DNA of 63,611 nt, the filler included, from Sanchytrium tribonematis (Eukaryota): NCBI GenBank assembly GCA_018985235.1. It is 25 parts of 25 records of this genome, joined end to end, with 100 filler letters (N's around TTAATTAATTAA, not from the genome) between each part and the next. Parts side by side here need not be neighbours in the genome. Positions count along the whole stretch, not along the records: positions 7,759 to 9,580 come from JADGIG010001197.1; positions 9,681 to 27,866 come from JADGIG010000118.1; positions 27,967 to 29,777 come from JADGIG010001198.1; positions 29,878 to 31,686 come from JADGIG010001199.1; positions 31,787 to 33,591 come from JADGIG010001200.1; positions 33,692 to 35,493 come from JADGIG010001201.1; positions 35,594 to 37,393 come from JADGIG010001202.1; positions 37,494 to 39,288 come from JADGIG010001203.1; 17 more parts are not named here. One strand, 5' to 3'. The position numbers and the translations under genes were made by a program. Shown in pieces: positions 1-63,611 of the stretch. How positions within the stretch are numbered: position 1 is the first letter of the stretch; each line of letters starts with the position of its first letter. The notes beneath the pieces were generated by a model that did not search any database, was not told where the DNA came from, and saw only the letters and a program-made list of their open reading frames with translations.

Positions 1-399
1 ATTTCCGTATTTTAATTGTCGTGGGATATAAAATGGCGCATTAGACATGGATTCCATTCCACCAACTAAAACAACTTTTTGCATGCCCAACTGAATCTGC
101 TGGGCGCCAAGGGTGACTGATTTTAAGCCAGAAGCACAGACTTTGTTGATTGTCGTTGCTTCTGTTGATGCATGACATTTGGATTTCAACACAACTTGTC
201 TGGCTGGTGCTTGTTTGTTGTTTGCAGTCAAGACATTCCCGAAATAGCAATCTTGGATTTCATTTGGAGATATTTTAGCAGAATCAATGGCGGATGTAGC
301 AGCAATCGTACCTAATTCCACTGCTGATTTGGATGATAATTTGCCTTGGAAGCTGCCAATTGGAGTTCGTTTAGCGGATAATATAAAAACACGCTGCAT
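1..399 (-). CDS. ERG10: Acetyl-CoA acetyltransferase (thiolase), 5' part, with a 1-bp frameshift near 262
   Basis: Manual translation gives MQRVFILSAKRTPIGSFQG...(fs)QDCYFGNVLTANNKQAPARQ...TTINKVCASGLKS...VGGMESMSNAPF, which carries the thiolase active-site motif. The shift lies in an A run. Confidence 0.88.
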   Translation of the reverse strand, partial: MQRVFILSAKRTPIGSFQGKLSSKSAVELGTIAATSAIDSAKISPNEIQDCYFGNVLTANNKQAPARQVVLKSKCHASTEATTINKVCASGLKSVTLGAQQIQLGMQKVVLVGGMESMSNAPFYIPRQLKYGN

Positions 400-443
400 T
401 TTCAATTTGTGTTTGAAAAAATATCAAAAATATGATTATTTTA

Positions 444-1667
444 TTAAAAATGCTTCTTAATATACAAATAGACACCCACATGCTCATTCACTTGTGCATT
501 TTCAAGCATCGTTTGTAAATTATATGGATATTTATGCAAATGCAGCCATTTGATCGTCTTTAAATCAGAAAATAAAGCAGCTTGCTCAAATGAAAATGTA
601 TTTTTCTCACATTTGTCATTCAAATATTCAAGAATATCCAAATTATTGTGAATGACGGCACTCGCAAATGAATATTTGTCAATTGAGCAGTTGTTTTGAT
701 ACAAAAATTGCATTTCTTTCAAATCTCCACGCTCTACTGCTTTCTTAAAGGTCCCTTTTGAAAATGGACACCCATTTACAAGTAAATATTCCATCATTTC
801 TAAATTATTTGCATTTTTAAAAGTGTCTTTTGTAAATTCAAATCCCTCTGCCAGTAAATACTCCACCATTTCTATACTAGACTGCACTGCATATTCCATT
901 ACATTTTCAGATATTTCACAGCCATGTTGCTTCAAACATTTGATAAAACAAATTTTGCCGCATTTTACGCCCTTGTTGAAAACAGAGGCATCAAATGGAC
1001 ATTCGAGGTATTTGAGGTATTTGCAATGAAATATATTGCCAAATTCCACAGCCATTTCTAATGAAAATGGACTGAGGGGACATTTGTTCAAATGCAAAAA
1101 TTGCATCATTTCTAAATTTGCATTTTTAGCTGCTAATCCCATCGTTTCTTCCGTAAATGGATAATCCAATTTGTTCATAATGAGTTGCACTTTTTTAATA
1201 TCATTGCTTTCTACTGCCACATTCAATAAATTGAGTTTTTTGCACGTAATTACTCGAATTGGATGAAAGTGGGATAGAATGAAATCCAAGCATTCGATGG
1301 ATCCCCTTTTGATACTCATAACTAGGGTAGCAAATTCTACCTCATAGCCATTCGAATGAAGCAATTTTAAGCATCTTAAATGGTTTGAAAACATAAATGT
1401 GGGCAAAGACTGATTTGTGAACTCGTGGGAGTGGATCAATGCTTGTAAAATGGGATATAGATCATTATAGAATAGCTGATGACGATTGTAAATATCGTGG
1501 ATGGCGTCAAATGCAGATAATTTTATATATTCACAAACATTGTTTTCTTTGAAATAATCGACGGAAAGATGCTGAATCACTGAAAATGAGCATTTGAGGA
1601 CTACAGCCGTCAATATATCATTCAAATAAAGAGCTACTTCATCTCGCAGTTCGATTGGGAAATGCAT
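444..1667 (-). CDS. Ankyrin-like repeat protein (short repeats of the AAxxGxLExxxYLxxNGCP type)
   Basis: Repeated AAKNANLEMMQFLHLNKCP / AVERGDLKEMQFLYQNNCS units. Confidence 0.8.
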   Translation of the reverse strand: MHFPIELRDEVALYLNDILTAVVLKCSFSVIQHLSVDYFKENNVCEYIKLSAFDAIHDIYNRHQLFYNDLYPILQALIHSHEFTNQSLPTFMFSNHLRCLKLLHSNGYEVEFATLVMSIKRGSIECLDFILSHFHPIRVITCKKLNLLNVAVESNDIKKVQLIMNKLDYPFTEETMGLAAKNANLEMMQFLHLNKCPLSPFSLEMAVEFGNIFHCKYLKYLECPFDASVFNKGVKCGKICFIKCLKQHGCEISENVMEYAVQSSIEMVEYLLAEGFEFTKDTFKNANNLEMMEYLLVNGCPFSKGTFKKAVERGDLKEMQFLYQNNCSIDKYSFASAVIHNNLDILEYLNDKCEKNTFSFEQAALFSDLKTIKWLHLHKYPYNLQTMLENAQVNEHVGVYLYIKKHF

Positions 1668-1847
1668 TTTTGAGTTTCAACTCCATGCAAGAGAATCCCG
1701 TTGAAATCCAAAAGCGCATTTTGTTCGCTCGAATAGACTAATTTATTAAATATGATTATTCGGTAAATGGATCGACCATTTTTGATAATTAAAAATTAGA
1801 TCGACTCAGAATGCTCCTTTTTAACCCTCTTTTTTCCCTTTTTGGAA

Positions 1848-1947
1848 NNNNNNNNNNNNNNNNNNNNNNNNNNNNNNNNNNNNNNNNNNNNTTAATTAAT
1901 TAANNNNNNNNNNNNNNNNNNNNNNNNNNNNNNNNNNNNNNNNNNNN
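1848..1947. other. Artificial contig linker (N-run + TTAATTAATTAA + N-run, about 100 bp); 24 such linkers in the window
   Basis: An identical six-frame-stop 12-mer sits inside N runs at every gap. Contig lengths run 1841, 1836, 1834, 1822, 18186, 1811, 1809..., i.e. text-sorted by length. Confidence 0.98.
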
Positions 1948-2216
1948 TCAGCGAATTTATTAGATTTACATACCACGTTAATCTGATTTTTAAATTTTTC
2001 GAATTTTACTTTTTCCCTCCCTAAAAATATCTACGAAATGTCATACTTGTATATGTTGCCAGCTATTGCAAAAGCTACTAGATTTTTACAATAGATTGAT
2101 ATTGGAAGAAATTTGCGGTACAAGGTGGGTGCAAATGTTTCGAGATCAATGAACGTATATTTATTGATATGGTTACGTCACCCCTGGCAGTAATTACTGC
2201 TTTGATTCTTTTTCTA

Positions 2217-2338
2217 TGACCATCAATTACTCTCTGATTAAATTCTAAGAAATTTCAGATCAACAATTGACCATCAATTAGTCTCTGATTAAATTCTAAG
2301 GAGATTTCAGATCAACAATTGACCATCAATTGCTCTGA
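2217..2338 (+). repeat. Tandem repeat, 51-52 bp unit, about 2.4 copies
   Basis: TGACCATCAATTA..CTCTGATTAAATTCTAAG..ATTTCAGATCAACAAT repeats at 2217 and 2268, with a partial copy at 2320. It lies at the 3' end of the Tc1 relic. Confidence 0.9.
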
Positions 2339-2339
2339 C

Positions 2340-3070
2340 TCAGTTAACGAAGTTGGGTATATCTTTGACTTCTTCATTCTTCTTCACAGCTCTCTCCACA
2401 TAAGTTCAATAACATTCATATCGGGGCTCTTTGCTGGCCAATCAATGAATGTCATATCAAACTCTTCCAGGTATTCTGTTGTGTGTTTCGAAGTATGAAT
2501 AGGGGCATTATCGTGAACCACAAAAAAGTCACCATATTCATCTTCTAATGACAAGAGATTTGGTTTAAAATGTCTATTTATCATTTTAGTGTAAAATTTA
2601 AATTCCATATGGCCTTCACACACTATTAATGGTCCTTTCTTCCAATATGAAATCCACGACCAAATTATAATTTCTCTCCTTTCAAACTTGTCAATTCTCT
2701 GGAATTTTTTTTTATTCATTGTGTGTGAACTATTTTGACCCCAAATCATCTCTACTTTATCCATAAATCTTATTAGTACCATACATTCATCTGTCAAAAT
2801 CACATGCTTTAATTAATCAACAGTCCATTGAATGGCAAATGCAAGTAAATTATTAATGTGTGAAGGGTTTAGTGAAAGTCTTCTTAGCATTCTACAATAC
2901 TTAAAACCATGTTCGTTTAGCTTTGTTTGAATAGTCAATCTTAAGACACCTACGTCAAATTCGCTAGAAATGTCCCAGCAACTAGCAAAACCTCTATTAC
3001 CTACGTCTTGGGCTAATTTGCGATCAAATCGGTCATCAGTCTTTCTTTTACGACCTATAATCTGTTGTCA
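2340..3070 (-). pseudogene. Tc1/mariner-type DDE transposase relic
   Basis: GRKEKTDDRFDRKL, WTVD*LKHVILTDE, VVHDNAPIHTS and WPAKSPDMNVIELMW motifs, with in-frame stops. Confidence 0.88.
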
Positions 3071-4091
3071 ACGCTTCGAAAATCTGTTTTTTGATCCATA
3101 AACTGTTACATAATTTCGTTTCGTTAGCCAGCCAATCAAATTTAATGTTCTAGCCAATAAACGCAATATCATTATCCAATCAACATCAACGGGATAGCTA
3201 ATAAAAACGCTTCAAATTGTTATTATTAATGATGTTTCTAACCAATAGACTGCTTTTAAAGGTGGCTTTGTAACAGTTTGTGTTCAAATAGATTTAAAGT
3301 GATTGGTCAGGGAACATTCATAACAATTGAAAAACAACATTTGTAAAAGTATGAAGTTAAGATCCGAAAAAGCAAGAGAAATAGAAGTTTTTAAAGATGT
3401 ATTGAATAACGTGCAAAATCAAATATCTGATGACTCATTAAAAACTAATAGATGTAAGAGTCGACAATCAAAATTAAGAAAGTTAAAGTTGACGACAAAC
3501 TATTTCCAAAAACATAGGTCTTAAAAGCCTTAGTAACATTCAAAAAAACAATAAGCTCAATACTCAAAAATTGCAAGGTCTTAGACAAACTATAAGTAAT
3601 CGGTTAATTACCAAAAATTTAGATTATCCAGAGTACACACAACCACATTTGCTTAATTTAAAGCTATTTTTAGACTTCCATGATAAATCAAATTTTTCAT
3701 CCTTTGCCATTAAACCTGTATTACGAGAATTTGTTTGCCTTAACTGCAGTTCTTTGAAAAAGCGGCAAAACCTTGATAAAAATCAAAANNNNNNNNNNNN
3801 NNNNNNNNNNNNNNNNNNNNNNNNNNNNNNNNTTAATTAATTAANNNNNNNNNNNNNNNNNNNNNNNNNNNNNNNNNNNNNNNNNNNNCACACCAAATTT
3901 GTCTTTTAGAGATTCGGGCATGTTCACTTAAACAAAAATATATAATACAATTTAAAGCAGGGACTTGTTTGGCAGACATTGTTCCATCCTGGATGTTTAA
4001 TGGTAAGTTGAGATTACTGTCAATTAGTCGTAGAATTAGACAACATAAATATAAACCAGAGAATCTCGATGTTTTATTCTTAACCGGCAAA

Positions 4092-5724
4092 ATGAATGGT
4101 GGGACCCAAAATCGTAATCCATTTCACATTATTGCTGATAAAAACGTGGAATCCTCTACCAATCCTGCACCTTCAAATCTAAGAGACCGCAATTCCAGGA
4201 TTGTTTACGCGAATCATCTTCAAATTAGTTTAAAACAAATACAAATGCATAAACCAATTGAATTGGTAGAAATTGACAACATTCGGATTGGTTTTATTAA
4301 TCTGGATGGTCTTCCTAGCAAAGCTTTAGCCATAAATCCAATGATGGTCCAATTCAACTTGGATCTACTTATAATTGCGGAAACAAAATTATCTAAGACG
4401 TCATCCCATGTTACACCTGTTGTTTTTCATAGTGACACAAAGAATGGATGTTATGGCATGGCTTTTGCGCTTTATTGCAAATATGCGCAAAGACACCTTA
4501 ACATCACTTCCTCTAGCCCGTATCTCTTGAATATTCAGTTTAAATCATTCAATGTCTTGGGTGTTTATATTCCATACTCCATCAATGATAAATTCAAGTT
4601 TTATCTGGATAATTTAGACAAATATGTCAATTCGTACACCTTTATGATTGGGGATTTTAACCAAAAATTGAATCAATGCTCCACAGCATCTGAGCTAAGT
4701 TTAATGGCACACTTGTTCCGAAAACAGCTTGTTTATCAGGATTTATTCAACACCACATTTACGTTTTATAGAGAAACAAATAGAGGTATTGAACAAACCT
4801 TTCCTGATCATTTGATTGCCCCAATTGCGCCAGAACTAAAAATTTCCAACCATGGGTCTATCCCACTATCTCTGTCTTATCATTCCCTTCTTTATTTTGA
4901 TGTCTCTTGTAAGGCTTTACCGCTGCTTCCCAAAAATTCCAAATTAAAAACATATAATTTGAAATCTGATCAAAAGAGATTTGAATTTCAACATGAAATC
5001 GACTTACAGTTCTGTAAATCTATAAAAAATTATGAATATGAATTTAATCTTGATCAAAATATATTCCTTCAATTGTCTGATGACAAACAAAAATCCATTG
5101 TATCTGACACATTTCTACACTTACAAAATATCATTGTAACATCTGCCACAAAAGCAGTGGGTAAAACTCAGGCTATCCCAGCTGAGCTATCTGATTCTCT
5201 TTTCCAACTTGGTAATCAAAAACTTCTTGATTACAATGAGGATGTTAAAGATCAAGTGAAAATGCAGAAAAAAGAATATTTTCAAACGCGTAGCAAAAAT
5301 CTTAATCAAACACCAGATTCTGAGTTTCTCAAACAAATGAAATATTCTCGTAGACGTAAATTCCATAAAGAATCGATGCTGGATGTGAATAAGATCGACT
5401 TTTATATCGATGAATTAAAAAGCAAATGGAATACAAATGAGGGTGATAATCCTTCAAACCATAACAAATTCCTGATTAACCATGACCAATCTCCATTCTC
5501 TTTCTCTTCTGATGACTTTGAAGTTGCGTTAGCCAGTTTGCCAAATGGGAAAACTGCAGGACCAGACGAAATTGACTCAGAAATGCTCAAAAACTCATCT
5601 GTTAATTTTCAAGAAAAACTGCTAAAGTGGATAAATCTATGCCTATGGAGTGGCTGCTTACCAGAACTACTTTATAGTAGTGATCTGATAGGACTCCATA
5701 AAAAGAGCGATGGCTCAGATTTTA
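4092..5724 (+). mobile_element. Non-LTR retrotransposon (LINE) ORF: APE endonuclease plus start of RT, truncated by gap
   Basis: IGFINLDG, LIIAETK, MIGDFN, PDH and SYH APE motifs, followed by LPNGKTAGPDEIDSEMLK (RT N-terminus). Confidence 0.88.
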
Positions 5725-5824
5725 NNNNNNNNNNNNNNNNNNNNNNNNNNNNNNNNNNNNNNNNNNNNTTAATTAATTAANNNNNNNNNNNNNNNNNNNN
5801 NNNNNNNNNNNNNNNNNNNNNNNN

Positions 5825-7658
5825 TGGATTTGATCAAAAATGATGCACTCTGACGAAAGTTCTTGATCATCTGGTTCTGGCATACATTCACGCGAGCCAC
5901 CATCAAGATTTATATTTATTATAATGGATTTGACATCACTGTCCAGAAATGTACCAAATTCAAGTGGGCATCGATTTGTAGTAAAATAATATTCAGAGTT
6001 GTTCAGTATTTCCCTATCTACTAGATCATTAACAATGTGATCCAATGTTGTTCTTTTCATGCAATAGTATGGGATCGTCTTGTGATTTGGCAATGTGATC
6101 CAAATTAGTCGGTCATCCATTGGTGGGGATTTAATTCTCTTGAGACGTTTGAATTCAAAAGCAGGCATCAATCTTTTGACAGGAGATGATGGTGGATCAG
6201 AAACTACATTTATTTGTTGTTTATTCCATTTGGCCCATCGTCTCCTGCCTAAATTAGATTTAAAATACTCCATAATTTCAGTAGTACAAACCAATGTAAT
6301 ATCAATAATCTGCGTCCCAACAATCTTGCTCAGAATAATGTCATCTCTCACTGACATTTTATCACCATTTAATTTTACTAGTTCAACACTGTCAATTTGA
6401 ATTCTTTCAACTGGGATACGAATTGCATTAGACACCTCGCTTTTCAAAGTAGCAATACTAGAGTAGACTTCCACATTTACAGGTTCCTCGTGATATTCAC
6501 ACGATGCTTCATTAAAGCACATGAGATTGAAAATGAATCTAATTGGCTGTTTGTACTTTTGCCATGGTAATTCCGGAGTATACAAATCAGCAACATTCTC
6601 AACATTTGTAGGGTCAATTACAGGTGGATCTGGTGTATTCAAGGCTATATTCATCATCTTTTCCTGCAACTTGTTCTTTTTATGTGGAAATTCTCTGCGA
6701 AAATCATTCAGTAAGTAGGCCATTGAATAAAATTTAATGTATTCCCATTGCTGAAACTGACAAATCTTGATTAATACACTTTTAATCTCTACAATTCTAT
6801 CTTGTGACGCATTTTTAATAATTTCATGAATTTGTTGATTATAAGTAAACAAATGGCAAGCATCATTCTCCAGTAACTTGACTGTTTGATCATTAGTCAA
6901 CTTGATCACCTTAATTTTGGCCAGATTTGATATCATCTTGTCCCAATCTGCATCCGTGTCAAAATTTTGCAAATGAGCAATAATCCAATATTTATCTTTA
7001 TCGTCCTTGTGCTTCAATTGCTTGTAATATGTGACAATAGCAGATTGATTGGCAATCATTTTCTTTAATTTATCTCTCTGTGTCCCTAATTGATCATGAT
7101 AAATTTCAATTTCCATTGATTTCCCCGTGTAACATTCGTGATTTGCAATTTGTGAGAGCGTCTCCAGATCATTAATGCCATCCAATTTGGGAATATGAGG
7201 CACTTTTATATCAAATTTGAGCATGTTATCAACAGAAAAACGAGTCAATGCGTCAGTGGATCTTGAAAATCCAATAATTACATTTTCAAAGGAGTCCACA
7301 TTTGCCAAACCAGTCAGAGCACGATTTAATTTTAGAATACGCTGAATGAGCGGTACTTTACAATACTTTTGATATTCCTCATTATTCATGGAATCAATTG
7401 GATTAATAAATTGCTTAAAAATCAAGATTTTCAACTCATCCAAAGTCAGATTATTCAAGGCACTACAGATGCTCACTGCATTACTATTGACATTGATTGG
7501 CATGGAATATGGTCCGGTACATCCTAAGTGATACACATCATGTCCAAGTGGTTTCATTTCAATCAAGCAAGGGCAGTTATGACAACTATTTGTGCAGACC
7601 AGTTTAAAGCATTCTTTGTCCATTTTAGCAAATAAATGAATCAATTTAGCCGCATTAT
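5825..7658 (-). CDS. Hypothetical protein with two ubiquitin-like segments, open at both contig ends
   Basis: Long ORF containing VNVEVYSSIATLKSEVSNAIRIPVERIQI and LIWITLPNHKTI...ININLDGG, both resembling beta-grasp UBL domains. Confidence 0.55.
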
Positions 7659-8028
7659 NNNNNNNNNNNNNNNNNNNNNNNNNNNNNNNNNNNNNNNNNN
7701 NNTTAATTAATTAANNNNNNNNNNNNNNNNNNNNNNNNNNNNNNNNNNNNNNNNNNNNAACTAAATCTGGTGATAATTTGCGTAAGAAAATGCGGGATAG
7801 CATTTGTTTTGAAAAAATTTTGGTGTGAAATTGAACTCACAGCTCTTCATATTTCACTATTAATAGGCAGCTACAATTTATTAATGTTGTTTTGGCATGA
7901 CACACTTAAGCTTCAAATTTGTAAAGTAATATTATTTATGAGACATATCTCCATAAATGCACCATAATTTTTATTGGTTAAAAACACGTGCTCAATTTTA
8001 ATGGTAAATTTGCAAATTTTCTAATCAA

Positions 8029-8817
8029 ATGAGTGAAGAACAACCACAAGTAGCCGCAGCTGGAACACCAGCACCAGTCAAAGAAGAACGTCCACAAAGA
8101 AGAGGACGTGGTGGTCAAAGACCAAGACGTCAAAAAGGAGAAAAGGATGAATGGATTCCAGTAACAAAATTAGGTCGATTAGTCAAAGCTGGTATCATTA
8201 CTTCTTTGGAACAAATTTACTTGTTCTCTTTGCCAATTAAGGAGTATCAAATTGTTGATCACTTTTTGCCAAATTTGAAAGATGAGGTTATGAACATTCA
8301 GCCTGTCCAAAAGCAAACTCGTGCTGGTCAAAGAACTAGATTTAAGGCTACTGTTCTTATTGGAGACTCTGACGGACATGTCGGATTAGGAGTCAAAACT
8401 TCCAAAGAAGTTGCTGATTCTATCAAAGCTGGTATTATCTTGGCCAAATTATCTATTATCCCTGTTCGTCGTGGTTATTGGGGTACCAACCTTGGAGAGC
8501 CACACACTGTCCCTTGTAAAGTATCTGGAAAATGTGCTTCTGCGGCTGTTAAATTTATTCCTGCACCTAAAGGTACTGATTTAGTTGCTGCTCCTGTTAT
8601 GAAAAAATTATTGCAGTTAGCTGGTATCAAAGATTGTTATACAGGATCTACTGGTTGTACAAGAACCATTGCTAATTTCTTAAAAGCTGGATTTGTTGCT
8701 ATTTCAAAGACTTACGGATTCTTGACACCTTCATTATGGCCTCAAACCAAATACTTACCGTTACCAACTGCTGAGCATGCTGAGTTTTTGGCTAAAGAAG
8801 CAAAAAGAAAGCATTAA
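8029..8817 (+). CDS. RPS2: 40S ribosomal protein S2 (uS5)
   Basis: [29 protein letters not shown] and PVRRGYWG motifs; intronless. Confidence 0.98.
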
Positions 8818-8845
8818 TTAAATACATTGCTCTTTTATAACTACT

Positions 8846-9580
8846 TTATTGATTTTTAAATTTCTTTTTGTAAGTCTCTACATCCTTATCTAAAGCTCGT
8901 TTTTGAGTGTCGGCCTTTTCCATGAACGCGTCTAATTTTTTAAGGTCCTTTGAATCTTTGGTTGTATTTCTAATTTGTTTCCCTACTTGCTGCATAACTG
9001 TCAACACAACGCTTAATTGATTAGGTAACCAAGTAACAATTGGGCTGCCACCAGTAGCTAATTTAGTATAAGATACCAACAGGATGATTTGAATATTTAA
9101 TAATATATTCTTTTGTGAAATTCCAATGTCTGTGTCGAAAATCTCGTACTTGATCCAACAAACTCAGGTATTTTAAGCTACTTTGAACATCTTTCAGGGC
9201 GTATGCCTTCACTCCTAGTTTCTTACTTTCATTTTCCACAAAAGTCAACCATTCAGTGTGGGCATGGGGACGATAAGTTCGAAAGTCTTTCAAAATCTGG
9301 GTCAGTGGATTGTCTGGCATCACATTGGTGATTTCTAATAGATTGTCACAAGTTGGGATAATAGAATCATTAGCACCTGATTCACCACGATAAGCCTGGG
9401 GATCTTTCGATACTCCTTCATAAATCACGCCATTTGGAAAAATTTCCTCTTGATTTTTGATTCCCATGATGAAAGTTCTAAATCTATTATAATCTTGCGG
9501 TTTACTGGCTGCCCACATGGTTTCCATAACGATATTAATTTGATTCATGGTTTTGGTTAAATTGTCGATTGCTGAATTGA
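8846..9580 (-). CDS. Indoleamine 2,3-dioxygenase family protein, 3' part, 2 exons
   Basis: YRGESGANDS, FRTYRP and RHWNFTKEYIIK motifs. Splicing out 9058-9076 restores HPVATGGSPIVTWLPNQL. Confidence 0.88.
9058..9076 (-). other. 19-nt spliceosomal intron (IDO)
   Basis: GTATCTTATACTAAATTAG; removal fuses two ORFs into the conserved HPVATGGS. Confidence 0.9.
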
Positions 9581-9742
9581 NNNNNNNNNNNNNNNNNNNN
9601 NNNNNNNNNNNNNNNNNNNNNNNNTTAATTAATTAANNNNNNNNNNNNNNNNNNNNNNNNNNNNNNNNNNNNNNNNNNNNGATGATATTTAAGAAATGAA
9701 TAAGAAGAGAGAGTGACTTTAATAAACATTCGTTATTATAAA

Positions 9743-12700
9743 ATGGAGATGATTCAACCTACTATTTCGGATTTCAGTCGATCTATGAGTAAATACGACC
9801 CCGAGAAGGTGAGTTTTAAAGGATGGCTAAGCGCATTTGAGAAGAAACTTGGTCTTTACGACATTGAGCGTGAAAAAGACAAGATTCGTTTATTAATTAA
9901 TGGCTTGCCTCAAAAATGGGAACTCTATGCCATGCAACATGGGGAGGATCAGGATGGTCGATTAAGCTATGAAAAGATAAAAGAAGTCCTTCGAGAAAAA
10001 TGTTTGGAGGAGGTGAGTTTAGAAGATTTTTGGGATTTGAAAATGGAAAGAGATGAGAGTGTCGATGAATTTGCAGATCGTTTGAAACGAATGTCAGAGG
10101 ATCTCCGTATTGATGAGAAAACAGTGATTCGCCAGTTTCGTGTATCTTTGAAATTTGGAATTCGAGAAAGAATGAGTGCGATGACATATTCCTCATTACA
10201 AGAAGCCGTGTGGAGTGCCAAAAATGTGGAACGAGATTTAAATGAAAAGGCAAGGTATACAAAAGCATTTAGTGATCCAAGTGGAAAATGCAACAAGTGC
10301 AATGGCGAGCATAAAGGCAGATGTGTGAGATGCTTCAAATGTAGCAATTGGGGACACAAGTCTGAGCAATGCACTACTACCAATCCGGACATCAACAATC
10401 TCGAAATTGAAAAAATAAATGTTGAAGAGTATGTGCCTGGTTTTATTAATGATGTTGCATTTAAGATTATGATAGACACAGGAGCAAGTATTACCGTGAT
10501 CAATGAGAAGAATTTTGGCAAGTTAAAGTTGGATTTGGAAAGCACGGATGGGACTGTCTCAGCGGGATATTCAAGTATTGAAATTTTGGGTACTAGCGCA
10601 TTAAATGTGAGATTGCAGAATAATTTAGAATTCGAGCAGATTTTTCATGTTTTGGAAGGGGAATTTCCAAAAATCCCCATAATTGGTCGTGACTGTCTTT
10701 GTGGTAAATTGAATGCGAAATTGGAAGTGCGATTGGAATCAGTGAATCTTCTAGAAACAGATCAAAACAGGGAGTTTTTGGAGTTGTTAGATGGAAAATT
10801 GAGTCATTTAAGTGTAGAAGATAAGAATGAGGTAATTGAAATTGTATGTAAATATTCCGTCGATAATACAAAGCCGATAAATTTACCACCTGTGAAATTT
10901 GAATTAAAACCTAATGCAGATTTGAGTGCATTGCAACAGAAACCATACAAGGAACAGCACCAGGAAGAAATGCAGCGAATTATTGAAAAGGGGATAAAGA
11001 ATGGCCATTTTAAACATGGTATTTCAAGTGTGTCGTCTCCCGCATTTCTCGTCAAAAAGCCAAATAACAAAGGGTGGCGACTCGTAATCGATTACAGGCT
11101 TCTAAATACTCAACTATTGAAGACGGGACAGCCATTGCCAATAATTATTGATTTACTGAACTCAGTTCATGGCTCAGAGGTGTTTAGCGTTTTCGATCTC
11201 GAAGACGGCTTTCACCAATTGGGTGTGGATGAGGCCACTGGTAAACTGCTTAGTTTTGTGACATCTGATGGAATGCAATACGAGTTCAACAGACTGGGCC
11301 AAGGTGCATCTCCTAGTCCTGGCATCTTTCAGTATAATTTGTTGACCATTTTGAAACAGTTGAAGAATATGGGATTATACATTGATGATTTATTGCTCCA
11401 CGATCGAGATATGACAGCCCATAAAGCACAATTGCGGGATTTAATTGGTATATGTAATGAATATAATCTCAGAATTAACTGGAATAAAGCACAATTATGC
11501 AAAAGTAGCGTCGTCTATCTTGGATTTGAATTGGATAAACATGGATTTAGACCTAAGGGGGAGTATCTGAATGAATTACATACACTAGCAAGTCCTCGCA
11601 ACAAAAAGGAAGTGCAGAGACTGATTGGGATGGTGAATTGGATCAAGCAGTTTGTGAAGGGATATGAGATTCTCATTCAACCAATTCGACGACTTCTTAA
11701 AGTGGATAAGTTTAAATGGACCACAGATGCAGAAGAGGCATTTCGCAGCATCATTACTCAAGCTGAAAAGACAGATTTGAAGTATTTTAGTAGTGGGGAT
11801 TTCGATCTTTATTGTGATGCATCGAAAAGTGGGATCGGTGGAAGTTTGTATCAAAATGACAAGCTGGTTGCATTATTTAGCAAGTGCTTAAGTGATACTG
11901 AGTCTTCATGGAACTCATTTGAAAAGGAAATGATGGCTGTGCAATATGGACTAAACAAATATGGTCGATTTATTGGAAATCAGTTAGTACGAGTGCACAC
12001 AGATAATGAAGCAGTAGGTTACTATATTCAAGGATACGGGAATAAGACATCTCCCAAGGTGCGTCGCTGGATAGAAACAATCTTGGACTATAATGTGGAA
12101 TATGTCAAGATAAGTGGAAAAGACAACACCCAGGCGGATATTCTAAGTCGTATGCCTCATCAATCAACTCCTTCTATTAATGTTGTTGATCTAGATGTTG
12201 AAGATGGATGGATTAATAATTTAGAAATGGTGTGTGCAGTGGAAACTCGCTCAAAGAGAAAATTGCAAGAATTACATGATTCTGATGATGTGCCAAATCA
12301 TGAGCAGTCTAAAAAGCCACGGATTGAATATTCTGCTGCTCTGCCAGTGTCTGTTGTGGAGGAACCTGTTAGGGAGGAATTTAATGATGAATTGAGATGT
12401 GTTTGTAACTCTAAATTGGAAGTTGACACATTAATACAATGTGATATTTGTGATCATTATGTCCATAATACCTGCTATGGATTACCAGAGAACATGGAAG
12501 GAATGCCATTTGAGTGTGAAATTTGCGACCAACATCAAGCAGAGAATCAAGGAGAACAGCCATCAAACAATCAGGAGTTCAATGATTTACTTAAATACTA
12601 CCATAGAACACACCCTGGCATCAATGCAATGCAGATTCTAATGAAATCAATTGATTATCCCAACAAGTTCCAGTTAATTGCACAATATGTTAATCGTTGT

Positions 12701-13375
12701 AAATTATGCAAGGAGAAGAGGATTCCCATTCAGAGCAAAATGACTCTCAGAAAACCCAATGAAATTAATCAGATTGTGGGTGCTGATGTGATGTACACAG
12801 ATGATGAAGATTATCCATATGTTTTAATAGTGAAAGAATGTGTCACTGGATTCACTCATTTAGAGCCATTGACTAGCAAACAACCAGAGGAGACCTTACG
12901 TGGTCTACTTCATTATATTTCCAAAGTAGGGATACCAGAGCAAATTGTCTTGGACGGTGGAACCGAATTTCTTGGAGCATTTAAAGCCTTTTTGGATCAA
13001 GAGGGCATCAAATGCAATCCATGCACCAAGTCAATCCATCGTGAAAATGGGCTAGCAGAGAGAGGCATCCAATATGTACAATCCATGTATAGAATTATTA
13101 GACAGGAATACCGTGAGTTACCATTTACTACTCAAATGGCGTTGTGTAATCATTGGATCAATTATAATCCCAAGTCGTTTGGATATTCTTCACAGCAAAT
13201 GATGAATTTATTGTTTAAATCTGATATTAATACTAGTGATCTGAGACAGCAGATTATTGGTCGCATTAATGCAAAGAAGGTCAAGATTGAGAATAAGTTG
13301 AATAAGAGATTACGCAGTGTAGAACTGGAAGTGGGAGATTCAGTATTTTACTATAAGAAAGAAGGGTATCGCTAA
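9743..13375 (+). CDS. Gag-Pol polyprotein (gag, Zn knuckle, protease, RT, RNase H, PHD finger, integrase)
   Basis: CFKCSNWGHKSEQC, IDTGA, YIDDLL, YCDAS, a C4HC3 finger at 12398-12526, and HHCC plus DDE integrase motifs. A TAA at 13373 interrupts the integrase C-terminal domain, which continues in frame. Confidence 0.93.
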   Translation: MEMIQPTISDFSRSMSKYDPEKVSFKGWLSAFEKKLGLYDIEREKDKIRLLINGLPQKWELYAMQHGEDQDGRLSYEKIKEVLREKCLEEVSLEDFWDLKMERDESVDEFADRLKRMSEDLRIDEKTVIRQFRVSLKFGIRERMSAMTYSSLQEAVWSAKNVERDLNEKARYTKAFSDPSGKCNKCNGEHKGRCVRCFKCSNWGHKSEQCTTTNPDINNLEIEKINVEEYVPGFINDVAFKIMIDTGASITVINEKNFGKLKLDLESTDGTVSAGYSSIEILGTSALNVRLQNNLEFEQIFHVLEGEFPKIPIIGRDCLCGKLNAKLEVRLESVNLLETDQNREFLELLDGKLSHLSVEDKNEVIEIVCKYSVDNTKPINLPPVKFELKPNADLSALQQKPYKEQHQEEMQRIIEKGIKNGHFKHGISSVSSPAFLVKKPNNKGWRLVIDYRLLNTQLLKTGQPLPIIIDLLNSVHGSEVFSVFDLEDGFHQLGVDEATGKLLSFVTSDGMQYEFNRLGQGASPSPGIFQYNLLTILKQLKNMGLYIDDLLLHDRDMTAHKAQLRDLIGICNEYNLRINWNKAQLCKSSVVYLGFELDKHGFRPKGEYLNELHTLASPRNKKEVQRLIGMVNWIKQFVKGYEILIQPIRRLLKVDKFKWTTDAEEAFRSIITQAEKTDLKYFSSGDFDLYCDASKSGIGGSLYQNDKLVALFSKCLSDTESSWNSFEKEMMAVQYGLNKYGRFIGNQLVRVHTDNEAVGYYIQGYGNKTSPKVRRWIETILDYNVEYVKISGKDNTQADILSRMPHQSTPSINVVDLDVEDGWINNLEMVCAVETRSKRKLQELHDSDDVPNHEQSKKPRIEYSAALPVSVVEEPVREEFNDELRCVCNSKLEVDTLIQCDICDHYVHNTCYGLPENMEGMPFECEICDQHQAENQGEQPSNNQEFNDLLKYYHRTHPGINAMQILMKSIDYPNKFQLIAQYVNRCKLCKEKRIPIQSKMTLRKPNEINQIVGADVMYTDDEDYPYVLIVKECVTGFTHLEPLTSKQPEETLRGLLHYISKVGIPEQIVLDGGTEFLGAFKAFLDQEGIKCNPCTKSIHRENGLAERGIQYVQSMYRIIRQEYRELPFTTQMALCNHWINYNPKSFGYSSQQMMNLLFKSDINTSDLRQQIIGRINAKKVKIENKLNKRLRSVELEVGDSVFYYKKEGYR

Positions 13376-13525
13376 TTGGGACAAATCTCCCATTTGGCAA
13401 AAGTGTTGGAAATTACTAGAGATAAACAATATCTTATTGAATTGCAAGAAGATGAGCATGAAGTCTTGGCACACCCATCACAACTAATTAAGATTGAAAA
13501 TGAAGAATGGGAATTGGGGGAGGAT

Positions 13526-13730
13526 TGTATAATGAATTCAAGTGAGTTAATCCCCATCCATTCATCTTTGAGTGACGTGAATGCGCATCAGACCACTCGT
13601 GATGCTCAAGGATACGTGCAACCGTCGTATGGACCCAATCAAGATGGATCAGATGATATTTAAGAAATGAATAAGAAGAGAGAGTGACTTTAATAAACAT
13701 TCGTTATTATAAAATGGAGATGATTCAACC
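13526..13730 (+). repeat. 3' LTR (approximate)
   Basis: Starts TGTATAAT directly after the PPT. The last 79 bp are identical to 9681-9759 and contain AATAAA. Confidence 0.75.
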
Positions 13731-13736
13731 CAATAC

Positions 13737-14376
13737 ATGAAATCAAATGGAATCGATGGTAGTGAATTTAATATTCAAGAACCAGTCAAACCCGCATCTG
13801 CAATTGAAAGAGCCAAATCAATTTCTAGTTTATTGAAATCCGGATCTAGTAGCACCAAAAATTCAAATGATGGCCAAGCATCTTCAAAATTGCAAATCTT
13901 TTTCAATTCTGACAAACCAACAAAAATACAAACCCTCAATGTAATCAATGAAAGCTGCCAAAGGTAACCCAATTAAAATTAAACACATCAACGATGTGTA
14001 TGCAACAGTGTTATCCAAAGCCAATAAAGTGGCTGAAAGTGACCCGGAATTCTCAGATGCATTAAGTAAAGCTTTGACTGAAAATGCAAAATTAGACATA
14101 CGTCAGTTTCTGAAAGGATTAATTCATGGCAACCAAGCCAAAGGCATGAAAGACATGAGTAAGTCAATCCAGGAACTTGAAGCATCAATGCCAAGCAAAT
14201 TTGATCCTGCAAAATATAAAAGATTAAAACAGAATTACTTGGATGCTACAAAATCAGCCGAAATCCCTAATGCCCGAAATTCATTATCAGAATTCATCAA
14301 AAAAAGTAAAGCGTCAACTGTTCCATTAACATCTAGAGTAACGGAAGCACCAGCACGAGCACCGCGAGTATTTTAA
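13737..14376 (+). CDS. Hypothetical protein, apparently one gene split by an extra A near 13952; may be 5'-truncated by the retroelement
   Basis: Two overlapping ORFs join at AAT GAA (A) GCT GCC. The ORF starts 6 bp after the LTR. Confidence 0.5.
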
Positions 14377-14399
14377 ACACAATAAATTTAAGAATTACT

Positions 14400-15573
<1,174 letters not shown>

Positions 15574-15943
15574 TCAAAAATTAATCGACGTGATTTGAGA
15601 ATCATTTTGCATCAAATTCTGATATCCAATAGACTTTGGCAAACGTCCTTGGTAGTCTTTGGATTTGTCTTGCGCCAATCACAGACTATAAAATCAAATT
15701 AAAAATAGATGACGGATTTCTGTCACAAATGCGTCAAAAAACAACAATCAGATTTAAAAAGATGATGAGAACTAGAGCCAAACACGTCTTACTCAATCAT
15801 ATGAGTAGACTTAGTGAACGCGATGCCAGGGTCATTTTAATGTGTACCCAATTCTTGAGAAAGAAGGATTACATTCAATGTTTGCAAAAAATAGAACAAT
15901 AGCAAGAGATTAATTACTTAATAAACCAATTTATTCAATACGG

Positions 15944-16672
15944 TTAATGTTTTTTGGCAGTAAACACCAGTCTAGTCATTTCTTGATCCCCACTTCCCAA
16001 TATTTCTTCCATTACTTCAATCTGCTTAAATCCAATTGATTCCAATAATCTACTCAATGTTACTCTATTATGTAGAAATCGATTCATTTCTGGTCTATTT
16101 AATCCAATTGTAGGTGTTTTAATCCATTCTACACCAATTTCACTCGTTGTTCCCACACAACAACCAAATAATACTCCATTGGTCAATAATGAATTCAATA
16201 CATTTAATAAAAAGCATTCTACTTGTTCCTTACTCAAACAATGTAAAATCATTTGGCATGAAATCACATTAAATTGCATTAATTGTGATCTAGGGACTGC
16301 AAAATCCATAAATTGGGTATTGATATCCAACTCATCTTTAAATAATATAGATTGTCCAATTTGGTAATACGCATCGTGTAAATCAGACACAAATAATTGA
16401 TTTTTAGGGATACCGTCCATCAATAGTTGTCTGGCATCTGTTCCAAAGCAGCATCCTAGTTCTAATACGGTTAATGAGTGTAAATGATTGATTAATGATG
16501 GATAATATGGATGTTGGTTGACTCTGGGAGTGGCAAACATTGCTTTTTCAATGCATCTATAGACATGATGGGATTCTTTGACTTTGTTAATGGTATTTTG
16601 AATGCGTTGCAATGCTTCTTCATGGGTGATGTTGCAGTATTTCTCAAGAAATAGCGTGTTTGGAGTTTCCAT
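15944..16672 (-). CDS. Class I SAM-dependent methyltransferase
   Basis: YRCI, VLELGCCFGTDARQL and ILHCL motifs. Confidence 0.85.
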   Translation of the reverse strand: METPNTLFLEKYCNITHEEALQRIQNTINKVKESHHVYRCIEKAMFATPRVNQHPYYPSLINHLHSLTVLELGCCFGTDARQLLMDGIPKNQLFVSDLHDAYYQIGQSILFKDELDINTQFMDFAVPRSQLMQFNVISCQMILHCLSKEQVECFLLNVLNSLLTNGVLFGCCVGTTSEIGVEWIKTPTIGLNRPEMNRFLHNRVTLSRLLESIGFKQIEVMEEILGSGDQEMTRLVFTAKKH

Positions 16673-16885
16673 ATGTTGCAAAAATTAATAAAAGACATGT
16701 GGCATCATAAAATAGATTGTTAATGATGCTTCAAGTTTACTGGAATCCATCTTGAACCCATCATCCCCGTCATCACTTGTGTCACTCTAGAACAGTCACA
16801 AATCTATTTGATCCAATCAAAATCGCAAATTCAAATCATGTGCCATCTCGAATCCATCAAAGGGACAAACAATATTTTATTTGAA

Positions 16886-18199
16886 ATGTTCTTCACACTA
16901 CTAACTCTAATTTATTCTAAACAGCTTAGTCTGTTCATAGATGGCACATGGGCTAATTTACAATCCAATACATCCATTGGCAAATTATTTCATGCACATC
17001 CGGGTATCTACTCCAATTATACCAATTCACAAAATATCACGACATATATTAAAATGCATCAGCACCAAATCGCATTTTATTTGACTGGATTAGGCCATGA
17101 AACAGATATTACCATGAAATACGTCCAGGGATTATCCGGATATGGATTAGAAAACTATATTTTAGTATTATATGAATTTCTAGTAGATTATCTACTCCCA
17201 AATGACCAATTTTATATATTTGGATTCTCCAGAGGTGCAGAAACAGCCAGAATATTATCCAAATATTTATTTGATTATGGCATTCATCCCAATAACATCA
17301 ATTTAATCACAACCACTTTATTACATCCTTATTATCCATCAGAAAAGGGATGGATTCCACAAATTAAAGCTATGGGATTATTTGATTCTGTGCGTGCGAT
17401 TTCTACCGCGCAGGGTGTCTTTAATTTAATTAAATCCCAAATTGCATTGGATAAACGTGATTTACAAGATGTTCAAGATGTCCAAGACACCATCCAAAAT
17501 GCCCAACAAACTGTTCAACAGACTGTTCAAGAGAATATTCAATCTGTTCAAGACAATGTTTCAAATAATATCAAAGAAGCCAAAGAGAATATTCTGCAAA
17601 AAGGACTCCATATTTGGCATAAAATATCCCACATGTTCAAATCTAATACACTCATCAAGTATTCTGATGAATTACAACCCAATGTACTCAAATGTATCCA
17701 TTTGGTGGCCATTAATGAATATCGATCTTTATTTAATTATTCGTCCATAGACACCAAACATCCCAATTACACTCTAAGATATTTCGTAGGTAGTCATGGT
17801 GATTTGGGTGGCTATTACAACAACAATAGATCCTTGATCGCATTAAATTACTTGGTTTCTCAAATTGATTATTTAAAATCATTTGATTTATCCCCATTTT
17901 ACCCAAATGGACTCCAATTACATTCATATGACTATCCCATATATGATTCATATTCAGAACCCTTGAAAGGATATAAAAATATGGATGCAAAAGCACAATT
18001 TTTACTGCCTTTATTTGAAAGGAATTTTGTGAATTATACGCAAAATGTAGATGAGTCTGTTAAAGAATTTGCAATGCATTATAATATTACCTTGTTGGAT
18101 GTGATGAATCGAAGTGTGATTATGCCATTATTGCGTGTTGCAGATGATTATTTGAGTGGAAATACGAGTGTGGTGAATGTGACACTAGAAATTGAATAA
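16886..18199 (+). CDS. Secreted DUF2235 / Tle1-like alpha/beta hydrolase
   Basis: Signal-like MFFTLLTLIYS, plus FIDGT, IFGFSRGA, GLFDSV, HLVAINEYR and FVGSHGDLGG motifs. Confidence 0.87.
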   Translation: MFFTLLTLIYSKQLSLFIDGTWANLQSNTSIGKLFHAHPGIYSNYTNSQNITTYIKMHQHQIAFYLTGLGHETDITMKYVQGLSGYGLENYILVLYEFLVDYLLPNDQFYIFGFSRGAETARILSKYLFDYGIHPNNINLITTTLLHPYYPSEKGWIPQIKAMGLFDSVRAISTAQGVFNLIKSQIALDKRDLQDVQDVQDTIQNAQQTVQQTVQENIQSVQDNVSNNIKEAKENILQKGLHIWHKISHMFKSNTLIKYSDELQPNVLKCIHLVAINEYRSLFNYSSIDTKHPNYTLRYFVGSHGDLGGYYNNNRSLIALNYLVSQIDYLKSFDLSPFYPNGLQLHSYDYPIYDSYSEPLKGYKNMDAKAQFLLPLFERNFVNYTQNVDESVKEFAMHYNITLLDVMNRSVIMPLLRVADDYLSGNTSVVNVTLEIE

Positions 18200-18207
18200 A
18201 TTGGATT

Positions 18208-19428
18208 TTATTTGACTGGCCTGCGAGGTTTGTATCCTGCTTTTGATGGTGGAGAGTCGGGAGCAAAATTACCACCGTAGTCAATATTTGTAGGGGGATT
18301 ATATGAAGGATGAAGTCTGTTTTCCAAATCACTAGAGTGATCTGTGGATTCCGAATCACTAGAGTAATATGAAAATTCCGAATCACTGGGTTTTCCCCAT
18401 TGTTTTATCTGTTTACGTGTTTTTTTTAATGCCTGCTCCATATCTCCTTGGGGTTTGGAAAATTGATCTTGGCTTCTTTTTTTACCAACATTTGGGACGT
18501 GAATATCTAACGTACCCGTTTGAGCATGAGATTCACCAATTTGGTGAGGTCGTGATGGAAATGCACTTGTTGTAATAATTGGATGATCTGTCCCAGATTG
18601 TTTCACCACTGCAGTTGATAAATCTATAACTTTTCCTTTTGCGCCAATGGCAATAATGGCATCAATTACATGACTTTTACCACCATTCCATCTGATTGGT
18701 GTATATGCCTTGGTTAAATATTTTAGAGGTAATAATTTTGATGTTTCACTGTGGTGGAATAAATGATTTTGTTGCTGTTGTTGAATATTAAAATCACCTG
18801 CAATAATAACATCCGTTTGTAAACTACCAGCTACTTGTAAAACACGTTTTAAATTCAATTCATTGTAATGATTTCTTTGGCCATAGGTTGGTTTTTTAAA
18901 ATGAACACTCATAATAGTTGTAAGTTGGCCATTTAAAATCACAGGACATGCTACGACCCTTCTAAAATTTGGATCTACTGGATTTAATGGAATTAAATAA
19001 GGCTCTGTGGCACTTATTTGTTTACTGGTGACAAGTTGTGAAGGTGGATTTGAATTTGGAATGGAGACTTTATCAGTATTGACCAATATGCCATTGACAA
19101 TATTAGAACCACTATTGCCTTGTACGACATAATGCCAATTAGAACCAGTTTTATATTTTAAATAGTCTGAAATGCCATTCATGACATTTTCAGCTTGTTG
19201 TGGTAATATGTTTACTATTTCTTGTACTGCTAGAATATCTGGTATATCTTGTGCATTAATTCCTTTAAATTTGCTTGCGACCTTTATGGGATCATCCAAA
19301 TTTTGCAGATTCAATGTGCCAATCGTTTGATAATTTGGAGGGTTAGATTGTAAATTTGAAGGAATAGAATCTTGAATCACGTTCAAGTTTCTTGAACTTT
19401 GAGCATATAACAACCAAAATAGAATCAT
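18208..19428 (-). CDS. Secreted EEP (DNase I-fold) protein 1
   Basis: MILFWLLYA leader; GTLNLQN, LAVQE, SVHF, AGDFN, IDAI and TDHP motifs; basic low-complexity tail. Confidence 0.87.
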   Translation of the reverse strand: MILFWLLYAQSSRNLNVIQDSIPSNLQSNPPNYQTIGTLNLQNLDDPIKVASKFKGINAQDIPDILAVQEIVNILPQQAENVMNGISDYLKYKTGSNWHYVVQGNSGSNIVNGILVNTDKVSIPNSNPPSQLVTSKQISATEPYLIPLNPVDPNFRRVVACPVILNGQLTTIMSVHFKKPTYGQRNHYNELNLKRVLQVAGSLQTDVIIAGDFNIQQQQQNHLFHHSETSKLLPLKYLTKAYTPIRWNGGKSHVIDAIIAIGAKGKVIDLSTAVVKQSGTDHPIITTSAFPSRPHQIGESHAQTGTLDIHVPNVGKKRSQDQFSKPQGDMEQALKKTRKQIKQWGKPSDSEFSYYSSDSESTDHSSDLENRLHPSYNPPTNIDYGGNFAPDSPPSKAGYKPRRPVK

Positions 19429-19699
19429 GGATCACTTGGGAAAGATGTCTTTTTTAATTTTAAAAGTTCCACTCACAGAGTCTGAAATATCTGAAATGGT
19501 AAATTGATTGGACGACACAATTGAAGCGAGAATGTCAATTTAAAAGAAATAGTTTGATTTATTTGATATATCTTGGTTTTTGAAATCTTGTCGATATTCA
19601 GAATTCAAAGAATTATATTCGAGAATAAAATTATCTTATTTAGAACAAGAATTAGAATATCACACCTCTTATGTTATCACTTGAATCACCAATTGGCTG

Positions 19700-20060
19700 G
19701 GCTTTGACTTGTTGCGCTAGGTCCCTCATGCCATTCACCAACAATTGGAATTTTATGCTTGTTCACTAATATGCCATAAACGTGTATAGATTTAGTGCCA
19801 TCTTCTACAAAATAGACCCATTTCTGTCGAGTCCAACAAGTAAAAAGTCTATATATCCATCCATCAAAGTTTTAATATTTGGTCCATTGATAATCTCCTG
19901 AATTGACAATATTTCAAGGCAACTCCTCAGCTTTCATGTTCAAAAACTTGTGATTAAGTTCATTTACAAATTGAAAGTTCTAATATTCACTAATAATAGA
20001 ATCTTGCTTCTCAAGAGGTGCTAATTTTGCTGCATACAGCACAAAAATCAATAGAATTGC
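19700..20060 (-). pseudogene. Degraded fifth copy of the secreted EEP family
   Basis: Fragments in different frames (ILLIFVLYAA, ILSIQEIINGP, KWVYFVEDG..VYGILVNKHKIP) match the neighbouring EEP genes; stops and frameshifts present. Confidence 0.75.
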
Positions 20061-20118
20061 AAATGTCTGAGCTGTCAAATTTTGAATCAAGAAAAATAAA
20101 TAAAATTAATTTATTATA

Positions 20119-21174
20119 TCATGTCGCTCTAGTCAAATAAGAAGTCCTTGGCTGCTTGACTTGATACTTTTTAGATGGTTGATAATAATGAGTGAGACTT
20201 TCTGGCTTTCTCTTCGATCCAGTGACTTTATTGTTTTCGTTATATGCTTCATTCCCTGGGTCCATAAAGACTCGATTCCATTGACTCCTTGAATACCATG
20301 GATTCCCTGGGTTCACTTGAATAGTAGCACGAGGTATATATGCTGTTGCAGTCAGTAATGGATGATCGCCACCAGATTGTTTCAAATTAGCAGATGTAAC
20401 TTCCATCATATACCAATGTGCTCCAATTGTAATAATTGCATCAATTGTGGCCATTCTATCTTTCCAATAAGTAGGTGTATCTGATTTTTTAAATTGCTTA
20501 TGTTGCAATAAATGGTTTGTTTCACGATTTTGTAACAAAAGATCAAGACGCTGTGGAAGAATATTCAAATCACCAGCTAGTATTACATTTGAATGCAAGT
20601 GACCAATGACTTGAAGAACCATTTTTAAATTCAATTCGTTTGTAGTATCGCCATTTAGGGATCTTTTGAAATGCGCACTTAAAAATGTAATTTGGTGATT
20701 ATCTAATAAAAGTGGATACGCAATCACACTTCTTACAGTCGGATTATTGAAACTAAGTGGTATTAAATATGGTTCTGTTAAACTTGGAACTTGACTAGTC
20801 ACCATTTTGGATTCTCTTATAGAAACTGGCACTCGTTTTGTATTTATCAAGATTCCACTCACAATCTGTGGCAATGGATTTCCTTCTACAACATAAATCC
20901 ATTTATCTTGAGTTTGTTCATTTAAATAGTCAACGAGGCCATTCATGACATTTTGAACTTGTAGAGGAGATTCATTTATAATTTCTTGAATTGCCAATAA
21001 TCTGGGTAAATCTATTGATTGAATGCCATTGAATCTATTAGAAATATCGGATGGATATTTCAGATTGTGTAGATTAAGGGTACCTACTTGGACAAATCCA
21101 CTTTCTATTTCATCACTCTCTCCTTGTAATTCTGGTAGATTTTGTGATGCGTGAAGTAGCCAAAGTAGTATCAT
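20119..21174 (-). CDS. Secreted EEP protein 2
   Basis: MILLWLLHA leader; GTLNLHN, LAIQE, SAHF, AGDLN, IDAI and GDHP motifs. Confidence 0.87.
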   Translation of the reverse strand: MILLWLLHASQNLPELQGESDEIESGFVQVGTLNLHNLKYPSDISNRFNGIQSIDLPRLLAIQEIINESPLQVQNVMNGLVDYLNEQTQDKWIYVVEGNPLPQIVSGILINTKRVPVSIRESKMVTSQVPSLTEPYLIPLSFNNPTVRSVIAYPLLLDNHQITFLSAHFKRSLNGDTTNELNLKMVLQVIGHLHSNVILAGDLNILPQRLDLLLQNRETNHLLQHKQFKKSDTPTYWKDRMATIDAIITIGAHWYMMEVTSANLKQSGGDHPLLTATAYIPRATIQVNPGNPWYSRSQWNRVFMDPGNEAYNENNKVTGSKRKPESLTHYYQPSKKYQVKQPRTSYLTRAT

Positions 21175-21386
21175 TAGACGATCTTGCTGGGATTCCTTTT
21201 TGAATATCTGGGATTCCATTCACAGAGCCTGAAATATCTGAAATGTCTGAAATGTCTGACATAGCAAATTGGCTAACCAACACTATTCACACTGTTTTGT
21301 AGACTTGAGGATGATTTATTTGTGAGACTGGATCTTGGAATTCAAACAAAGCAAAGAAATTGTAAAAATTTTGAAATTTATTTATA

Positions 21387-22319
21387 TTATCCCGGTGCCA
21401 ACGTAACTCTAGGCACTCCAGCTTTATTTCCAGTTGAATAGTTTGGTCTATTTGCAGTTGTTGTACTGGCTGTGGGAGATCCTATGAAAGTAGTAAGAAA
21501 TGGATGATCAGATCCACTTAAATGTATTTGGGCCTCAGATGTGTCCAAAAAGTACTTCAAACCATCACTGGTTGCACCTAATGTAAGAATTCTGTCTATA
21601 ACATTCGCCTTTTCATTTCCTCTAAAATATGTTTCAGGGCTTTGTGCCTCTCTGATATGTCCTTTTGATATTTTCATTTTTGCCATCAATTCTTTGAAAA
21701 GAACAGGATGTATGTTTGTATCACCTGCCAAAATAACATGACGATTTAATTTTTCAGCTTGTTCCAAAGTATCTTTAAAATTTTGAATATTTAATATATT
21801 TTTTGGATCTCTTTTAAAATGAAAACTGGCAATTAAGTATTGATGACCATTCAATTCAATCGGTAATGCGACTACACTTCTGACTGTTGGATTGGTGCGA
21901 CTTAGTGGCATTAAAAAGGGAAGACGTGGATCAAACAAAGATGGCTGTTTTCTTGTTATAAATGTTGATTTTAATTTGAAAGATGGGATCTTTTTTCTGT
22001 TAACTAATACGCCATTGACGACGGGTGGACTCTGTTTTCCATTTGATCCCTCGAAAAAATAAACCCAATCGCCATCTGTCCTAAAATTAAGATATTTTGT
22101 AAGAGAATCTGCTACGCTTTTAGATTGTGGTCCAGTCACAAATTCTTGCACTGCAATCACATGAGAATTCAAATCTTTTACTTCCCCCAAACGGCTAGAA
22201 ATTGCTCCTGTATTTGCCAAGTTTTGTAAATTGAGCGTACCAACGGATAATGCTCCTGATAACAAGGTTTTAGCAAGAGGAACCACATTCAAAGCATGTA
22301 TTAAGAATATCAAGATCAT
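21387..22319 (-). CDS. Secreted EEP protein 3
   Basis: MILIFLIHA leader; GTLNLQN, IAVQE, SFHF, AGDTN, IDRI and SDHP motifs. Confidence 0.87.
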   Translation of the reverse strand: MILIFLIHALNVVPLAKTLLSGALSVGTLNLQNLANTGAISSRLGEVKDLNSHVIAVQEFVTGPQSKSVADSLTKYLNFRTDGDWVYFFEGSNGKQSPPVVNGVLVNRKKIPSFKLKSTFITRKQPSLFDPRLPFLMPLSRTNPTVRSVVALPIELNGHQYLIASFHFKRDPKNILNIQNFKDTLEQAEKLNRHVILAGDTNIHPVLFKELMAKMKISKGHIREAQSPETYFRGNEKANVIDRILTLGATSDGLKYFLDTSEAQIHLSGSDHPFLTTFIGSPTASTTTANRPNYSTGNKAGVPRVTLAPG

Positions 22320-22463
22320 TTGCGACATTGCATTGAATTTCTTTTCAATCCCAAATTTGTCTGAAATGGCTGAGATTGCCTGAAATTGTCTGAATTGAAA
22401 AGTGATTTTAAAACACCTTGAAATAATTTTAAAGAGCAACCAGATATATTATAATAATTTTAT

Positions 22464-23222
22464 TCACAAATATCCACTCTTAATGGGACTTTCGAAATTA
22501 ATTGATTCTAAACTTTTCTGATAAATCTCATGCGTGTCCTTCAATCCAGCATAAAAACTAATAGCAGCATGTAATCTTAAGAAGAATGGAATCGCATAAA
22601 ATAAATTACTAAAATCTGTCAATTGAAAAAATGATAAAAATGACATGACACAATCTACACAAATTAATGCACAAAATATCATTGGTACCAATGCCATATG
22701 AATCAAAATATCACCAATCATCAGTTTCTTTATATTTTTCATCAATAAAGTGAATAAAAATGACTCTAAAATCAAATAATATAAAAATTCAATCCCCGTG
22801 TAAATATTGTAATAAAATCCATTTAATCCATCATCTACCCCATAAACTTGTAATATATATACAATCACATCACCCAATAGTACTAAACACGTCAAAATTG
22901 CCATAATTTTCATGACAAGTGATATTTTGTGTCCCATATAAAATTGATCTAGTCGTTTAAAATATAACCAGAAACTAATTAAAACGGCTTGTGGATATAA
23001 AGATGCATCTATAAATACAATTGTCGTTGTAATATCTGGATTCCAATAGTTTTCTGTCATGCTTAAACACGAAGAAATCATTAAACAAGTCAATGCCCAA
23101 CTAATTAGTAAAGGGACCTTGTTGATGTTGTTAAATAGTCGATAAATGGTTAATATACCTGTAATATACAATCCAAGACTCAGACCAAGTATGGTGTAAG
23201 AAGTCGATTCATAAAAATCCAT
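22464..23222 (-). CDS. Probable seven-transmembrane protein
   Basis: Seven hydrophobic segments of about 20 aa in a 252-aa protein. Confidence 0.7.
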   Translation of the reverse strand: MDFYESTSYTILGLSLGLYITGILTIYRLFNNINKVPLLISWALTCLMISSCLSMTENYWNPDITTTIVFIDASLYPQAVLISFWLYFKRLDQFYMGHKISLVMKIMAILTCLVLLGDVIVYILQVYGVDDGLNGFYYNIYTGIEFLYYLILESFLFTLLMKNIKKLMIGDILIHMALVPMIFCALICVDCVMSFLSFFQLTDFSNLFYAIPFFLRLHAAISFYAGLKDTHEIYQKSLESINFESPIKSGYL

Positions 23223-23273
23223 CTTTTAAAACAAGCCACGATCCATATTTTACAAATCACAATGGATCTGAAT

Positions 23274-24401
23274 TTATTTTCCACTCTGAACAGCTCTTCT
23301 TGCCATCTCAGCGTTTTTAATCTTTTGCGCTAATGTAAGTGGTTTTGGGGATTCACTGGTAAGCGTGTTTGACGAAAGAATACCCTCAAACTCCGACGGA
23401 TTACTGTCGTCCGAAGATTTACCCGGTGCGTTAATATTTGTCCTTCTCTTTTCTTCTGCTGCATTTAAATTTTGAACACTTTCAACTTCATCTAAGAATG
23501 GTGCAATGTTCCTCTGTGGGTCTCTATTGAGTGCTTCTTGAGGCGTCATTTTCCTTGTAGTCACTTCAAAAGATGCCATTGGATGATCTGTATAGTGTAC
23601 GGTACTAAAAATGCTATTTCCATCTATGACTTGAGTCATGTCGCCGCTATAGAATATTAAGTGATCTATTACTAATCTTTCACGGTCTCCTTCATGTTTA
23701 GTCCACTGAAAATCACCCAATAAAATATTTAGATATCTATTATTTAACCAAGCATCTTCATTTGACTTCAAAATATCTAATAAATCAAATTGATTTAGAT
23801 TAAAATCGCCAGAAATAATAAAATTCAAATGATTCGGTTGCTGGCTTAAAAAGTTCATCAAATCACTAAAATCCTTCATCGCCTTGTTTTTGTGAAAATG
23901 AACATTAATATCATAGTATGTCACACCATTTACCATAAAAGGTAGCACGATAGATCTTCTCACATTTAAATTTGAGTCTAATTTAATTGATGATGGTTTT
24001 TTTGGATCAATTTGACTTGCTTTAACAGGATCATTTTCACGATCAATTTGTTTCTTTTCTACGCCAATAGGATGGACATATTTTCGATTAAATAAAATGG
24101 CATTCACGTGAAAATTGGGGCTAGTTGTAAATTGTGTAAAGTCGTAAACATAATCCCATTTTTCACCATTTTGATTTAGTATAGAAATAAGTGCTTCGAT
24201 TGTTGCTCTTGGACTTGTGTTGATAATTTCTTGTAAATTAACAACATGAGCTCCTGAATTAAGGATACTAGCTGAGATAGAATTAATCTTGCTTTCCCAC
24301 TCTTTTTTTAGTCTTTTGCTACCAGAAGAATTGATATCAAGATTTTGAACATTTAGAGTGCTTATTCGGATTTGTGCGAACAATAATAGAATTAGGATCA
24401 T
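23274..24401 (-). CDS. Secreted EEP protein 4 (most divergent)
   Basis: MILILLLFA leader; STLNVQN, VNLQE, NVHF, SGDFN, IDHL and TDHP motifs. Confidence 0.87.
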   Translation of the reverse strand: MILILLLFAQIRISTLNVQNLDINSSGSKRLKKEWESKINSISASILNSGAHVVNLQEIINTSPRATIEALISILNQNGEKWDYVYDFTQFTTSPNFHVNAILFNRKYVHPIGVEKKQIDRENDPVKASQIDPKKPSSIKLDSNLNVRRSIVLPFMVNGVTYYDINVHFHKNKAMKDFSDLMNFLSQQPNHLNFIISGDFNLNQFDLLDILKSNEDAWLNNRYLNILLGDFQWTKHEGDRERLVIDHLIFYSGDMTQVIDGNSIFSTVHYTDHPMASFEVTTRKMTPQEALNRDPQRNIAPFLDEVESVQNLNAAEEKRRTNINAPGKSSDDSNPSEFEGILSSNTLTSESPKPLTLAQKIKNAEMARRAVQSGK

Positions 24402-24936
24402 CTAGTATCGAAAAGGGGATTCCCGTTTTAAATGGGTTCCATTTCACGACACAGTGTCTGTTAATCTCTTTTCAGATTCTGTGATTTGCAAAGAAAGTCT
24501 TGGATTTCTTCGAATCCTAATTCAAAAGCAATTACATACAATCTATATTTTAATTTATTCATTTAAAATGGCATACATTCATTAATAATCCATGCCCAAT
24601 ACACATTTTTATCATTTAATGAGACATATCCCATTTTAATGTAATAATTGGCATACGCTTGACAAGAAACCAACGATAATGCATTTACAATTCCCATAAA
24701 CAACATCTCCACGTCATAGAATGCATACTATTTAAATGAATCCTTGTGATTGCAGCGTTAAATTGACTGGTTCAAATTTGGACAATCCGCTTGACATTGG
24801 TGATTGATTGGTTCCATTTTTAATGAATGAATCCTGGGTTCATTTGCAATCCCTATGACATAGCAATTTCATTTATTTATAAATTGAATTGAGACGTGAT
24901 GTCTTGTAACGTCATTCATGTGAAACATTGAGAGAA

Positions 24937-25560
24937 ATGAAAGTGATTTTGATGCTGGGTTATTTCATTATTGGCTGTATTTCAATCACATATGCATGCA
25001 CTATATTATCCATGTATTTCAAATCACCCACTACATATCCAATAAATATCAAATTGGGATTTTTGAGCTTATTTAGTGGAATATTCCATTTATCAACCAG
25101 TTTGACGGGATATCTCTATTATAAACACAAATTAGAGTATCTACGGACTATATCTGTGTATTCTACATTCACGGCATTGTGTATTGGGATCATTGGATTA
25201 TTTTATGATGATTTGTTATATAGATTATTAATGGGATGTCAATTACTCATTTCTATAGCAATTGGGATGTATTTTATCATTCATAAAACCAATTCTCTGG
25301 TCAATGGGAGTATCGTGACTGACAATATGCAAGAATCTCATTTAGATGCAAATAAACAGCCATTAAGTGCAAAATCTATGAAAATTGATACGAAATTGAA
25401 TAATGTGATGAATGATATTGCTGATTTTATTAAAGTAGAACAGATATTTGAGAAATCACCTGTCAAATCTCCATTAAAATCACCTTCTAGTGCGACAAAT
25501 ACGAATAAAGGAGAATTAAGAAGATCTATGAGGATTAAAAATCAATCGTTTACTCAATAA
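24937..25560 (+). CDS. Four-TM membrane protein with SP-rich basic tail
   Basis: Four hydrophobic segments; tail SPVKSPLKSP..LRRSMRIK. Confidence 0.65.
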   Translation: MKVILMLGYFIIGCISITYACTILSMYFKSPTTYPINIKLGFLSLFSGIFHLSTSLTGYLYYKHKLEYLRTISVYSTFTALCIGIIGLFYDDLLYRLLMGCQLLISIAIGMYFIIHKTNSLVNGSIVTDNMQESHLDANKQPLSAKSMKIDTKLNNVMNDIADFIKVEQIFEKSPVKSPLKSPSSATNTNKGELRRSMRIKNQSFTQ

Positions 25561-25571
25561 ATTGATTTTAT

Positions 25572-26156
25572 TTATTCCAAATATTGCTTATTCAGTCGTT
25601 CACTATTAATTTCAGTTCTGAGATGATTAATTTTGTGTTGAAGTACTTCTTGCACCTCCACTATTTCATTTACAAATTGTAGAATAGCCATTAATTCATC
25701 TTGACTAGTTTGTTCGTTCACTTTTGATATCAAAAATAATAATTGATAGATTAATTGGATACATTGTATTGGTTAGTCATTATTGAAAATTTTAGTTAAC
25801 TCGCCATCATGAGTGAAACTGTTGTATTGATTTTCAACTCTAGATTTTGAAAATCTTGAAATAATTTGCGTTTGAGAATGTTTGCTGTAAAACAAATTCC
25901 ATATCTCCATAATAGCACGTAAATCGTGCGTATTTAATGATACTAGATGGGTCATTAGTATAAAGATGTCATTATTTAGTGTGTCATCTTTTATAAAAGA
26001 ATGAAGAGCGTCACCTGGATTTACATCAAAATTATAGGCTAGATACTTTTCAAAGGATTTCTGGACCTTGAAATGCGTCATTTTATCTTGATTGTGCTGT
26101 TCCAATGATCTTTTGGAAAGAAAGGCAAGTGTAATTGTTAAAAGTAAAAGAAACAT
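25572..26156 (-). pseudogene. Secreted hypothetical protein with an in-frame TAA at 25773
   Basis: Leader MFLLLLTITLA. The frame stays open for 66 more codons after the stop and ends at GAATAAATAAA. Confidence 0.55.
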
Positions 26157-26240
26157 TTTTGAGGGGTGAGGGGGCCAAATTGTTTTTCTAGATTCTTTTA
26201 GAACAGATAGAGCAAATTACTGGGTCTATTTATTGCTTGC

Positions 26241-26712
<472 letters not shown>

Positions 26713-26910
26713 TTTTTATAAAATCTAAATGAGCGTGATTTGGCCTATGTTGAGTATAAATAAAAATTAATGACTTGAGATGACTCAGAGATGTTAATAC
26801 GTCTTCAAAATATCAATTACTGAAATTATGAGTGATTTATCGCATGAAAAGTAATGAAAATAGAAATTGACTTTGAAACATGCTTTGGAAATAAATCAGA
26901 TAGATTTCAT

Positions 26911-27564
26911 TTATTTTAATCGATTTCTTGGTGATTCAAGTTGTGTACTACGTGCACTATTGGGGGTATTGATAGCTGATGGTCCTTTCTCCAAGTTTGG
27001 AGTCAAATTTTTAGATTTTCCAACATTTTCGTGTTCATTAACGACATCGTCAACATCTCTTGCAGATTTCTGATTATTTTGATTAAATTTGGAAGAGTCA
27101 ATCGATATAGTAGGATATTTTGAATCCTCTTGGTCAAATGCGGTTCCCGTAATTGCAGAATGCATCATTGGGATGAGAGATCCATTCACGCAGCATACGA
27201 ATAACATCACCATCAATATCATGTTTCTAGAAATCATATAAATAGCAATGCATCCCAGCGCAACAGCTAGAAACAAAAATAAATCCCTGGTTTGTTTATA
27301 AATGCGCTTGTTGTTGTTTAAATATAAATATCCGCTACACCCAGTTAGTATGTAGAGCATACTGATTGTAATAGAGGTGCTACCGTATAATAAAGAGTCA
27401 AATTGAGTTTGACAAGTTGCTTCGAAGGAAGGTTCCCAACCAACTCGTCTACAATAATCTGGCGAGGTTGAGGTTAAAGAAAATTGATACATTGCATAAG
27501 CGAATAATACGCAACCTTGTAAAATGTAGAGCAGATCGAATCTAAAGATTTGAGAAGGTTTCAT
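26911..27564 (-). CDS. Four-TM membrane protein, likely distant paralog of 24937..25560
   Basis: Four hydrophobic segments, a shared (S/T)GYLY after TM2, and an S/T-P tail. Confidence 0.6.
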   Translation of the reverse strand: MKPSQIFRFDLLYILQGCVLFAYAMYQFSLTSTSPDYCRRVGWEPSFEATCQTQFDSLLYGSTSITISMLYILTGCSGYLYLNNNKRIYKQTRDLFLFLAVALGCIAIYMISRNMILMVMLFVCCVNGSLIPMMHSAITGTAFDQEDSKYPTISIDSSKFNQNNQKSARDVDDVVNEHENVGKSKNLTPNLEKGPSAINTPNSARSTQLESPRNRLK

Positions 27565-27602
27565 ATGTTTCAGATAAATTGAAAGATATTTATTTTATTC
27601 AA

Positions 27603-27866
27603 CTACTTTAATAAATCATTAATATGCTTGATAGCAGTTCCTCGCTGCTTTGGTTTCTGTTCTGATCCCTTTTTCCATCCAATAAAATAAATAATTTGGA
27701 AAGTAGCTGGAATTTGTTTGCCATTTCCATACATGGCAGAATAAATGCTACTAGCAGCCATTAATACATCTTTACGCATATGATTTTTTCTATTGAATAA
27801 TGCATTTCGTTCTCCCATTAATTCCAAATCCTGCAATAATTCAAAAATGGAGGGAAATTGAATGGT
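27603..27866 (-). CDS. NDUFAF5: NDUFAF5 (complex I assembly factor), C-terminal fragment
   Basis: LLQDLELMGERNA..IY..MYG..IPATFQIIYFIGWK..QKPKQRG. Confidence 0.85.
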   Translation of the reverse strand, partial: TIQFPSIFELLQDLELMGERNALFNRKNHMRKDVLMAASSIYSAMYGNGKQIPATFQIIYFIGWKKGSEQKPKQRGTAIKHINDLLK

Positions 27867-27966
27867 NNNNNNNNNNNNNNNNNNNNNNNNNNNNNNNNNN
27901 NNNNNNNNNNTTAATTAATTAANNNNNNNNNNNNNNNNNNNNNNNNNNNNNNNNNNNNNNNNNNNN

Positions 27967-28653
27967 ACGGAGACAGAAGAAAGATTGCAACACCATCAAG
28001 AGAAATATGAAGAAACTTTACAAGAAATGATGGCTAGAATGGAAGATTTAAATGGCAATCAAATGTACCACATGAACCGAATTAAAGATTTTATCAAATG
28101 TCAACGTGATTACTACTTGAAGAATATCCAATTACTTGACAGATTGACTGAAAAAATAGAAAATTCAACTGAAACTGAGGAGATCAGACAAGTTGGGGGA
28201 CTTGCAAATGTTCATGGCAGAATGACGACTCAAAATAGATCTAAAACATTAGATGATTTGAGTCCTGTTGAAATCAATGAGATCAAATCTCGTCAAGCTA
28301 GTCGATCTACCGTTGATTCAGGCATTTCAAAGAGTGATTCTAAATTTAGTGTTTTTGAGGACCCTGTTCAATCTCAACCTGCCAAACCATTCCAATCTGC
28401 CCCTATGATCTCTGAAATGGTTAATAATTTCAATAATGCCACTAAACCCGTAGTCCCACCTGCATTGCACAAATCTACTCAAAATCGATTAAAAGTATTA
28501 TTTGATTTTGATGCGGAACATCCTAATGAAATGAGTATTAAAAAGGGAGAATTCTTGACATTATTGGAAGAGAATAAAAGTGGATGGTGGAAAGGGAAGA
28601 AAATGAATGGAATGGAGGGATTATTTCCTGGCAATTACGTGGAGAAATGTTAG
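27967..28653 (+). CDS. BAR-SH3 (endophilin-like) protein, C-terminal fragment
   Basis: Helical BAR-like end, then SH3 VLFDFDAEHPNEMSIKKGE..GWWKG..GLFPGNYV. Confidence 0.8.
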   Translation, partial: TETEERLQHHQEKYEETLQEMMARMEDLNGNQMYHMNRIKDFIKCQRDYYLKNIQLLDRLTEKIENSTETEEIRQVGGLANVHGRMTTQNRSKTLDDLSPVEINEIKSRQASRSTVDSGISKSDSKFSVFEDPVQSQPAKPFQSAPMISEMVNNFNNATKPVVPPALHKSTQNRLKVLFDFDAEHPNEMSIKKGEFLTLLEENKSGWWKGKKMNGMEGLFPGNYVEKC

Positions 28654-28979
28654 TAAATTTGGATTATTTTAAGATTCGATCTCTAATACGATCATCATTG
28701 TGAATCACTTGTGAAATCTGAGAGTTAATTTACCGATATTAAAACAGGTCTGTGAATCCTAATTAAAATGATGTGGGAGCCATTTTCAGAGTAGGCACTG
28801 GTTTAAATTATTCAATTATTCAATCATTTTAATCCATCTTCCGAAATTTTACAGATCCTGTCCAGATTCCTGCGAGATCTGAGAATTAATATGTGTCTAT
28901 TGGTTTAGACCTGTTATTTATACATTGACCTGTGTAAATCTGAGAGAGGGTTTATAAGCAACAGGATGCAGTGATTGAT

Positions 28980-29390
28980 ATGATTTGGATCACGATATTA
29001 TTTGCAGCATTAAATCCAGATTACACTTTAGCAAATTTTGAGACCATAAAACATGCTATACTTCAACATCCAGGAGATTTCTCTGCGATTGAATCGTCAT
29101 TAAGCGCTATGCAGCTAAATATTTGGAATCAAATGGGTCAACCTACTCAAAAAACTAAATTCGAACAAGGAATGAATAGTGTCCTTGCAAAATTGAAATT
29201 GAAGAATTTTTTGGCAAATTCACCAAAAATAGCCGCTAAATCTTTAGAAAGAGATTTTAGAAGGGGTCTTGCACCCGCTCAAGTCGGTGCTACTTTTTCT
29301 CCAACACCACGACTACAGATCATAAGAACTGACCAAGGCGTTCGTAGAGTACTTCAAAGGACTCCCAAGAGAGTGGTTCTACCAAAATAA
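28980..29390 (+). CDS. Small secreted hypothetical protein with basic tail
   Basis: Leader MIWITILFAA; Arg-rich C-terminus. Confidence 0.6.
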   Translation: MIWITILFAALNPDYTLANFETIKHAILQHPGDFSAIESSLSAMQLNIWNQMGQPTQKTKFEQGMNSVLAKLKLKNFLANSPKIAAKSLERDFRRGLAPAQVGATFSPTPRLQIIRTDQGVRRVLQRTPKRVVLPK

Positions 29391-29396
29391 ATAACT

Positions 29397-29777
29397 AACC
29401 CTGATCCCACAAATCAAAATCCAGTCATTTGATTGGCCATGATTTCATTTCTTTGCCTCAAAACAGAATACCCCTCCCAAATCCAATGCAATTGCAATTC
29501 AACAAACATTTACATTTAAAATCAATTGCAACAATCACCACATTCTCCATATTATCATCTAAATTATACATTGTCTATCATTTATATGGCATTTCTTTGT
29601 ACATTTTCAGCACATTCACTCTAGATGTCATTTATTCAGCATTATTCACCATTATGATCTATTATCTACCCTATTTATCCATATTATCCATTTTAATATT
29701 ATTTGCAAATGCATTATCGATTTGCGTTGTCTCAGAAACACGCACCATGATTGATTTTGATTTGTGGGATCAGGGTT
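29397..29777. mobile_element. MITE-like segment bounded by a perfect 25-bp inverted repeat
   Basis: AACCCTGATCCCACAAATCAAAATC (29397-29421) and its reverse complement (29753-29777). The right flank is lost in the gap. Confidence 0.6.
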
Positions 29778-29977
29778 NNNNNNNNNNNNNNNNNNNNNNN
29801 NNNNNNNNNNNNNNNNNNNNNTTAATTAATTAANNNNNNNNNNNNNNNNNNNNNNNNNNNNNNNNNNNNNNNNNNNNCCAACTTTAACACAATGCCTCGA
29901 GGAGCTAATCAAAGACAAACCAGAAGACCCAGTGCGATTTCTTGGCAATTTGCTTATAAAATTTGGTGATAAATAAA

Positions 29978-31255
29978 TCAGTTCACAGTAATGAGTATTA
30001 ACATTAAGAGTTCAAGACTTACTCTATCAGCCTTTGAATAAAGCATTATATTGAATTGGTCTGATGGGTTCATGATTCCAGTTCCTAACCGGCGTTTTTT
30101 TTCAAGTAAAGCAATAGCCTCATAAAATTTTCTATTTAAGTCTGTCAAATTTAACTCTTCTGCACATCGATCTCCGACGAGACTCAAATTAGATCCAACG
30201 CTACTAGTTTTTAGCTGCTCAGCTGCTTCAATAGCAAATTTCATACAAACGTCAGGAATTGGAATATAAGTTGTTTGAAACTCTCTCTCACTTGGCTTCG
30301 ACAGGATAGAAAAAGATCCACCATTGCCGTTAAGACTGTTAATATGATCATATTGCAAATTTGGCCCATATGCATCTTGGGAAATCGGACTATTATATCC
30401 ATCAATATTTACGGTCGAGGTCTTACTTCCCATATCAACTCCATTTGCATTTATACTTAGCCTGTCTTTATCTTGTATCAAAGACGGGCGAAGGCTGTTT
30501 TCAATTGATTGAATCATGCCTTTAATAATACCTTTCAGAGCTTTTTTGCCAGACGCTTCCGAGTCACTTAAAATTCCAAGCTCCACAGCTCTATCTCCAA
30601 CCTCGCCCATCTCAGTCAGATTCCAAATAGCCTGTATAATAAATGGAACACTGGGAGACTGCCCTCTGTAAGGATTATAGTCATTTGAAACTTTCTCAAA
30701 ATCATCTTTGTCGCTGTAGAACTTAAAATCAGCCAAGCTTAAAGTAGAGCCAGAAGGTGGATCGTCTTTTATCACAAAATCTACACAGGTTGCGTAATCT
30801 CTTGGTTCTAACGAATAGGCATAGTATTGTAAAAAACAACCATCCTCACATTTGGGAAAATTTTCTGGAATTTTGAACTTGAGGCCTTGGCGTGTAAAGC
30901 CGCTTCCACAAGGCGTGAGCGGCAATACTTGAAAGACTTTTGTTTGATTCCCTTGAGGTTTTACCATATTCAATTCACAAAATGACGCGTGTGGATTATT
31001 CCATTGATTTTGGAATTCTATCTCGTCTCCTCTCTTCCAAATTATCGGGCTTGGCATTTTGGGAGAGAGCCTACAAGGTAATAAGTCTACCCTTGTTTCT
31101 CCCGGTTGTTTGGTTTTTTGTTGATTGACAATGTTTGCTTCTTGTTGTTGGTTAGGCACCTGGTTTTTTATTCCTAGGTATGGACCCATTGGCGCTGCCC
31201 TTCCATTTGGGGTAGTCATTTGAGTATCGCCATATGCTTTCAATAAAAAAATCAT
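29978..31255 (-). CDS. Secreted, probably membrane/GPI-anchored protein with a Cys-containing, possibly LPMO-like N-terminal domain
   Basis: Short leader, NNPHASFCELN, FKIPENFPKCEDGCFLQYY..DYATCVDF, and a hydrophobic C-terminus. Confidence 0.55.
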   Translation of the reverse strand: MIFLLKAYGDTQMTTPNGRAAPMGPYLGIKNQVPNQQQEANIVNQQKTKQPGETRVDLLPCRLSPKMPSPIIWKRGDEIEFQNQWNNPHASFCELNMVKPQGNQTKVFQVLPLTPCGSGFTRQGLKFKIPENFPKCEDGCFLQYYAYSLEPRDYATCVDFVIKDDPPSGSTLSLADFKFYSDKDDFEKVSNDYNPYRGQSPSVPFIIQAIWNLTEMGEVGDRAVELGILSDSEASGKKALKGIIKGMIQSIENSLRPSLIQDKDRLSINANGVDMGSKTSTVNIDGYNSPISQDAYGPNLQYDHINSLNGNGGSFSILSKPSEREFQTTYIPIPDVCMKFAIEAAEQLKTSSVGSNLSLVGDRCAEELNLTDLNRKFYEAIALLEKKRRLGTGIMNPSDQFNIMLYSKADRVSLELLMLILITVN

Positions 31256-31367
31256 ACAAAAAGAATTTGGGAATTTTTTAAATTAATAATATGCGAAAAC
31301 CTTGCACCAATCAGAAAAAAAAATTGGCAAAACCACAATGTCATTCTATTAAGGTTACTAACATTTA

Positions 31368-31686
31368 TTATCTATAAACATCTTCAAATTTTACGACAGC
31401 TGTAGGAAGGGACTTGACCATTTCTTTGGCAGTGACCTTGTCTTTTAGAAACACGTGAAAATGTCCATTATGGCCCGAAAGGCATCCGTCACATGGTCGT
31501 TTTACATAATATCCGATAACGTTCCCACAGATCATACAAAATACATCAAAAAGCGAACACCCACATGTCGCCCTCTTGAAATTTTGATCTTCAAGCTTAG
31601 AAGCATTAATGACTATGTCTGCGCTATAGAGAGATTTGGTGGGGTCGCTTAGAAGAGCAGATTGTGTAGATCTTGTAGTTAAAAGA
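31368..31686 (-). CDS. Second FAM72-family protein, C-terminal fragment (absent from ORF track)
   Basis: Manual translation: ALLSDPTKSLYSAD..CSLFDVFCMICGNVIGYYVKRPCDGCLSGHNGHFHVF. Confidence 0.8.
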
Positions 31687-31785
31687 NNNNNNNNNNNNNN
31701 NNNNNNNNNNNNNNNNNNNNNNNNNNNNNNTTAATTAATTAANNNNNNNNNNNNNNNNNNNNNNNNNNNNNNNNNNNNNNNNNNN

Positions 31786-32443
31786 NCTTGCTATATAGAT
31801 CCAATATGGTATCCCGTACATTATTCTTCAAATTTATCGAGTATTTTGGCACCAATATGGCATGATTGGGTTGATATCGAAATGAAGTCGGATGATCATC
31901 TAAAAGAATCACATTTCTCAAATATCGATTCAATTGCAATAAATCTTTAACATATTCATCTGGATCATTTTCGGTACCATCCCATTTGTATTTCCCATTC
32001 GAATATATCCAATCACAATTTGGTCTGTAAAATCGATGTTGAATATATCCATGTGGATCAATGATATCAATAATTGGATCTGCATAGCGTTGAGTGGATG
32101 CTGTAAATATGATTAATTCGTATTTAGAATGGTGTGCTTTTATGATTAAATCCATTGCAAATGGACGAATGTGTATTTTATAATATTCTATGTTGTGGTT
32201 ATTCGTGAATTTAATGCATTTAAATCGCTGTTGGTGGATGCATATATCATAGTCAGATCCTGTAATTGGTTGTGAGAGGATTAATGTGTCATCTAAATCC
32301 AATACGAGTGTTTTTTGATTAAATTTGGATGGTTTTAAAAAGAGAGGATTTTGAATATCATTTGCAAAATAATAGGATGTTGTATACTGAGTATCTGGAT
32401 TGGTACTAGTTGCAAATGCAATGATAATTGAAATCATCAACAT
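31786..32443 (-). CDS. Secreted FCP1/SCP (NIF) HAD phosphatase A, 3' truncated
   Basis: Leader MLMISIIIAFA; TLVLDLDDTL, IFTAS, YADPIID, YVKDL and LLDD motifs. Confidence 0.87.
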
Positions 32444-32549
32444 GAAAATACAGGGATCAATATGGGATAAAACAAATGACGTCACAACTGTGTACAAAAT
32501 GACACCATATTGTATCCCGTGATACATCATTTGACATGTCATTTGGTGA

Positions 32550-33224
32550 TCATGTGAGACCATTTGCACATCCACTGACTGCCTCATCACATGCATTCAA
32601 ATAGTTGTTTTTTAAATACTCTGGGACTGTCCCTTTATATTCCATTATTTCTGTTAAATGTGGAATGACATTCTTTAATTCATCATCATTAACTCTATTA
32701 TATGGTTTAACCTGAATAGCATTCTCTGGTTGATGTTGTATGACAAATGCATCATCATCTATTATTAATACATTATTTAAGTTTCTACCTAATATTCTCA
32801 AATCTTTAGAATATAATGATTCCCACCAGTGATATGTACAGTCTTTTCTATACAATCTATAGCTAATGATATTATCAGCTTCTAATAAATCTATAATTTG
32901 ATCTGCATATGGTTTTAATGCAGTTGTAAAAATAATGATTTCATAGTTTAATTCATGTGCTTTTTTAATGAGATCTATAGCATGTGGTCGGATATATACA
33001 CGGAGATAATATTGTATATTATCAACTTCTAAGTTGATTAACGAGAATCCCTCATTTTTCTCAAATTTGTATTTTTCATAATCTACTTTAGAAATTAATT
33101 GACCATTAATCAAAGTCAAATCTAAATCTAATACGAGTGTCTTGCTGTATTTCTTTGACATTTCCCCAATAGGTGGTTCATATCGACTGCTAAATAATGC
33201 AAATATCATGAAAATCATCATCAT
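32550..33224 (-). CDS. Secreted FCP1/SCP phosphatase B
   Basis: Leader MMMIFMIFALFS; TLVLDLDLTL, IFTTA, KDLRILGR, IIDD and QPENAI motifs. Confidence 0.87.
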   Translation of the reverse strand: MMMIFMIFALFSSRYEPPIGEMSKKYSKTLVLDLDLTLINGQLISKVDYEKYKFEKNEGFSLINLEVDNIQYYLRVYIRPHAIDLIKKAHELNYEIIIFTTALKPYADQIIDLLEADNIISYRLYRKDCTYHWWESLYSKDLRILGRNLNNVLIIDDDAFVIQHQPENAIQVKPYNRVNDDELKNVIPHLTEIMEYKGTVPEYLKNNYLNACDEAVSGCANGLT

Positions 33225-33266
33225 TTTTGCAAATACTCCTCTCGTTTAAATAGGGGATCCAATCAT

Positions 33267-33591
33267 TTATTGATGTAAACTCTCTAAAAATTGAAATTCT
33301 TCATACATTTTCAACAAGGTCTGATCTGCTTTATTATTCAAATAATATTCAGAATATTTGGGAATCAAACATTTGTTATTTTGTTGTGTCTCAAGAAATG
33401 AATAGACATTATCATCAATGAGTAAAATATTATCTATATTTTGATTCAATTTCGTCAAATCTTTTTGATACCAACTCAATTTACCATTTAAATACACGGG
33501 TGAACAATCTGATCTATAATATCGTCTTTTTACCAATTGATTTGGATCTATTAATTTCATAACAGCATCTGCATATGGCTGTAATGAAGCT
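33267..33591 (-). CDS. FCP1/SCP phosphatase C, C-terminal fragment
   Basis: ASLQPYADAV..RYYRSDC..KDLTKL..LLIDDN. Confidence 0.82.
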
Positions 33592-34005
33592 NNNNNNNNN
33601 NNNNNNNNNNNNNNNNNNNNNNNNNNNNNNNNNNNTTAATTAATTAANNNNNNNNNNNNNNNNNNNNNNNNNNNNNNNNNNNNNNNNNNNNAATGTGATG
33701 CGGCAACCTGGCAACATGCAAATTTGCGTCGGGGCATGATGCAACAAACATGGCATCGCGAGTGAATACCAAAAACACCCGAACTAGTTTGACCCTTTTC
33801 AGAGAAATGACGTGCTTCATTTAGTTTTAATTTGTTGCCATTTGTAACAAGTTTTAAAATGACCCGGAGTTTTGATTCTACAAAATTTAATTAGTTGAAA
33901 ACCAATGCAACCAATTAGAAAAGAACAAGGATGCAAAAACTCATAAAAACATTTCTTGCGCCAATTAAAAGTCGTATAAATAAATCAAAAGTTAATCATG
34001 TCTTT

Positions 34006-34827
34006 TTATTGAGTTATTTCTCGAGAATGGCCTGATTGCATTTGATCTACATGGTCCTGTTCCTTGCTCTCACCATATTGCTGCTCGTATCCCTCTGATT
34101 TATCAGGATCTGTAAAAAAGATCGATTTATATAAAACGCCAACAACTAATGCAGAAAATAAAGGTGCTATCCAATAAACCCAGTGATTATCCCATGTATT
34201 TGATATAGCAGATGTCCCAAATGATCTCGCTGGATTCATGGATGCTCCTGTCAAGTTTTTTGCAATTAAAACTCCCACTAATACACTTAATCCAATGGGT
34301 ACTGGCGCCAGTTGGACTAGTCCATTTTCTTCATCAGCAGTCGTGCTCACAACCACAAATAACAAAATATTTGTTATCATAAATTCAATCAAAAATCCTT
34401 GTCCATTTGAAATCAAGGGATTTAATGTGGTTGCTGATAAATTTTGATAATCATCAACGGATCCTCTAAAGAATGCAGCGCCCAATAATCCACCAAATAT
34501 TTGTGCAATGATGTACAAAACACAAGTCATTGGAGCAATAGACCGTGTAATTGTGAGTGCTACTGTCACAGCTGGATTAAAATGACCTCCACTAATACCA
34601 GCAAATATGGAAACAATAGCAATCAATCCGAATCCCTGAATAAATGCTGTGATTAAGTCAGAGACCCCTTTTTCATCTGTCAAATAAGCACTGGGAATGA
34701 CTGCTGATGCGCTAACGACATAAATAAATAGTGTGGTGCCTATAAATTCTGCTAGTACGCGTCGCCAAAGAGTTTTAAATGGTAATTGTTTGTACTGTGC
34801 GAATTTGAATGGATTTCTAATTGCCAT
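34006..34827 (-). CDS. Aquaporin (MIP family)
   Basis: SGGHFNPAVT and TGASMNPARSFG motifs; six TM segments. Confidence 0.96.
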   Translation of the reverse strand: MAIRNPFKFAQYKQLPFKTLWRRVLAEFIGTTLFIYVVSASAVIPSAYLTDEKGVSDLITAFIQGFGLIAIVSIFAGISGGHFNPAVTVALTITRSIAPMTCVLYIIAQIFGGLLGAAFFRGSVDDYQNLSATTLNPLISNGQGFLIEFMITNILLFVVVSTTADEENGLVQLAPVPIGLSVLVGVLIAKNLTGASMNPARSFGTSAISNTWDNHWVYWIAPLFSALVVGVLYKSIFFTDPDKSEGYEQQYGESKEQDHVDQMQSGHSREITQ

Positions 34828-35168
34828 TTCAATTGATCGTAGTTATGCGGCTGTTTATACTGTGTGTCAATAGCCATCATGCGGTTATAAACCGAATTTA
34901 GAGATTATAGTTGCCACATTGACAACTTGGGTGGATCTCCATCAAAAACTCGCAACAATAATAGCAATATTTTGATTTGAGTACAAATTCTGTGATTCAA
35001 AATGCGATCTACTATTTGGATCATCATATTCATGGTTGAGCAAGGTTACAAATTAATTATATCTCCAATGAAAACATTTGCAAGAAACTTTAAAGTTTGC
35101 AGTGATTGATTGCACCTATCAATTTTGTTCAGACAATCATTAAAAAAAATCTGTTGCAACTTAATATC

Positions 35169-35493
35169 ATGAACTCATCTACCCACAAATTGTATCTCAT
35201 TTCCATGTATTTGCTTGTTGCGTATCTCAGTATTTATTATTTGATAAAATGGAATTACTCACACGGTGCTATTTTCATATTATCAATTGGTAAATTGAGT
35301 TGGTTTTTGTATGAGTACCGTGAATTGTTCAAAATCAACAATTGCTTCCAAGAAGAGAAAACTGCCTGGATCACAGAAAAGAAGAAAGCACCTAGATCCC
35401 ACCATCTAGATGGAATCAGGGGCATCGCAGCAGTTGCTGTCTTTATTTACCACTTGACATCCAAAGATTACAACACAAAAGAGCATTTAAAAG
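35169..35493 (+). CDS. Acyltransferase-3 (OafA-like) protein, 5' fragment
   Basis: HLDGIRGIAAVAVFIYH. Confidence 0.75.
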
Positions 35494-35593
35494 NNNNNNN
35501 NNNNNNNNNNNNNNNNNNNNNNNNNNNNNNNNNNNNNTTAATTAATTAANNNNNNNNNNNNNNNNNNNNNNNNNNNNNNNNNNNNNNNNNNNN

Positions 35594-36333
35594 TTAAAGT
35601 CTTTTTCAGATTCAAATCTAGATATTTGCTCATAGGCTGCCTCAATTTCTTGGTACTCTATTAGTGCTTCGTAAAACATATTCATGTTTTCGTAAAGTCG
35701 AGCAAGTGATTCTTTAATTAAACAATATTTTGGAAAATTCCAACCTTGCGTTCCTCTATGTGAATCTATCTTTTTAAGTTCTTCAGAATAGTGTACCAAT
35801 TGAGTTGTAAATGATTCAACGACAGAAGTCTTCACCAGATCAAAAAACTCATTCCAACTTTTGTCCTCGAATTTTTTGTCAAAGACCAATTTGCAGCAAT
35901 TCTTCTTAACCATTTGTTTAATTTTGTCATAAACACCTTTAGTTTTACTCTCATTACCCTCGCTGACATATACAACTAGCCATTGCTGGTACGGAACCAC
36001 ATTCACAATGTCTAGCCATTGCTGAAGTCTATTTTTTACGATAACCTGAAATGTATTTTGATCATCACACTTACAGACATAAAGATTTAAAAATGGGAAT
36101 TTTTTTGGAACTGTAAATGGCGATATATCTCTTAGTTTTAGAAATTCGCTGTTGTCAAATACTCTCCATTCTAAATCCAAGGCTCGAATTTGTTTCATTT
36201 GCATTAATCTAATATCATTAACAGCGATATCCCTTATGGGTAGACGTTCAATTAATTTCGGGCCGATGGATGGCCATAGGACATAGTCATCCACATATGT
36301 GATAACAGCTTTTTGTTGAATCATTTGTGGCAT
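35594..36333 (-). CDS. TRS130: TRAPP II subunit Trs130/TRAPPC10, 5' fragment
   Basis: PFLNLY..C.D..., QWL.VYV and GWNF..YCLIKESLA..YE....EAL.EY motifs. Confidence 0.82.
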
Positions 36334-36483
36334 ATTGCAATTTCAAGTTTCAAAAATTAAGAATTCCACAGAATTGTATGGATTATTTAGTTTACGTTTT
36401 AATTCATGTTAAAACCATTGATTTCATATTTCAAGACAAGTCATTTTCTCTAATTAAAATCAGGTCTGCGGAGAGTGCAAAAC

Positions 36484-36993
36484 ATGAACTTTTATAAGAG
36501 AGCCATGGCTAAAAGTCCATTCATAACGCAATGTGTATTAACGGGTATTTTATTAGGTGCAGGTGACGGGATCGCTCAAAAGATTGAGGATAAGGAAAAA
36601 TATGATTTCAAAAGAACAATAAAAATGTCAGCATTTGGGCTGTGCGCAGTAGGCCCTGTTGTGGTTACCTGGATGAATATTTTGGACAAAGTCAAGTTTG
36701 CCAGTATGTACGCAACAGTCGGTGCAAGACTTGCGTTGGATCAATTCGCTTTTACGCCTTTTTCCCTAACTGGATTTTTTACTGGCTTGAGTCTTATAGA
36801 AGGACATTCTTTGGACCAAATAAAGGTCAAATTAAATGAAAAGTTTTATGATACATTAACTACTAGTTGGAAAGTCTGGATTCCGGTACAATCTATTAAT
36901 TTGTCAGTTGTCCCAGTTCAGCATAGACCACTAATTATTCAAATAGTCGCATTAGGATGGAATGCATTCCTATCTTATGTAAATTATCAGTAA
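36484..36993 (+). CDS. SYM1: Mpv17/PMP22 family protein
   Basis: GDGIAQ, DFKRT, LDQFAFTP, WKVWIPVQ.IN and WNAFLS motifs. Confidence 0.9.
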   Translation: MNFYKRAMAKSPFITQCVLTGILLGAGDGIAQKIEDKEKYDFKRTIKMSAFGLCAVGPVVVTWMNILDKVKFASMYATVGARLALDQFAFTPFSLTGFFTGLSLIEGHSLDQIKVKLNEKFYDTLTTSWKVWIPVQSINLSVVPVQHRPLIIQIVALGWNAFLSYVNYQ

Positions 36994-36994
36994 A

Positions 36995-37393
36995 TTACTT
37001 TACTGGGATATATTCAATATCATTTTCTTCACATTTGGCTGTCGAATATCTAGCAGCAGTAAAAAGATAATCTGAGAGTCTATTTAAATACTTTTGAGGT
37101 GCACTATCGTAATTTTTGTCAATATCAAATAATTCAACACATTTTCTTTCCGCAGTTCTACATAAACAACGGCCAAATTGCAACTGTGTCGAGATTAATG
37201 AGCCGCTTGGCAGAATAAACTTTGTTAGCGGTTTCAGATCGTTATCCATAGCATCAATCCATTTTTCAAGCAACTCAACGTTTGTTTCTGAAAATTTCGT
37301 CCTATTAAGAATGTGTTTAGGTGTACTTTCTATTCTGGGTGTAGCTATGTGTGAATTCAAATCTTGTAGCCTTGACTGTATATACAGTATTTG
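36995..37393 (-). CDS. MMAB: Cob(I)alamin adenosyltransferase (PduO/MMAB type), 3' fragment
   Basis: LEKWID..L.PLTKFILPSG..RCLCRTAER..KYLNRLSDYLFTAAR. Confidence 0.9.
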   Translation of the reverse strand, partial: QILYIQSRLQDLNSHIATPRIESTPKHILNRTKFSETNVELLEKWIDAMDNDLKPLTKFILPSGSLISTQLQFGRCLCRTAERKCVELFDIDKNYDSAPQKYLNRLSDYLFTAARYSTAKCEENDIEYIPVK

Positions 37394-37493
37394 NNNNNNN
37401 NNNNNNNNNNNNNNNNNNNNNNNNNNNNNNNNNNNNNTTAATTAATTAANNNNNNNNNNNNNNNNNNNNNNNNNNNNNNNNNNNNNNNNNNNN

Positions 37494-38194
37494 GGAAGGG
37501 TAAAAATATTGTTCGAAAAATTGAACATTTAGAGACTGGAGAAAATGACCGCCCAGTTTTTGAGGTTAAGATTATTAGCTGTGGAGTTATTCGATCAGGT
37601 GAACCTGATGGGTGTGATCAATTTGTGGATTCAAAAGACCCTGTGGAGGATTATCCAGAGGATTCAGATAAATATCCGTTCACCGATGGAAGCGTTGCAT
37701 TAAAAATTGCTACGGATCTGAAAGTTCTTGGCAATGAATATTTCAAATCTGGAGACTTAAACAATGCCGTTACTAAGTATGAAAAATCGCTACGTTATCT
37801 GCAAGAATGCGAAAATGAGTCATTTGATGAACCTGGTAAAACTGAATTTAAAATATCAGTATTATACTTAAAACTGTCTTTATTTTTAAATTCATCTTTG
37901 ATGTACTTTAAATTATCCCATCCCCAGAAAGTGGTGTCATTTGCTGAAAAAGCTATCAGTCTTTTGGAATCAAACGAGGCCATGGAAAATAAAGACATGG
38001 CAAAATCAAAGTACCGTTTGGCACAGGGTTTGATCATGCTGAAGCAATATGAAGAAGCGTTAAAAGTTTTACAAGCTGCTAATAGGTTGGAACCAAAGGA
38101 TGGCGCAATTCTTAAAGACCTCAAGTCATGTCAAGAATCTATTAAAGCCGCTAATGAAAAAGAAAAGAAGACGTATTCAAAAATGTTTGGTTGA
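37494..38194 (+). CDS. CPR6: Cyclophilin-40 / Cpr6-like TPR protein, 3' fragment
   Basis: GKNIVRKIE..DRP..I.SCG (end of the PPIase domain), EDYPED, TPR repeats, and terminal YSKMFG. Confidence 0.88.
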
Positions 38195-38303
38195 TTTTAA
38201 ATAAATCTATTTCTTTCTGAAGTGAACTTTAGAATTTATGAGCAAGATTTAATGTACAATTTAACCTTTCACTTGTTATTTTGCAATTTTTGAAACACAA
38301 TCT

Positions 38304-39173
38304 ATGGCAACGAAAGCGTCTCTGACAGCCACACAAGATGCCTTTGCGGGAGCTCTTGGCGCAGCAATTTCACTAATTACGGTTTATCCACTAGACATAT
38401 CAAAAACTAAGCTGCAGGTGCAGACGACCACGAAAGAGACTACTTATACAACCTTGATGAAGATTTACAAAGAAGAGGGAATTCTTGGATTATATACTGG
38501 AATCGCATCTGCGTTAATACAAACATTTAGTGGAAATTATTCATATTTTTTCTGGTATAAATTTATCCGTACTTATTATCTAAAAAAGTATAACCAATTA
38601 TCGACAATATCAGAATTGGCTATTGGGGCATTTGCTGGCGGTCTATGTCAAATAACCACGATACCTATATCTGTTGTGGTTACTAGACAGCAGACTACTC
38701 CAAAAAAATTGAGAAAATCACTCGTAAATACTTGGAGGGAGATAATTAGTGAAAATGGTTGGATTGGGCTATATAAAGGTTTCGCGGCATCCATTTTACT
38801 AACTATAAATCCATCTATCACTTATGGTGTATATCAAAAACTTAAAGCGGCTTGCTTGAGAATATATGGTAATACCTCTCCTGTTCAGATTTTACTTTTA
38901 GGTGCATTGAGCAAAACACTTGCCACAATTGTAACTTATCCATACATCATGGCCAAAACTAGACTTCAATGGAAACCGACATTAGAAAACGATAAAATGA
39001 ATTATCAGTACAAATCAGCTTGGGATGTCATTCAAAAAGTCATAGATAAAGAAGGTTTTTTTGGCTTGTATCAAGGCCTTTCTGCGCAAATAGGAAAAGC
39101 CGTGCTTGCTCAAGCCTTATTATTCGTGTTAAAAGATAAAATCGAAAGAACAGCAATAAAACTGCTAAACTAA
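38304..39173 (+). CDS. Peroxisomal adenine nucleotide / CoA carrier (Ant1/PMP34-like)
   Basis: Three carrier repeats: YPLDISKTKLQ, PISVVVTRQQ, YPYIMAKTRLQ. Confidence 0.88.
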   Translation: MATKASLTATQDAFAGALGAAISLITVYPLDISKTKLQVQTTTKETTYTTLMKIYKEEGILGLYTGIASALIQTFSGNYSYFFWYKFIRTYYLKKYNQLSTISELAIGAFAGGLCQITTIPISVVVTRQQTTPKKLRKSLVNTWREIISENGWIGLYKGFAASILLTINPSITYGVYQKLKAACLRIYGNTSPVQILLLGALSKTLATIVTYPYIMAKTRLQWKPTLENDKMNYQYKSAWDVIQKVIDKEGFFGLYQGLSAQIGKAVLAQALLFVLKDKIERTAIKLLN

Positions 39174-39388
39174 TTTATTCCAATTTGAAAGGAAGGGAAA
39201 CCGTCTTTCCTTTAAATTCTTCTAAATCCTCTCCGCAATAAGATTTCAAAGCTGAAATTTCGACCGCATTGTCAGATTTCTCAAAAAANNNNNNNNNNNN
39301 NNNNNNNNNNNNNNNNNNNNNNNNNNNNNNNNTTAATTAATTAANNNNNNNNNNNNNNNNNNNNNNNNNNNNNNNNNNNNNNNNNNNN

Positions 39389-41180
39389 ATTTGCACAAGT
39401 TTCCAAATTGGTCATGTTTAAAATTGGATTCTTGGTAATATCACAGTATTTTAAAGTACCTGGTGATGCAATATATACATTTGAGATTGAATTATTGTAT
39501 AAATACAGATATTTATCAGAATTCATTTCCAACAAAGTAAGATTACCACTAATTTGGTTGGAATTCACTTGATTAGGCATTCCCAATACCAATTGCAACA
39601 TATTGGGTGGCAGTGTTGGTAAAACAACATTGATTAGATTGCTATGCAAATACAATTTGATCAAACTAGATGGAAATGGACCAGTTAAATTTGTAAAATG
39701 ATTAAATGACAAATCTAAACTATTTACACTCTCTGGAATTAATGGAATTGTGCCAGACAATAAATTATGACTCATAACTCCCTCATAAATGTTGCCGAAA
39801 CCAGGTAATGAGCCACTCAAAAAATTATTATGTACAAAATAGTAATAGGCATTTGGTGAAATATAAATTGGACCACTGAACTGATTGTCAAATAATATGT
39901 AGAAAAACGCATTTGGTGCTTCTGGTAATGTGCCATTGAATTGGTTTCCATTTAAAACGAGGATTCCTGTTTTTACAAATTTCTGAGTGATGGGGCCTTT
40001 AAATAAATTGTTTGATGCGAGTATACTGGTCAATTGACTGAAATCAGGCAAAGAACCATTGATTTTGTTAACTGATATATCAATTTGAGTCAAATTTACA
40101 GGGACTTGGCCCATGATTTTGATAAAATTATTATTAGACAAGGTCACTGTATTAATGCCTTTTGGCAATAAATCCAAGTTCAAAGTAATTGGCAGACCAA
40201 ATTGGTTTATGTTGGACCATTCAATATGATCTACTATCCCTTGCTTACAAAAAATATTCGTTTTTAAACAACAATCTTGGTCAATTGATTTGTAGTATTC
40301 TGGCATTGTGACGTCCAATTGCATTGATTTGGCGAATACAGCAAGTTGTTTACAGCCATATCCAATATTTGGCGATAAATTTAACTGGCAATTAATTGGT
40401 AAATTCGTTGAATTTGAAATGGGGTTGTTTCCAAGATTGCAATAATTACCAGAACCGCCAACTAAACAGCCCCCATTCTTCACTTTTACATTTGAAATGT
40501 TGTTGTGAGTCATGTTCAATGCACAATTGTTACTTAGAATAGTAATTTCACCGTAAAATAGATTATTTGAAATATCCAATGTTTGAACATTCTCAGCAGA
40601 CAGCCAATTACTCATATTTCCAGTCAAATTGTTGTGACTAATAGTCAATTCTATTAATTTGGTGGCATCAGGCTCAAACAACCCACTTAATTTGTTGTGG
40701 TCTAAATGTAAATAAAATAAATTTGGCACTAAATCTGGAATCACTCCAGTGAGTAAATTATGACTGGCATAGAAAGTTCTTAAACTACTTGGAAAGCTGG
40801 AAACATTACCACTCAACAAATTGTAATCCAAAATGATGGTATCTGCAGTTGGAATGAATCCAATTGGTCCATAAAATTGATTATGTCCAAAATATCCAAT
40901 GTAGAGTGTTGCTGGCAATTTATCAGTCAATGTACCATTAAATTGATTCATATGACATGATATATAAGTAGCAGTATTCATTTTTGGTAAATTTCCAACC
41001 AATTTGTTATTTGAAACATCAAAATAAATTCCACTAAAATCAAAGTCCAAATACCCACTCAATTGGTTATTAGAAAGAAACAAATTATCTAAAGTAGATG
41101 GAATAGTGGTATTCAAACTGCCAGATAATCGATTGCAGGTAATAGAAAACAATTCTAAAGGTAATTTGAAATTCAAATGT
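39389..41180 (-). CDS. Multi-module LRR protein, internal fragment
   Basis: Short LRRs of the xxNxLSGxIP type with an internal Cys cap (GCKQL..DCC..C). Confidence 0.88.
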
Positions 41181-41483
41181 NNNNNNNNNNNNNNNNNNNN
41201 NNNNNNNNNNNNNNNNNNNNNNNNTTAATTAATTAANNNNNNNNNNNNNNNNNNNNNNNNNNNNNNNNNNNNNNNNNNNNTGCGAGTGCAGTCAGTTATA
41301 CGAATAGACCAGTCATTATAAAGCAAGAAACATGTGAAAAAGTGGATGTGGACAAGATCCATGCACATTACAAGGACATTTTAGAAGAAGAACGATTTAA
41401 AAGTCAAATGGCGATTAAAAATTTGGAAGATGAGATTGTATTTTTGAAGAAAGTACATGCCACTAGTAAATAATATGCTTTAT

Positions 41484-43070
41484 TTATAAATTGGACATTT
41501 GATTCACTCTAGATTTTGCAGAGTTTCTTCTAAAGGGTGTTTTGACAATAATAATGCCTGTGAGGAAACTACCAATAATAAAATGTATTCCCAACATGAT
41601 AATGTTTAAATTTATAGTAGTTTGACTCCGTGGGTTGTTAAACTTAAAAAAGGTTTGCGTCAAAGATTGACTGTTTTCAGTTTGACTTTTGTTTACAAAG
41701 ACAGTTGTGGAAACAAGAGATGATTTAGTGGCAATGGATGTTAACTTGGTAGCTGTTAATCTTGTGAGAATTGCTCTAGTTGGCACTACTGGATTATATT
41801 CTGTCAAATTGTCATGTTTACAAATTGGCAATAAATTGTCTAAATTGTTACTTTGTGCCAACATATTGAAACTAATGTCACAATTTGTTAATGAACTGGT
41901 ATCTTGGACTATAACATCATGGAATCGATTGTTGGAAATAAGCAGCGTATTTGGAGCACTTAACTTTAAAACACCTGAAAATAAATTTCGTGAAATTTCA
42001 ACTCTTCTCAAATTGATTGTAGCAGAAGCATCAATATTTCCAGAAAAATTGTTATCTGTTATAGTCAATTCTTCGAGTGATGCGGGAAGTTTTGGAATAT
42101 TCCCACTTAAATGATTATTATCCAGATACAAAACTTGAATATTTGGAGGGAAAACAATTTGTGATGCATTTCCAAATCGATTGCTTACAATCGCAACATA
42201 AGAAAGCTGACTACTGCTAAGATCTGGTAAATTGTTAAAATTACCGCCACCCATGAAAACAGCTTTCAATGATTTAGGAAATGGTGGAAAATCACCTGTA
42301 AAATAGTTATTGGCATATCTGGCTTCTTCCATATTTTTAGAGAATTTAATTGGCCCCGTTAAATATAAACTCTCTATAGACAAATATTTTAAACTGTCTG
42401 GTAGATCTGGAAGCTGTCCAGAACATTTTGTATTTATAAGCGCCAGCCATTGCAAATTTAGTGGCAAAGTCACATTTTTTAGATTTCCAAAGATATTACT
42501 ATCATGGAAATTCGCCTGTATCAACTGAGATGGCCATACAATATCTTCGATATTGCTGTTGATTTGAGTCTCGAACACGCTGAAATATTGCAATGAATCT
42601 GGTAGATTTTTAATTTGGCCTTTAATTTGATTGAAGCCCATGTAAAACTCTTTAATACCATTTGGAAGCTGAGGGAGACCATCAGTAAATCTGTTAAATG
42701 ACAAGTCTATAAATTCAATTGCATTGGGAAATGGTAAAGTCAAATTTGTAAATTGGTTCACAGTGACACTGAAAATTTTCATTTGAGGTGGCAACAAAGG
42801 AATTGTACCTGACAATCGATTACTGCCTAATTGAATTGTTTGCAAAATATTTGGCAATTTACTCAATGTTCCAGAAAGACCAGAACCAACGGCAGAAAAT
42901 GTAACCAAATTATTTGGCAAATTTGTTGGAAATGGCTGAGTAAACGTATTTCTATCCGCATTGAAATTGCTTAATGCACTAGCTGAGCTAAAGTCACTAG
43001 GAAAACCTGTAAATCTATTGTCAGAAACATCCAAATTTAAAAGATTTGAACCCAACGAGGGAATATTTCC
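41484..43070 (-). CDS. LRR receptor-like protein, 3' part (LRRs, S/T stalk, one TM, short basic tail)
   Basis: LPxxLxxLxLxxNxLSG repeats, CDISFN cap, TM IIMLGIHFIIGSFLTGIIIV. Confidence 0.88.
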   Translation of the reverse strand, partial: GNIPSLGSNLLNLDVSDNRFTGFPSDFSSASALSNFNADRNTFTQPFPTNLPNNLVTFSAVGSGLSGTLSKLPNILQTIQLGSNRLSGTIPLLPPQMKIFSVTVNQFTNLTLPFPNAIEFIDLSFNRFTDGLPQLPNGIKEFYMGFNQIKGQIKNLPDSLQYFSVFETQINSNIEDIVWPSQLIQANFHDSNIFGNLKNVTLPLNLQWLALINTKCSGQLPDLPDSLKYLSIESLYLTGPIKFSKNMEEARYANNYFTGDFPPFPKSLKAVFMGGGNFNNLPDLSSSQLSYVAIVSNRFGNASQIVFPPNIQVLYLDNNHLSGNIPKLPASLEELTITDNNFSGNIDASATINLRRVEISRNLFSGVLKLSAPNTLLISNNRFHDVIVQDTSSLTNCDISFNMLAQSNNLDNLLPICKHDNLTEYNPVVPTRAILTRLTATKLTSIATKSSLVSTTVFVNKSQTENSQSLTQTFFKFNNPRSQTTINLNIIMLGIHFIIGSFLTGIIIVKTPFRRNSAKSRVNQMSNL

Positions 43071-43170
43071 NNNNNNNNNNNNNNNNNNNNNNNNNNNNNN
43101 NNNNNNNNNNNNNNTTAATTAATTAANNNNNNNNNNNNNNNNNNNNNNNNNNNNNNNNNNNNNNNNNNNN

Positions 43171-43666
43171 ATAGTGGATGACATTCATTTTGCAAAAGAT
43201 ATGGTTTGATATCGCAAGATTCTAAAACTTGATTAATATGTTTCATTTGATAGTTAGAAATTCCTAGATATCGGATCTTTTTTTCGTTGACACATTGTTC
43301 CAATGCAGTATAACTATCCTGTCTCAAACTCCTATTTTCAGTACTTGATGGTGACTTTTTCGATACGCCTGGCCAATGAATGAGATATAAATCTAATGAA
43401 TTTAGCTGAAATTCCTTCAAGGATCGATCGACAGATTTAATGCAAGAAGTATATCCTTGATCTGTGGGGGACAATTTAGAGGTCAAAAAGATCTCGCCAT
43501 TAGATCTTTGGTTTTCTCTCAAGACTTCTCCGATACATGCTTCATTTTTATACACAGTTGCGCTGTCAATTAACTTGTAACCCATCTTTAATGCGGCTCT
43601 GACAGAATCCCTACAACTTTGGCCTTTTAATTGATAAGTGCCAAATCCTACAGCAGTAGCCTCCAT
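43171..43666 (-). CDS. Aldo-keto reductase, 5' fragment
   Basis: GFGTY, IDSATVYKNE, IFLTSK, LDLYLIHWP, LGISNY and QNECHP motifs. Confidence 0.93.
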
Positions 43667-43679
43667 TTGTTACAAAAAA

Positions 43680-44960
43680 TTAGTCAAAAGACTTGACATA
43701 AAATAAAACATAGGCGGCTTTTTTGTCAAATTCATTTTCAGAACATTCGCTAATCCTAGTATCATCAAAGTAGAACCATTTGGAAACGTATTTACAAGCA
43801 GCTGTGTAATGACCAGAGTCTAGTCCACCAAACTGATAAACTATTGCATATAAGTCATACTTGGTTTTTTCACCAAATGCATTAGATATAATGAGGTTGT
43901 ATGCAGGAAAATCCACAACACCCGAAATTTTACTCCGAAAATTACCTTCAAATGCAAAACGTTTTAAATGTACGACTAGAATATCAGGAAGTTTTGTGAG
44001 TTTCAAAGTCTTATCGGCAACTTGTAAACTGCGGCAATTCGGACATTTCCACTTATTAGCACCGTCGAGTTTCTCAGGTCTTGAGAATTCATCAATACAG
44101 CTATTTAATCCACACTTAATTTTCGAAGTCAGTGGGACCGATAACATATTAAAGGTGCTAAAAGATGTAGATTGACGCGAACAATTGTTGCATTTCAAGA
44201 TTGATGCCATTTGTCCATGAAATAATCCAGATACGACAGAGTCCTCGCTTTTAGCCCACTTATTCCACATAAACGCACTATAATCAAATAAACTTGACTT
44301 TTCCCAAATAATCTCTTCTCTCTCAGTAAGATTTTGGAATTTGGGCGCCTTCCTTTTAAGATCCTCATGTAAACCATCAAGTATAAAACTTAAAAATTCA
44401 CTGGCATCATGCTGTTCACTTCCTTCAAACATCGGATTAGCAGCAGCTATAACTTTTTTGAAATCAACCGGAACGCAATATGACTGGAAATTCTCAGGGG
44501 CCGACATGCTTTGAAGCATCTTGAACATTGCAGTCGCCAATTTCCCCTGACTTCCTAGTAAATTTTCAGTATTAATATCGCGTTTGAATACACCGCTTGT
44601 AAAGTATCTATTTAGTGGAGCCGTACCTTTTAAGGCTTGAAGCGATGCGTTCATATAGCAAGTGTTGCCCAAGTTTTTAAGACCAACGCTGTATTCAGAC
44701 TGACTCAATTTAGCTGTGGAAGGATGAAATCGAGTCTCTTGAAGCAAGGTACTTTGTTTTTTGGGTAATGGTGGCGGAGTATTTTTAATCTGTTCCTCTA
44801 ATTGAAACGATACTTTTTTTGCTCTCTTGTTCACAGAAGCTGCATCAATTTTTGTACTCTCAACTTCTAAAATTTGAGATTCTGATCTGCTGATGGTCGG
44901 GTATTTCACACTTGGTATTTTAGGTATTTTTTTAGCCTTTGAGTACCCAAAATTAAAATA
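43680..44960 (-). CDS. Ubiquitin-specific protease (USP8/Doa4-like), 3' part
   Basis: GLKNLGNTCYMNASLQ, QHDASEF, HLKRF, GHYTA and AYVLFY motifs. Confidence 0.93.
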   Translation of the reverse strand, partial: YFNFGYSKAKKIPKIPSVKYPTISRSESQILEVESTKIDAASVNKRAKKVSFQLEEQIKNTPPPLPKKQSTLLQETRFHPSTAKLSQSEYSVGLKNLGNTCYMNASLQALKGTAPLNRYFTSGVFKRDINTENLLGSQGKLATAMFKMLQSMSAPENFQSYCVPVDFKKVIAAANPMFEGSEQHDASEFLSFILDGLHEDLKRKAPKFQNLTEREEIIWEKSSLFDYSAFMWNKWAKSEDSVVSGLFHGQMASILKCNNCSRQSTSFSTFNMLSVPLTSKIKCGLNSCIDEFSRPEKLDGANKWKCPNCRSLQVADKTLKLTKLPDILVVHLKRFAFEGNFRSKISGVVDFPAYNLIISNAFGEKTKYDLYAIVYQFGGLDSGHYTAACKYVSKWFYFDDTRISECSENEFDKKAAYVLFYVKSFD

Positions 44961-45060
44961 NNNNNNNNNNNNNNNNNNNNNNNNNNNNNNNNNNNNNNNN
45001 NNNNTTAATTAATTAANNNNNNNNNNNNNNNNNNNNNNNNNNNNNNNNNNNNNNNNNNNN

Positions 45061-45667
45061 TAAAAAACAGATTCAACGCGCTATTTATGCCTATTATAAA
45101 CTAATAAATAGAATGAAGCATTCAAATTTGCCAATTTCTAATATTAAATTATTATTAGTTGGTGGATTTGATGTGAATTTAAAAGAGAATTTGACCACAT
45201 TGGAGCATTTAATAGACATTTGTAATGAATTACAACTAGATTATAATGTATTTAATGGTGTAGAAGTGTCAGAAATTGACTTATCCAAATCTGTGACATT
45301 TATTAAATCTTGCACAAATTTGCAAAAACAATTTATTTTAAGCAAATCCAAAGCAATTATCTATACACCCAGTCATGAACACTTTGGAATAGTCCCCATT
45401 GAAGCCATGAGTTATGGAATTCCTGTAATTGGAATGAATTCTGGAGGTGTCAAAGAAACAATTATTATGAAACAATCTGGTTATTTGGTAAATGAAGGGA
45501 ATTTGGAGAGTATCAGTGAAGAAATGAGTATTTATTTACATGAATTATTGACAAATAAACAAATTTGGCAGGATATGAGCAGATTCAACAAACAAAGAAA
45601 GAAATTCACTATCAAACAAATGATTCAGGAACTGGAAGATGCTTTGAATGAGGTAAAAGTAGAATAA
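45061..45667 (+). CDS. ALG2: ALG2-like alpha-mannosyltransferase, 3' fragment
   Basis: YTPSHEHFGIVPIEAM..PVIGMNSGGVKETI. Confidence 0.85.
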
Positions 45668-45878
45668 ATAGATTGGGAATTAGATAAGAAATGATATCAA
45701 TATTCTGACTACAACGATTTTGCTCTCAATTTTCTGGATTAATTTTGATTTTGGGCAAGATTATCTAATTTTATCCTTCCAATTGTATAGCTGCAATCAG
45801 TCAATTATCTTGCAGTTTATCACTTTATTCTGTGATTGGTCAGTAATAAAATAAAGAAAAGTTGCTCCAAATTTTATA

Positions 45879-46535
45879 ATGACAACTTCTTCCCTCTCAA
45901 ATTCTTGTTCGACTGCATATATCGCTGCGCTTACATGTATAAATTCTAATTCTATTCCAAATTCTGCCATAAGATCCAGTTATTGTTCGAATTGTGCAGA
46001 TTTAACAAATTCACTTTTAACAAAGTGCAATCAAAAAGATTTAAAAGATAAGACAATATGGGATATTGCTATACGTTGCCACAATGAAGATGGCCTTATT
46101 TGTGCCGCATATCCAGGTTTTATTGAACGCTCAATGACTTGTTCGAACAAATGCGCTCAATTTGTTTCAAAAATGATATTAGTTGGAAATATCGCTGAAG
46201 ATTCAGAACCTGATCAGAGAGAAAAGGTGGAGAAGTGTGCTGCACTATATGAGTCCGCAAATGACAACCAAAATGAAAATTCAGCCACCAAATTGACCAA
46301 TTCAGACAATTCAAGTAATTCAAACATTTCAAACATTTCAAATATTTCAAACATTTCTAACAATTTAATTGGTTCAAATAACACAAACAACTCTAGCAAC
46401 TCAACCAGTTCAACCGATTCAATCAGTTCTACCAATTCAATCAATTCGACTAATTCAACCAATTCCGATACCAGCTCATCAGCAAATACATTTTTTTATT
46501 CAATATTGACTGTGTCAACAATGCTACTTGTTTAA
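45879..46535 (+). CDS. Cys-rich protein with Ser/Asn repeat stalk and GPI-like hydrophobic end
   Basis: About 10 Cys, SNISNI/STNSIN repeats, terminal FFYSILTVSTMLLV. Confidence 0.65.
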   Translation: MTTSSLSNSCSTAYIAALTCINSNSIPNSAIRSSYCSNCADLTNSLLTKCNQKDLKDKTIWDIAIRCHNEDGLICAAYPGFIERSMTCSNKCAQFVSKMILVGNIAEDSEPDQREKVEKCAALYESANDNQNENSATKLTNSDNSSNSNISNISNISNISNNLIGSNNTNNSSNSTSSTDSISSTNSINSTNSTNSDTSSSANTFFYSILTVSTMLLV

Positions 46536-46944
46536 AATAAAGAACTGATGGATGAATTGGCATGTCAAACAAGCTTTTCTATTCTTTTCCAAGTGTATTT
46601 TAGTAATAACCGATTAAAAACACAAATTTGGTTCAAACACTGTTTTGTACGTCCAAATCTTGGCAAGCACGTTTGGCTTGGCAATTGACCTAGTCATCTC
46701 TGATCAATGCTGTTCGTCTCAAATTGAAACATAATGTTTTTATTTTTCTCTTTACTCTTCTGCATCCCAAAACCAATTCAGCATGTTTATATTACATTTT
46801 ATGGATTCGATGACAATGACAACGGAATGGGGACTTATGCAGTCNNNNNNNNNNNNNNNNNNNNNNNNNNNNNNNNNNNNNNNNNNNNTTAATTAATTAA
46901 NNNNNNNNNNNNNNNNNNNNNNNNNNNNNNNNNNNNNNNNNNNN

Positions 46945-48727
46945 CGAGAGAGTATGAGCCAGCAGATGAAAAGTGGTCGGACTCCATACCATGTTTTGCG
47001 GCGCCACCCTCAGGGGTTCGGTTCCAGGACATGCCGGACTCACACACCACAGTGAAGCGCGGCGAGCGCTGTCAAGACTGCCACGTCTAGGGGGCACGTC
47101 GTGAGCACTGAATGGGGGCCCCCCTTCAGTCGCAACGAACTCGCCATGAGCCAAGCTGGTGATGAACCCGGTCTAGCTGCCAAACTGGCCAAGATGACGG
47201 TCGCGCAAGTAAATGAGATGCTAGATGAGCTAGACGAAGAGCTGGGTCCGTGGACGGATGGAGAGACCGCGTCCATGCTCTTCAGTCCAGCTACTCTTCA
47301 CATGTATGCAAATGCACGCATGGATGAGGCGGCAGAGGCCGATTGGGGCTTACCTGCCCCTAGCAAGGCCGCAAAGAGAGCACGAAAGAAGGCACGAGTT
47401 GCAGCCAGCACCATCGAGCAGCCTGGGGGCGCCATCCCTCCGTCACGCGCTGATGAGTCGTCTGAGGCTGTTACCGAGCCGCGCCGCAAGCGTACACTCA
47501 ATGAGCAGAGCCACGTACTGGTGTCACAGCGCGCTGAGGGACACCCCCTTACGCCTGCAGCACTCAGCCGTGAGGCTTTTATAGAGCTACAGCAGAGAGA
47601 CGCGTTCAGGCAGGCAATAGCGCGCACGCTGAGAGAGGGGACTTTGCCCCAGGACGGCGAGCTAGCGCTGCACTTGATGATGAACAGGGACTGGTATTGC
47701 TTAGAGGAAGACGGACTGCTGGTGCACCTGGCCACCAGCCATCCCAAGCGCGGGACTGTGCTGCGCCAATGGTATGTACCAACAGCACTTCGCGCACTGG
47801 TGATGAGGCTTGGGCTAGCGCTACTCACTTGCGAATCTTTGAGCGCTTTTACTGGCCTCAGATGGGCAATGATGTACGCACCTACGTCACCATCTGCATG
47901 GCATGTCTGCAGCGTAAGAAAGCGACCACTAGCAAGGCCCAGTTGATGTTGACGCTGCCAACTCGCATGTTTCAGCGAGCGCACACTGACATCACTATGA
48001 CCTCAGTGACGTCCAGTGAAGGGCACATTGGATTACTCACAGTGATCGAAGCGCGTTATGGGTTCTGTTGGCTCATGCCAATCAAGAACAAAGACATGCT
48101 CACCACTTCCAAACTGCTCTACAAGGTGATCCTTGAGTCAGGGTCGATGATACAGGAGTTGGTGTCAGACCAAGGAGAAGAGTTCTTGAACGCAGTGGTG
48201 AGCGACCTGTATAAACTCTTCAAAATCAAGAAGATCGATACCAGCGCATACTATCCGCAGGCCAATGGTGTGGCCGAGCGCCAGAATGAGAGGATCATGG
48301 CAGCATTGACTATGTGGGTCAACGCCACCCAGAAGAATTGGCATGAGGGCATAGAGGCCGTGCAATACGCGATGAGGGCGACCCCACGAGAAGACACTGG
48401 GCTCAGCCCCTTCTTCTGCGTGTACGGGCGCGAGCCGTCAGTGCCCTTTGCGACGTTCACTTGTGGCAGCGGTAGGCAGAAGTGTGCAAAAATGCATGTT
48501 GAGCACTGTGGCAACAGTTGAAATTGAAGTTGAACTTCAAGTTGAAGTTGAAGTTTGAAAAATGTTGAAGTTGAGGTTGTGCAATGTTCAACACACTCCA
48601 TTTGAGGTTGAGACTGGTCTAGAGTGGATGCTCAGCGGGCCGCGCTGAGCAATGCTGCATGCATGTCATCTGGTTAATAATCACTGAACACCCAAAATCA
48701 TGGAATGAAGACTTCTTCTTGTTCAGC
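46945..48727 (+). mobile_element. GC-rich contig with a degenerate Ty3/gypsy integrase region
   Basis: ERFYWPQM..VRTYV.IC.AC, LVSDQGEEF, TSAYYPQANGVAER and TGLSPF motifs; frameshift near 47815; base composition unlike the other contigs. Confidence 0.85.
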
Positions 48728-49184
48728 NNNNNNNNNNNNNNNNNNNNNNNNNNNNNNNNNNNNNNNNNNNNTTAATTAATTAANNNNNNNNNNNNNNNNN
48801 NNNNNNNNNNNNNNNNNNNNNNNNNNNTGCAAAGCATAGTTGATAACTATTCCACTAGATTGAGAATAGCTAAATAAGAAATGATAGAATGTGCTTCACT
48901 TTATAGTTTGTGCTCAACCTTAATTGTAGATTAAGGTCAATTGTAATAAATTTTCAATAGATATCTAAATCACTATATTTAAATTTACAGGATGGGTTGA
49001 TATTCTGTCTTTTGATGTGTAAGAAGATCTCAAGTCAAAATTAAAAATCTTTTACAAAAATAGCCAACTGTTCTGCTTATAATGTAAATTATAAAGTGTT
49101 AACTTGAATACATTATCAACACCTAAATACCACATTTAGATATTTGGAAGGGGTAATTCTGATTGCCAATCATACAAAATCCAA

Positions 49185-49721
49185 ATGATGAACTGGCTAC
49201 GAGATAGAGATAACAAAGTGACGTTTATCAACAAAAGGATTAGCTTAGATTCACTGAGATGGAAAAGAAGCGAAAATAGTTTGAGCGATTCTTCGGATTC
49301 GACTTTAATACATTTAGATCGCGAAACTTTAAAAATGATATCAAAGTCCTATAGAAAGCTTTTGACTTTCAGAACTTTTCATGAGCAAGTGATAATTACA
49401 AATTCCATAGCTTATTATACGCCATGTCTATTCTTTGAACGGGAATATTTGCAAATTTATCAATCACCATCAACTCCTCGTAAAAGGTCCTTTCGTGATC
49501 TAACCCCCAAACCGAAGGAAAAGAGACCTTCTGTTGTAAAAAGAGCTCTTTTACAAACAAATCTTGCTTTAGAGCAAGCAAAATTATATATATCACAGAT
49601 AAATTGGAACCCAGATATGCTCGACAAAAAGAAAAAACGCCGGCAAAGTGAAGTTTTTGATAGGGACACATCGTTGACAGAAACTTTGAACTTACGCAGA
49701 CGAAAATCTGACATATTTTGA
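49185..49721 (+). CDS. Hypothetical basic protein
   Basis: 178-aa ORF ending convergently with the proteasome gene, with AATAAA after the stop. Confidence 0.5.
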   Translation: MMNWLRDRDNKVTFINKRISLDSLRWKRSENSLSDSSDSTLIHLDRETLKMISKSYRKLLTFRTFHEQVIITNSIAYYTPCLFFEREYLQIYQSPSTPRKRSFRDLTPKPKEKRPSVVKRALLQTNLALEQAKLYISQINWNPDMLDKKKKRRQSEVFDRDTSLTETLNLRRRKSDIF

Positions 49722-49736
49722 AATAAAATTTTAGCT

Positions 49737-50472
49737 TTATTCTTGATCCAGAATTCTTGTCATGTTGGCTTCCACCTCAGTTTCCTTTAGAATCACAAAC
49801 TCTCCGTCTTTGAGTAAAGCGATTTCTATTTCTTTTGGCTTAAGTTCAGATCCAATAACACTCATAAAGGATGTGAGGCACGAATCCAAAGATTTAACTA
49901 AATAAATTGAAAGTACCTTTCTTGTCAGAAGAAAATAATTTTTCAAGATGATTGAGGGCCTCTTGTTGTTTTTGCCCTGATGAAGTAGCTTTGTACTTAG
50001 CATAATGACCCGCAGGATCAATCTTAAATAGCTCTGGGTTGTTAGAATCATCATAACCAATAACTAATAGAGCGGAGCCCGGCAAGCGCATTCCAGCGTA
50101 CTGCGTTCCCATTTGGTTTCTATTAGCAATTTTTTTTACAAGTAGCTCGACCGGAATAGGATAGCCAAATTCGTATTGAAATCCAGCAGCTTCCTCGCGG
50201 GCTCGTGCGACCATCAACTTGCCATCAGGTATTAAACCAGAGATACAGCAACCAATATGTCTGTCTAATTTGTGCATTGAAGTGACCGTATTTGGATCCA
50301 TGAGTTTTGAAGGTACTTTCTTTTGTGTAATCAGAACAGCATTCCCTTCAGAAGTTATACCAATGCAAGTATTCTGGGAGTTTGTTATAGCTTTAAATGC
50401 GTATTCAACCTGGTATAAACGACCCTCTGGTGAAAATACTGAAATATTTCGATCAAACCCCGAAGTTGACAT
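49737..50472 (-). CDS. SCL1: 20S proteasome subunit alpha-1 (PSMA6/Scl1), 2 exons
   Basis: FDRNISVFSPEGRLYQVEYAFKA and FKIDPAGH motifs. The C-terminus is restored by removing 49898-49916. Confidence 0.93.
49898..49916 (-). other. 19-nt spliceosomal intron (proteasome alpha)
   Basis: GTACTTTCAATTTATTTAG; removal gives DKKVKSLD..SVIGSELKPKEIEIA. Confidence 0.88.
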
Positions 50473-50738
50473 TTGCCGTTACAAAAAATCAGACACATTT
50501 ATTGTGGCATTGAACTTTCGGACCAATTTAGCTTCTCAAAACCTGGTTCCGATATTATGTGATGATTTTTCAACAATTTTGCGCTGCATTCCGCCATTGT
50601 TTTGGAATTNNNNNNNNNNNNNNNNNNNNNNNNNNNNNNNNNNNNNNNNNNNNTTAATTAATTAANNNNNNNNNNNNNNNNNNNNNNNNNNNNNNNNNNN
50701 NNNNNNNNNAATCGATTAATGTAAATAAATATAATTAC

Positions 50739-52248
50739 CTAAAATTTACTAAACATTGACAATCTTGTAGCATCTCTCTTGTATGGCAATTTGGCCAAAA
50801 TAATTCCAATAAATATTAAATTGATGCCCAATTTGACCAGCATTAAATATTCGAATCGAATGGCTTCTAGCTCTGATTTACCCTCCCATTTGATCAAGCT
50901 GGTGATATGTAAGCTAGTAATTCTAGTAGAAACCACAGATTTTATATTTACAACGTTTTTTGAAAGTGTATTTGTTACACTTTTAGAGGCAATATTAGGT
51001 CCTAAAATAGATCCTAAATGAATACAAAATACGTGTGACTACTGAGTTCGAATCGGCTTCCAGGCTAGATAGGTCAGAAACATAAATAACAGAAGAAGCA
51101 AAATTCAATTCACTGTTTCTGTTGCTACTACTGCTGTCGCTATTGGTAATTACTGCCGCAGATGCAACTGTAGATACATCACATTTTATACCAGGATCAG
51201 CGTACGCATTAGTAGAGCTGCATTTACTGGCGAATGATTTTGCAGAAATCGTGTTTAACATTGGATTATTGCTCAAATCACAGGTAGAAATGGCAGTCTG
51301 ATTCAAGACATTCACATCAGTGATTAAATTGGATGTCAGATTCAATACAGTAGGCGCCTTAAAGGTTAATTCACCCCGCAATCGATTGTCACTCAATTTG
51401 CAAGTAGAACAAACAAATGTCGTATTTTGGCATCCTGTGAGCGCATTGGAGTTAAGTACTAGAGAGCCATTTACTTGAGTTGCATATTGCGCTGGAATAG
51501 GACCAGTCAATTGATTAAAATCAAAAAATACATTGACTACTTTTGGAGGCAATAGGGGTAAATTGCCAGTCAATTGATTATTTGAGAATGATAATCGCGT
51601 CAAATTGGCAGGGAATGGCCCATTTAATGTTCCAGTAAAATTGTTAGAATCCATTAAAATACGTGAGACTGAATCTGGAAAAGTTGGTACATTTCCTTTA
51701 AATTGGTTTTTGTTACCAATGATCTCAAGCAACGTACTTGGGAATGTAGTCGTAATCACTCCACTCAATCGATTTTTCTGAATATACAGATACTGCAAAG
51801 TAGGTGGAAGTGATGGAATATTTCCAGTTAATGCATTTACACTAAAATCGATCAATTTCAACGTATTTGGTAGATCTGTTGGGATACTACCATAAAGAGC
51901 ATTATTAGACAATACTAAATCTACCAATGGGGCATTAATTGCGCTAGGGATCGTAGAATTCAATTTAATATTGTTCTTTAGAGTCAAAGACGTTAAATTT
52001 GGCGGAATATTCTTATTCAAAAGCGTACCATTGATGTTCAGGTTCTTGATTTCTAATGAAGTTATACCAAATCCACCACATGTCAATTGAATTCCATTAA
52101 TAGGAAAATAAGATATGAAGCAGCAATTAGCTGGAATGGAGTTATAAAGCGTCGCATCTGTATTATGCATGTTCAAATCTCTCAAAAAACTCATTAATAC
52201 CTGACAATCTTGAAAAGTCGTGCCCATAATCACGAAATTTAAAAGCAT
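50739..52248 (-). CDS. Complete LRR receptor-like protein, 2 exons
   Basis: DC..L..F..LN..PANCC cap, LRRs and stalk. After removing 51014-51032 the frame reaches a TM segment and tail like those of the 41484 paralog. Confidence 0.87.
51014..51032 (-). other. 19-nt spliceosomal intron (LRR protein)
   Basis: GTATTTTGTATTCATTTAG; removal joins the ectodomain to the TM exon. Confidence 0.85.
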
Positions 52249-52582
52249 TTTCTGAAACTTTTGGCCTGCTATAAAATTCAATTTTTTTGAGACTCAATAG
52301 AATTTATTTTGTTGTTCTAAATAAGAATATCGCATCATCACTTGTTGTAAATTCATATTTGGCATCTCCTCATACCGAATATCATCTCCATTTATCCATC
52401 GAATCCCAAATATCATTTTACAGTAAGAAAATAACAAATTTGGCATATCGCATTTTAGCCAATATTGATCTCCCACACGATTNNNNNNNNNNNNNNNNNN
52501 NNNNNNNNNNNNNNNNNNNNNNNNNNTTAATTAATTAANNNNNNNNNNNNNNNNNNNNNNNNNNNNNNNNNNNNNNNNNNNN

Positions 52583-52625
<43 letters not shown>

Positions 52626-52701
52626 AATGGTTTAGTGAGATTTTCGGATCGACGCAATGGTTTCCGCCTTTGTGTTGAGAAGTTACTCAAACTTGGTCAT
52701 T

Positions 52702-52736
<35 letters not shown>

Positions 52737-52759
52737 AGGAATCTGCGGAAGGATCATTC
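52583..52759 (+). rRNA. 18S rRNA 3' end
   Basis: GTACACACCGCCCGTC, CTTGGTCATTTAGAGGAAGTAAAAGTCGTAACAAGG and GGATCATT. Confidence 0.97.
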
Positions 52760-52943
52760 TTGATACCTGGCTGGGCGTAAGCCTGGCCAAACCATGTGTG
52801 AACCCAACGAATTATTCCCTTTCAAGGCTGGAGTGTCTCTGGGGTCGTGGCTATGCCTCGGCTGTAGAGTGCTTTGGTTGCGATTGGGGCATTGCCTGGC
52901 AACAGGCTATCACGTTTAAAGCAGGGAAAATCAATATAAAAGT

Positions 52944-53090
52944 ACAACTTTTAGCGATGGATCTCTTGGCTCTCACACCGATGAAGAACGCAGCAAACTG
53001 CGATAAGCAATGCGAAACGCAGTTGTTCGTGAGTCATCCGGTATTCGAACGCACATGGCAGGTCCTCGGACCTACGTCTGGTTGAGGGTC
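52944..53090 (+). rRNA. 5.8S rRNA (divergent)
   Basis: AACTTTTAGCGATGGATCTCTTGG, CGATGAAGAACGCAGC and GAACGCAC. Confidence 0.92.
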
Positions 53091-53230
53091 TTATTTACTT
53101 CACCCCGGTGGGATGTGAATGGGCACTTGGCTCATTTGAAAGGCAGGGTAACCTGTACCTGAACCGTTTGGTGGACAATCGAGCGGAACTAGGGACAGGC
53201 GGCATTTGGTAAGCAGATGCCACTCTTTCT

Positions 53231-54348
53231 TTGACCTCAACTCAGGCGAGACTACCCGCTGAACTTAAGCATATCAATAAGCGGAGGAAAAGACACCAAC
53301 AGGGATTCCCTTAGTAACGGCGAGTGAAACGGGAGAAGCGCAACATGGGAATCGTGCCGCAAGGTTCGAGTTGTAGGGTTGCATTGTTTGCCTTGGGCAA
53401 AGCGGCGTGTAAGTCTCTTGGAACAGAGCAGCATAGAGGGTGATACTCCCGTGACGCGCCGCTGCGTCTGTGATGGTAAGCAATAGGCGAGTCGGGTTGT
53501 TTGGGAATGCAGCTCAAAAGGGTGGTAAACTCCATCCAACGCTAAATACTGGTGAGAGACCGATAGCAAACAAGTACCGTGAGGGAAAGATGAAAAGCAC
53601 CTTGAAAAGGGCGTTAAAAGAATGTGAAATCGCTAAGGGGGAAGCGTTGCCAGCGAGTGCAGTATGGCGCAGATCATGTATTCCATTGGGATGCTGCACT
53701 GTGTGTCGTACTGGTCCACATCAGTTTCGGCTGCTGGATGATCTTTCTGGAAGGTAGTGTCCCCGGACATGTTAAGCCAGGAAGGACGCAGTGGCTTCGA
53801 CTGAGGATCGCCGTGTACGTTTGCGTGACCTTTGATCTCTGAGGGATTACCGGCTGGTCCATTTTTAATGAGCTAGTCGAGTCGTCCTTCACCGGTTAAA
53901 CGGATCGCTCTACACGAAGGATGTGGGCGAAATCGCTTGTAGCGACCCGTCTTGAATTCGAGACTGAGAGTGGGCTCTGGAGCCTGCTAGTGGATATACA
54001 TCCGCGACACCGTCAAATTGCGGGAACACCCTTAGAGCTTTGACTACCAAGTGCAGCTGGAAACAGTTGCATGGCTAGGCTAATGACCCTAGGTACGGTA
54101 ACAACGTCAAAGATTGGGCAATCCGCAGCCAACTCCTACGTCACTAGATATGGAGGCAGTTCAGAGACTAAATGTCGGTGGTCAGCATCACGCTGGTTAA
54201 GATATAGCCCGTCCCAGGTCAAGCGGCCTGACTCAAAGAGTGGCATCACAGATGCTGGATAAACGGAAACACGGACCAAGGAGTCTAATAGACGTGCGAG
54301 TGGTAAGGTGGCAAACCTTGGCGCGAAATGAAAGTAACAGGTACGACC
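53231..54348 (+). rRNA. 28S rRNA 5' part, interrupted by a group I intron
   Basis: ACCCGCTGAACTTAAGCATATCAATAAGCGGAGG, AACAAGTACCGTGAGGGAAAG and GACCCGTCTT|GAAACACGGACCAAGG. Confidence 0.96.
53954..54265 (+). ncRNA. Group I intron (IC1-like), 312 nt
   Basis: P1 GUCUU/GAGAC with a U-G splice pair; P AATTGCGGGAA; Q AATCCGCAGC; R GTTCAGAGACTA; S AAGATATAGCC; terminal omega-G. Confidence 0.93.
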
Positions 54349-54448
54349 NNNNNNNNNNNNNNNNNNNNNNNNNNNNNNNNNNNNNNNNNNNNTTAATTAA
54401 TTAANNNNNNNNNNNNNNNNNNNNNNNNNNNNNNNNNNNNNNNNNNNN

Positions 54449-56210
54449 CTGTCAAAGTAGGTAGGTGGAAAAGGTGTTTTGTTCAAAGATGTAACCAATT
54501 CAAAATACTTTTCATAAACATTTCCATCATATCGTCCAAAAGGCGAGTTGATGATGAAGTCTGTGAATCCAAATGAGTCTGTAACTTTAATTGCATCCTG
54601 CCTTAAATCCGAGCATAATGTAGTGATCATCAAGGTTGCATTTTCGACATGTTGTGGAGTGAAATAACCAGCGGAAAGAAACTCGGAAGCCAATTCTTTG
54701 ACGCTGTATGTTCCGAATAATAAGCAAAATTTTGTCAAAAGTGCTTTTACCTGAGGCTGATTGTCTGGAACTTCTTTAACAGCTGTGTAGAATCTGCTGT
54801 ATAAATATCCAGTACAATGTATCTTAGCAGCATGAAATCTTTCAAAGGAGCATTCTTCAAAGGCATCTTCCGTACTTTTACCTTCTTTCACAAACTTTTC
54901 GAATAGTTTATAGGCTCTATTGACGGCATGAGCAGAGACCGCATTCCATGCAAGCTTTAAGTTTTCCAAAGTAAAAGCGTTTTCTGTGTGTTTGCTCTTC
55001 AGGATCTCGGGTAATTGATTCAAATAGCTAACTCCACTTGGAAGAGTTTTCCCTTTTAATTTTTCTCGGACGCATTGAATTAGATATCTTCCAAGCTGCA
55101 AAGTTAGAATTGTATTATCACCTTCCCAAGTGCATTGAACCGCAAAATCCGAGTATAAACCAGGGAGACCATTGTAAGCACTGTATCCATGACCTAAATT
55201 AAATTTCAATACCTCCGCAAGCTTGACGAGATTGATCAATAATGTTTAAAGTGTTCCAAGTACAAAATGCCTTCAATCCCGCGCTTGTTGCATGAGTTTC
55301 TTTCAATTCTTCTAGCAAAGCCTTGAGACCCTGTGGATTCGCTTTGTCTGCAGTGGGAAGCTTCTCAGATATAGATTCAAACATTTTATAAACTTGGTTT
55401 GCAGCAAAATGCATGGCCAAAGTTTGAGCCATTAAAGGAATAAGGCGGTGTTGATGTATTTGATAATCTAAAAGCTTTTTCTCTGGTTCCCCAAATTGCC
55501 TTCGAACGCAACCATATCTTACAGCAATCGTTAAAGCTTTCTTCGCGATATTGGCAGCATCAACCACCATGGTCACGCGGCCTTGAATCAAAGCACCATA
55601 TGACAATTGCTCTAAAGGAGGAACTGTTACAGTCCCATCTCTTGCCACTTTTGCATGTTTCATCAACATATAACTTCTGGGAATTCGGACATTAGTAAAC
55701 TGAATAAATCCGTTGTCAATGCCATCACGCCCCATTTTTTTACCAATGTCTCCAATAGCTACGCCAGGCAACAAAGTGTAAGTTTGTGGATCTCTTAAAG
55801 GAACAATAAAGACTTTGACTCCATAATCTTTGCCCTCTACAATTAATCTTGCGTAAACAGAGCAATGGGTGGCGCTGTGAGCCGCACCTCCAATCCACCA
55901 TTTCGTAGCCTCCAAATTAGGAGTATGAATCACGAATTCTTCCCTGTTTTTGTCATAGGTGGCAGTAGTTTGAATACCAGCTACATTTGAACCATGTCCA
56001 AGTTCAGTCATGCCAAAACATCCTACCATTCCTTCCAAGGTGAAGGCGCCTTTTGCAACCCAATATACCATTTGTTCATCAGTGCAACCACCTTGTAATG
56101 CACCTAAAAATAAACCATAATGAACCCCGAATCTTGTCCAAGTGGCAGGGTCATGTACACTCAGAATAGACATTCTGAATCTAAAATCGCCCAAACTTTC
56201 TGTAGTCACG
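54449..56210 (-). CDS. POX1: Peroxisomal acyl-CoA oxidase, internal fragment, 2 exons
   Basis: GCFGMTELGHGSNV, KWWIGG, RQACG|GHGYS and TWEGDNT motifs. Confidence 0.94.
55194..55212 (-). other. 19-nt spliceosomal intron (acyl-CoA oxidase)
   Basis: GTATTGAAATTTAATTTAG; removal restores the invariant RQACGGHGYS. Confidence 0.93.
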
Positions 56211-56310
56211 NNNNNNNNNNNNNNNNNNNNNNNNNNNNNNNNNNNNNNNNNNNNTTAATTAATTAANNNNNNNNNNNNNNNNNNNNNNNNNNNNNNNNNN
56301 NNNNNNNNNN

Positions 56311-56744
56311 AACTGACTGGGGAGCGTGTCCGGGATTGATCCTCTCAAATTGTTGTTGTAGACATTTAGTGTCACTATCGAGTCAGGCAAGTCAACTGGA
56401 AGCGTTGTGTTCAAGAGAGTGTTGGTAATTTGTAAATAGTAAAGCGTCGTGGGAATATACTGGCTTTTGATGGTTCCATTGATTTTTACAAGTTCCAATA
56501 AAAATGAATCTATACGCTCATTGGGATAGGTACCAGAGCAGCTGATATCTATACCTCCTGGTGCATCATACAGAAAATATCCGCAACAATCTGTTGGAAT
56601 AAGCTTATAAAAAGCGGGGTCTGTCAAATGAAGATTTAAACCACGAATAAAATTCATGAGAACAGGGCAATCAGCAGATACACCAAATATACGCGTCATA
56701 AAGACGAGATACGTCATAATAATGGATTTGAGATTGACCAACAT
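56311..56744 (-). CDS. LRR receptor-like protein, 5' fragment
   Basis: Hydrophobic leader, ADCPVLMNFIRGLN..PTDCC cap, and first LRRs. Confidence 0.82.
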
Positions 56745-56810
56745 CTTTGAATAAACTTTAGATGGCCTAGTTTCAAATATCAAGCCAATTTATAAAATCA
56801 ATGATATGTT

Positions 56811-57911
56811 TTATTGATGGTATTTCTGATGTAAAAGGTAAAATCGACTATCCACATCATCTCCATTTAAATATGCTCCACATACGCTCCTCTTTCCATT
56901 AAATTCTGTTCTACCATGTAAAATTCTATAATTATCCAAAATAATCGCATTTCCAGGAGTCAATCTCACTTGATAAGTCAATTTATCCAATAATAATTGA
57001 TACTCATGCAATGCGCCATATAAATCATCCATATTTAATGACCTTTCCTCTAATTGTCGAAATACCAAATGATTTAGTAAATCTCGATCATTTGGGTTCC
57101 ATCTTATCATTTGCAATTGGTTGTGAATATTCATAGTGAATATGAGATTGTAATTAATGATATGTTGATCTCCACTGGTCTGAAATGGCAATTTGACTGA
57201 TGTTAAAATATTCTGAGATTTTGATGATAATTTAGAATATGCTAGAAATCCGTCAGAATAGATTGAATCCCCTCCATTTGCTTGTTGTAATACATGAAAT
57301 AATTGAAGTCTTATTGGATTTGTAAAATATGTGGTATCTGTGTGAACTGGTAAAGATTCATAGGAATAAGCAGTGTCTTTATATTTGTAATCAGAAGTGA
57401 ATTCCCATTCATTTCCATAATGCGTTGGTCTTATAAATGATATTCTAGTGGCTATTTTGGCAGTGTCTTGGGTATTTGGTGGGGTATTTTGAATAAATGA
57501 AATGCCATGGATATGGAGATGCTTTAATAATTGATATACGGTAGAATCACTAGATATCAACTCATTATAATCTACAAATGGTATATCAGATGGATTGGTG
57601 ATGTATTGTTTATTAAATGGTTGAAATAAATCAGATTTTTGAGGGAAATGGTAATCGTGTTGCATTAACCAGTCTTGAGTGTATTTGTATTCAATATGAG
57701 GCCATTTGAGATGCAACTGATTGTTAATAATGGACGGAATGGGTGTATTTAATTGAATTGGCTGCGCATTCTTTTGATTTGTGATAGGATGGATTTGAGA
57801 TGGATGGTGATCATGTAACCAAGAATAATTGAATTCGTATATCCTGTCTTTTACTTTTAATTGGATTGCTTTAGGAGTTTTTGAGTGAATCGAAAAATAT
57901 TTTAATATCAT
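56811..57911 (-). CDS. Trimethyllysine dioxygenase / gamma-butyrobetaine hydroxylase family (Fe/2OG)
   Basis: DTAYS, HTDTTYF, QLFH, IRWN.NDR and DNYRILHGR motifs. Confidence 0.9.
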   Translation of the reverse strand: MILKYFSIHSKTPKAIQLKVKDRIYEFNYSWLHDHHPSQIHPITNQKNAQPIQLNTPIPSIINNQLHLKWPHIEYKYTQDWLMQHDYHFPQKSDLFQPFNKQYITNPSDIPFVDYNELISSDSTVYQLLKHLHIHGISFIQNTPPNTQDTAKIATRISFIRPTHYGNEWEFTSDYKYKDTAYSYESLPVHTDTTYFTNPIRLQLFHVLQQANGGDSIYSDGFLAYSKLSSKSQNILTSVKLPFQTSGDQHIINYNLIFTMNIHNQLQMIRWNPNDRDLLNHLVFRQLEERSLNMDDLYGALHEYQLLLDKLTYQVRLTPGNAIILDNYRILHGRTEFNGKRSVCGAYLNGDDVDSRFYLLHQKYHQ

Positions 57912-58166
57912 TTTGTTTCAGGGCCGCAATGGAAAATAAATTGATCATGATGTAGAATTCGGGACAATCGACGTACGGATGCATTTTAAATGCCTCAGAC
58001 AGGCTGTTAAATTGTCGATGCATCGTTTTTCAATCCCAGAATTACCAAGGTTTATCAGATTCTCCGNNNNNNNNNNNNNNNNNNNNNNNNNNNNNNNNNN
58101 NNNNNNNNNNTTAATTAATTAANNNNNNNNNNNNNNNNNNNNNNNNNNNNNNNNNNNNNNNNNNNN

Positions 58167-59919
58167 AAGACTGTCTGATTGAAAGTAGCTTGAATAGATA
58201 GCGTTTGCAAAGTCGGAGCGATGTCTGAAACTGAAAACGCGAAACCGTTTGTTGGTAAAAGTTGACTGAGCTTAGTCACTTTAACACTTGTGACACTCTC
58301 ACCAGTACATAAAATTTCTCCAAAATTCATGAGTCCAAAGCAACAATTCTCTTCAGCAGTTATATAATCAGCACCCCATTTTTTAAACATATTCATTGCG
58401 TACGAGCATGATTCTGGATTAGATGGCCCCGAATATCTTTGTACTTCACTTCTACAGAATGTCATATTGGTTAAATCATTTTGTGCAATATTATTCATTG
58501 AAACATCGCATTTTCCAGTTGTAATTTTATTAAGAATTAAGATCTTATCAATGAAATTATCTCGGAATGAAAACACTGAATTGGCTCCCATAATAAAATT
58601 AGACATGTCTATGGTCCCGCTTATCTTGTTATAAGACAGTAAGATTGTAAGAAAAGTATTCCTTTTAATTGATTTTGGACTGAATCAAACAAGTTATGAG
58701 ACGCATCGAGAAACCTCAATTGACTGAGATTTGGAATAGTGCCATTTAGGTTGTTTCTACCAATATTTAATGCGGTTAGACTAATAGGAATTTTGCTCAT
58801 TACTGAACCTGTCAAATTATTACTTGTCAAGTATAAATAATTTAAACTGGTTAATCCGCTAAAGTCTGGGAACGATCCTTGAAGATTGTTATTGTATAAA
58901 TAAAGCGACTTTGAAGTTCCAGGCAAAAGAGTGGCATTTATAGTGCCATTTAAATTCGGCATATCTGTGAGTTGAATATAGGTCACACGGTTGTTAGTAC
59001 AGGATACAAATGATAATATAGAATCACAGCAATTGGATACGGTGGATATGTAATTGAAATATACTGGTTTGGCAGTATCTAAATTCAACTGTTTGAAAAA
59101 TAAAATGAGATTTGGGCAATCTTCAGAGGGAGTTGGTTGCTTGATTTTGTAATCGCAACCACGAGTTTGTAAATTTGTCAACTGAGCTTGGTTATCGGGC
59201 TCAAAATACATATTGTATGAATTGCAATAGGTAATTTTCTCGAAATGAGTCACAAATAAACGGTTAAAACTTGTTTGACTTATTTCCAAATCCGTGATAT
59301 TGGGAGATGAAATCGTCAAGCTACCAGTTAATTGATTTCCGTAAATTTTCAAGATGCGAATACTCTTAAAGTCAAAGGAGATGGGGCCATACAAATTTGA
59401 GTTGGTTGCATCAATAATTTCGATCGTGTCTGGGAGATTCGGAAAAGGACGTGGGGACAAAGTATTACCATTGGCATTGTGGAACTCTTTCAAATTGATA
59501 GGATTGAGTGGCAATTTGTAGTCAGAGCAAGCATATATGTAAATGACCACCAAAGAATCTGGCAGCCTGGGGATACTGGTCATTTGAGTTTGAGTCATTG
59601 CAAAGTATGTGAGATTTGGAAGTGCACTCATTTCTAGTCGAATATCAAGAACATACATCAAGTTCAATACTTTAAGCGTCTCAGGTAGCTGACGAATAAT
59701 CAAGGATTTTCGGCTCCTATTCAAATCCAATACGCGTAAATTAGATGGAAATGTAACAACCGGATACACATTCTTGTTATAATTCAATGTAAATCCCCAA
59801 TGCAACTCTGTCACTGTCCCATTCTCACATTTTACTCCATATCCCAAACAGCAATCTTGCTCATACTGCACGAAGTAATCTGTATTTGTATACTTGATGT
59901 CCATGTCTAAAGCTAATTG
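58167..59919 (-). CDS. Multi-module LRR protein, internal fragment, with a 1-bp frameshift near 58653
   Basis: Three Cys caps (DCC/NCC). The two ORFs join as LKGILF/LTILLSYNKISGTI across a T run. Confidence 0.82.
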
Positions 59920-60019
59920 NNNNNNNNNNNNNNNNNNNNNNNNNNNNNNNNNNNNNNNNNNNNTTAATTAATTAANNNNNNNNNNNNNNNNNNNNNNNNN
60001 NNNNNNNNNNNNNNNNNNN

Positions 60020-61478
60020 ACATGGAACTAAATTACAATACTGTGCGCTCTCACTACAAGCTTTTTCGTGAGTATGAGGCACAGGCATTTCGTCAACTTT
60101 TCACACCATTGGGAGGTCCAGGTCATTCAATTGAAATTGATGAAGCGCTATTTAGAAAGCGCAAATATCATCGTGGTAGAGTACTTTGTACTTTTTGGAT
60201 TCTTGGATTTGTTTGTAGATCTTCTGGAAAAACTGTTTTGATCCCCGTGTTAAATCGCAAAATTGCAACTATTAAGTTTTTTATTGAAAAATTGGTGCTG
60301 CCAGAAACAACAATTTACACCGACAGCTACGCTTCTTACAATTTCATCCAACATCATCCAAATAACTACCAACATTTTAAGATAAATCATAGTTTGCCCG
60401 GTGTTGGTCGATTTGTTAACCCTCAAAATTCACAGATCAACACGCAGACAATTGAATCGCGTTGGAGGGAATTTAGGGCTCACTTACCAACTTATGGTGT
60501 CTCAATGGACAGTTTGGAAAATTATATTTACGACTTCATGTTGCGTCGTCATTTGGGTCTTAAGAGAGAGCGCAAAGACAATCCTAATGCATATTTGGAA
60601 TATATAAATGCAATTACATCTGCATATCCGCCATGTACAACTGATAGTGCCATTTCAAGTGGCCAAAACTTTGAAATGTTTGAACATTTTTACATGTTGC
60701 AAGGTCATTATTTATTAATTTAGAGCTCCGAAATGAAGGAATACGCTATAGTGGAGCTGGATATGAGATTGTAAATGGTAAAATGCAACCAGTATTTAAT
60801 AATGTGGATGATGCAGTTGTATTTGACTTTGCAACTAATGCTGGTGAGGATTCTGATAGTACTGGTTATGTGAATGCAATGTAATGCTTTAGTGGCTAAT
60901 AAATTTGATTGTTTTTACAGAATTGGAATGTTTTTAGTGGAGATACCCACAAATGTTTCACGGGTCATTGTACAACGAACACAAATTGTTGTATCACAAA
61001 ATGGATAACAAATATGAAAATTATACATAAAAATAGTATTTCAAAATATTTACTGCGAATGTTTATCATGTTGTTATGCCACAGGTTGATGAAAAACATC
61101 AAATTTGCAATTTATTTTATAAATGATCTCAAATTTTATTTCTGTCACTTAAACATTTTTGATTTGTTGATTAGATTCATTTGAAAGCCCTCTTTCTATG
61201 CTTTACAAAATGACCCAACTTCAATAGGTTATCACTTATATTGACTCGGGCAAATGGATTTAAAGGCAAATTTGCCAACACGTTTCGGACGTCAACCCAA
61301 TCAATCTCATTCTTTAAAATACGTTAGATGGTCCAATGAAATCTTTTCTTTTGTTTCTTTTATTCTAACCAATGAATAATCACTCATTGACGGCTCAAAT
61401 TTGTGACCACATTGTGATCAATTAGGGGTTACTTGTGATCATTGGGGTAACTCCAGTAACTCTTTATAGTATCATACC
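60020..61478 (+). mobile_element. Merlin (IS1595/ISXO2-like) DNA transposon, left end missing
   Basis: Transposase motifs, short subterminal repeats at 61410-61460, and a putative end ...TATCATACC (GGTA on the minus strand) abutting LRR sequence. Confidence 0.72.
60022..60884 (+). CDS. Merlin DDE transposase, 3' part, with probable 20-nt intron 60704-60723
   Basis: IEIDE, YHRGR, TIYTD, INHS and NTQTIESRW motifs. Splicing extends the frame by 53 codons to the TAA at 60884. Confidence 0.85.
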
Positions 61479-61766
61479 GATATCACAAGTGCCAATTTGA
61501 TTGACGGTAGTTGTTCTGCTGGTGGTGCTGAGAATCCTTGCATGATTCAAAATAATCCAATTTCCAATTCTTCCAATTTTCCAGTCAATTGCCAATTAAA
61601 TTTACTCTAAAGACTGGATATGGCTGCGAACAACTTGCAATATTCGCAAAATTAATGAAATTGGATGTCACTAAACCAGATTATTACGAATCTTTGTTAC
61701 AAGATTGTTGCTCGATGATTGATATTATTTGCAAGCAGGGGATTGTAGATCAAATTGATTGGTATG
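61479..61766 (+). pseudogene. Disrupted LRR-family gene fragment
   Basis: NNPISNSSNFPVNCQLNL..GYGCEQLAIFAK..QDCC..CKQGIVDQIDW closely matches the 39389..41180 protein; frameshift/stop near 61607. Confidence 0.8.
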
Positions 61767-61866
61767 NNNNNNNNNNNNNNNNNNNNNNNNNNNNNNNNNN
61801 NNNNNNNNNNTTAATTAATTAANNNNNNNNNNNNNNNNNNNNNNNNNNNNNNNNNNNNNNNNNNNN

Positions 61867-62136
61867 TTGCAAACTACTTTGAAGGAAAATGAGAATCTTT
61901 TAAAATCCAACGCCTTGTTGGTTACATCAGCTGCTGACCTTCAAAATGACAACTTAAATCTCGCAAAGGAAATCCAATCACAAAAAGAACTCAGAAACAA
62001 GTATTTAGATTCTTTGACTAGTACTAGAATTTACGCTGAAAAATGTCAACAATTATTATTTGAGAATGATCGAAAGAATATAGAGATACGTGATCTGGAA
62101 GCCAAATTAAAAATTGATGAAGAAGCCCACCAATAA
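61867..62136 (+). CDS. Coiled-coil protein, C-terminal fragment
   Basis: Heptad-like E/K/L/Q-rich ORF ending CAATAAA. Confidence 0.5.
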   Translation: MQTTLKENENLLKSNALLVTSAADLQNDNLNLAKEIQSQKELRNKYLDSLTSTRIYAEKCQQLLFENDRKNIEIRDLEAKLKIDEEAHQ

Positions 62137-62390
62137 ATATTTAGAATCAACTATTCATTGGTAAGTTAAGATGAATTAAAGAATTAATGAATTTACTGCT
62201 TTTACTGCTTTTACTAGATATTCGACCAGTAACACCATAGTCTGACAGATGATTGAAGCTTATCTTTTAGAATAACGCCTACGAGTTTGAGAATCATATC
62301 TATAATTTTTGATATTGAATACCATGTTTCCAATTATTCAAAGTGTTTCCATTTTTTGAAACACAATTTCTTTCAAATTTTACAATTTAT

Positions 62391-62897
62391 TTATGGCAAG
62401 TTATTTTTACAATTTTGGAAATCATCATCCAGTCTTGTTGATTTTGTATCAGCAAGTTGCTGAATACAAGCGAGTCGATCTTCCTTTGTAATGACTCTAC
62501 CACTACTATTTCTTTCTTGCCCATCATCCACATTGGCAACTGGATTCGATTTTCCTTTCTTTGTTGATTTCTTGGATTTCTTAGGTGGTGCTTTAGCCTT
62601 TTTAGTACCCTTTTTAGATTTCTTTCCAGATTTGCTGGATTTTGTTGTTGCGACTGGAGTAACAGCACTGTCAATTGAGACACCCGGATCTCCCATAACA
62701 CCCATACCATCCATACCATCTGAAGACATATCCATACCATCAGGTATATCTCCAATAGGTTGTTGGGCCATGACACTGCAATCTGCGATCCAATTGTAAT
62801 AATTTGCAGAAGCTAATTTTCCAGTTTTATAGTAATACCAAGCCCACGCCCAACAAACACTAACAGCTGCAGAATGAACAACATTTATAAACAACAT
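62391..62897 (-). CDS. Small secreted Cys/Trp protein, paralog 1
   Basis: Leader MLFINVVHSA; VCWAWAWYYY..NYYNWIADC; Lys-rich linker; DFQNC end. Confidence 0.72.
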   Translation of the reverse strand: MLFINVVHSAAVSVCWAWAWYYYKTGKLASANYYNWIADCSVMAQQPIGDIPDGMDMSSDGMDGMGVMGDPGVSIDSAVTPVATTKSSKSGKKSKKGTKKAKAPPKKSKKSTKKGKSNPVANVDDGQERNSSGRVITKEDRLACIQQLADTKSTRLDDDFQNCKNNLP

Positions 62898-63235
62898 TAT
62901 TCTGCGGGATGTGGATAGTTTAAATAGATTTCAAGTCTAAATGAATTGAAATTTGATTGGTGCCATAATTTTAATTTGATTGCAAATTGATGCTTAATGA
63001 ATTGACGCCCTTTCAAAAGGCATTTCAAGCATCCCCAGGCATACTTTGTAATAAGGGACCATATGAAGTGACTGTCCAAGCAGTTTTACTATGGCAACTT
63101 TAATGGAAAATAATTCATATATTAAATGGGAAATCTCAACTTTTAAACAATCTGATTATCCGAATTTCTGACTCTTAGATAATTTAATTATAGTTAGCAA
63201 TCTAAATTGTTAAATTTGAATAAAATAACAAATAT

Positions 63236-63611
63236 TTAAAATTTATTGACACAATTTTGGAAATCTTTTTCCTTGTTATTTGAATTCGCAATTGATTTGA
63301 GACAAATAGTACGTTGATATCGATAAACACGATGTCCTTTTGCATTTTTGTAAATTGAAGAAGCCAATACGACATTGCTATTTTCATTCACTGCAGAATT
63401 TGGAATAATTAATGGAATGGTCGTTGGACCTGTATTTACAGGTGTCTTGCTTTTAGAAGGATCGCCTGATAGTAAATGAGCTGGTTGGGCACCATATACA
63501 CAACAATCTGAAATCCAGTTGTAATAATTGTCAGAACTCAACATGCCTCTTTGCAAATAATAATAACCCCAATTCCAACAGACATTCAGAGAAGCACTTA
63601 ATACAATTTGA
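63236..63611 (-). CDS. Small secreted Cys/Trp protein, paralog 2 (start outside window)
   Basis: VCWNWGYYY..NYYNWISDC and C..DFQNC match the neighbouring gene. Confidence 0.72.
   Translation of the reverse strand, partial: QIVLSASLNVCWNWGYYYLQRGMLSSDNYYNWISDCCVYGAQPAHLLSGDPSKSKTPVNTGPTTIPLIIPNSAVNENSNVVLASSIYKNAKGHRVYRYQRTICLKSIANSNNKEKDFQNCVNKF

Follow-up and report, generated by a model that had tools for sequence, protein, structure and literature searches.

Genes interrupted by 19-nt inserts

The window, a stretch of 63,611 nucleotides (filler included) in which 25 contigs are joined by spacers, contains six genes each broken by one GT-AG insert of 19 nt. The inserts lie on 5 of the 25 contigs and all on the minus strand, a detail missing from the earlier note, in which coordinates, letters, the spread over five contigs and the shared residues (GTA, T12, A14 and TAG in 6/6, A10 in 5/6) were all correct. 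A fragment of an indoleamine 2,3-dioxygenase (IDO) gene (8846-9580; exons 9077-9580 and 8846-9057), whose 5' end is lost at a contig end, is split at 9058-9076 in phase 1. An ArfGAP gene (14400-15567; exons 14635-15567 and 14400-14615), is split at 14616-14634 in phase 0, and a FAM72-like gene (FAM72/YPEH2ZP zinc finger; 26241-26712; exons 26438-26712 and 26241-26418) at 26419-26437 in phase 2. The remaining inserts are in phase 1, and reside in the gene for proteasome subunit alpha type 6 (49737-50472; exons 49917-50472 and 49737-49897; insert 49898-49916), probably in a leucine-rich repeat (LRR)-transmembrane gene (50739-52245; exons about 51033-52245 and 50739-51013, the latter carrying the transmembrane segment; insert 51014-51032), and in an acyl-CoA oxidase (ACOX) gene fragment with both ends lost at contig ends (54449-56210; exons 55213-56210 and 54449-55193; insert 55194-55212). 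All three phases (0, 1, 2) are represented. Density is low: 54 genes or gene fragments hold six inserts, or some 0.12 per kb of CDS. Each insert falls within the last 40% of its own CDS.

The IDO contig also carries an intronless RPS2/uS5 gene (8029-8817, plus strand), which served as taxonomic anchor. Its product matches the S. tribonematis protein at 261/262 residues, and the organism is S. tribonematis or near-identical to it, in line with the fungal lineage proposed earlier. The host is a sanchytrid fungus parasitising algae; sanchytrids are described as a lineage separate from microsporidia and sister to Blastocladiomycota (PMC8371127). Transposon fragments are also present in the window.

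Boundaries and reading frames

The best GT/GC-AG solution is exactly 19 nt for IDO, FAM72, proteasome alpha and, narrowly, ArfGAP. The 19-nt cut ranks first among 77 candidates in IDO (360.1 vs. 289.8 and 285.1), among 40 candidate introns in proteasome alpha (297.0; next 274.2; unspliced 267.3), and among 66 in FAM72, compared to an intronless paralog, the spliced product covering Pfam model positions 11-65 and then 67-111. In ArfGAP it is the best of 33, but in a near tie with a 22-nt GC-AG variant (277.3 vs. 276.3). ACOX is colinear without gaps to PDB 5ys9, exon 1 ending at residue 431 and exon 2 beginning at residue 433. In the LRR gene the transmembrane exon comes into frame only after a frame change (hydropathy 2.25 vs. 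1.08). The 19-nt length is here a choice made by motif, because several longer GT-AG cuts match the paralog equally well or better. The earlier statement that removal restores conserved sequence in five cases holds, with homology-fixed boundaries, for 5/6 genes (ArfGAP narrowly); the LRR boundaries are those suggested by the motif. At least one genuine frameshift not of GT-AG type is also present in the window, in the LRR gene near 58650-58690. Retention of the inserts shifts the frame, as had been claimed, and a stop is reached within 1-12 codons; retained transcripts would be likely targets of nonsense-mediated decay.

Sequence pattern and length

Intron composition alone would yield 0.57 invariant columns among the 15 interior ones, whereas four are seen (P ~0.002). 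Between introns, 6-13 of the 15 interior bases are shared. The pattern GTA-N8-T-N-A-NN-TAG, defined post hoc, has 8 matches at 19 nt vs. 1.5 expected, a count that includes the six inserts and is not independent of them; set to 34 nt, the same pattern yields 5 matches vs. 1.6 expected. The motif alone is weakly specific. Besides the six, 23 GT-AG stretches 15-30 nt long reach the lowest leave-one-out score; some overlap the six, and among them are look-alikes within ACOX exon 2 (54797-54815, 19 nt, CAG end) and at 6249-6268 (20 nt, TAG end), within a frame open for 148 further codons. The absence of longer introns, noted earlier, is not established by a de novo scan of the window, which long or 5'-proximal introns could escape; the scan gave a noisy output in which FAM72 was overlooked and a single 20-nt GT-AG candidate remained (60704-60723, plus strand), with C as third base, A at -6 and a TAG end, located where an IS1595-like transposase ORF ends. 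Its removal adds 43 open codons; homology support for this candidate seventh intron was looked for, and none was found.

Positions 11, 12 and 14 are Y, T and A in 6/6 inserts, and position 15 is Y in 5/6 (A in IDO). The residues fit the TACTAAC/yUnAy branch consensus (taken in part from PMC2483917), the motif stopping five bases short of the intron's 3' terminus; IDO positions 9-15 match TACTAAC at 6/7. A14, proposed earlier as branch-like, is in this register the predicted branch point, and predicted pairing with U2 GUAGUA involves 4-5 of the 6 possible pairs per intron. G at +5 is missing in 6/6.

Minor introns have a long conserved 5' site (RTATCCTT) and a conserved branch (CCTTAAC). A U12-type assignment was rejected, as positions 4-9 differ among the six and IDO alone begins GTATCTT; two KO numbers for U11/U12 retrieved no row in the eggNOG annotation. 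Introners, or intron-generating transposons, which would be near-identical copies with target-site duplications at new positions, were rejected as well, given the limited similarity of the interiors, the lack of flanking duplication, and positions common across sanchytrids.

Breaks shared by related sanchytrids

Breaks were compared across species for two genes, proteasome alpha and ArfGAP, in Amoeboradix and metagenomic relatives, and the same breaks, at the same codon, were found in four sanchytrid lineages. All three DNA-derived proteasome-alpha relatives end at 186-190 aa, while other fungal matches mostly measure about 246 aa; the tail residues of the three are compatible only with G as the first intron base and A as the third. 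The ArfGAP relatives, from Amoeboradix and two metagenomic sanchytrids, all share the break: they end at 325-329 aa, and their first intron codon reads as Val (GTN). Intron lengths were derived by back-translating read-through protein tails, a method which recovers the 19-nt lengths of the window. In Amoeboradix ArfGAP the inferred length is 19 nt; A at -6 and the TAG end are both forced, and 5/5 exon-2 residues follow. A length of 20 nt fits records P0247 and P0127, one of the two metagenomic ArfGAP relatives being a 20-nt case; the additional base is 5' of the branch A, and A at -6 is forced in P0127 and allowed in P0247. Judged by these back-translated lengths, a fixed 19 does not hold phylum-wide.

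Record P0244, on a 931-nt contig and in the same 90% cluster as the broken P0126, has no insert. It aligns to the spliced proteasome alpha of the window over 208 residues with 0 gaps, 37/53 residues of exon 2 being identical; the junction may be that of a spliced mRNA, an intronless gene being another possible source. As anticipated, annotation missed the inserts. EukProt proteins are truncated at these sites in both intron-bearing Amoeboradix genes checked and in the window's own two, and splicing of the inserts would explain why public sanchytrid protein sets stop early at the same places.

Spliceosome components

Losses of U1 proteins, U2AF, SF1 and SF3b, raised in the earlier note, find no support in Amoeboradix eggNOG labels, which include U1-70K, U1A/U2B'', U2AF35, a U2AF65-like and a SF1-like protein, SF3B1, Brr2 and Snu114. 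Prp5 is labelled in Amoeboradix and, in the small part of the Sanchytrium sheet examined, in Sanchytrium too. By this annotation the host encodes a major spliceosome, the core of which appears to be retained rather than rebuilt. U1C, Prp39, Prp28, Slu7, Prp18, SF3b p14 and Prp19 have no row in Amoeboradix eggNOG (KO, KOG and gene names tried), where only about one protein in two has an annotation. There are no snRNA genes in the window.

Nature of the inserts

The six inserts are very probably true spliceosomal introns of the major class (U2-type), reduced in size to 19 nt and with their predicted branch point at A14, as indicated by GT..AG ends, frame repair in five genes, shared breaks and the branch motif. 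The 5' site would be reduced to GUA, recognition probably being helped by a G-poor, AU-rich body; intron positions 9-15 would form base pairs with U2 (GUAGUA), leaving A14 bulged. Branching would close a lariat loop of 14 nt, or 15 nt in the 20-nt relatives, and the 3' AG would be chosen by its fixed short distance from the branch A, with no polypyrimidine tract. The fixed 14-nt loop once suggested as a ruler is weakened by the two 20-nt relatives. Because the extra base of these relatives lies 5' of the branch A, the conserved ruler looks like branch-to-AG rather than the loop. In yeast, Slu7, Prp18 and Prp22 are dispensable when branch and AG are less than 7 nt apart.

The six may have been picked because this length was looked for, and 19 nt might be just the mode of a narrow or mixed distribution (e.g. 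18-23 nt together with a few long ones), on the pattern of nucleomorphs or of microsporidia, the latter said to retain a few long introns beside those of ~25 nt (PMC6349667). The 20-nt relatives, the 20-nt candidate in the window, the blind spots of the scan and the small sample leave this a real, if minority, prospect; the exact 95% lower bound of the 19-nt share is 0.48 for 5/5, and 0.42 for 6/7. Against it, the five lengths fixed by homology, with the motif unused, are all 19 nt (6/6 for the named introns), a result having a chance of 0.012 if three lengths were equally common and 0.004 if four; the strict motif has 8 matches at 19 nt vs. 2, 3 and 0 at 18, 20 and 21 nt, and Amoeboradix ArfGAP is likewise 19 nt. 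A remodelled spliceosome devoid of U1C, Prp39, Prp28, Slu7, Prp18 and SF3b p14, recognising 5' site and branch in one step and AG by pure distance, is rather unlikely. The missing eggNOG rows and the missing G at +5 would suit it, and Cyanidioschyzon is a precedent for loss of U1 and Prp28; yet the unmatched identifiers are provisional, name searches missed Prp40 and Snu114, which KO searches found, and the ORF caller breaks genes at these very introns. Moreover, both species have a U1-70K label, Amoeboradix has labels for Prp40 and U1A/U2B'' too, and Stentor is reported to handle introns of 15-16 nt with a full set of five snRNAs and the core of U1 (PMC9505925).

Removal or bypass with no spliceosome (ribosomal frameshifting or hopping, tRNA-type or IRE1-type cleavage and ligation, DNA elimination) is very improbable. 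An enzyme acting as a ruler would suit a uniform length, but GT-AG ends and an A in yUnAy register are a U2-type signature, the occurrence of all three phases and the full-size Prp8 and the SF3B1 annotated in Amoeboradix speak against it, and simple frameshifting would insert six residues at places where homologs have none. Even less credit is due to pseudogenising insertions, transposon footprints or assembly errors, notwithstanding the true frameshift and the transposon fragments mentioned above. Break sites are identical in four sanchytrid lineages, the proteasome subunit is encoded by a core gene whose second exon is intact, no target-site or flanking duplication was found around the six inserts, and the 6-13/15 similarity of interiors argues likewise. 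Two inserts are present gap-free in contigs of run X1, which may be the source data (ArfGAP spanned by a 4,997-nt contig, FAM72 by one identical here).

Implications and comparison with known tiny introns

If spliced, the sanchytrid 19-nt introns would be the shortest fungal introns found described; a literature search returned no paper describing sanchytrid introns. More tentatively, it is conceivable that all Sanchytriomycota introns are 19-20 nt long, 3'-biased, with A at -6, that U1, U2AF and SF3b cores were kept while Slu7 and Prp18 (3'-site docking), perhaps also Prp28/U1C, were lost, and that opisthokonts thereby converged independently on the geometry of Stentor, with a one-base ruler that differs between species. 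Such introns would have escaped notice owing to genome annotation by an ORF caller blind to introns. With 6 introns in 54 genes, roughly one sanchytrid gene model in ten may be truncated, with consequences for inferences of gene loss and 'reductive evolution' drawn from those proteomes. What minimal intron length still allows recognition of the 5', branch and 3' sites is a mechanistic question yet to be answered, and the known extremes (ciliates, mikrocytids, nucleomorphs) are all distant from yeast and human. A fungal case of 19-20 nt with a legible branch motif can be compared with yeast spliceosome structures and assayed in yeast reporters, and 19 vs. 20 nt among relatives is a natural experiment on the ruler.

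Microsporidia (Encephalitozoon cuniculi, ~25 nt) are, like sanchytrids, fungal-related reduced parasites with few short introns and a branch motif close to the 3' end, but their introns are described as longer, extremely 5'-biased, poorly spliced and mostly located in ribosomal protein genes, whereas sanchytrid RPS2 is intronless (PMC6349667, PMC2483917). Myxobolids and dicyemids share with sanchytrids an opisthokont parasitic lifestyle, a 5' site cut down to GTa and the retention of U2AF; reported medians are 22-27 nt with spread lengths, against 19-20 nt, and the distance from A-stretch to AG increases with length, while the sanchytrid A is fixed at -6 (PMC13644364). Introns of matching size occur in the chlorarachniophyte nucleomorph (Bigelowiella natans; GT-AG, 18-21 nt, 19 typical), a relict endosymbiont nucleus with almost 900 introns in 283 genes and, as described, no discernible branch A, unlike the free, intron-poor sanchytrid nucleus with its invariant A at -6 (PMC6009652, PMC2483917).

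Mikrocytids (16-17 nt) were missing from the precedents listed in the earlier note. Mikrocytos mackini and Paramikrocytos are also parasites with a near-single length (217/224 introns of 16 nt) and a minor class one base longer; they differ in intron length (16-17 vs. 19-20 nt), in highly conserved intron sequence, in having 17-19 spliceosomal proteins only, many more being labelled in sanchytrids, and in intron-free metabolic genes, sanchytrid introns interrupting the metabolic ACOX and IDO (PMC10245619). Heterotrichs (Stentor coeruleus, Blepharisma) share the GUA start, the AU-rich body, the UAG end, low density (<0.10 per kb), a conserved spliceosome core and a putative branch A at -6 (10th of 15, 11th of 16 nt). 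Their introns are reported as 15-16 nt, mostly 3n, against 19 (3n+1) or 20 nt in an unrelated lineage, and are 5'-biased in Stentor and Blepharisma and 3'-biased in Fabrea, the sanchytrid six being all 3'-placed (PMC9505925, PMC13685798). Sanchytrid introns, unlike those of heterotrichs, have a visible TACTAAC/yUnAy register in the branch region.

Six 19-nt inserts interrupt conserved genes

The six 19-mers singled out in the earlier note are present, as quoted there, on the minus strand of five of the 25 small contigs joined by spacers in the window. They interrupt genes for IDO (9058-9076), an ArfGAP (14616-14634), FAM72 (26419-26437), a proteasome alpha subunit (49898-49916), a LRR protein (51014-51032) and an acyl-CoA oxidase (ACOX; 55194-55212), in phases 1, 0, 2, 1, 1 and 1, respectively. 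Read unspliced, each gene hits a stop 1-12 codons past the junction, and retention breaks the frame as had been predicted. Every GT-AG or GC-AG cut near each site was scored against homologs, the motif not being used in the scoring. The 19-nt cut ranks first of 40 in the proteasome alpha gene (297.0, next 274.2, unspliced 267.3; 83 full-length homologs), first of 77 in IDO (360.1 vs. 289.8 and 285.1; 56 homologs), and first of 66 in FAM72 (155 vs. 126, unspliced 48; the reference is the intronless paralog at 31371-31685). FAM72 exons align with positions 11-65 and 67-111 of the Pfam model, and ACOX exons match PDB chain 5ys9_A up to residue 431 and from residue 433, the split codon falling in between in both cases. 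IDO exon 2 alone gave no meaningful match in PDB. Removal of the insert restores conserved sequence in these four genes and in ArfGAP, as claimed, although in ArfGAP the first rank of the 19-nt cut among 33 (277.3; unspliced 217.5) is a narrow one, a 22-nt GC-AG cut scoring 276.3. A frame change is required in the LRR gene to reach a transmembrane tail resembling that of its paralog, and to this extent the proposed restoration of the transmembrane exon holds; as cuts of 46-112 nt equal or beat the 19-nt score, the exact length is chosen by the motif.

ArfGAP and FAM72 inserts are found unchanged in contigs of X1, a DNA run that may be the source of the window. U12-type introns, introners, frameshifting and pseudogenes were considered as alternative readings of the six inserts, and all were rejected. 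The inserts are real and most likely spliceosomal; on every sequence test run, they fall in the U2-type class.

Sequence pattern, length and position

Positions 1-3, 12, 14 and 17-19 (numbered from the G of GT) are invariant in the six introns, position 11 is always a pyrimidine, G is never found at +5, and no intron body contains more than one additional G. Four of the 15 interior columns are invariant, vs. 0.57 expected from the composition of the introns. At 19 nt, the whole window has 8 matches to the pattern, vs. 1.5 in Markov simulations, an excess not independent of the six introns because the pattern was defined post hoc. The same pattern at 34 nt (5 vs. 1.6 expected) and 13-nt GTA..TAG stretches (32 vs. 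16 expected) are also in excess; no broken gene matched among those listed, and both were taken as chance.

The motif is weak, the lowest leave-one-out score being reached by another 23 GT-AG stretches (15-30 nt) in the window. Two look-alikes on the minus strand may serve as negative controls, as stretches that the spliceosome would pass over: a 19-nt stretch ending in CAG inside ACOX exon 2 (54797-54815), and a 20-nt stretch ending in TAG (6249-6268) within a frame open for 148 codons if unspliced vs. 9 if spliced, the 148 open codons being the sole basis for its coding status. Should splicing bypass both, discrimination would have to come from length, TAG and low G content combined. Outside coding sequence, a position-blind motif scan added a single strict 19-nt match (24517-24535, minus strand). 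It precedes the start of an exonuclease-endonuclease-phosphatase gene by 116 nt, and may be either a 5' UTR intron or a chance match. Removal of a candidate 20-nt intron at 60704-60723 (plus strand) would lengthen a transposase ORF by 43 codons; the frame downstream has no Pfam match. Judging from coordinates, the long candidates of the de novo intron scan are mostly bridges between neighbouring ORFs. The bound set by six introns is such that the true share of 19-nt introns could be only about half. All six lie within the last 40% of the CDS (0.004 under uniform placement), and detection bias may contribute to this 3' placement, although the position-blind scan added just the one match mentioned above.

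The organism and its relatives

The fungal affiliation assumed in the earlier note was borne out by RPS2, encoded on the IDO contig, which is identical at 261 of 262 residues to the EukProt protein of Sanchytrium tribonematis, shares 83-86% identity with the three top matches and about 70% with other fungi, and groups with Amoeboradix gromovi and four ENA proteins in a clade supported at 100/100. The GC content of the window (34%) agrees with the published value for S. tribonematis (34.64%; PMC8371127). Metagenomic proteins P0001, P0002, P0122, P0123, P0126, P0127, P0244, P0246 and P0247 show that, besides the two named species, several more lineages of sanchytrids exist.

According to PMC8371127, both named sanchytrid proteomes derive from TransDecoder run on assembled genomic contigs; the main text, as far as available, lacks the string "splic" and has "intron" only within a reference. 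EukProt contains the unspliced proteasome alpha and ArfGAP products of the window itself, and annotation has thus missed the introns, as anticipated. Since these proteomes read through introns, truncated protein tails report intron position and length. Intron lengths in relatives were derived by back-translation of such tails, which recovered correctly the window's own proteasome alpha and ArfGAP introns.

The DNA-derived proteasome alpha proteins of Amoeboradix (P0125) and two metagenomic relatives (P0126, P0127) end at 186-190 aa, other fungal matches mostly at about 246 aa. ArfGAP proteins of Amoeboradix (P0248) and two metagenomic relatives (P0246, P0247) end at 325-329 aa, the first intron codon being valine in all three. 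By back-translation, the P0248 intron is 19 nt long, with A forced at -6 and a TAG end, and is followed by 5/5 exon residues; that of P0247 measures 20 nt, followed by 4/5 exon residues. P0127 fits 20 nt provided that its stop forms the acceptor, which places T at -8 and A at -6, and P0246 either 15 nt or a stop within a longer intron; P0125 and P0126 tails fit an intron start G-(T)-A. The fixed length of 19 nt stands for the six named introns and the Amoeboradix ArfGAP, but not for P0247, nor for P0127 if its stop is the acceptor.

The metagenomic protein P0244, which derives from a 931-nt JGI contig and shares a 90% cluster with P0126, is unbroken at the junction, and aligns over 208 residues without gap to the spliced proteasome alpha product. 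It looks as a spliced mRNA would, an intronless gene being the alternative reading. Among 80 proteasome alpha metagenome loci (part of 287, at ≤55% identity only), 79 cross the homologous junction in a single match and none breaks there; as many may be transcripts, the unbroken junction is uninformative on whether the intron position is ancestral. DNA of the relatives had no match in viral and prokaryote collections, and the 150 IDO representatives listed included no sanchytrid protein with such a break.

Branch site and spliceosome

Intron positions 9-15 line up with the branch motif of fungi (consensus in part from PMC2483917). In IDO they match TACTAAC at 6 of 7 positions, with A14 as branch A; yUnAy fits five of the six introns, and 4-5 of 6 possible pairs with U2 GUAGUA may form. 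The sequence suggests a U2-type reaction branching at the predicted A14, which would close a lariat loop of 14 nt and use an acceptor five bases past the branch. The extra base of the 20-nt relatives sits 5' of the branch A, which points to the branch-to-AG distance as the conserved measure; the fixed 14-nt loop proposed earlier would apply to 19-nt introns. In yeast, the second step does without Slu7, Prp18 and Prp22 below 7 nt (PMC3392075).

The Amoeboradix eggNOG sheet, searched to its end, lends no support to the suggested loss of U2AF, SF1 and SF3b, or to a general loss of U1 proteins, as U2AF35, U2AF65-like, SF1-like, SF3B1, U1-70K, U1A/U2B'' and Prp40 are all labelled, several by weak matches (U1-70K, E 9e-13; SF1-like, E 7e-10). 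Prp8, Brr2, Snu114, Prp5, Prp31, Cwc25, Isy1, Prp22/16 and UPF1 are also labelled. U1C, Prp39, Prp28, Slu7, Prp18, Prp19 and SF3b p14 have no row under the identifiers tried; these seven blanks are leads only, because name searches missed Prp40 and Snu114, half of the proteome is without annotation, and genes are cut at introns. Two ORFs of a single contig both carry the Snu114/EFTUD2 label (rows 445 and 451 of the Amoeboradix sheet in PMC8371127 supplementary file 4), a pattern that a gene divided by a micro-intron would produce in the public proteome.

Other features of the window

An rDNA contig, which may or may not be the sanchytrid's own (52583-54348, plus strand; GC 0.51), carries the SSU end, ITS1, 5.8S, ITS2 and the LSU start, the latter with a group I intron (53966-54231). 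A contig with integrase domains (46945-48727) has a GC of 0.55, vs. 0.30-0.40 in other non-rDNA contigs, and is likely a contaminant or a host retroelement. A gag-pol ORF of a LTR-retrotransposon (9704-13660, plus strand; protease, RT, RNase H, and a PHD-finger match) continues past one stop for 95 further codons in frame. Four diverged exonuclease-endonuclease-phosphatase genes form a tandem cluster (18211-24401, minus strand), hydrophobic N-termini suggesting that most may be secreted, and three NIF-family phosphatase genes are in tandem at 31787-33590 (minus strand). LRR proteins form an expanded family (39389-43070, 50742-52293, 56313-56789, 58169-59919), at least two members featuring a Ser/Thr stalk and, at the C-terminus, a transmembrane segment, which in the paralog at 41487-43070 is not preceded by an intron. 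In the gene at 58169-59919 (minus strand), the frame changes near 58650-58690, where no short GT-AG fits; a micro-intron was rejected in favour of a plain frameshift (pseudogene or assembly error).

Comparison with known tiny introns

No description of sanchytrid introns was found in the full-text literature searched; subscription papers fall outside this scope, among them Whelan and Fast 2023 (Pseudoloma), which may bear on the shortest fungal intron. The sanchytrid 19-mers resemble in their working the tiny introns that heterotrich ciliates (15-16 nt), mikrocytids (16-17 nt) and chlorarachniophyte nucleomorphs (18-21 nt) possess, those of the nucleomorphs having no visible branch A; in Stentor, the A falls at position 10 in 15-nt and position 11 in 16-nt introns, and the branch-to-AG distance is conserved as in sanchytrids. 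Sanchytrid introns are shorter than those of E. cuniculi (about 25 nt) and myxobolids (median 22 nt), and microsporidian introns are 5'-biased, opposite to the six described here. The class of tiny introns is known; sanchytrid introns are most likely a new, spliceosomal case of it in fungi.
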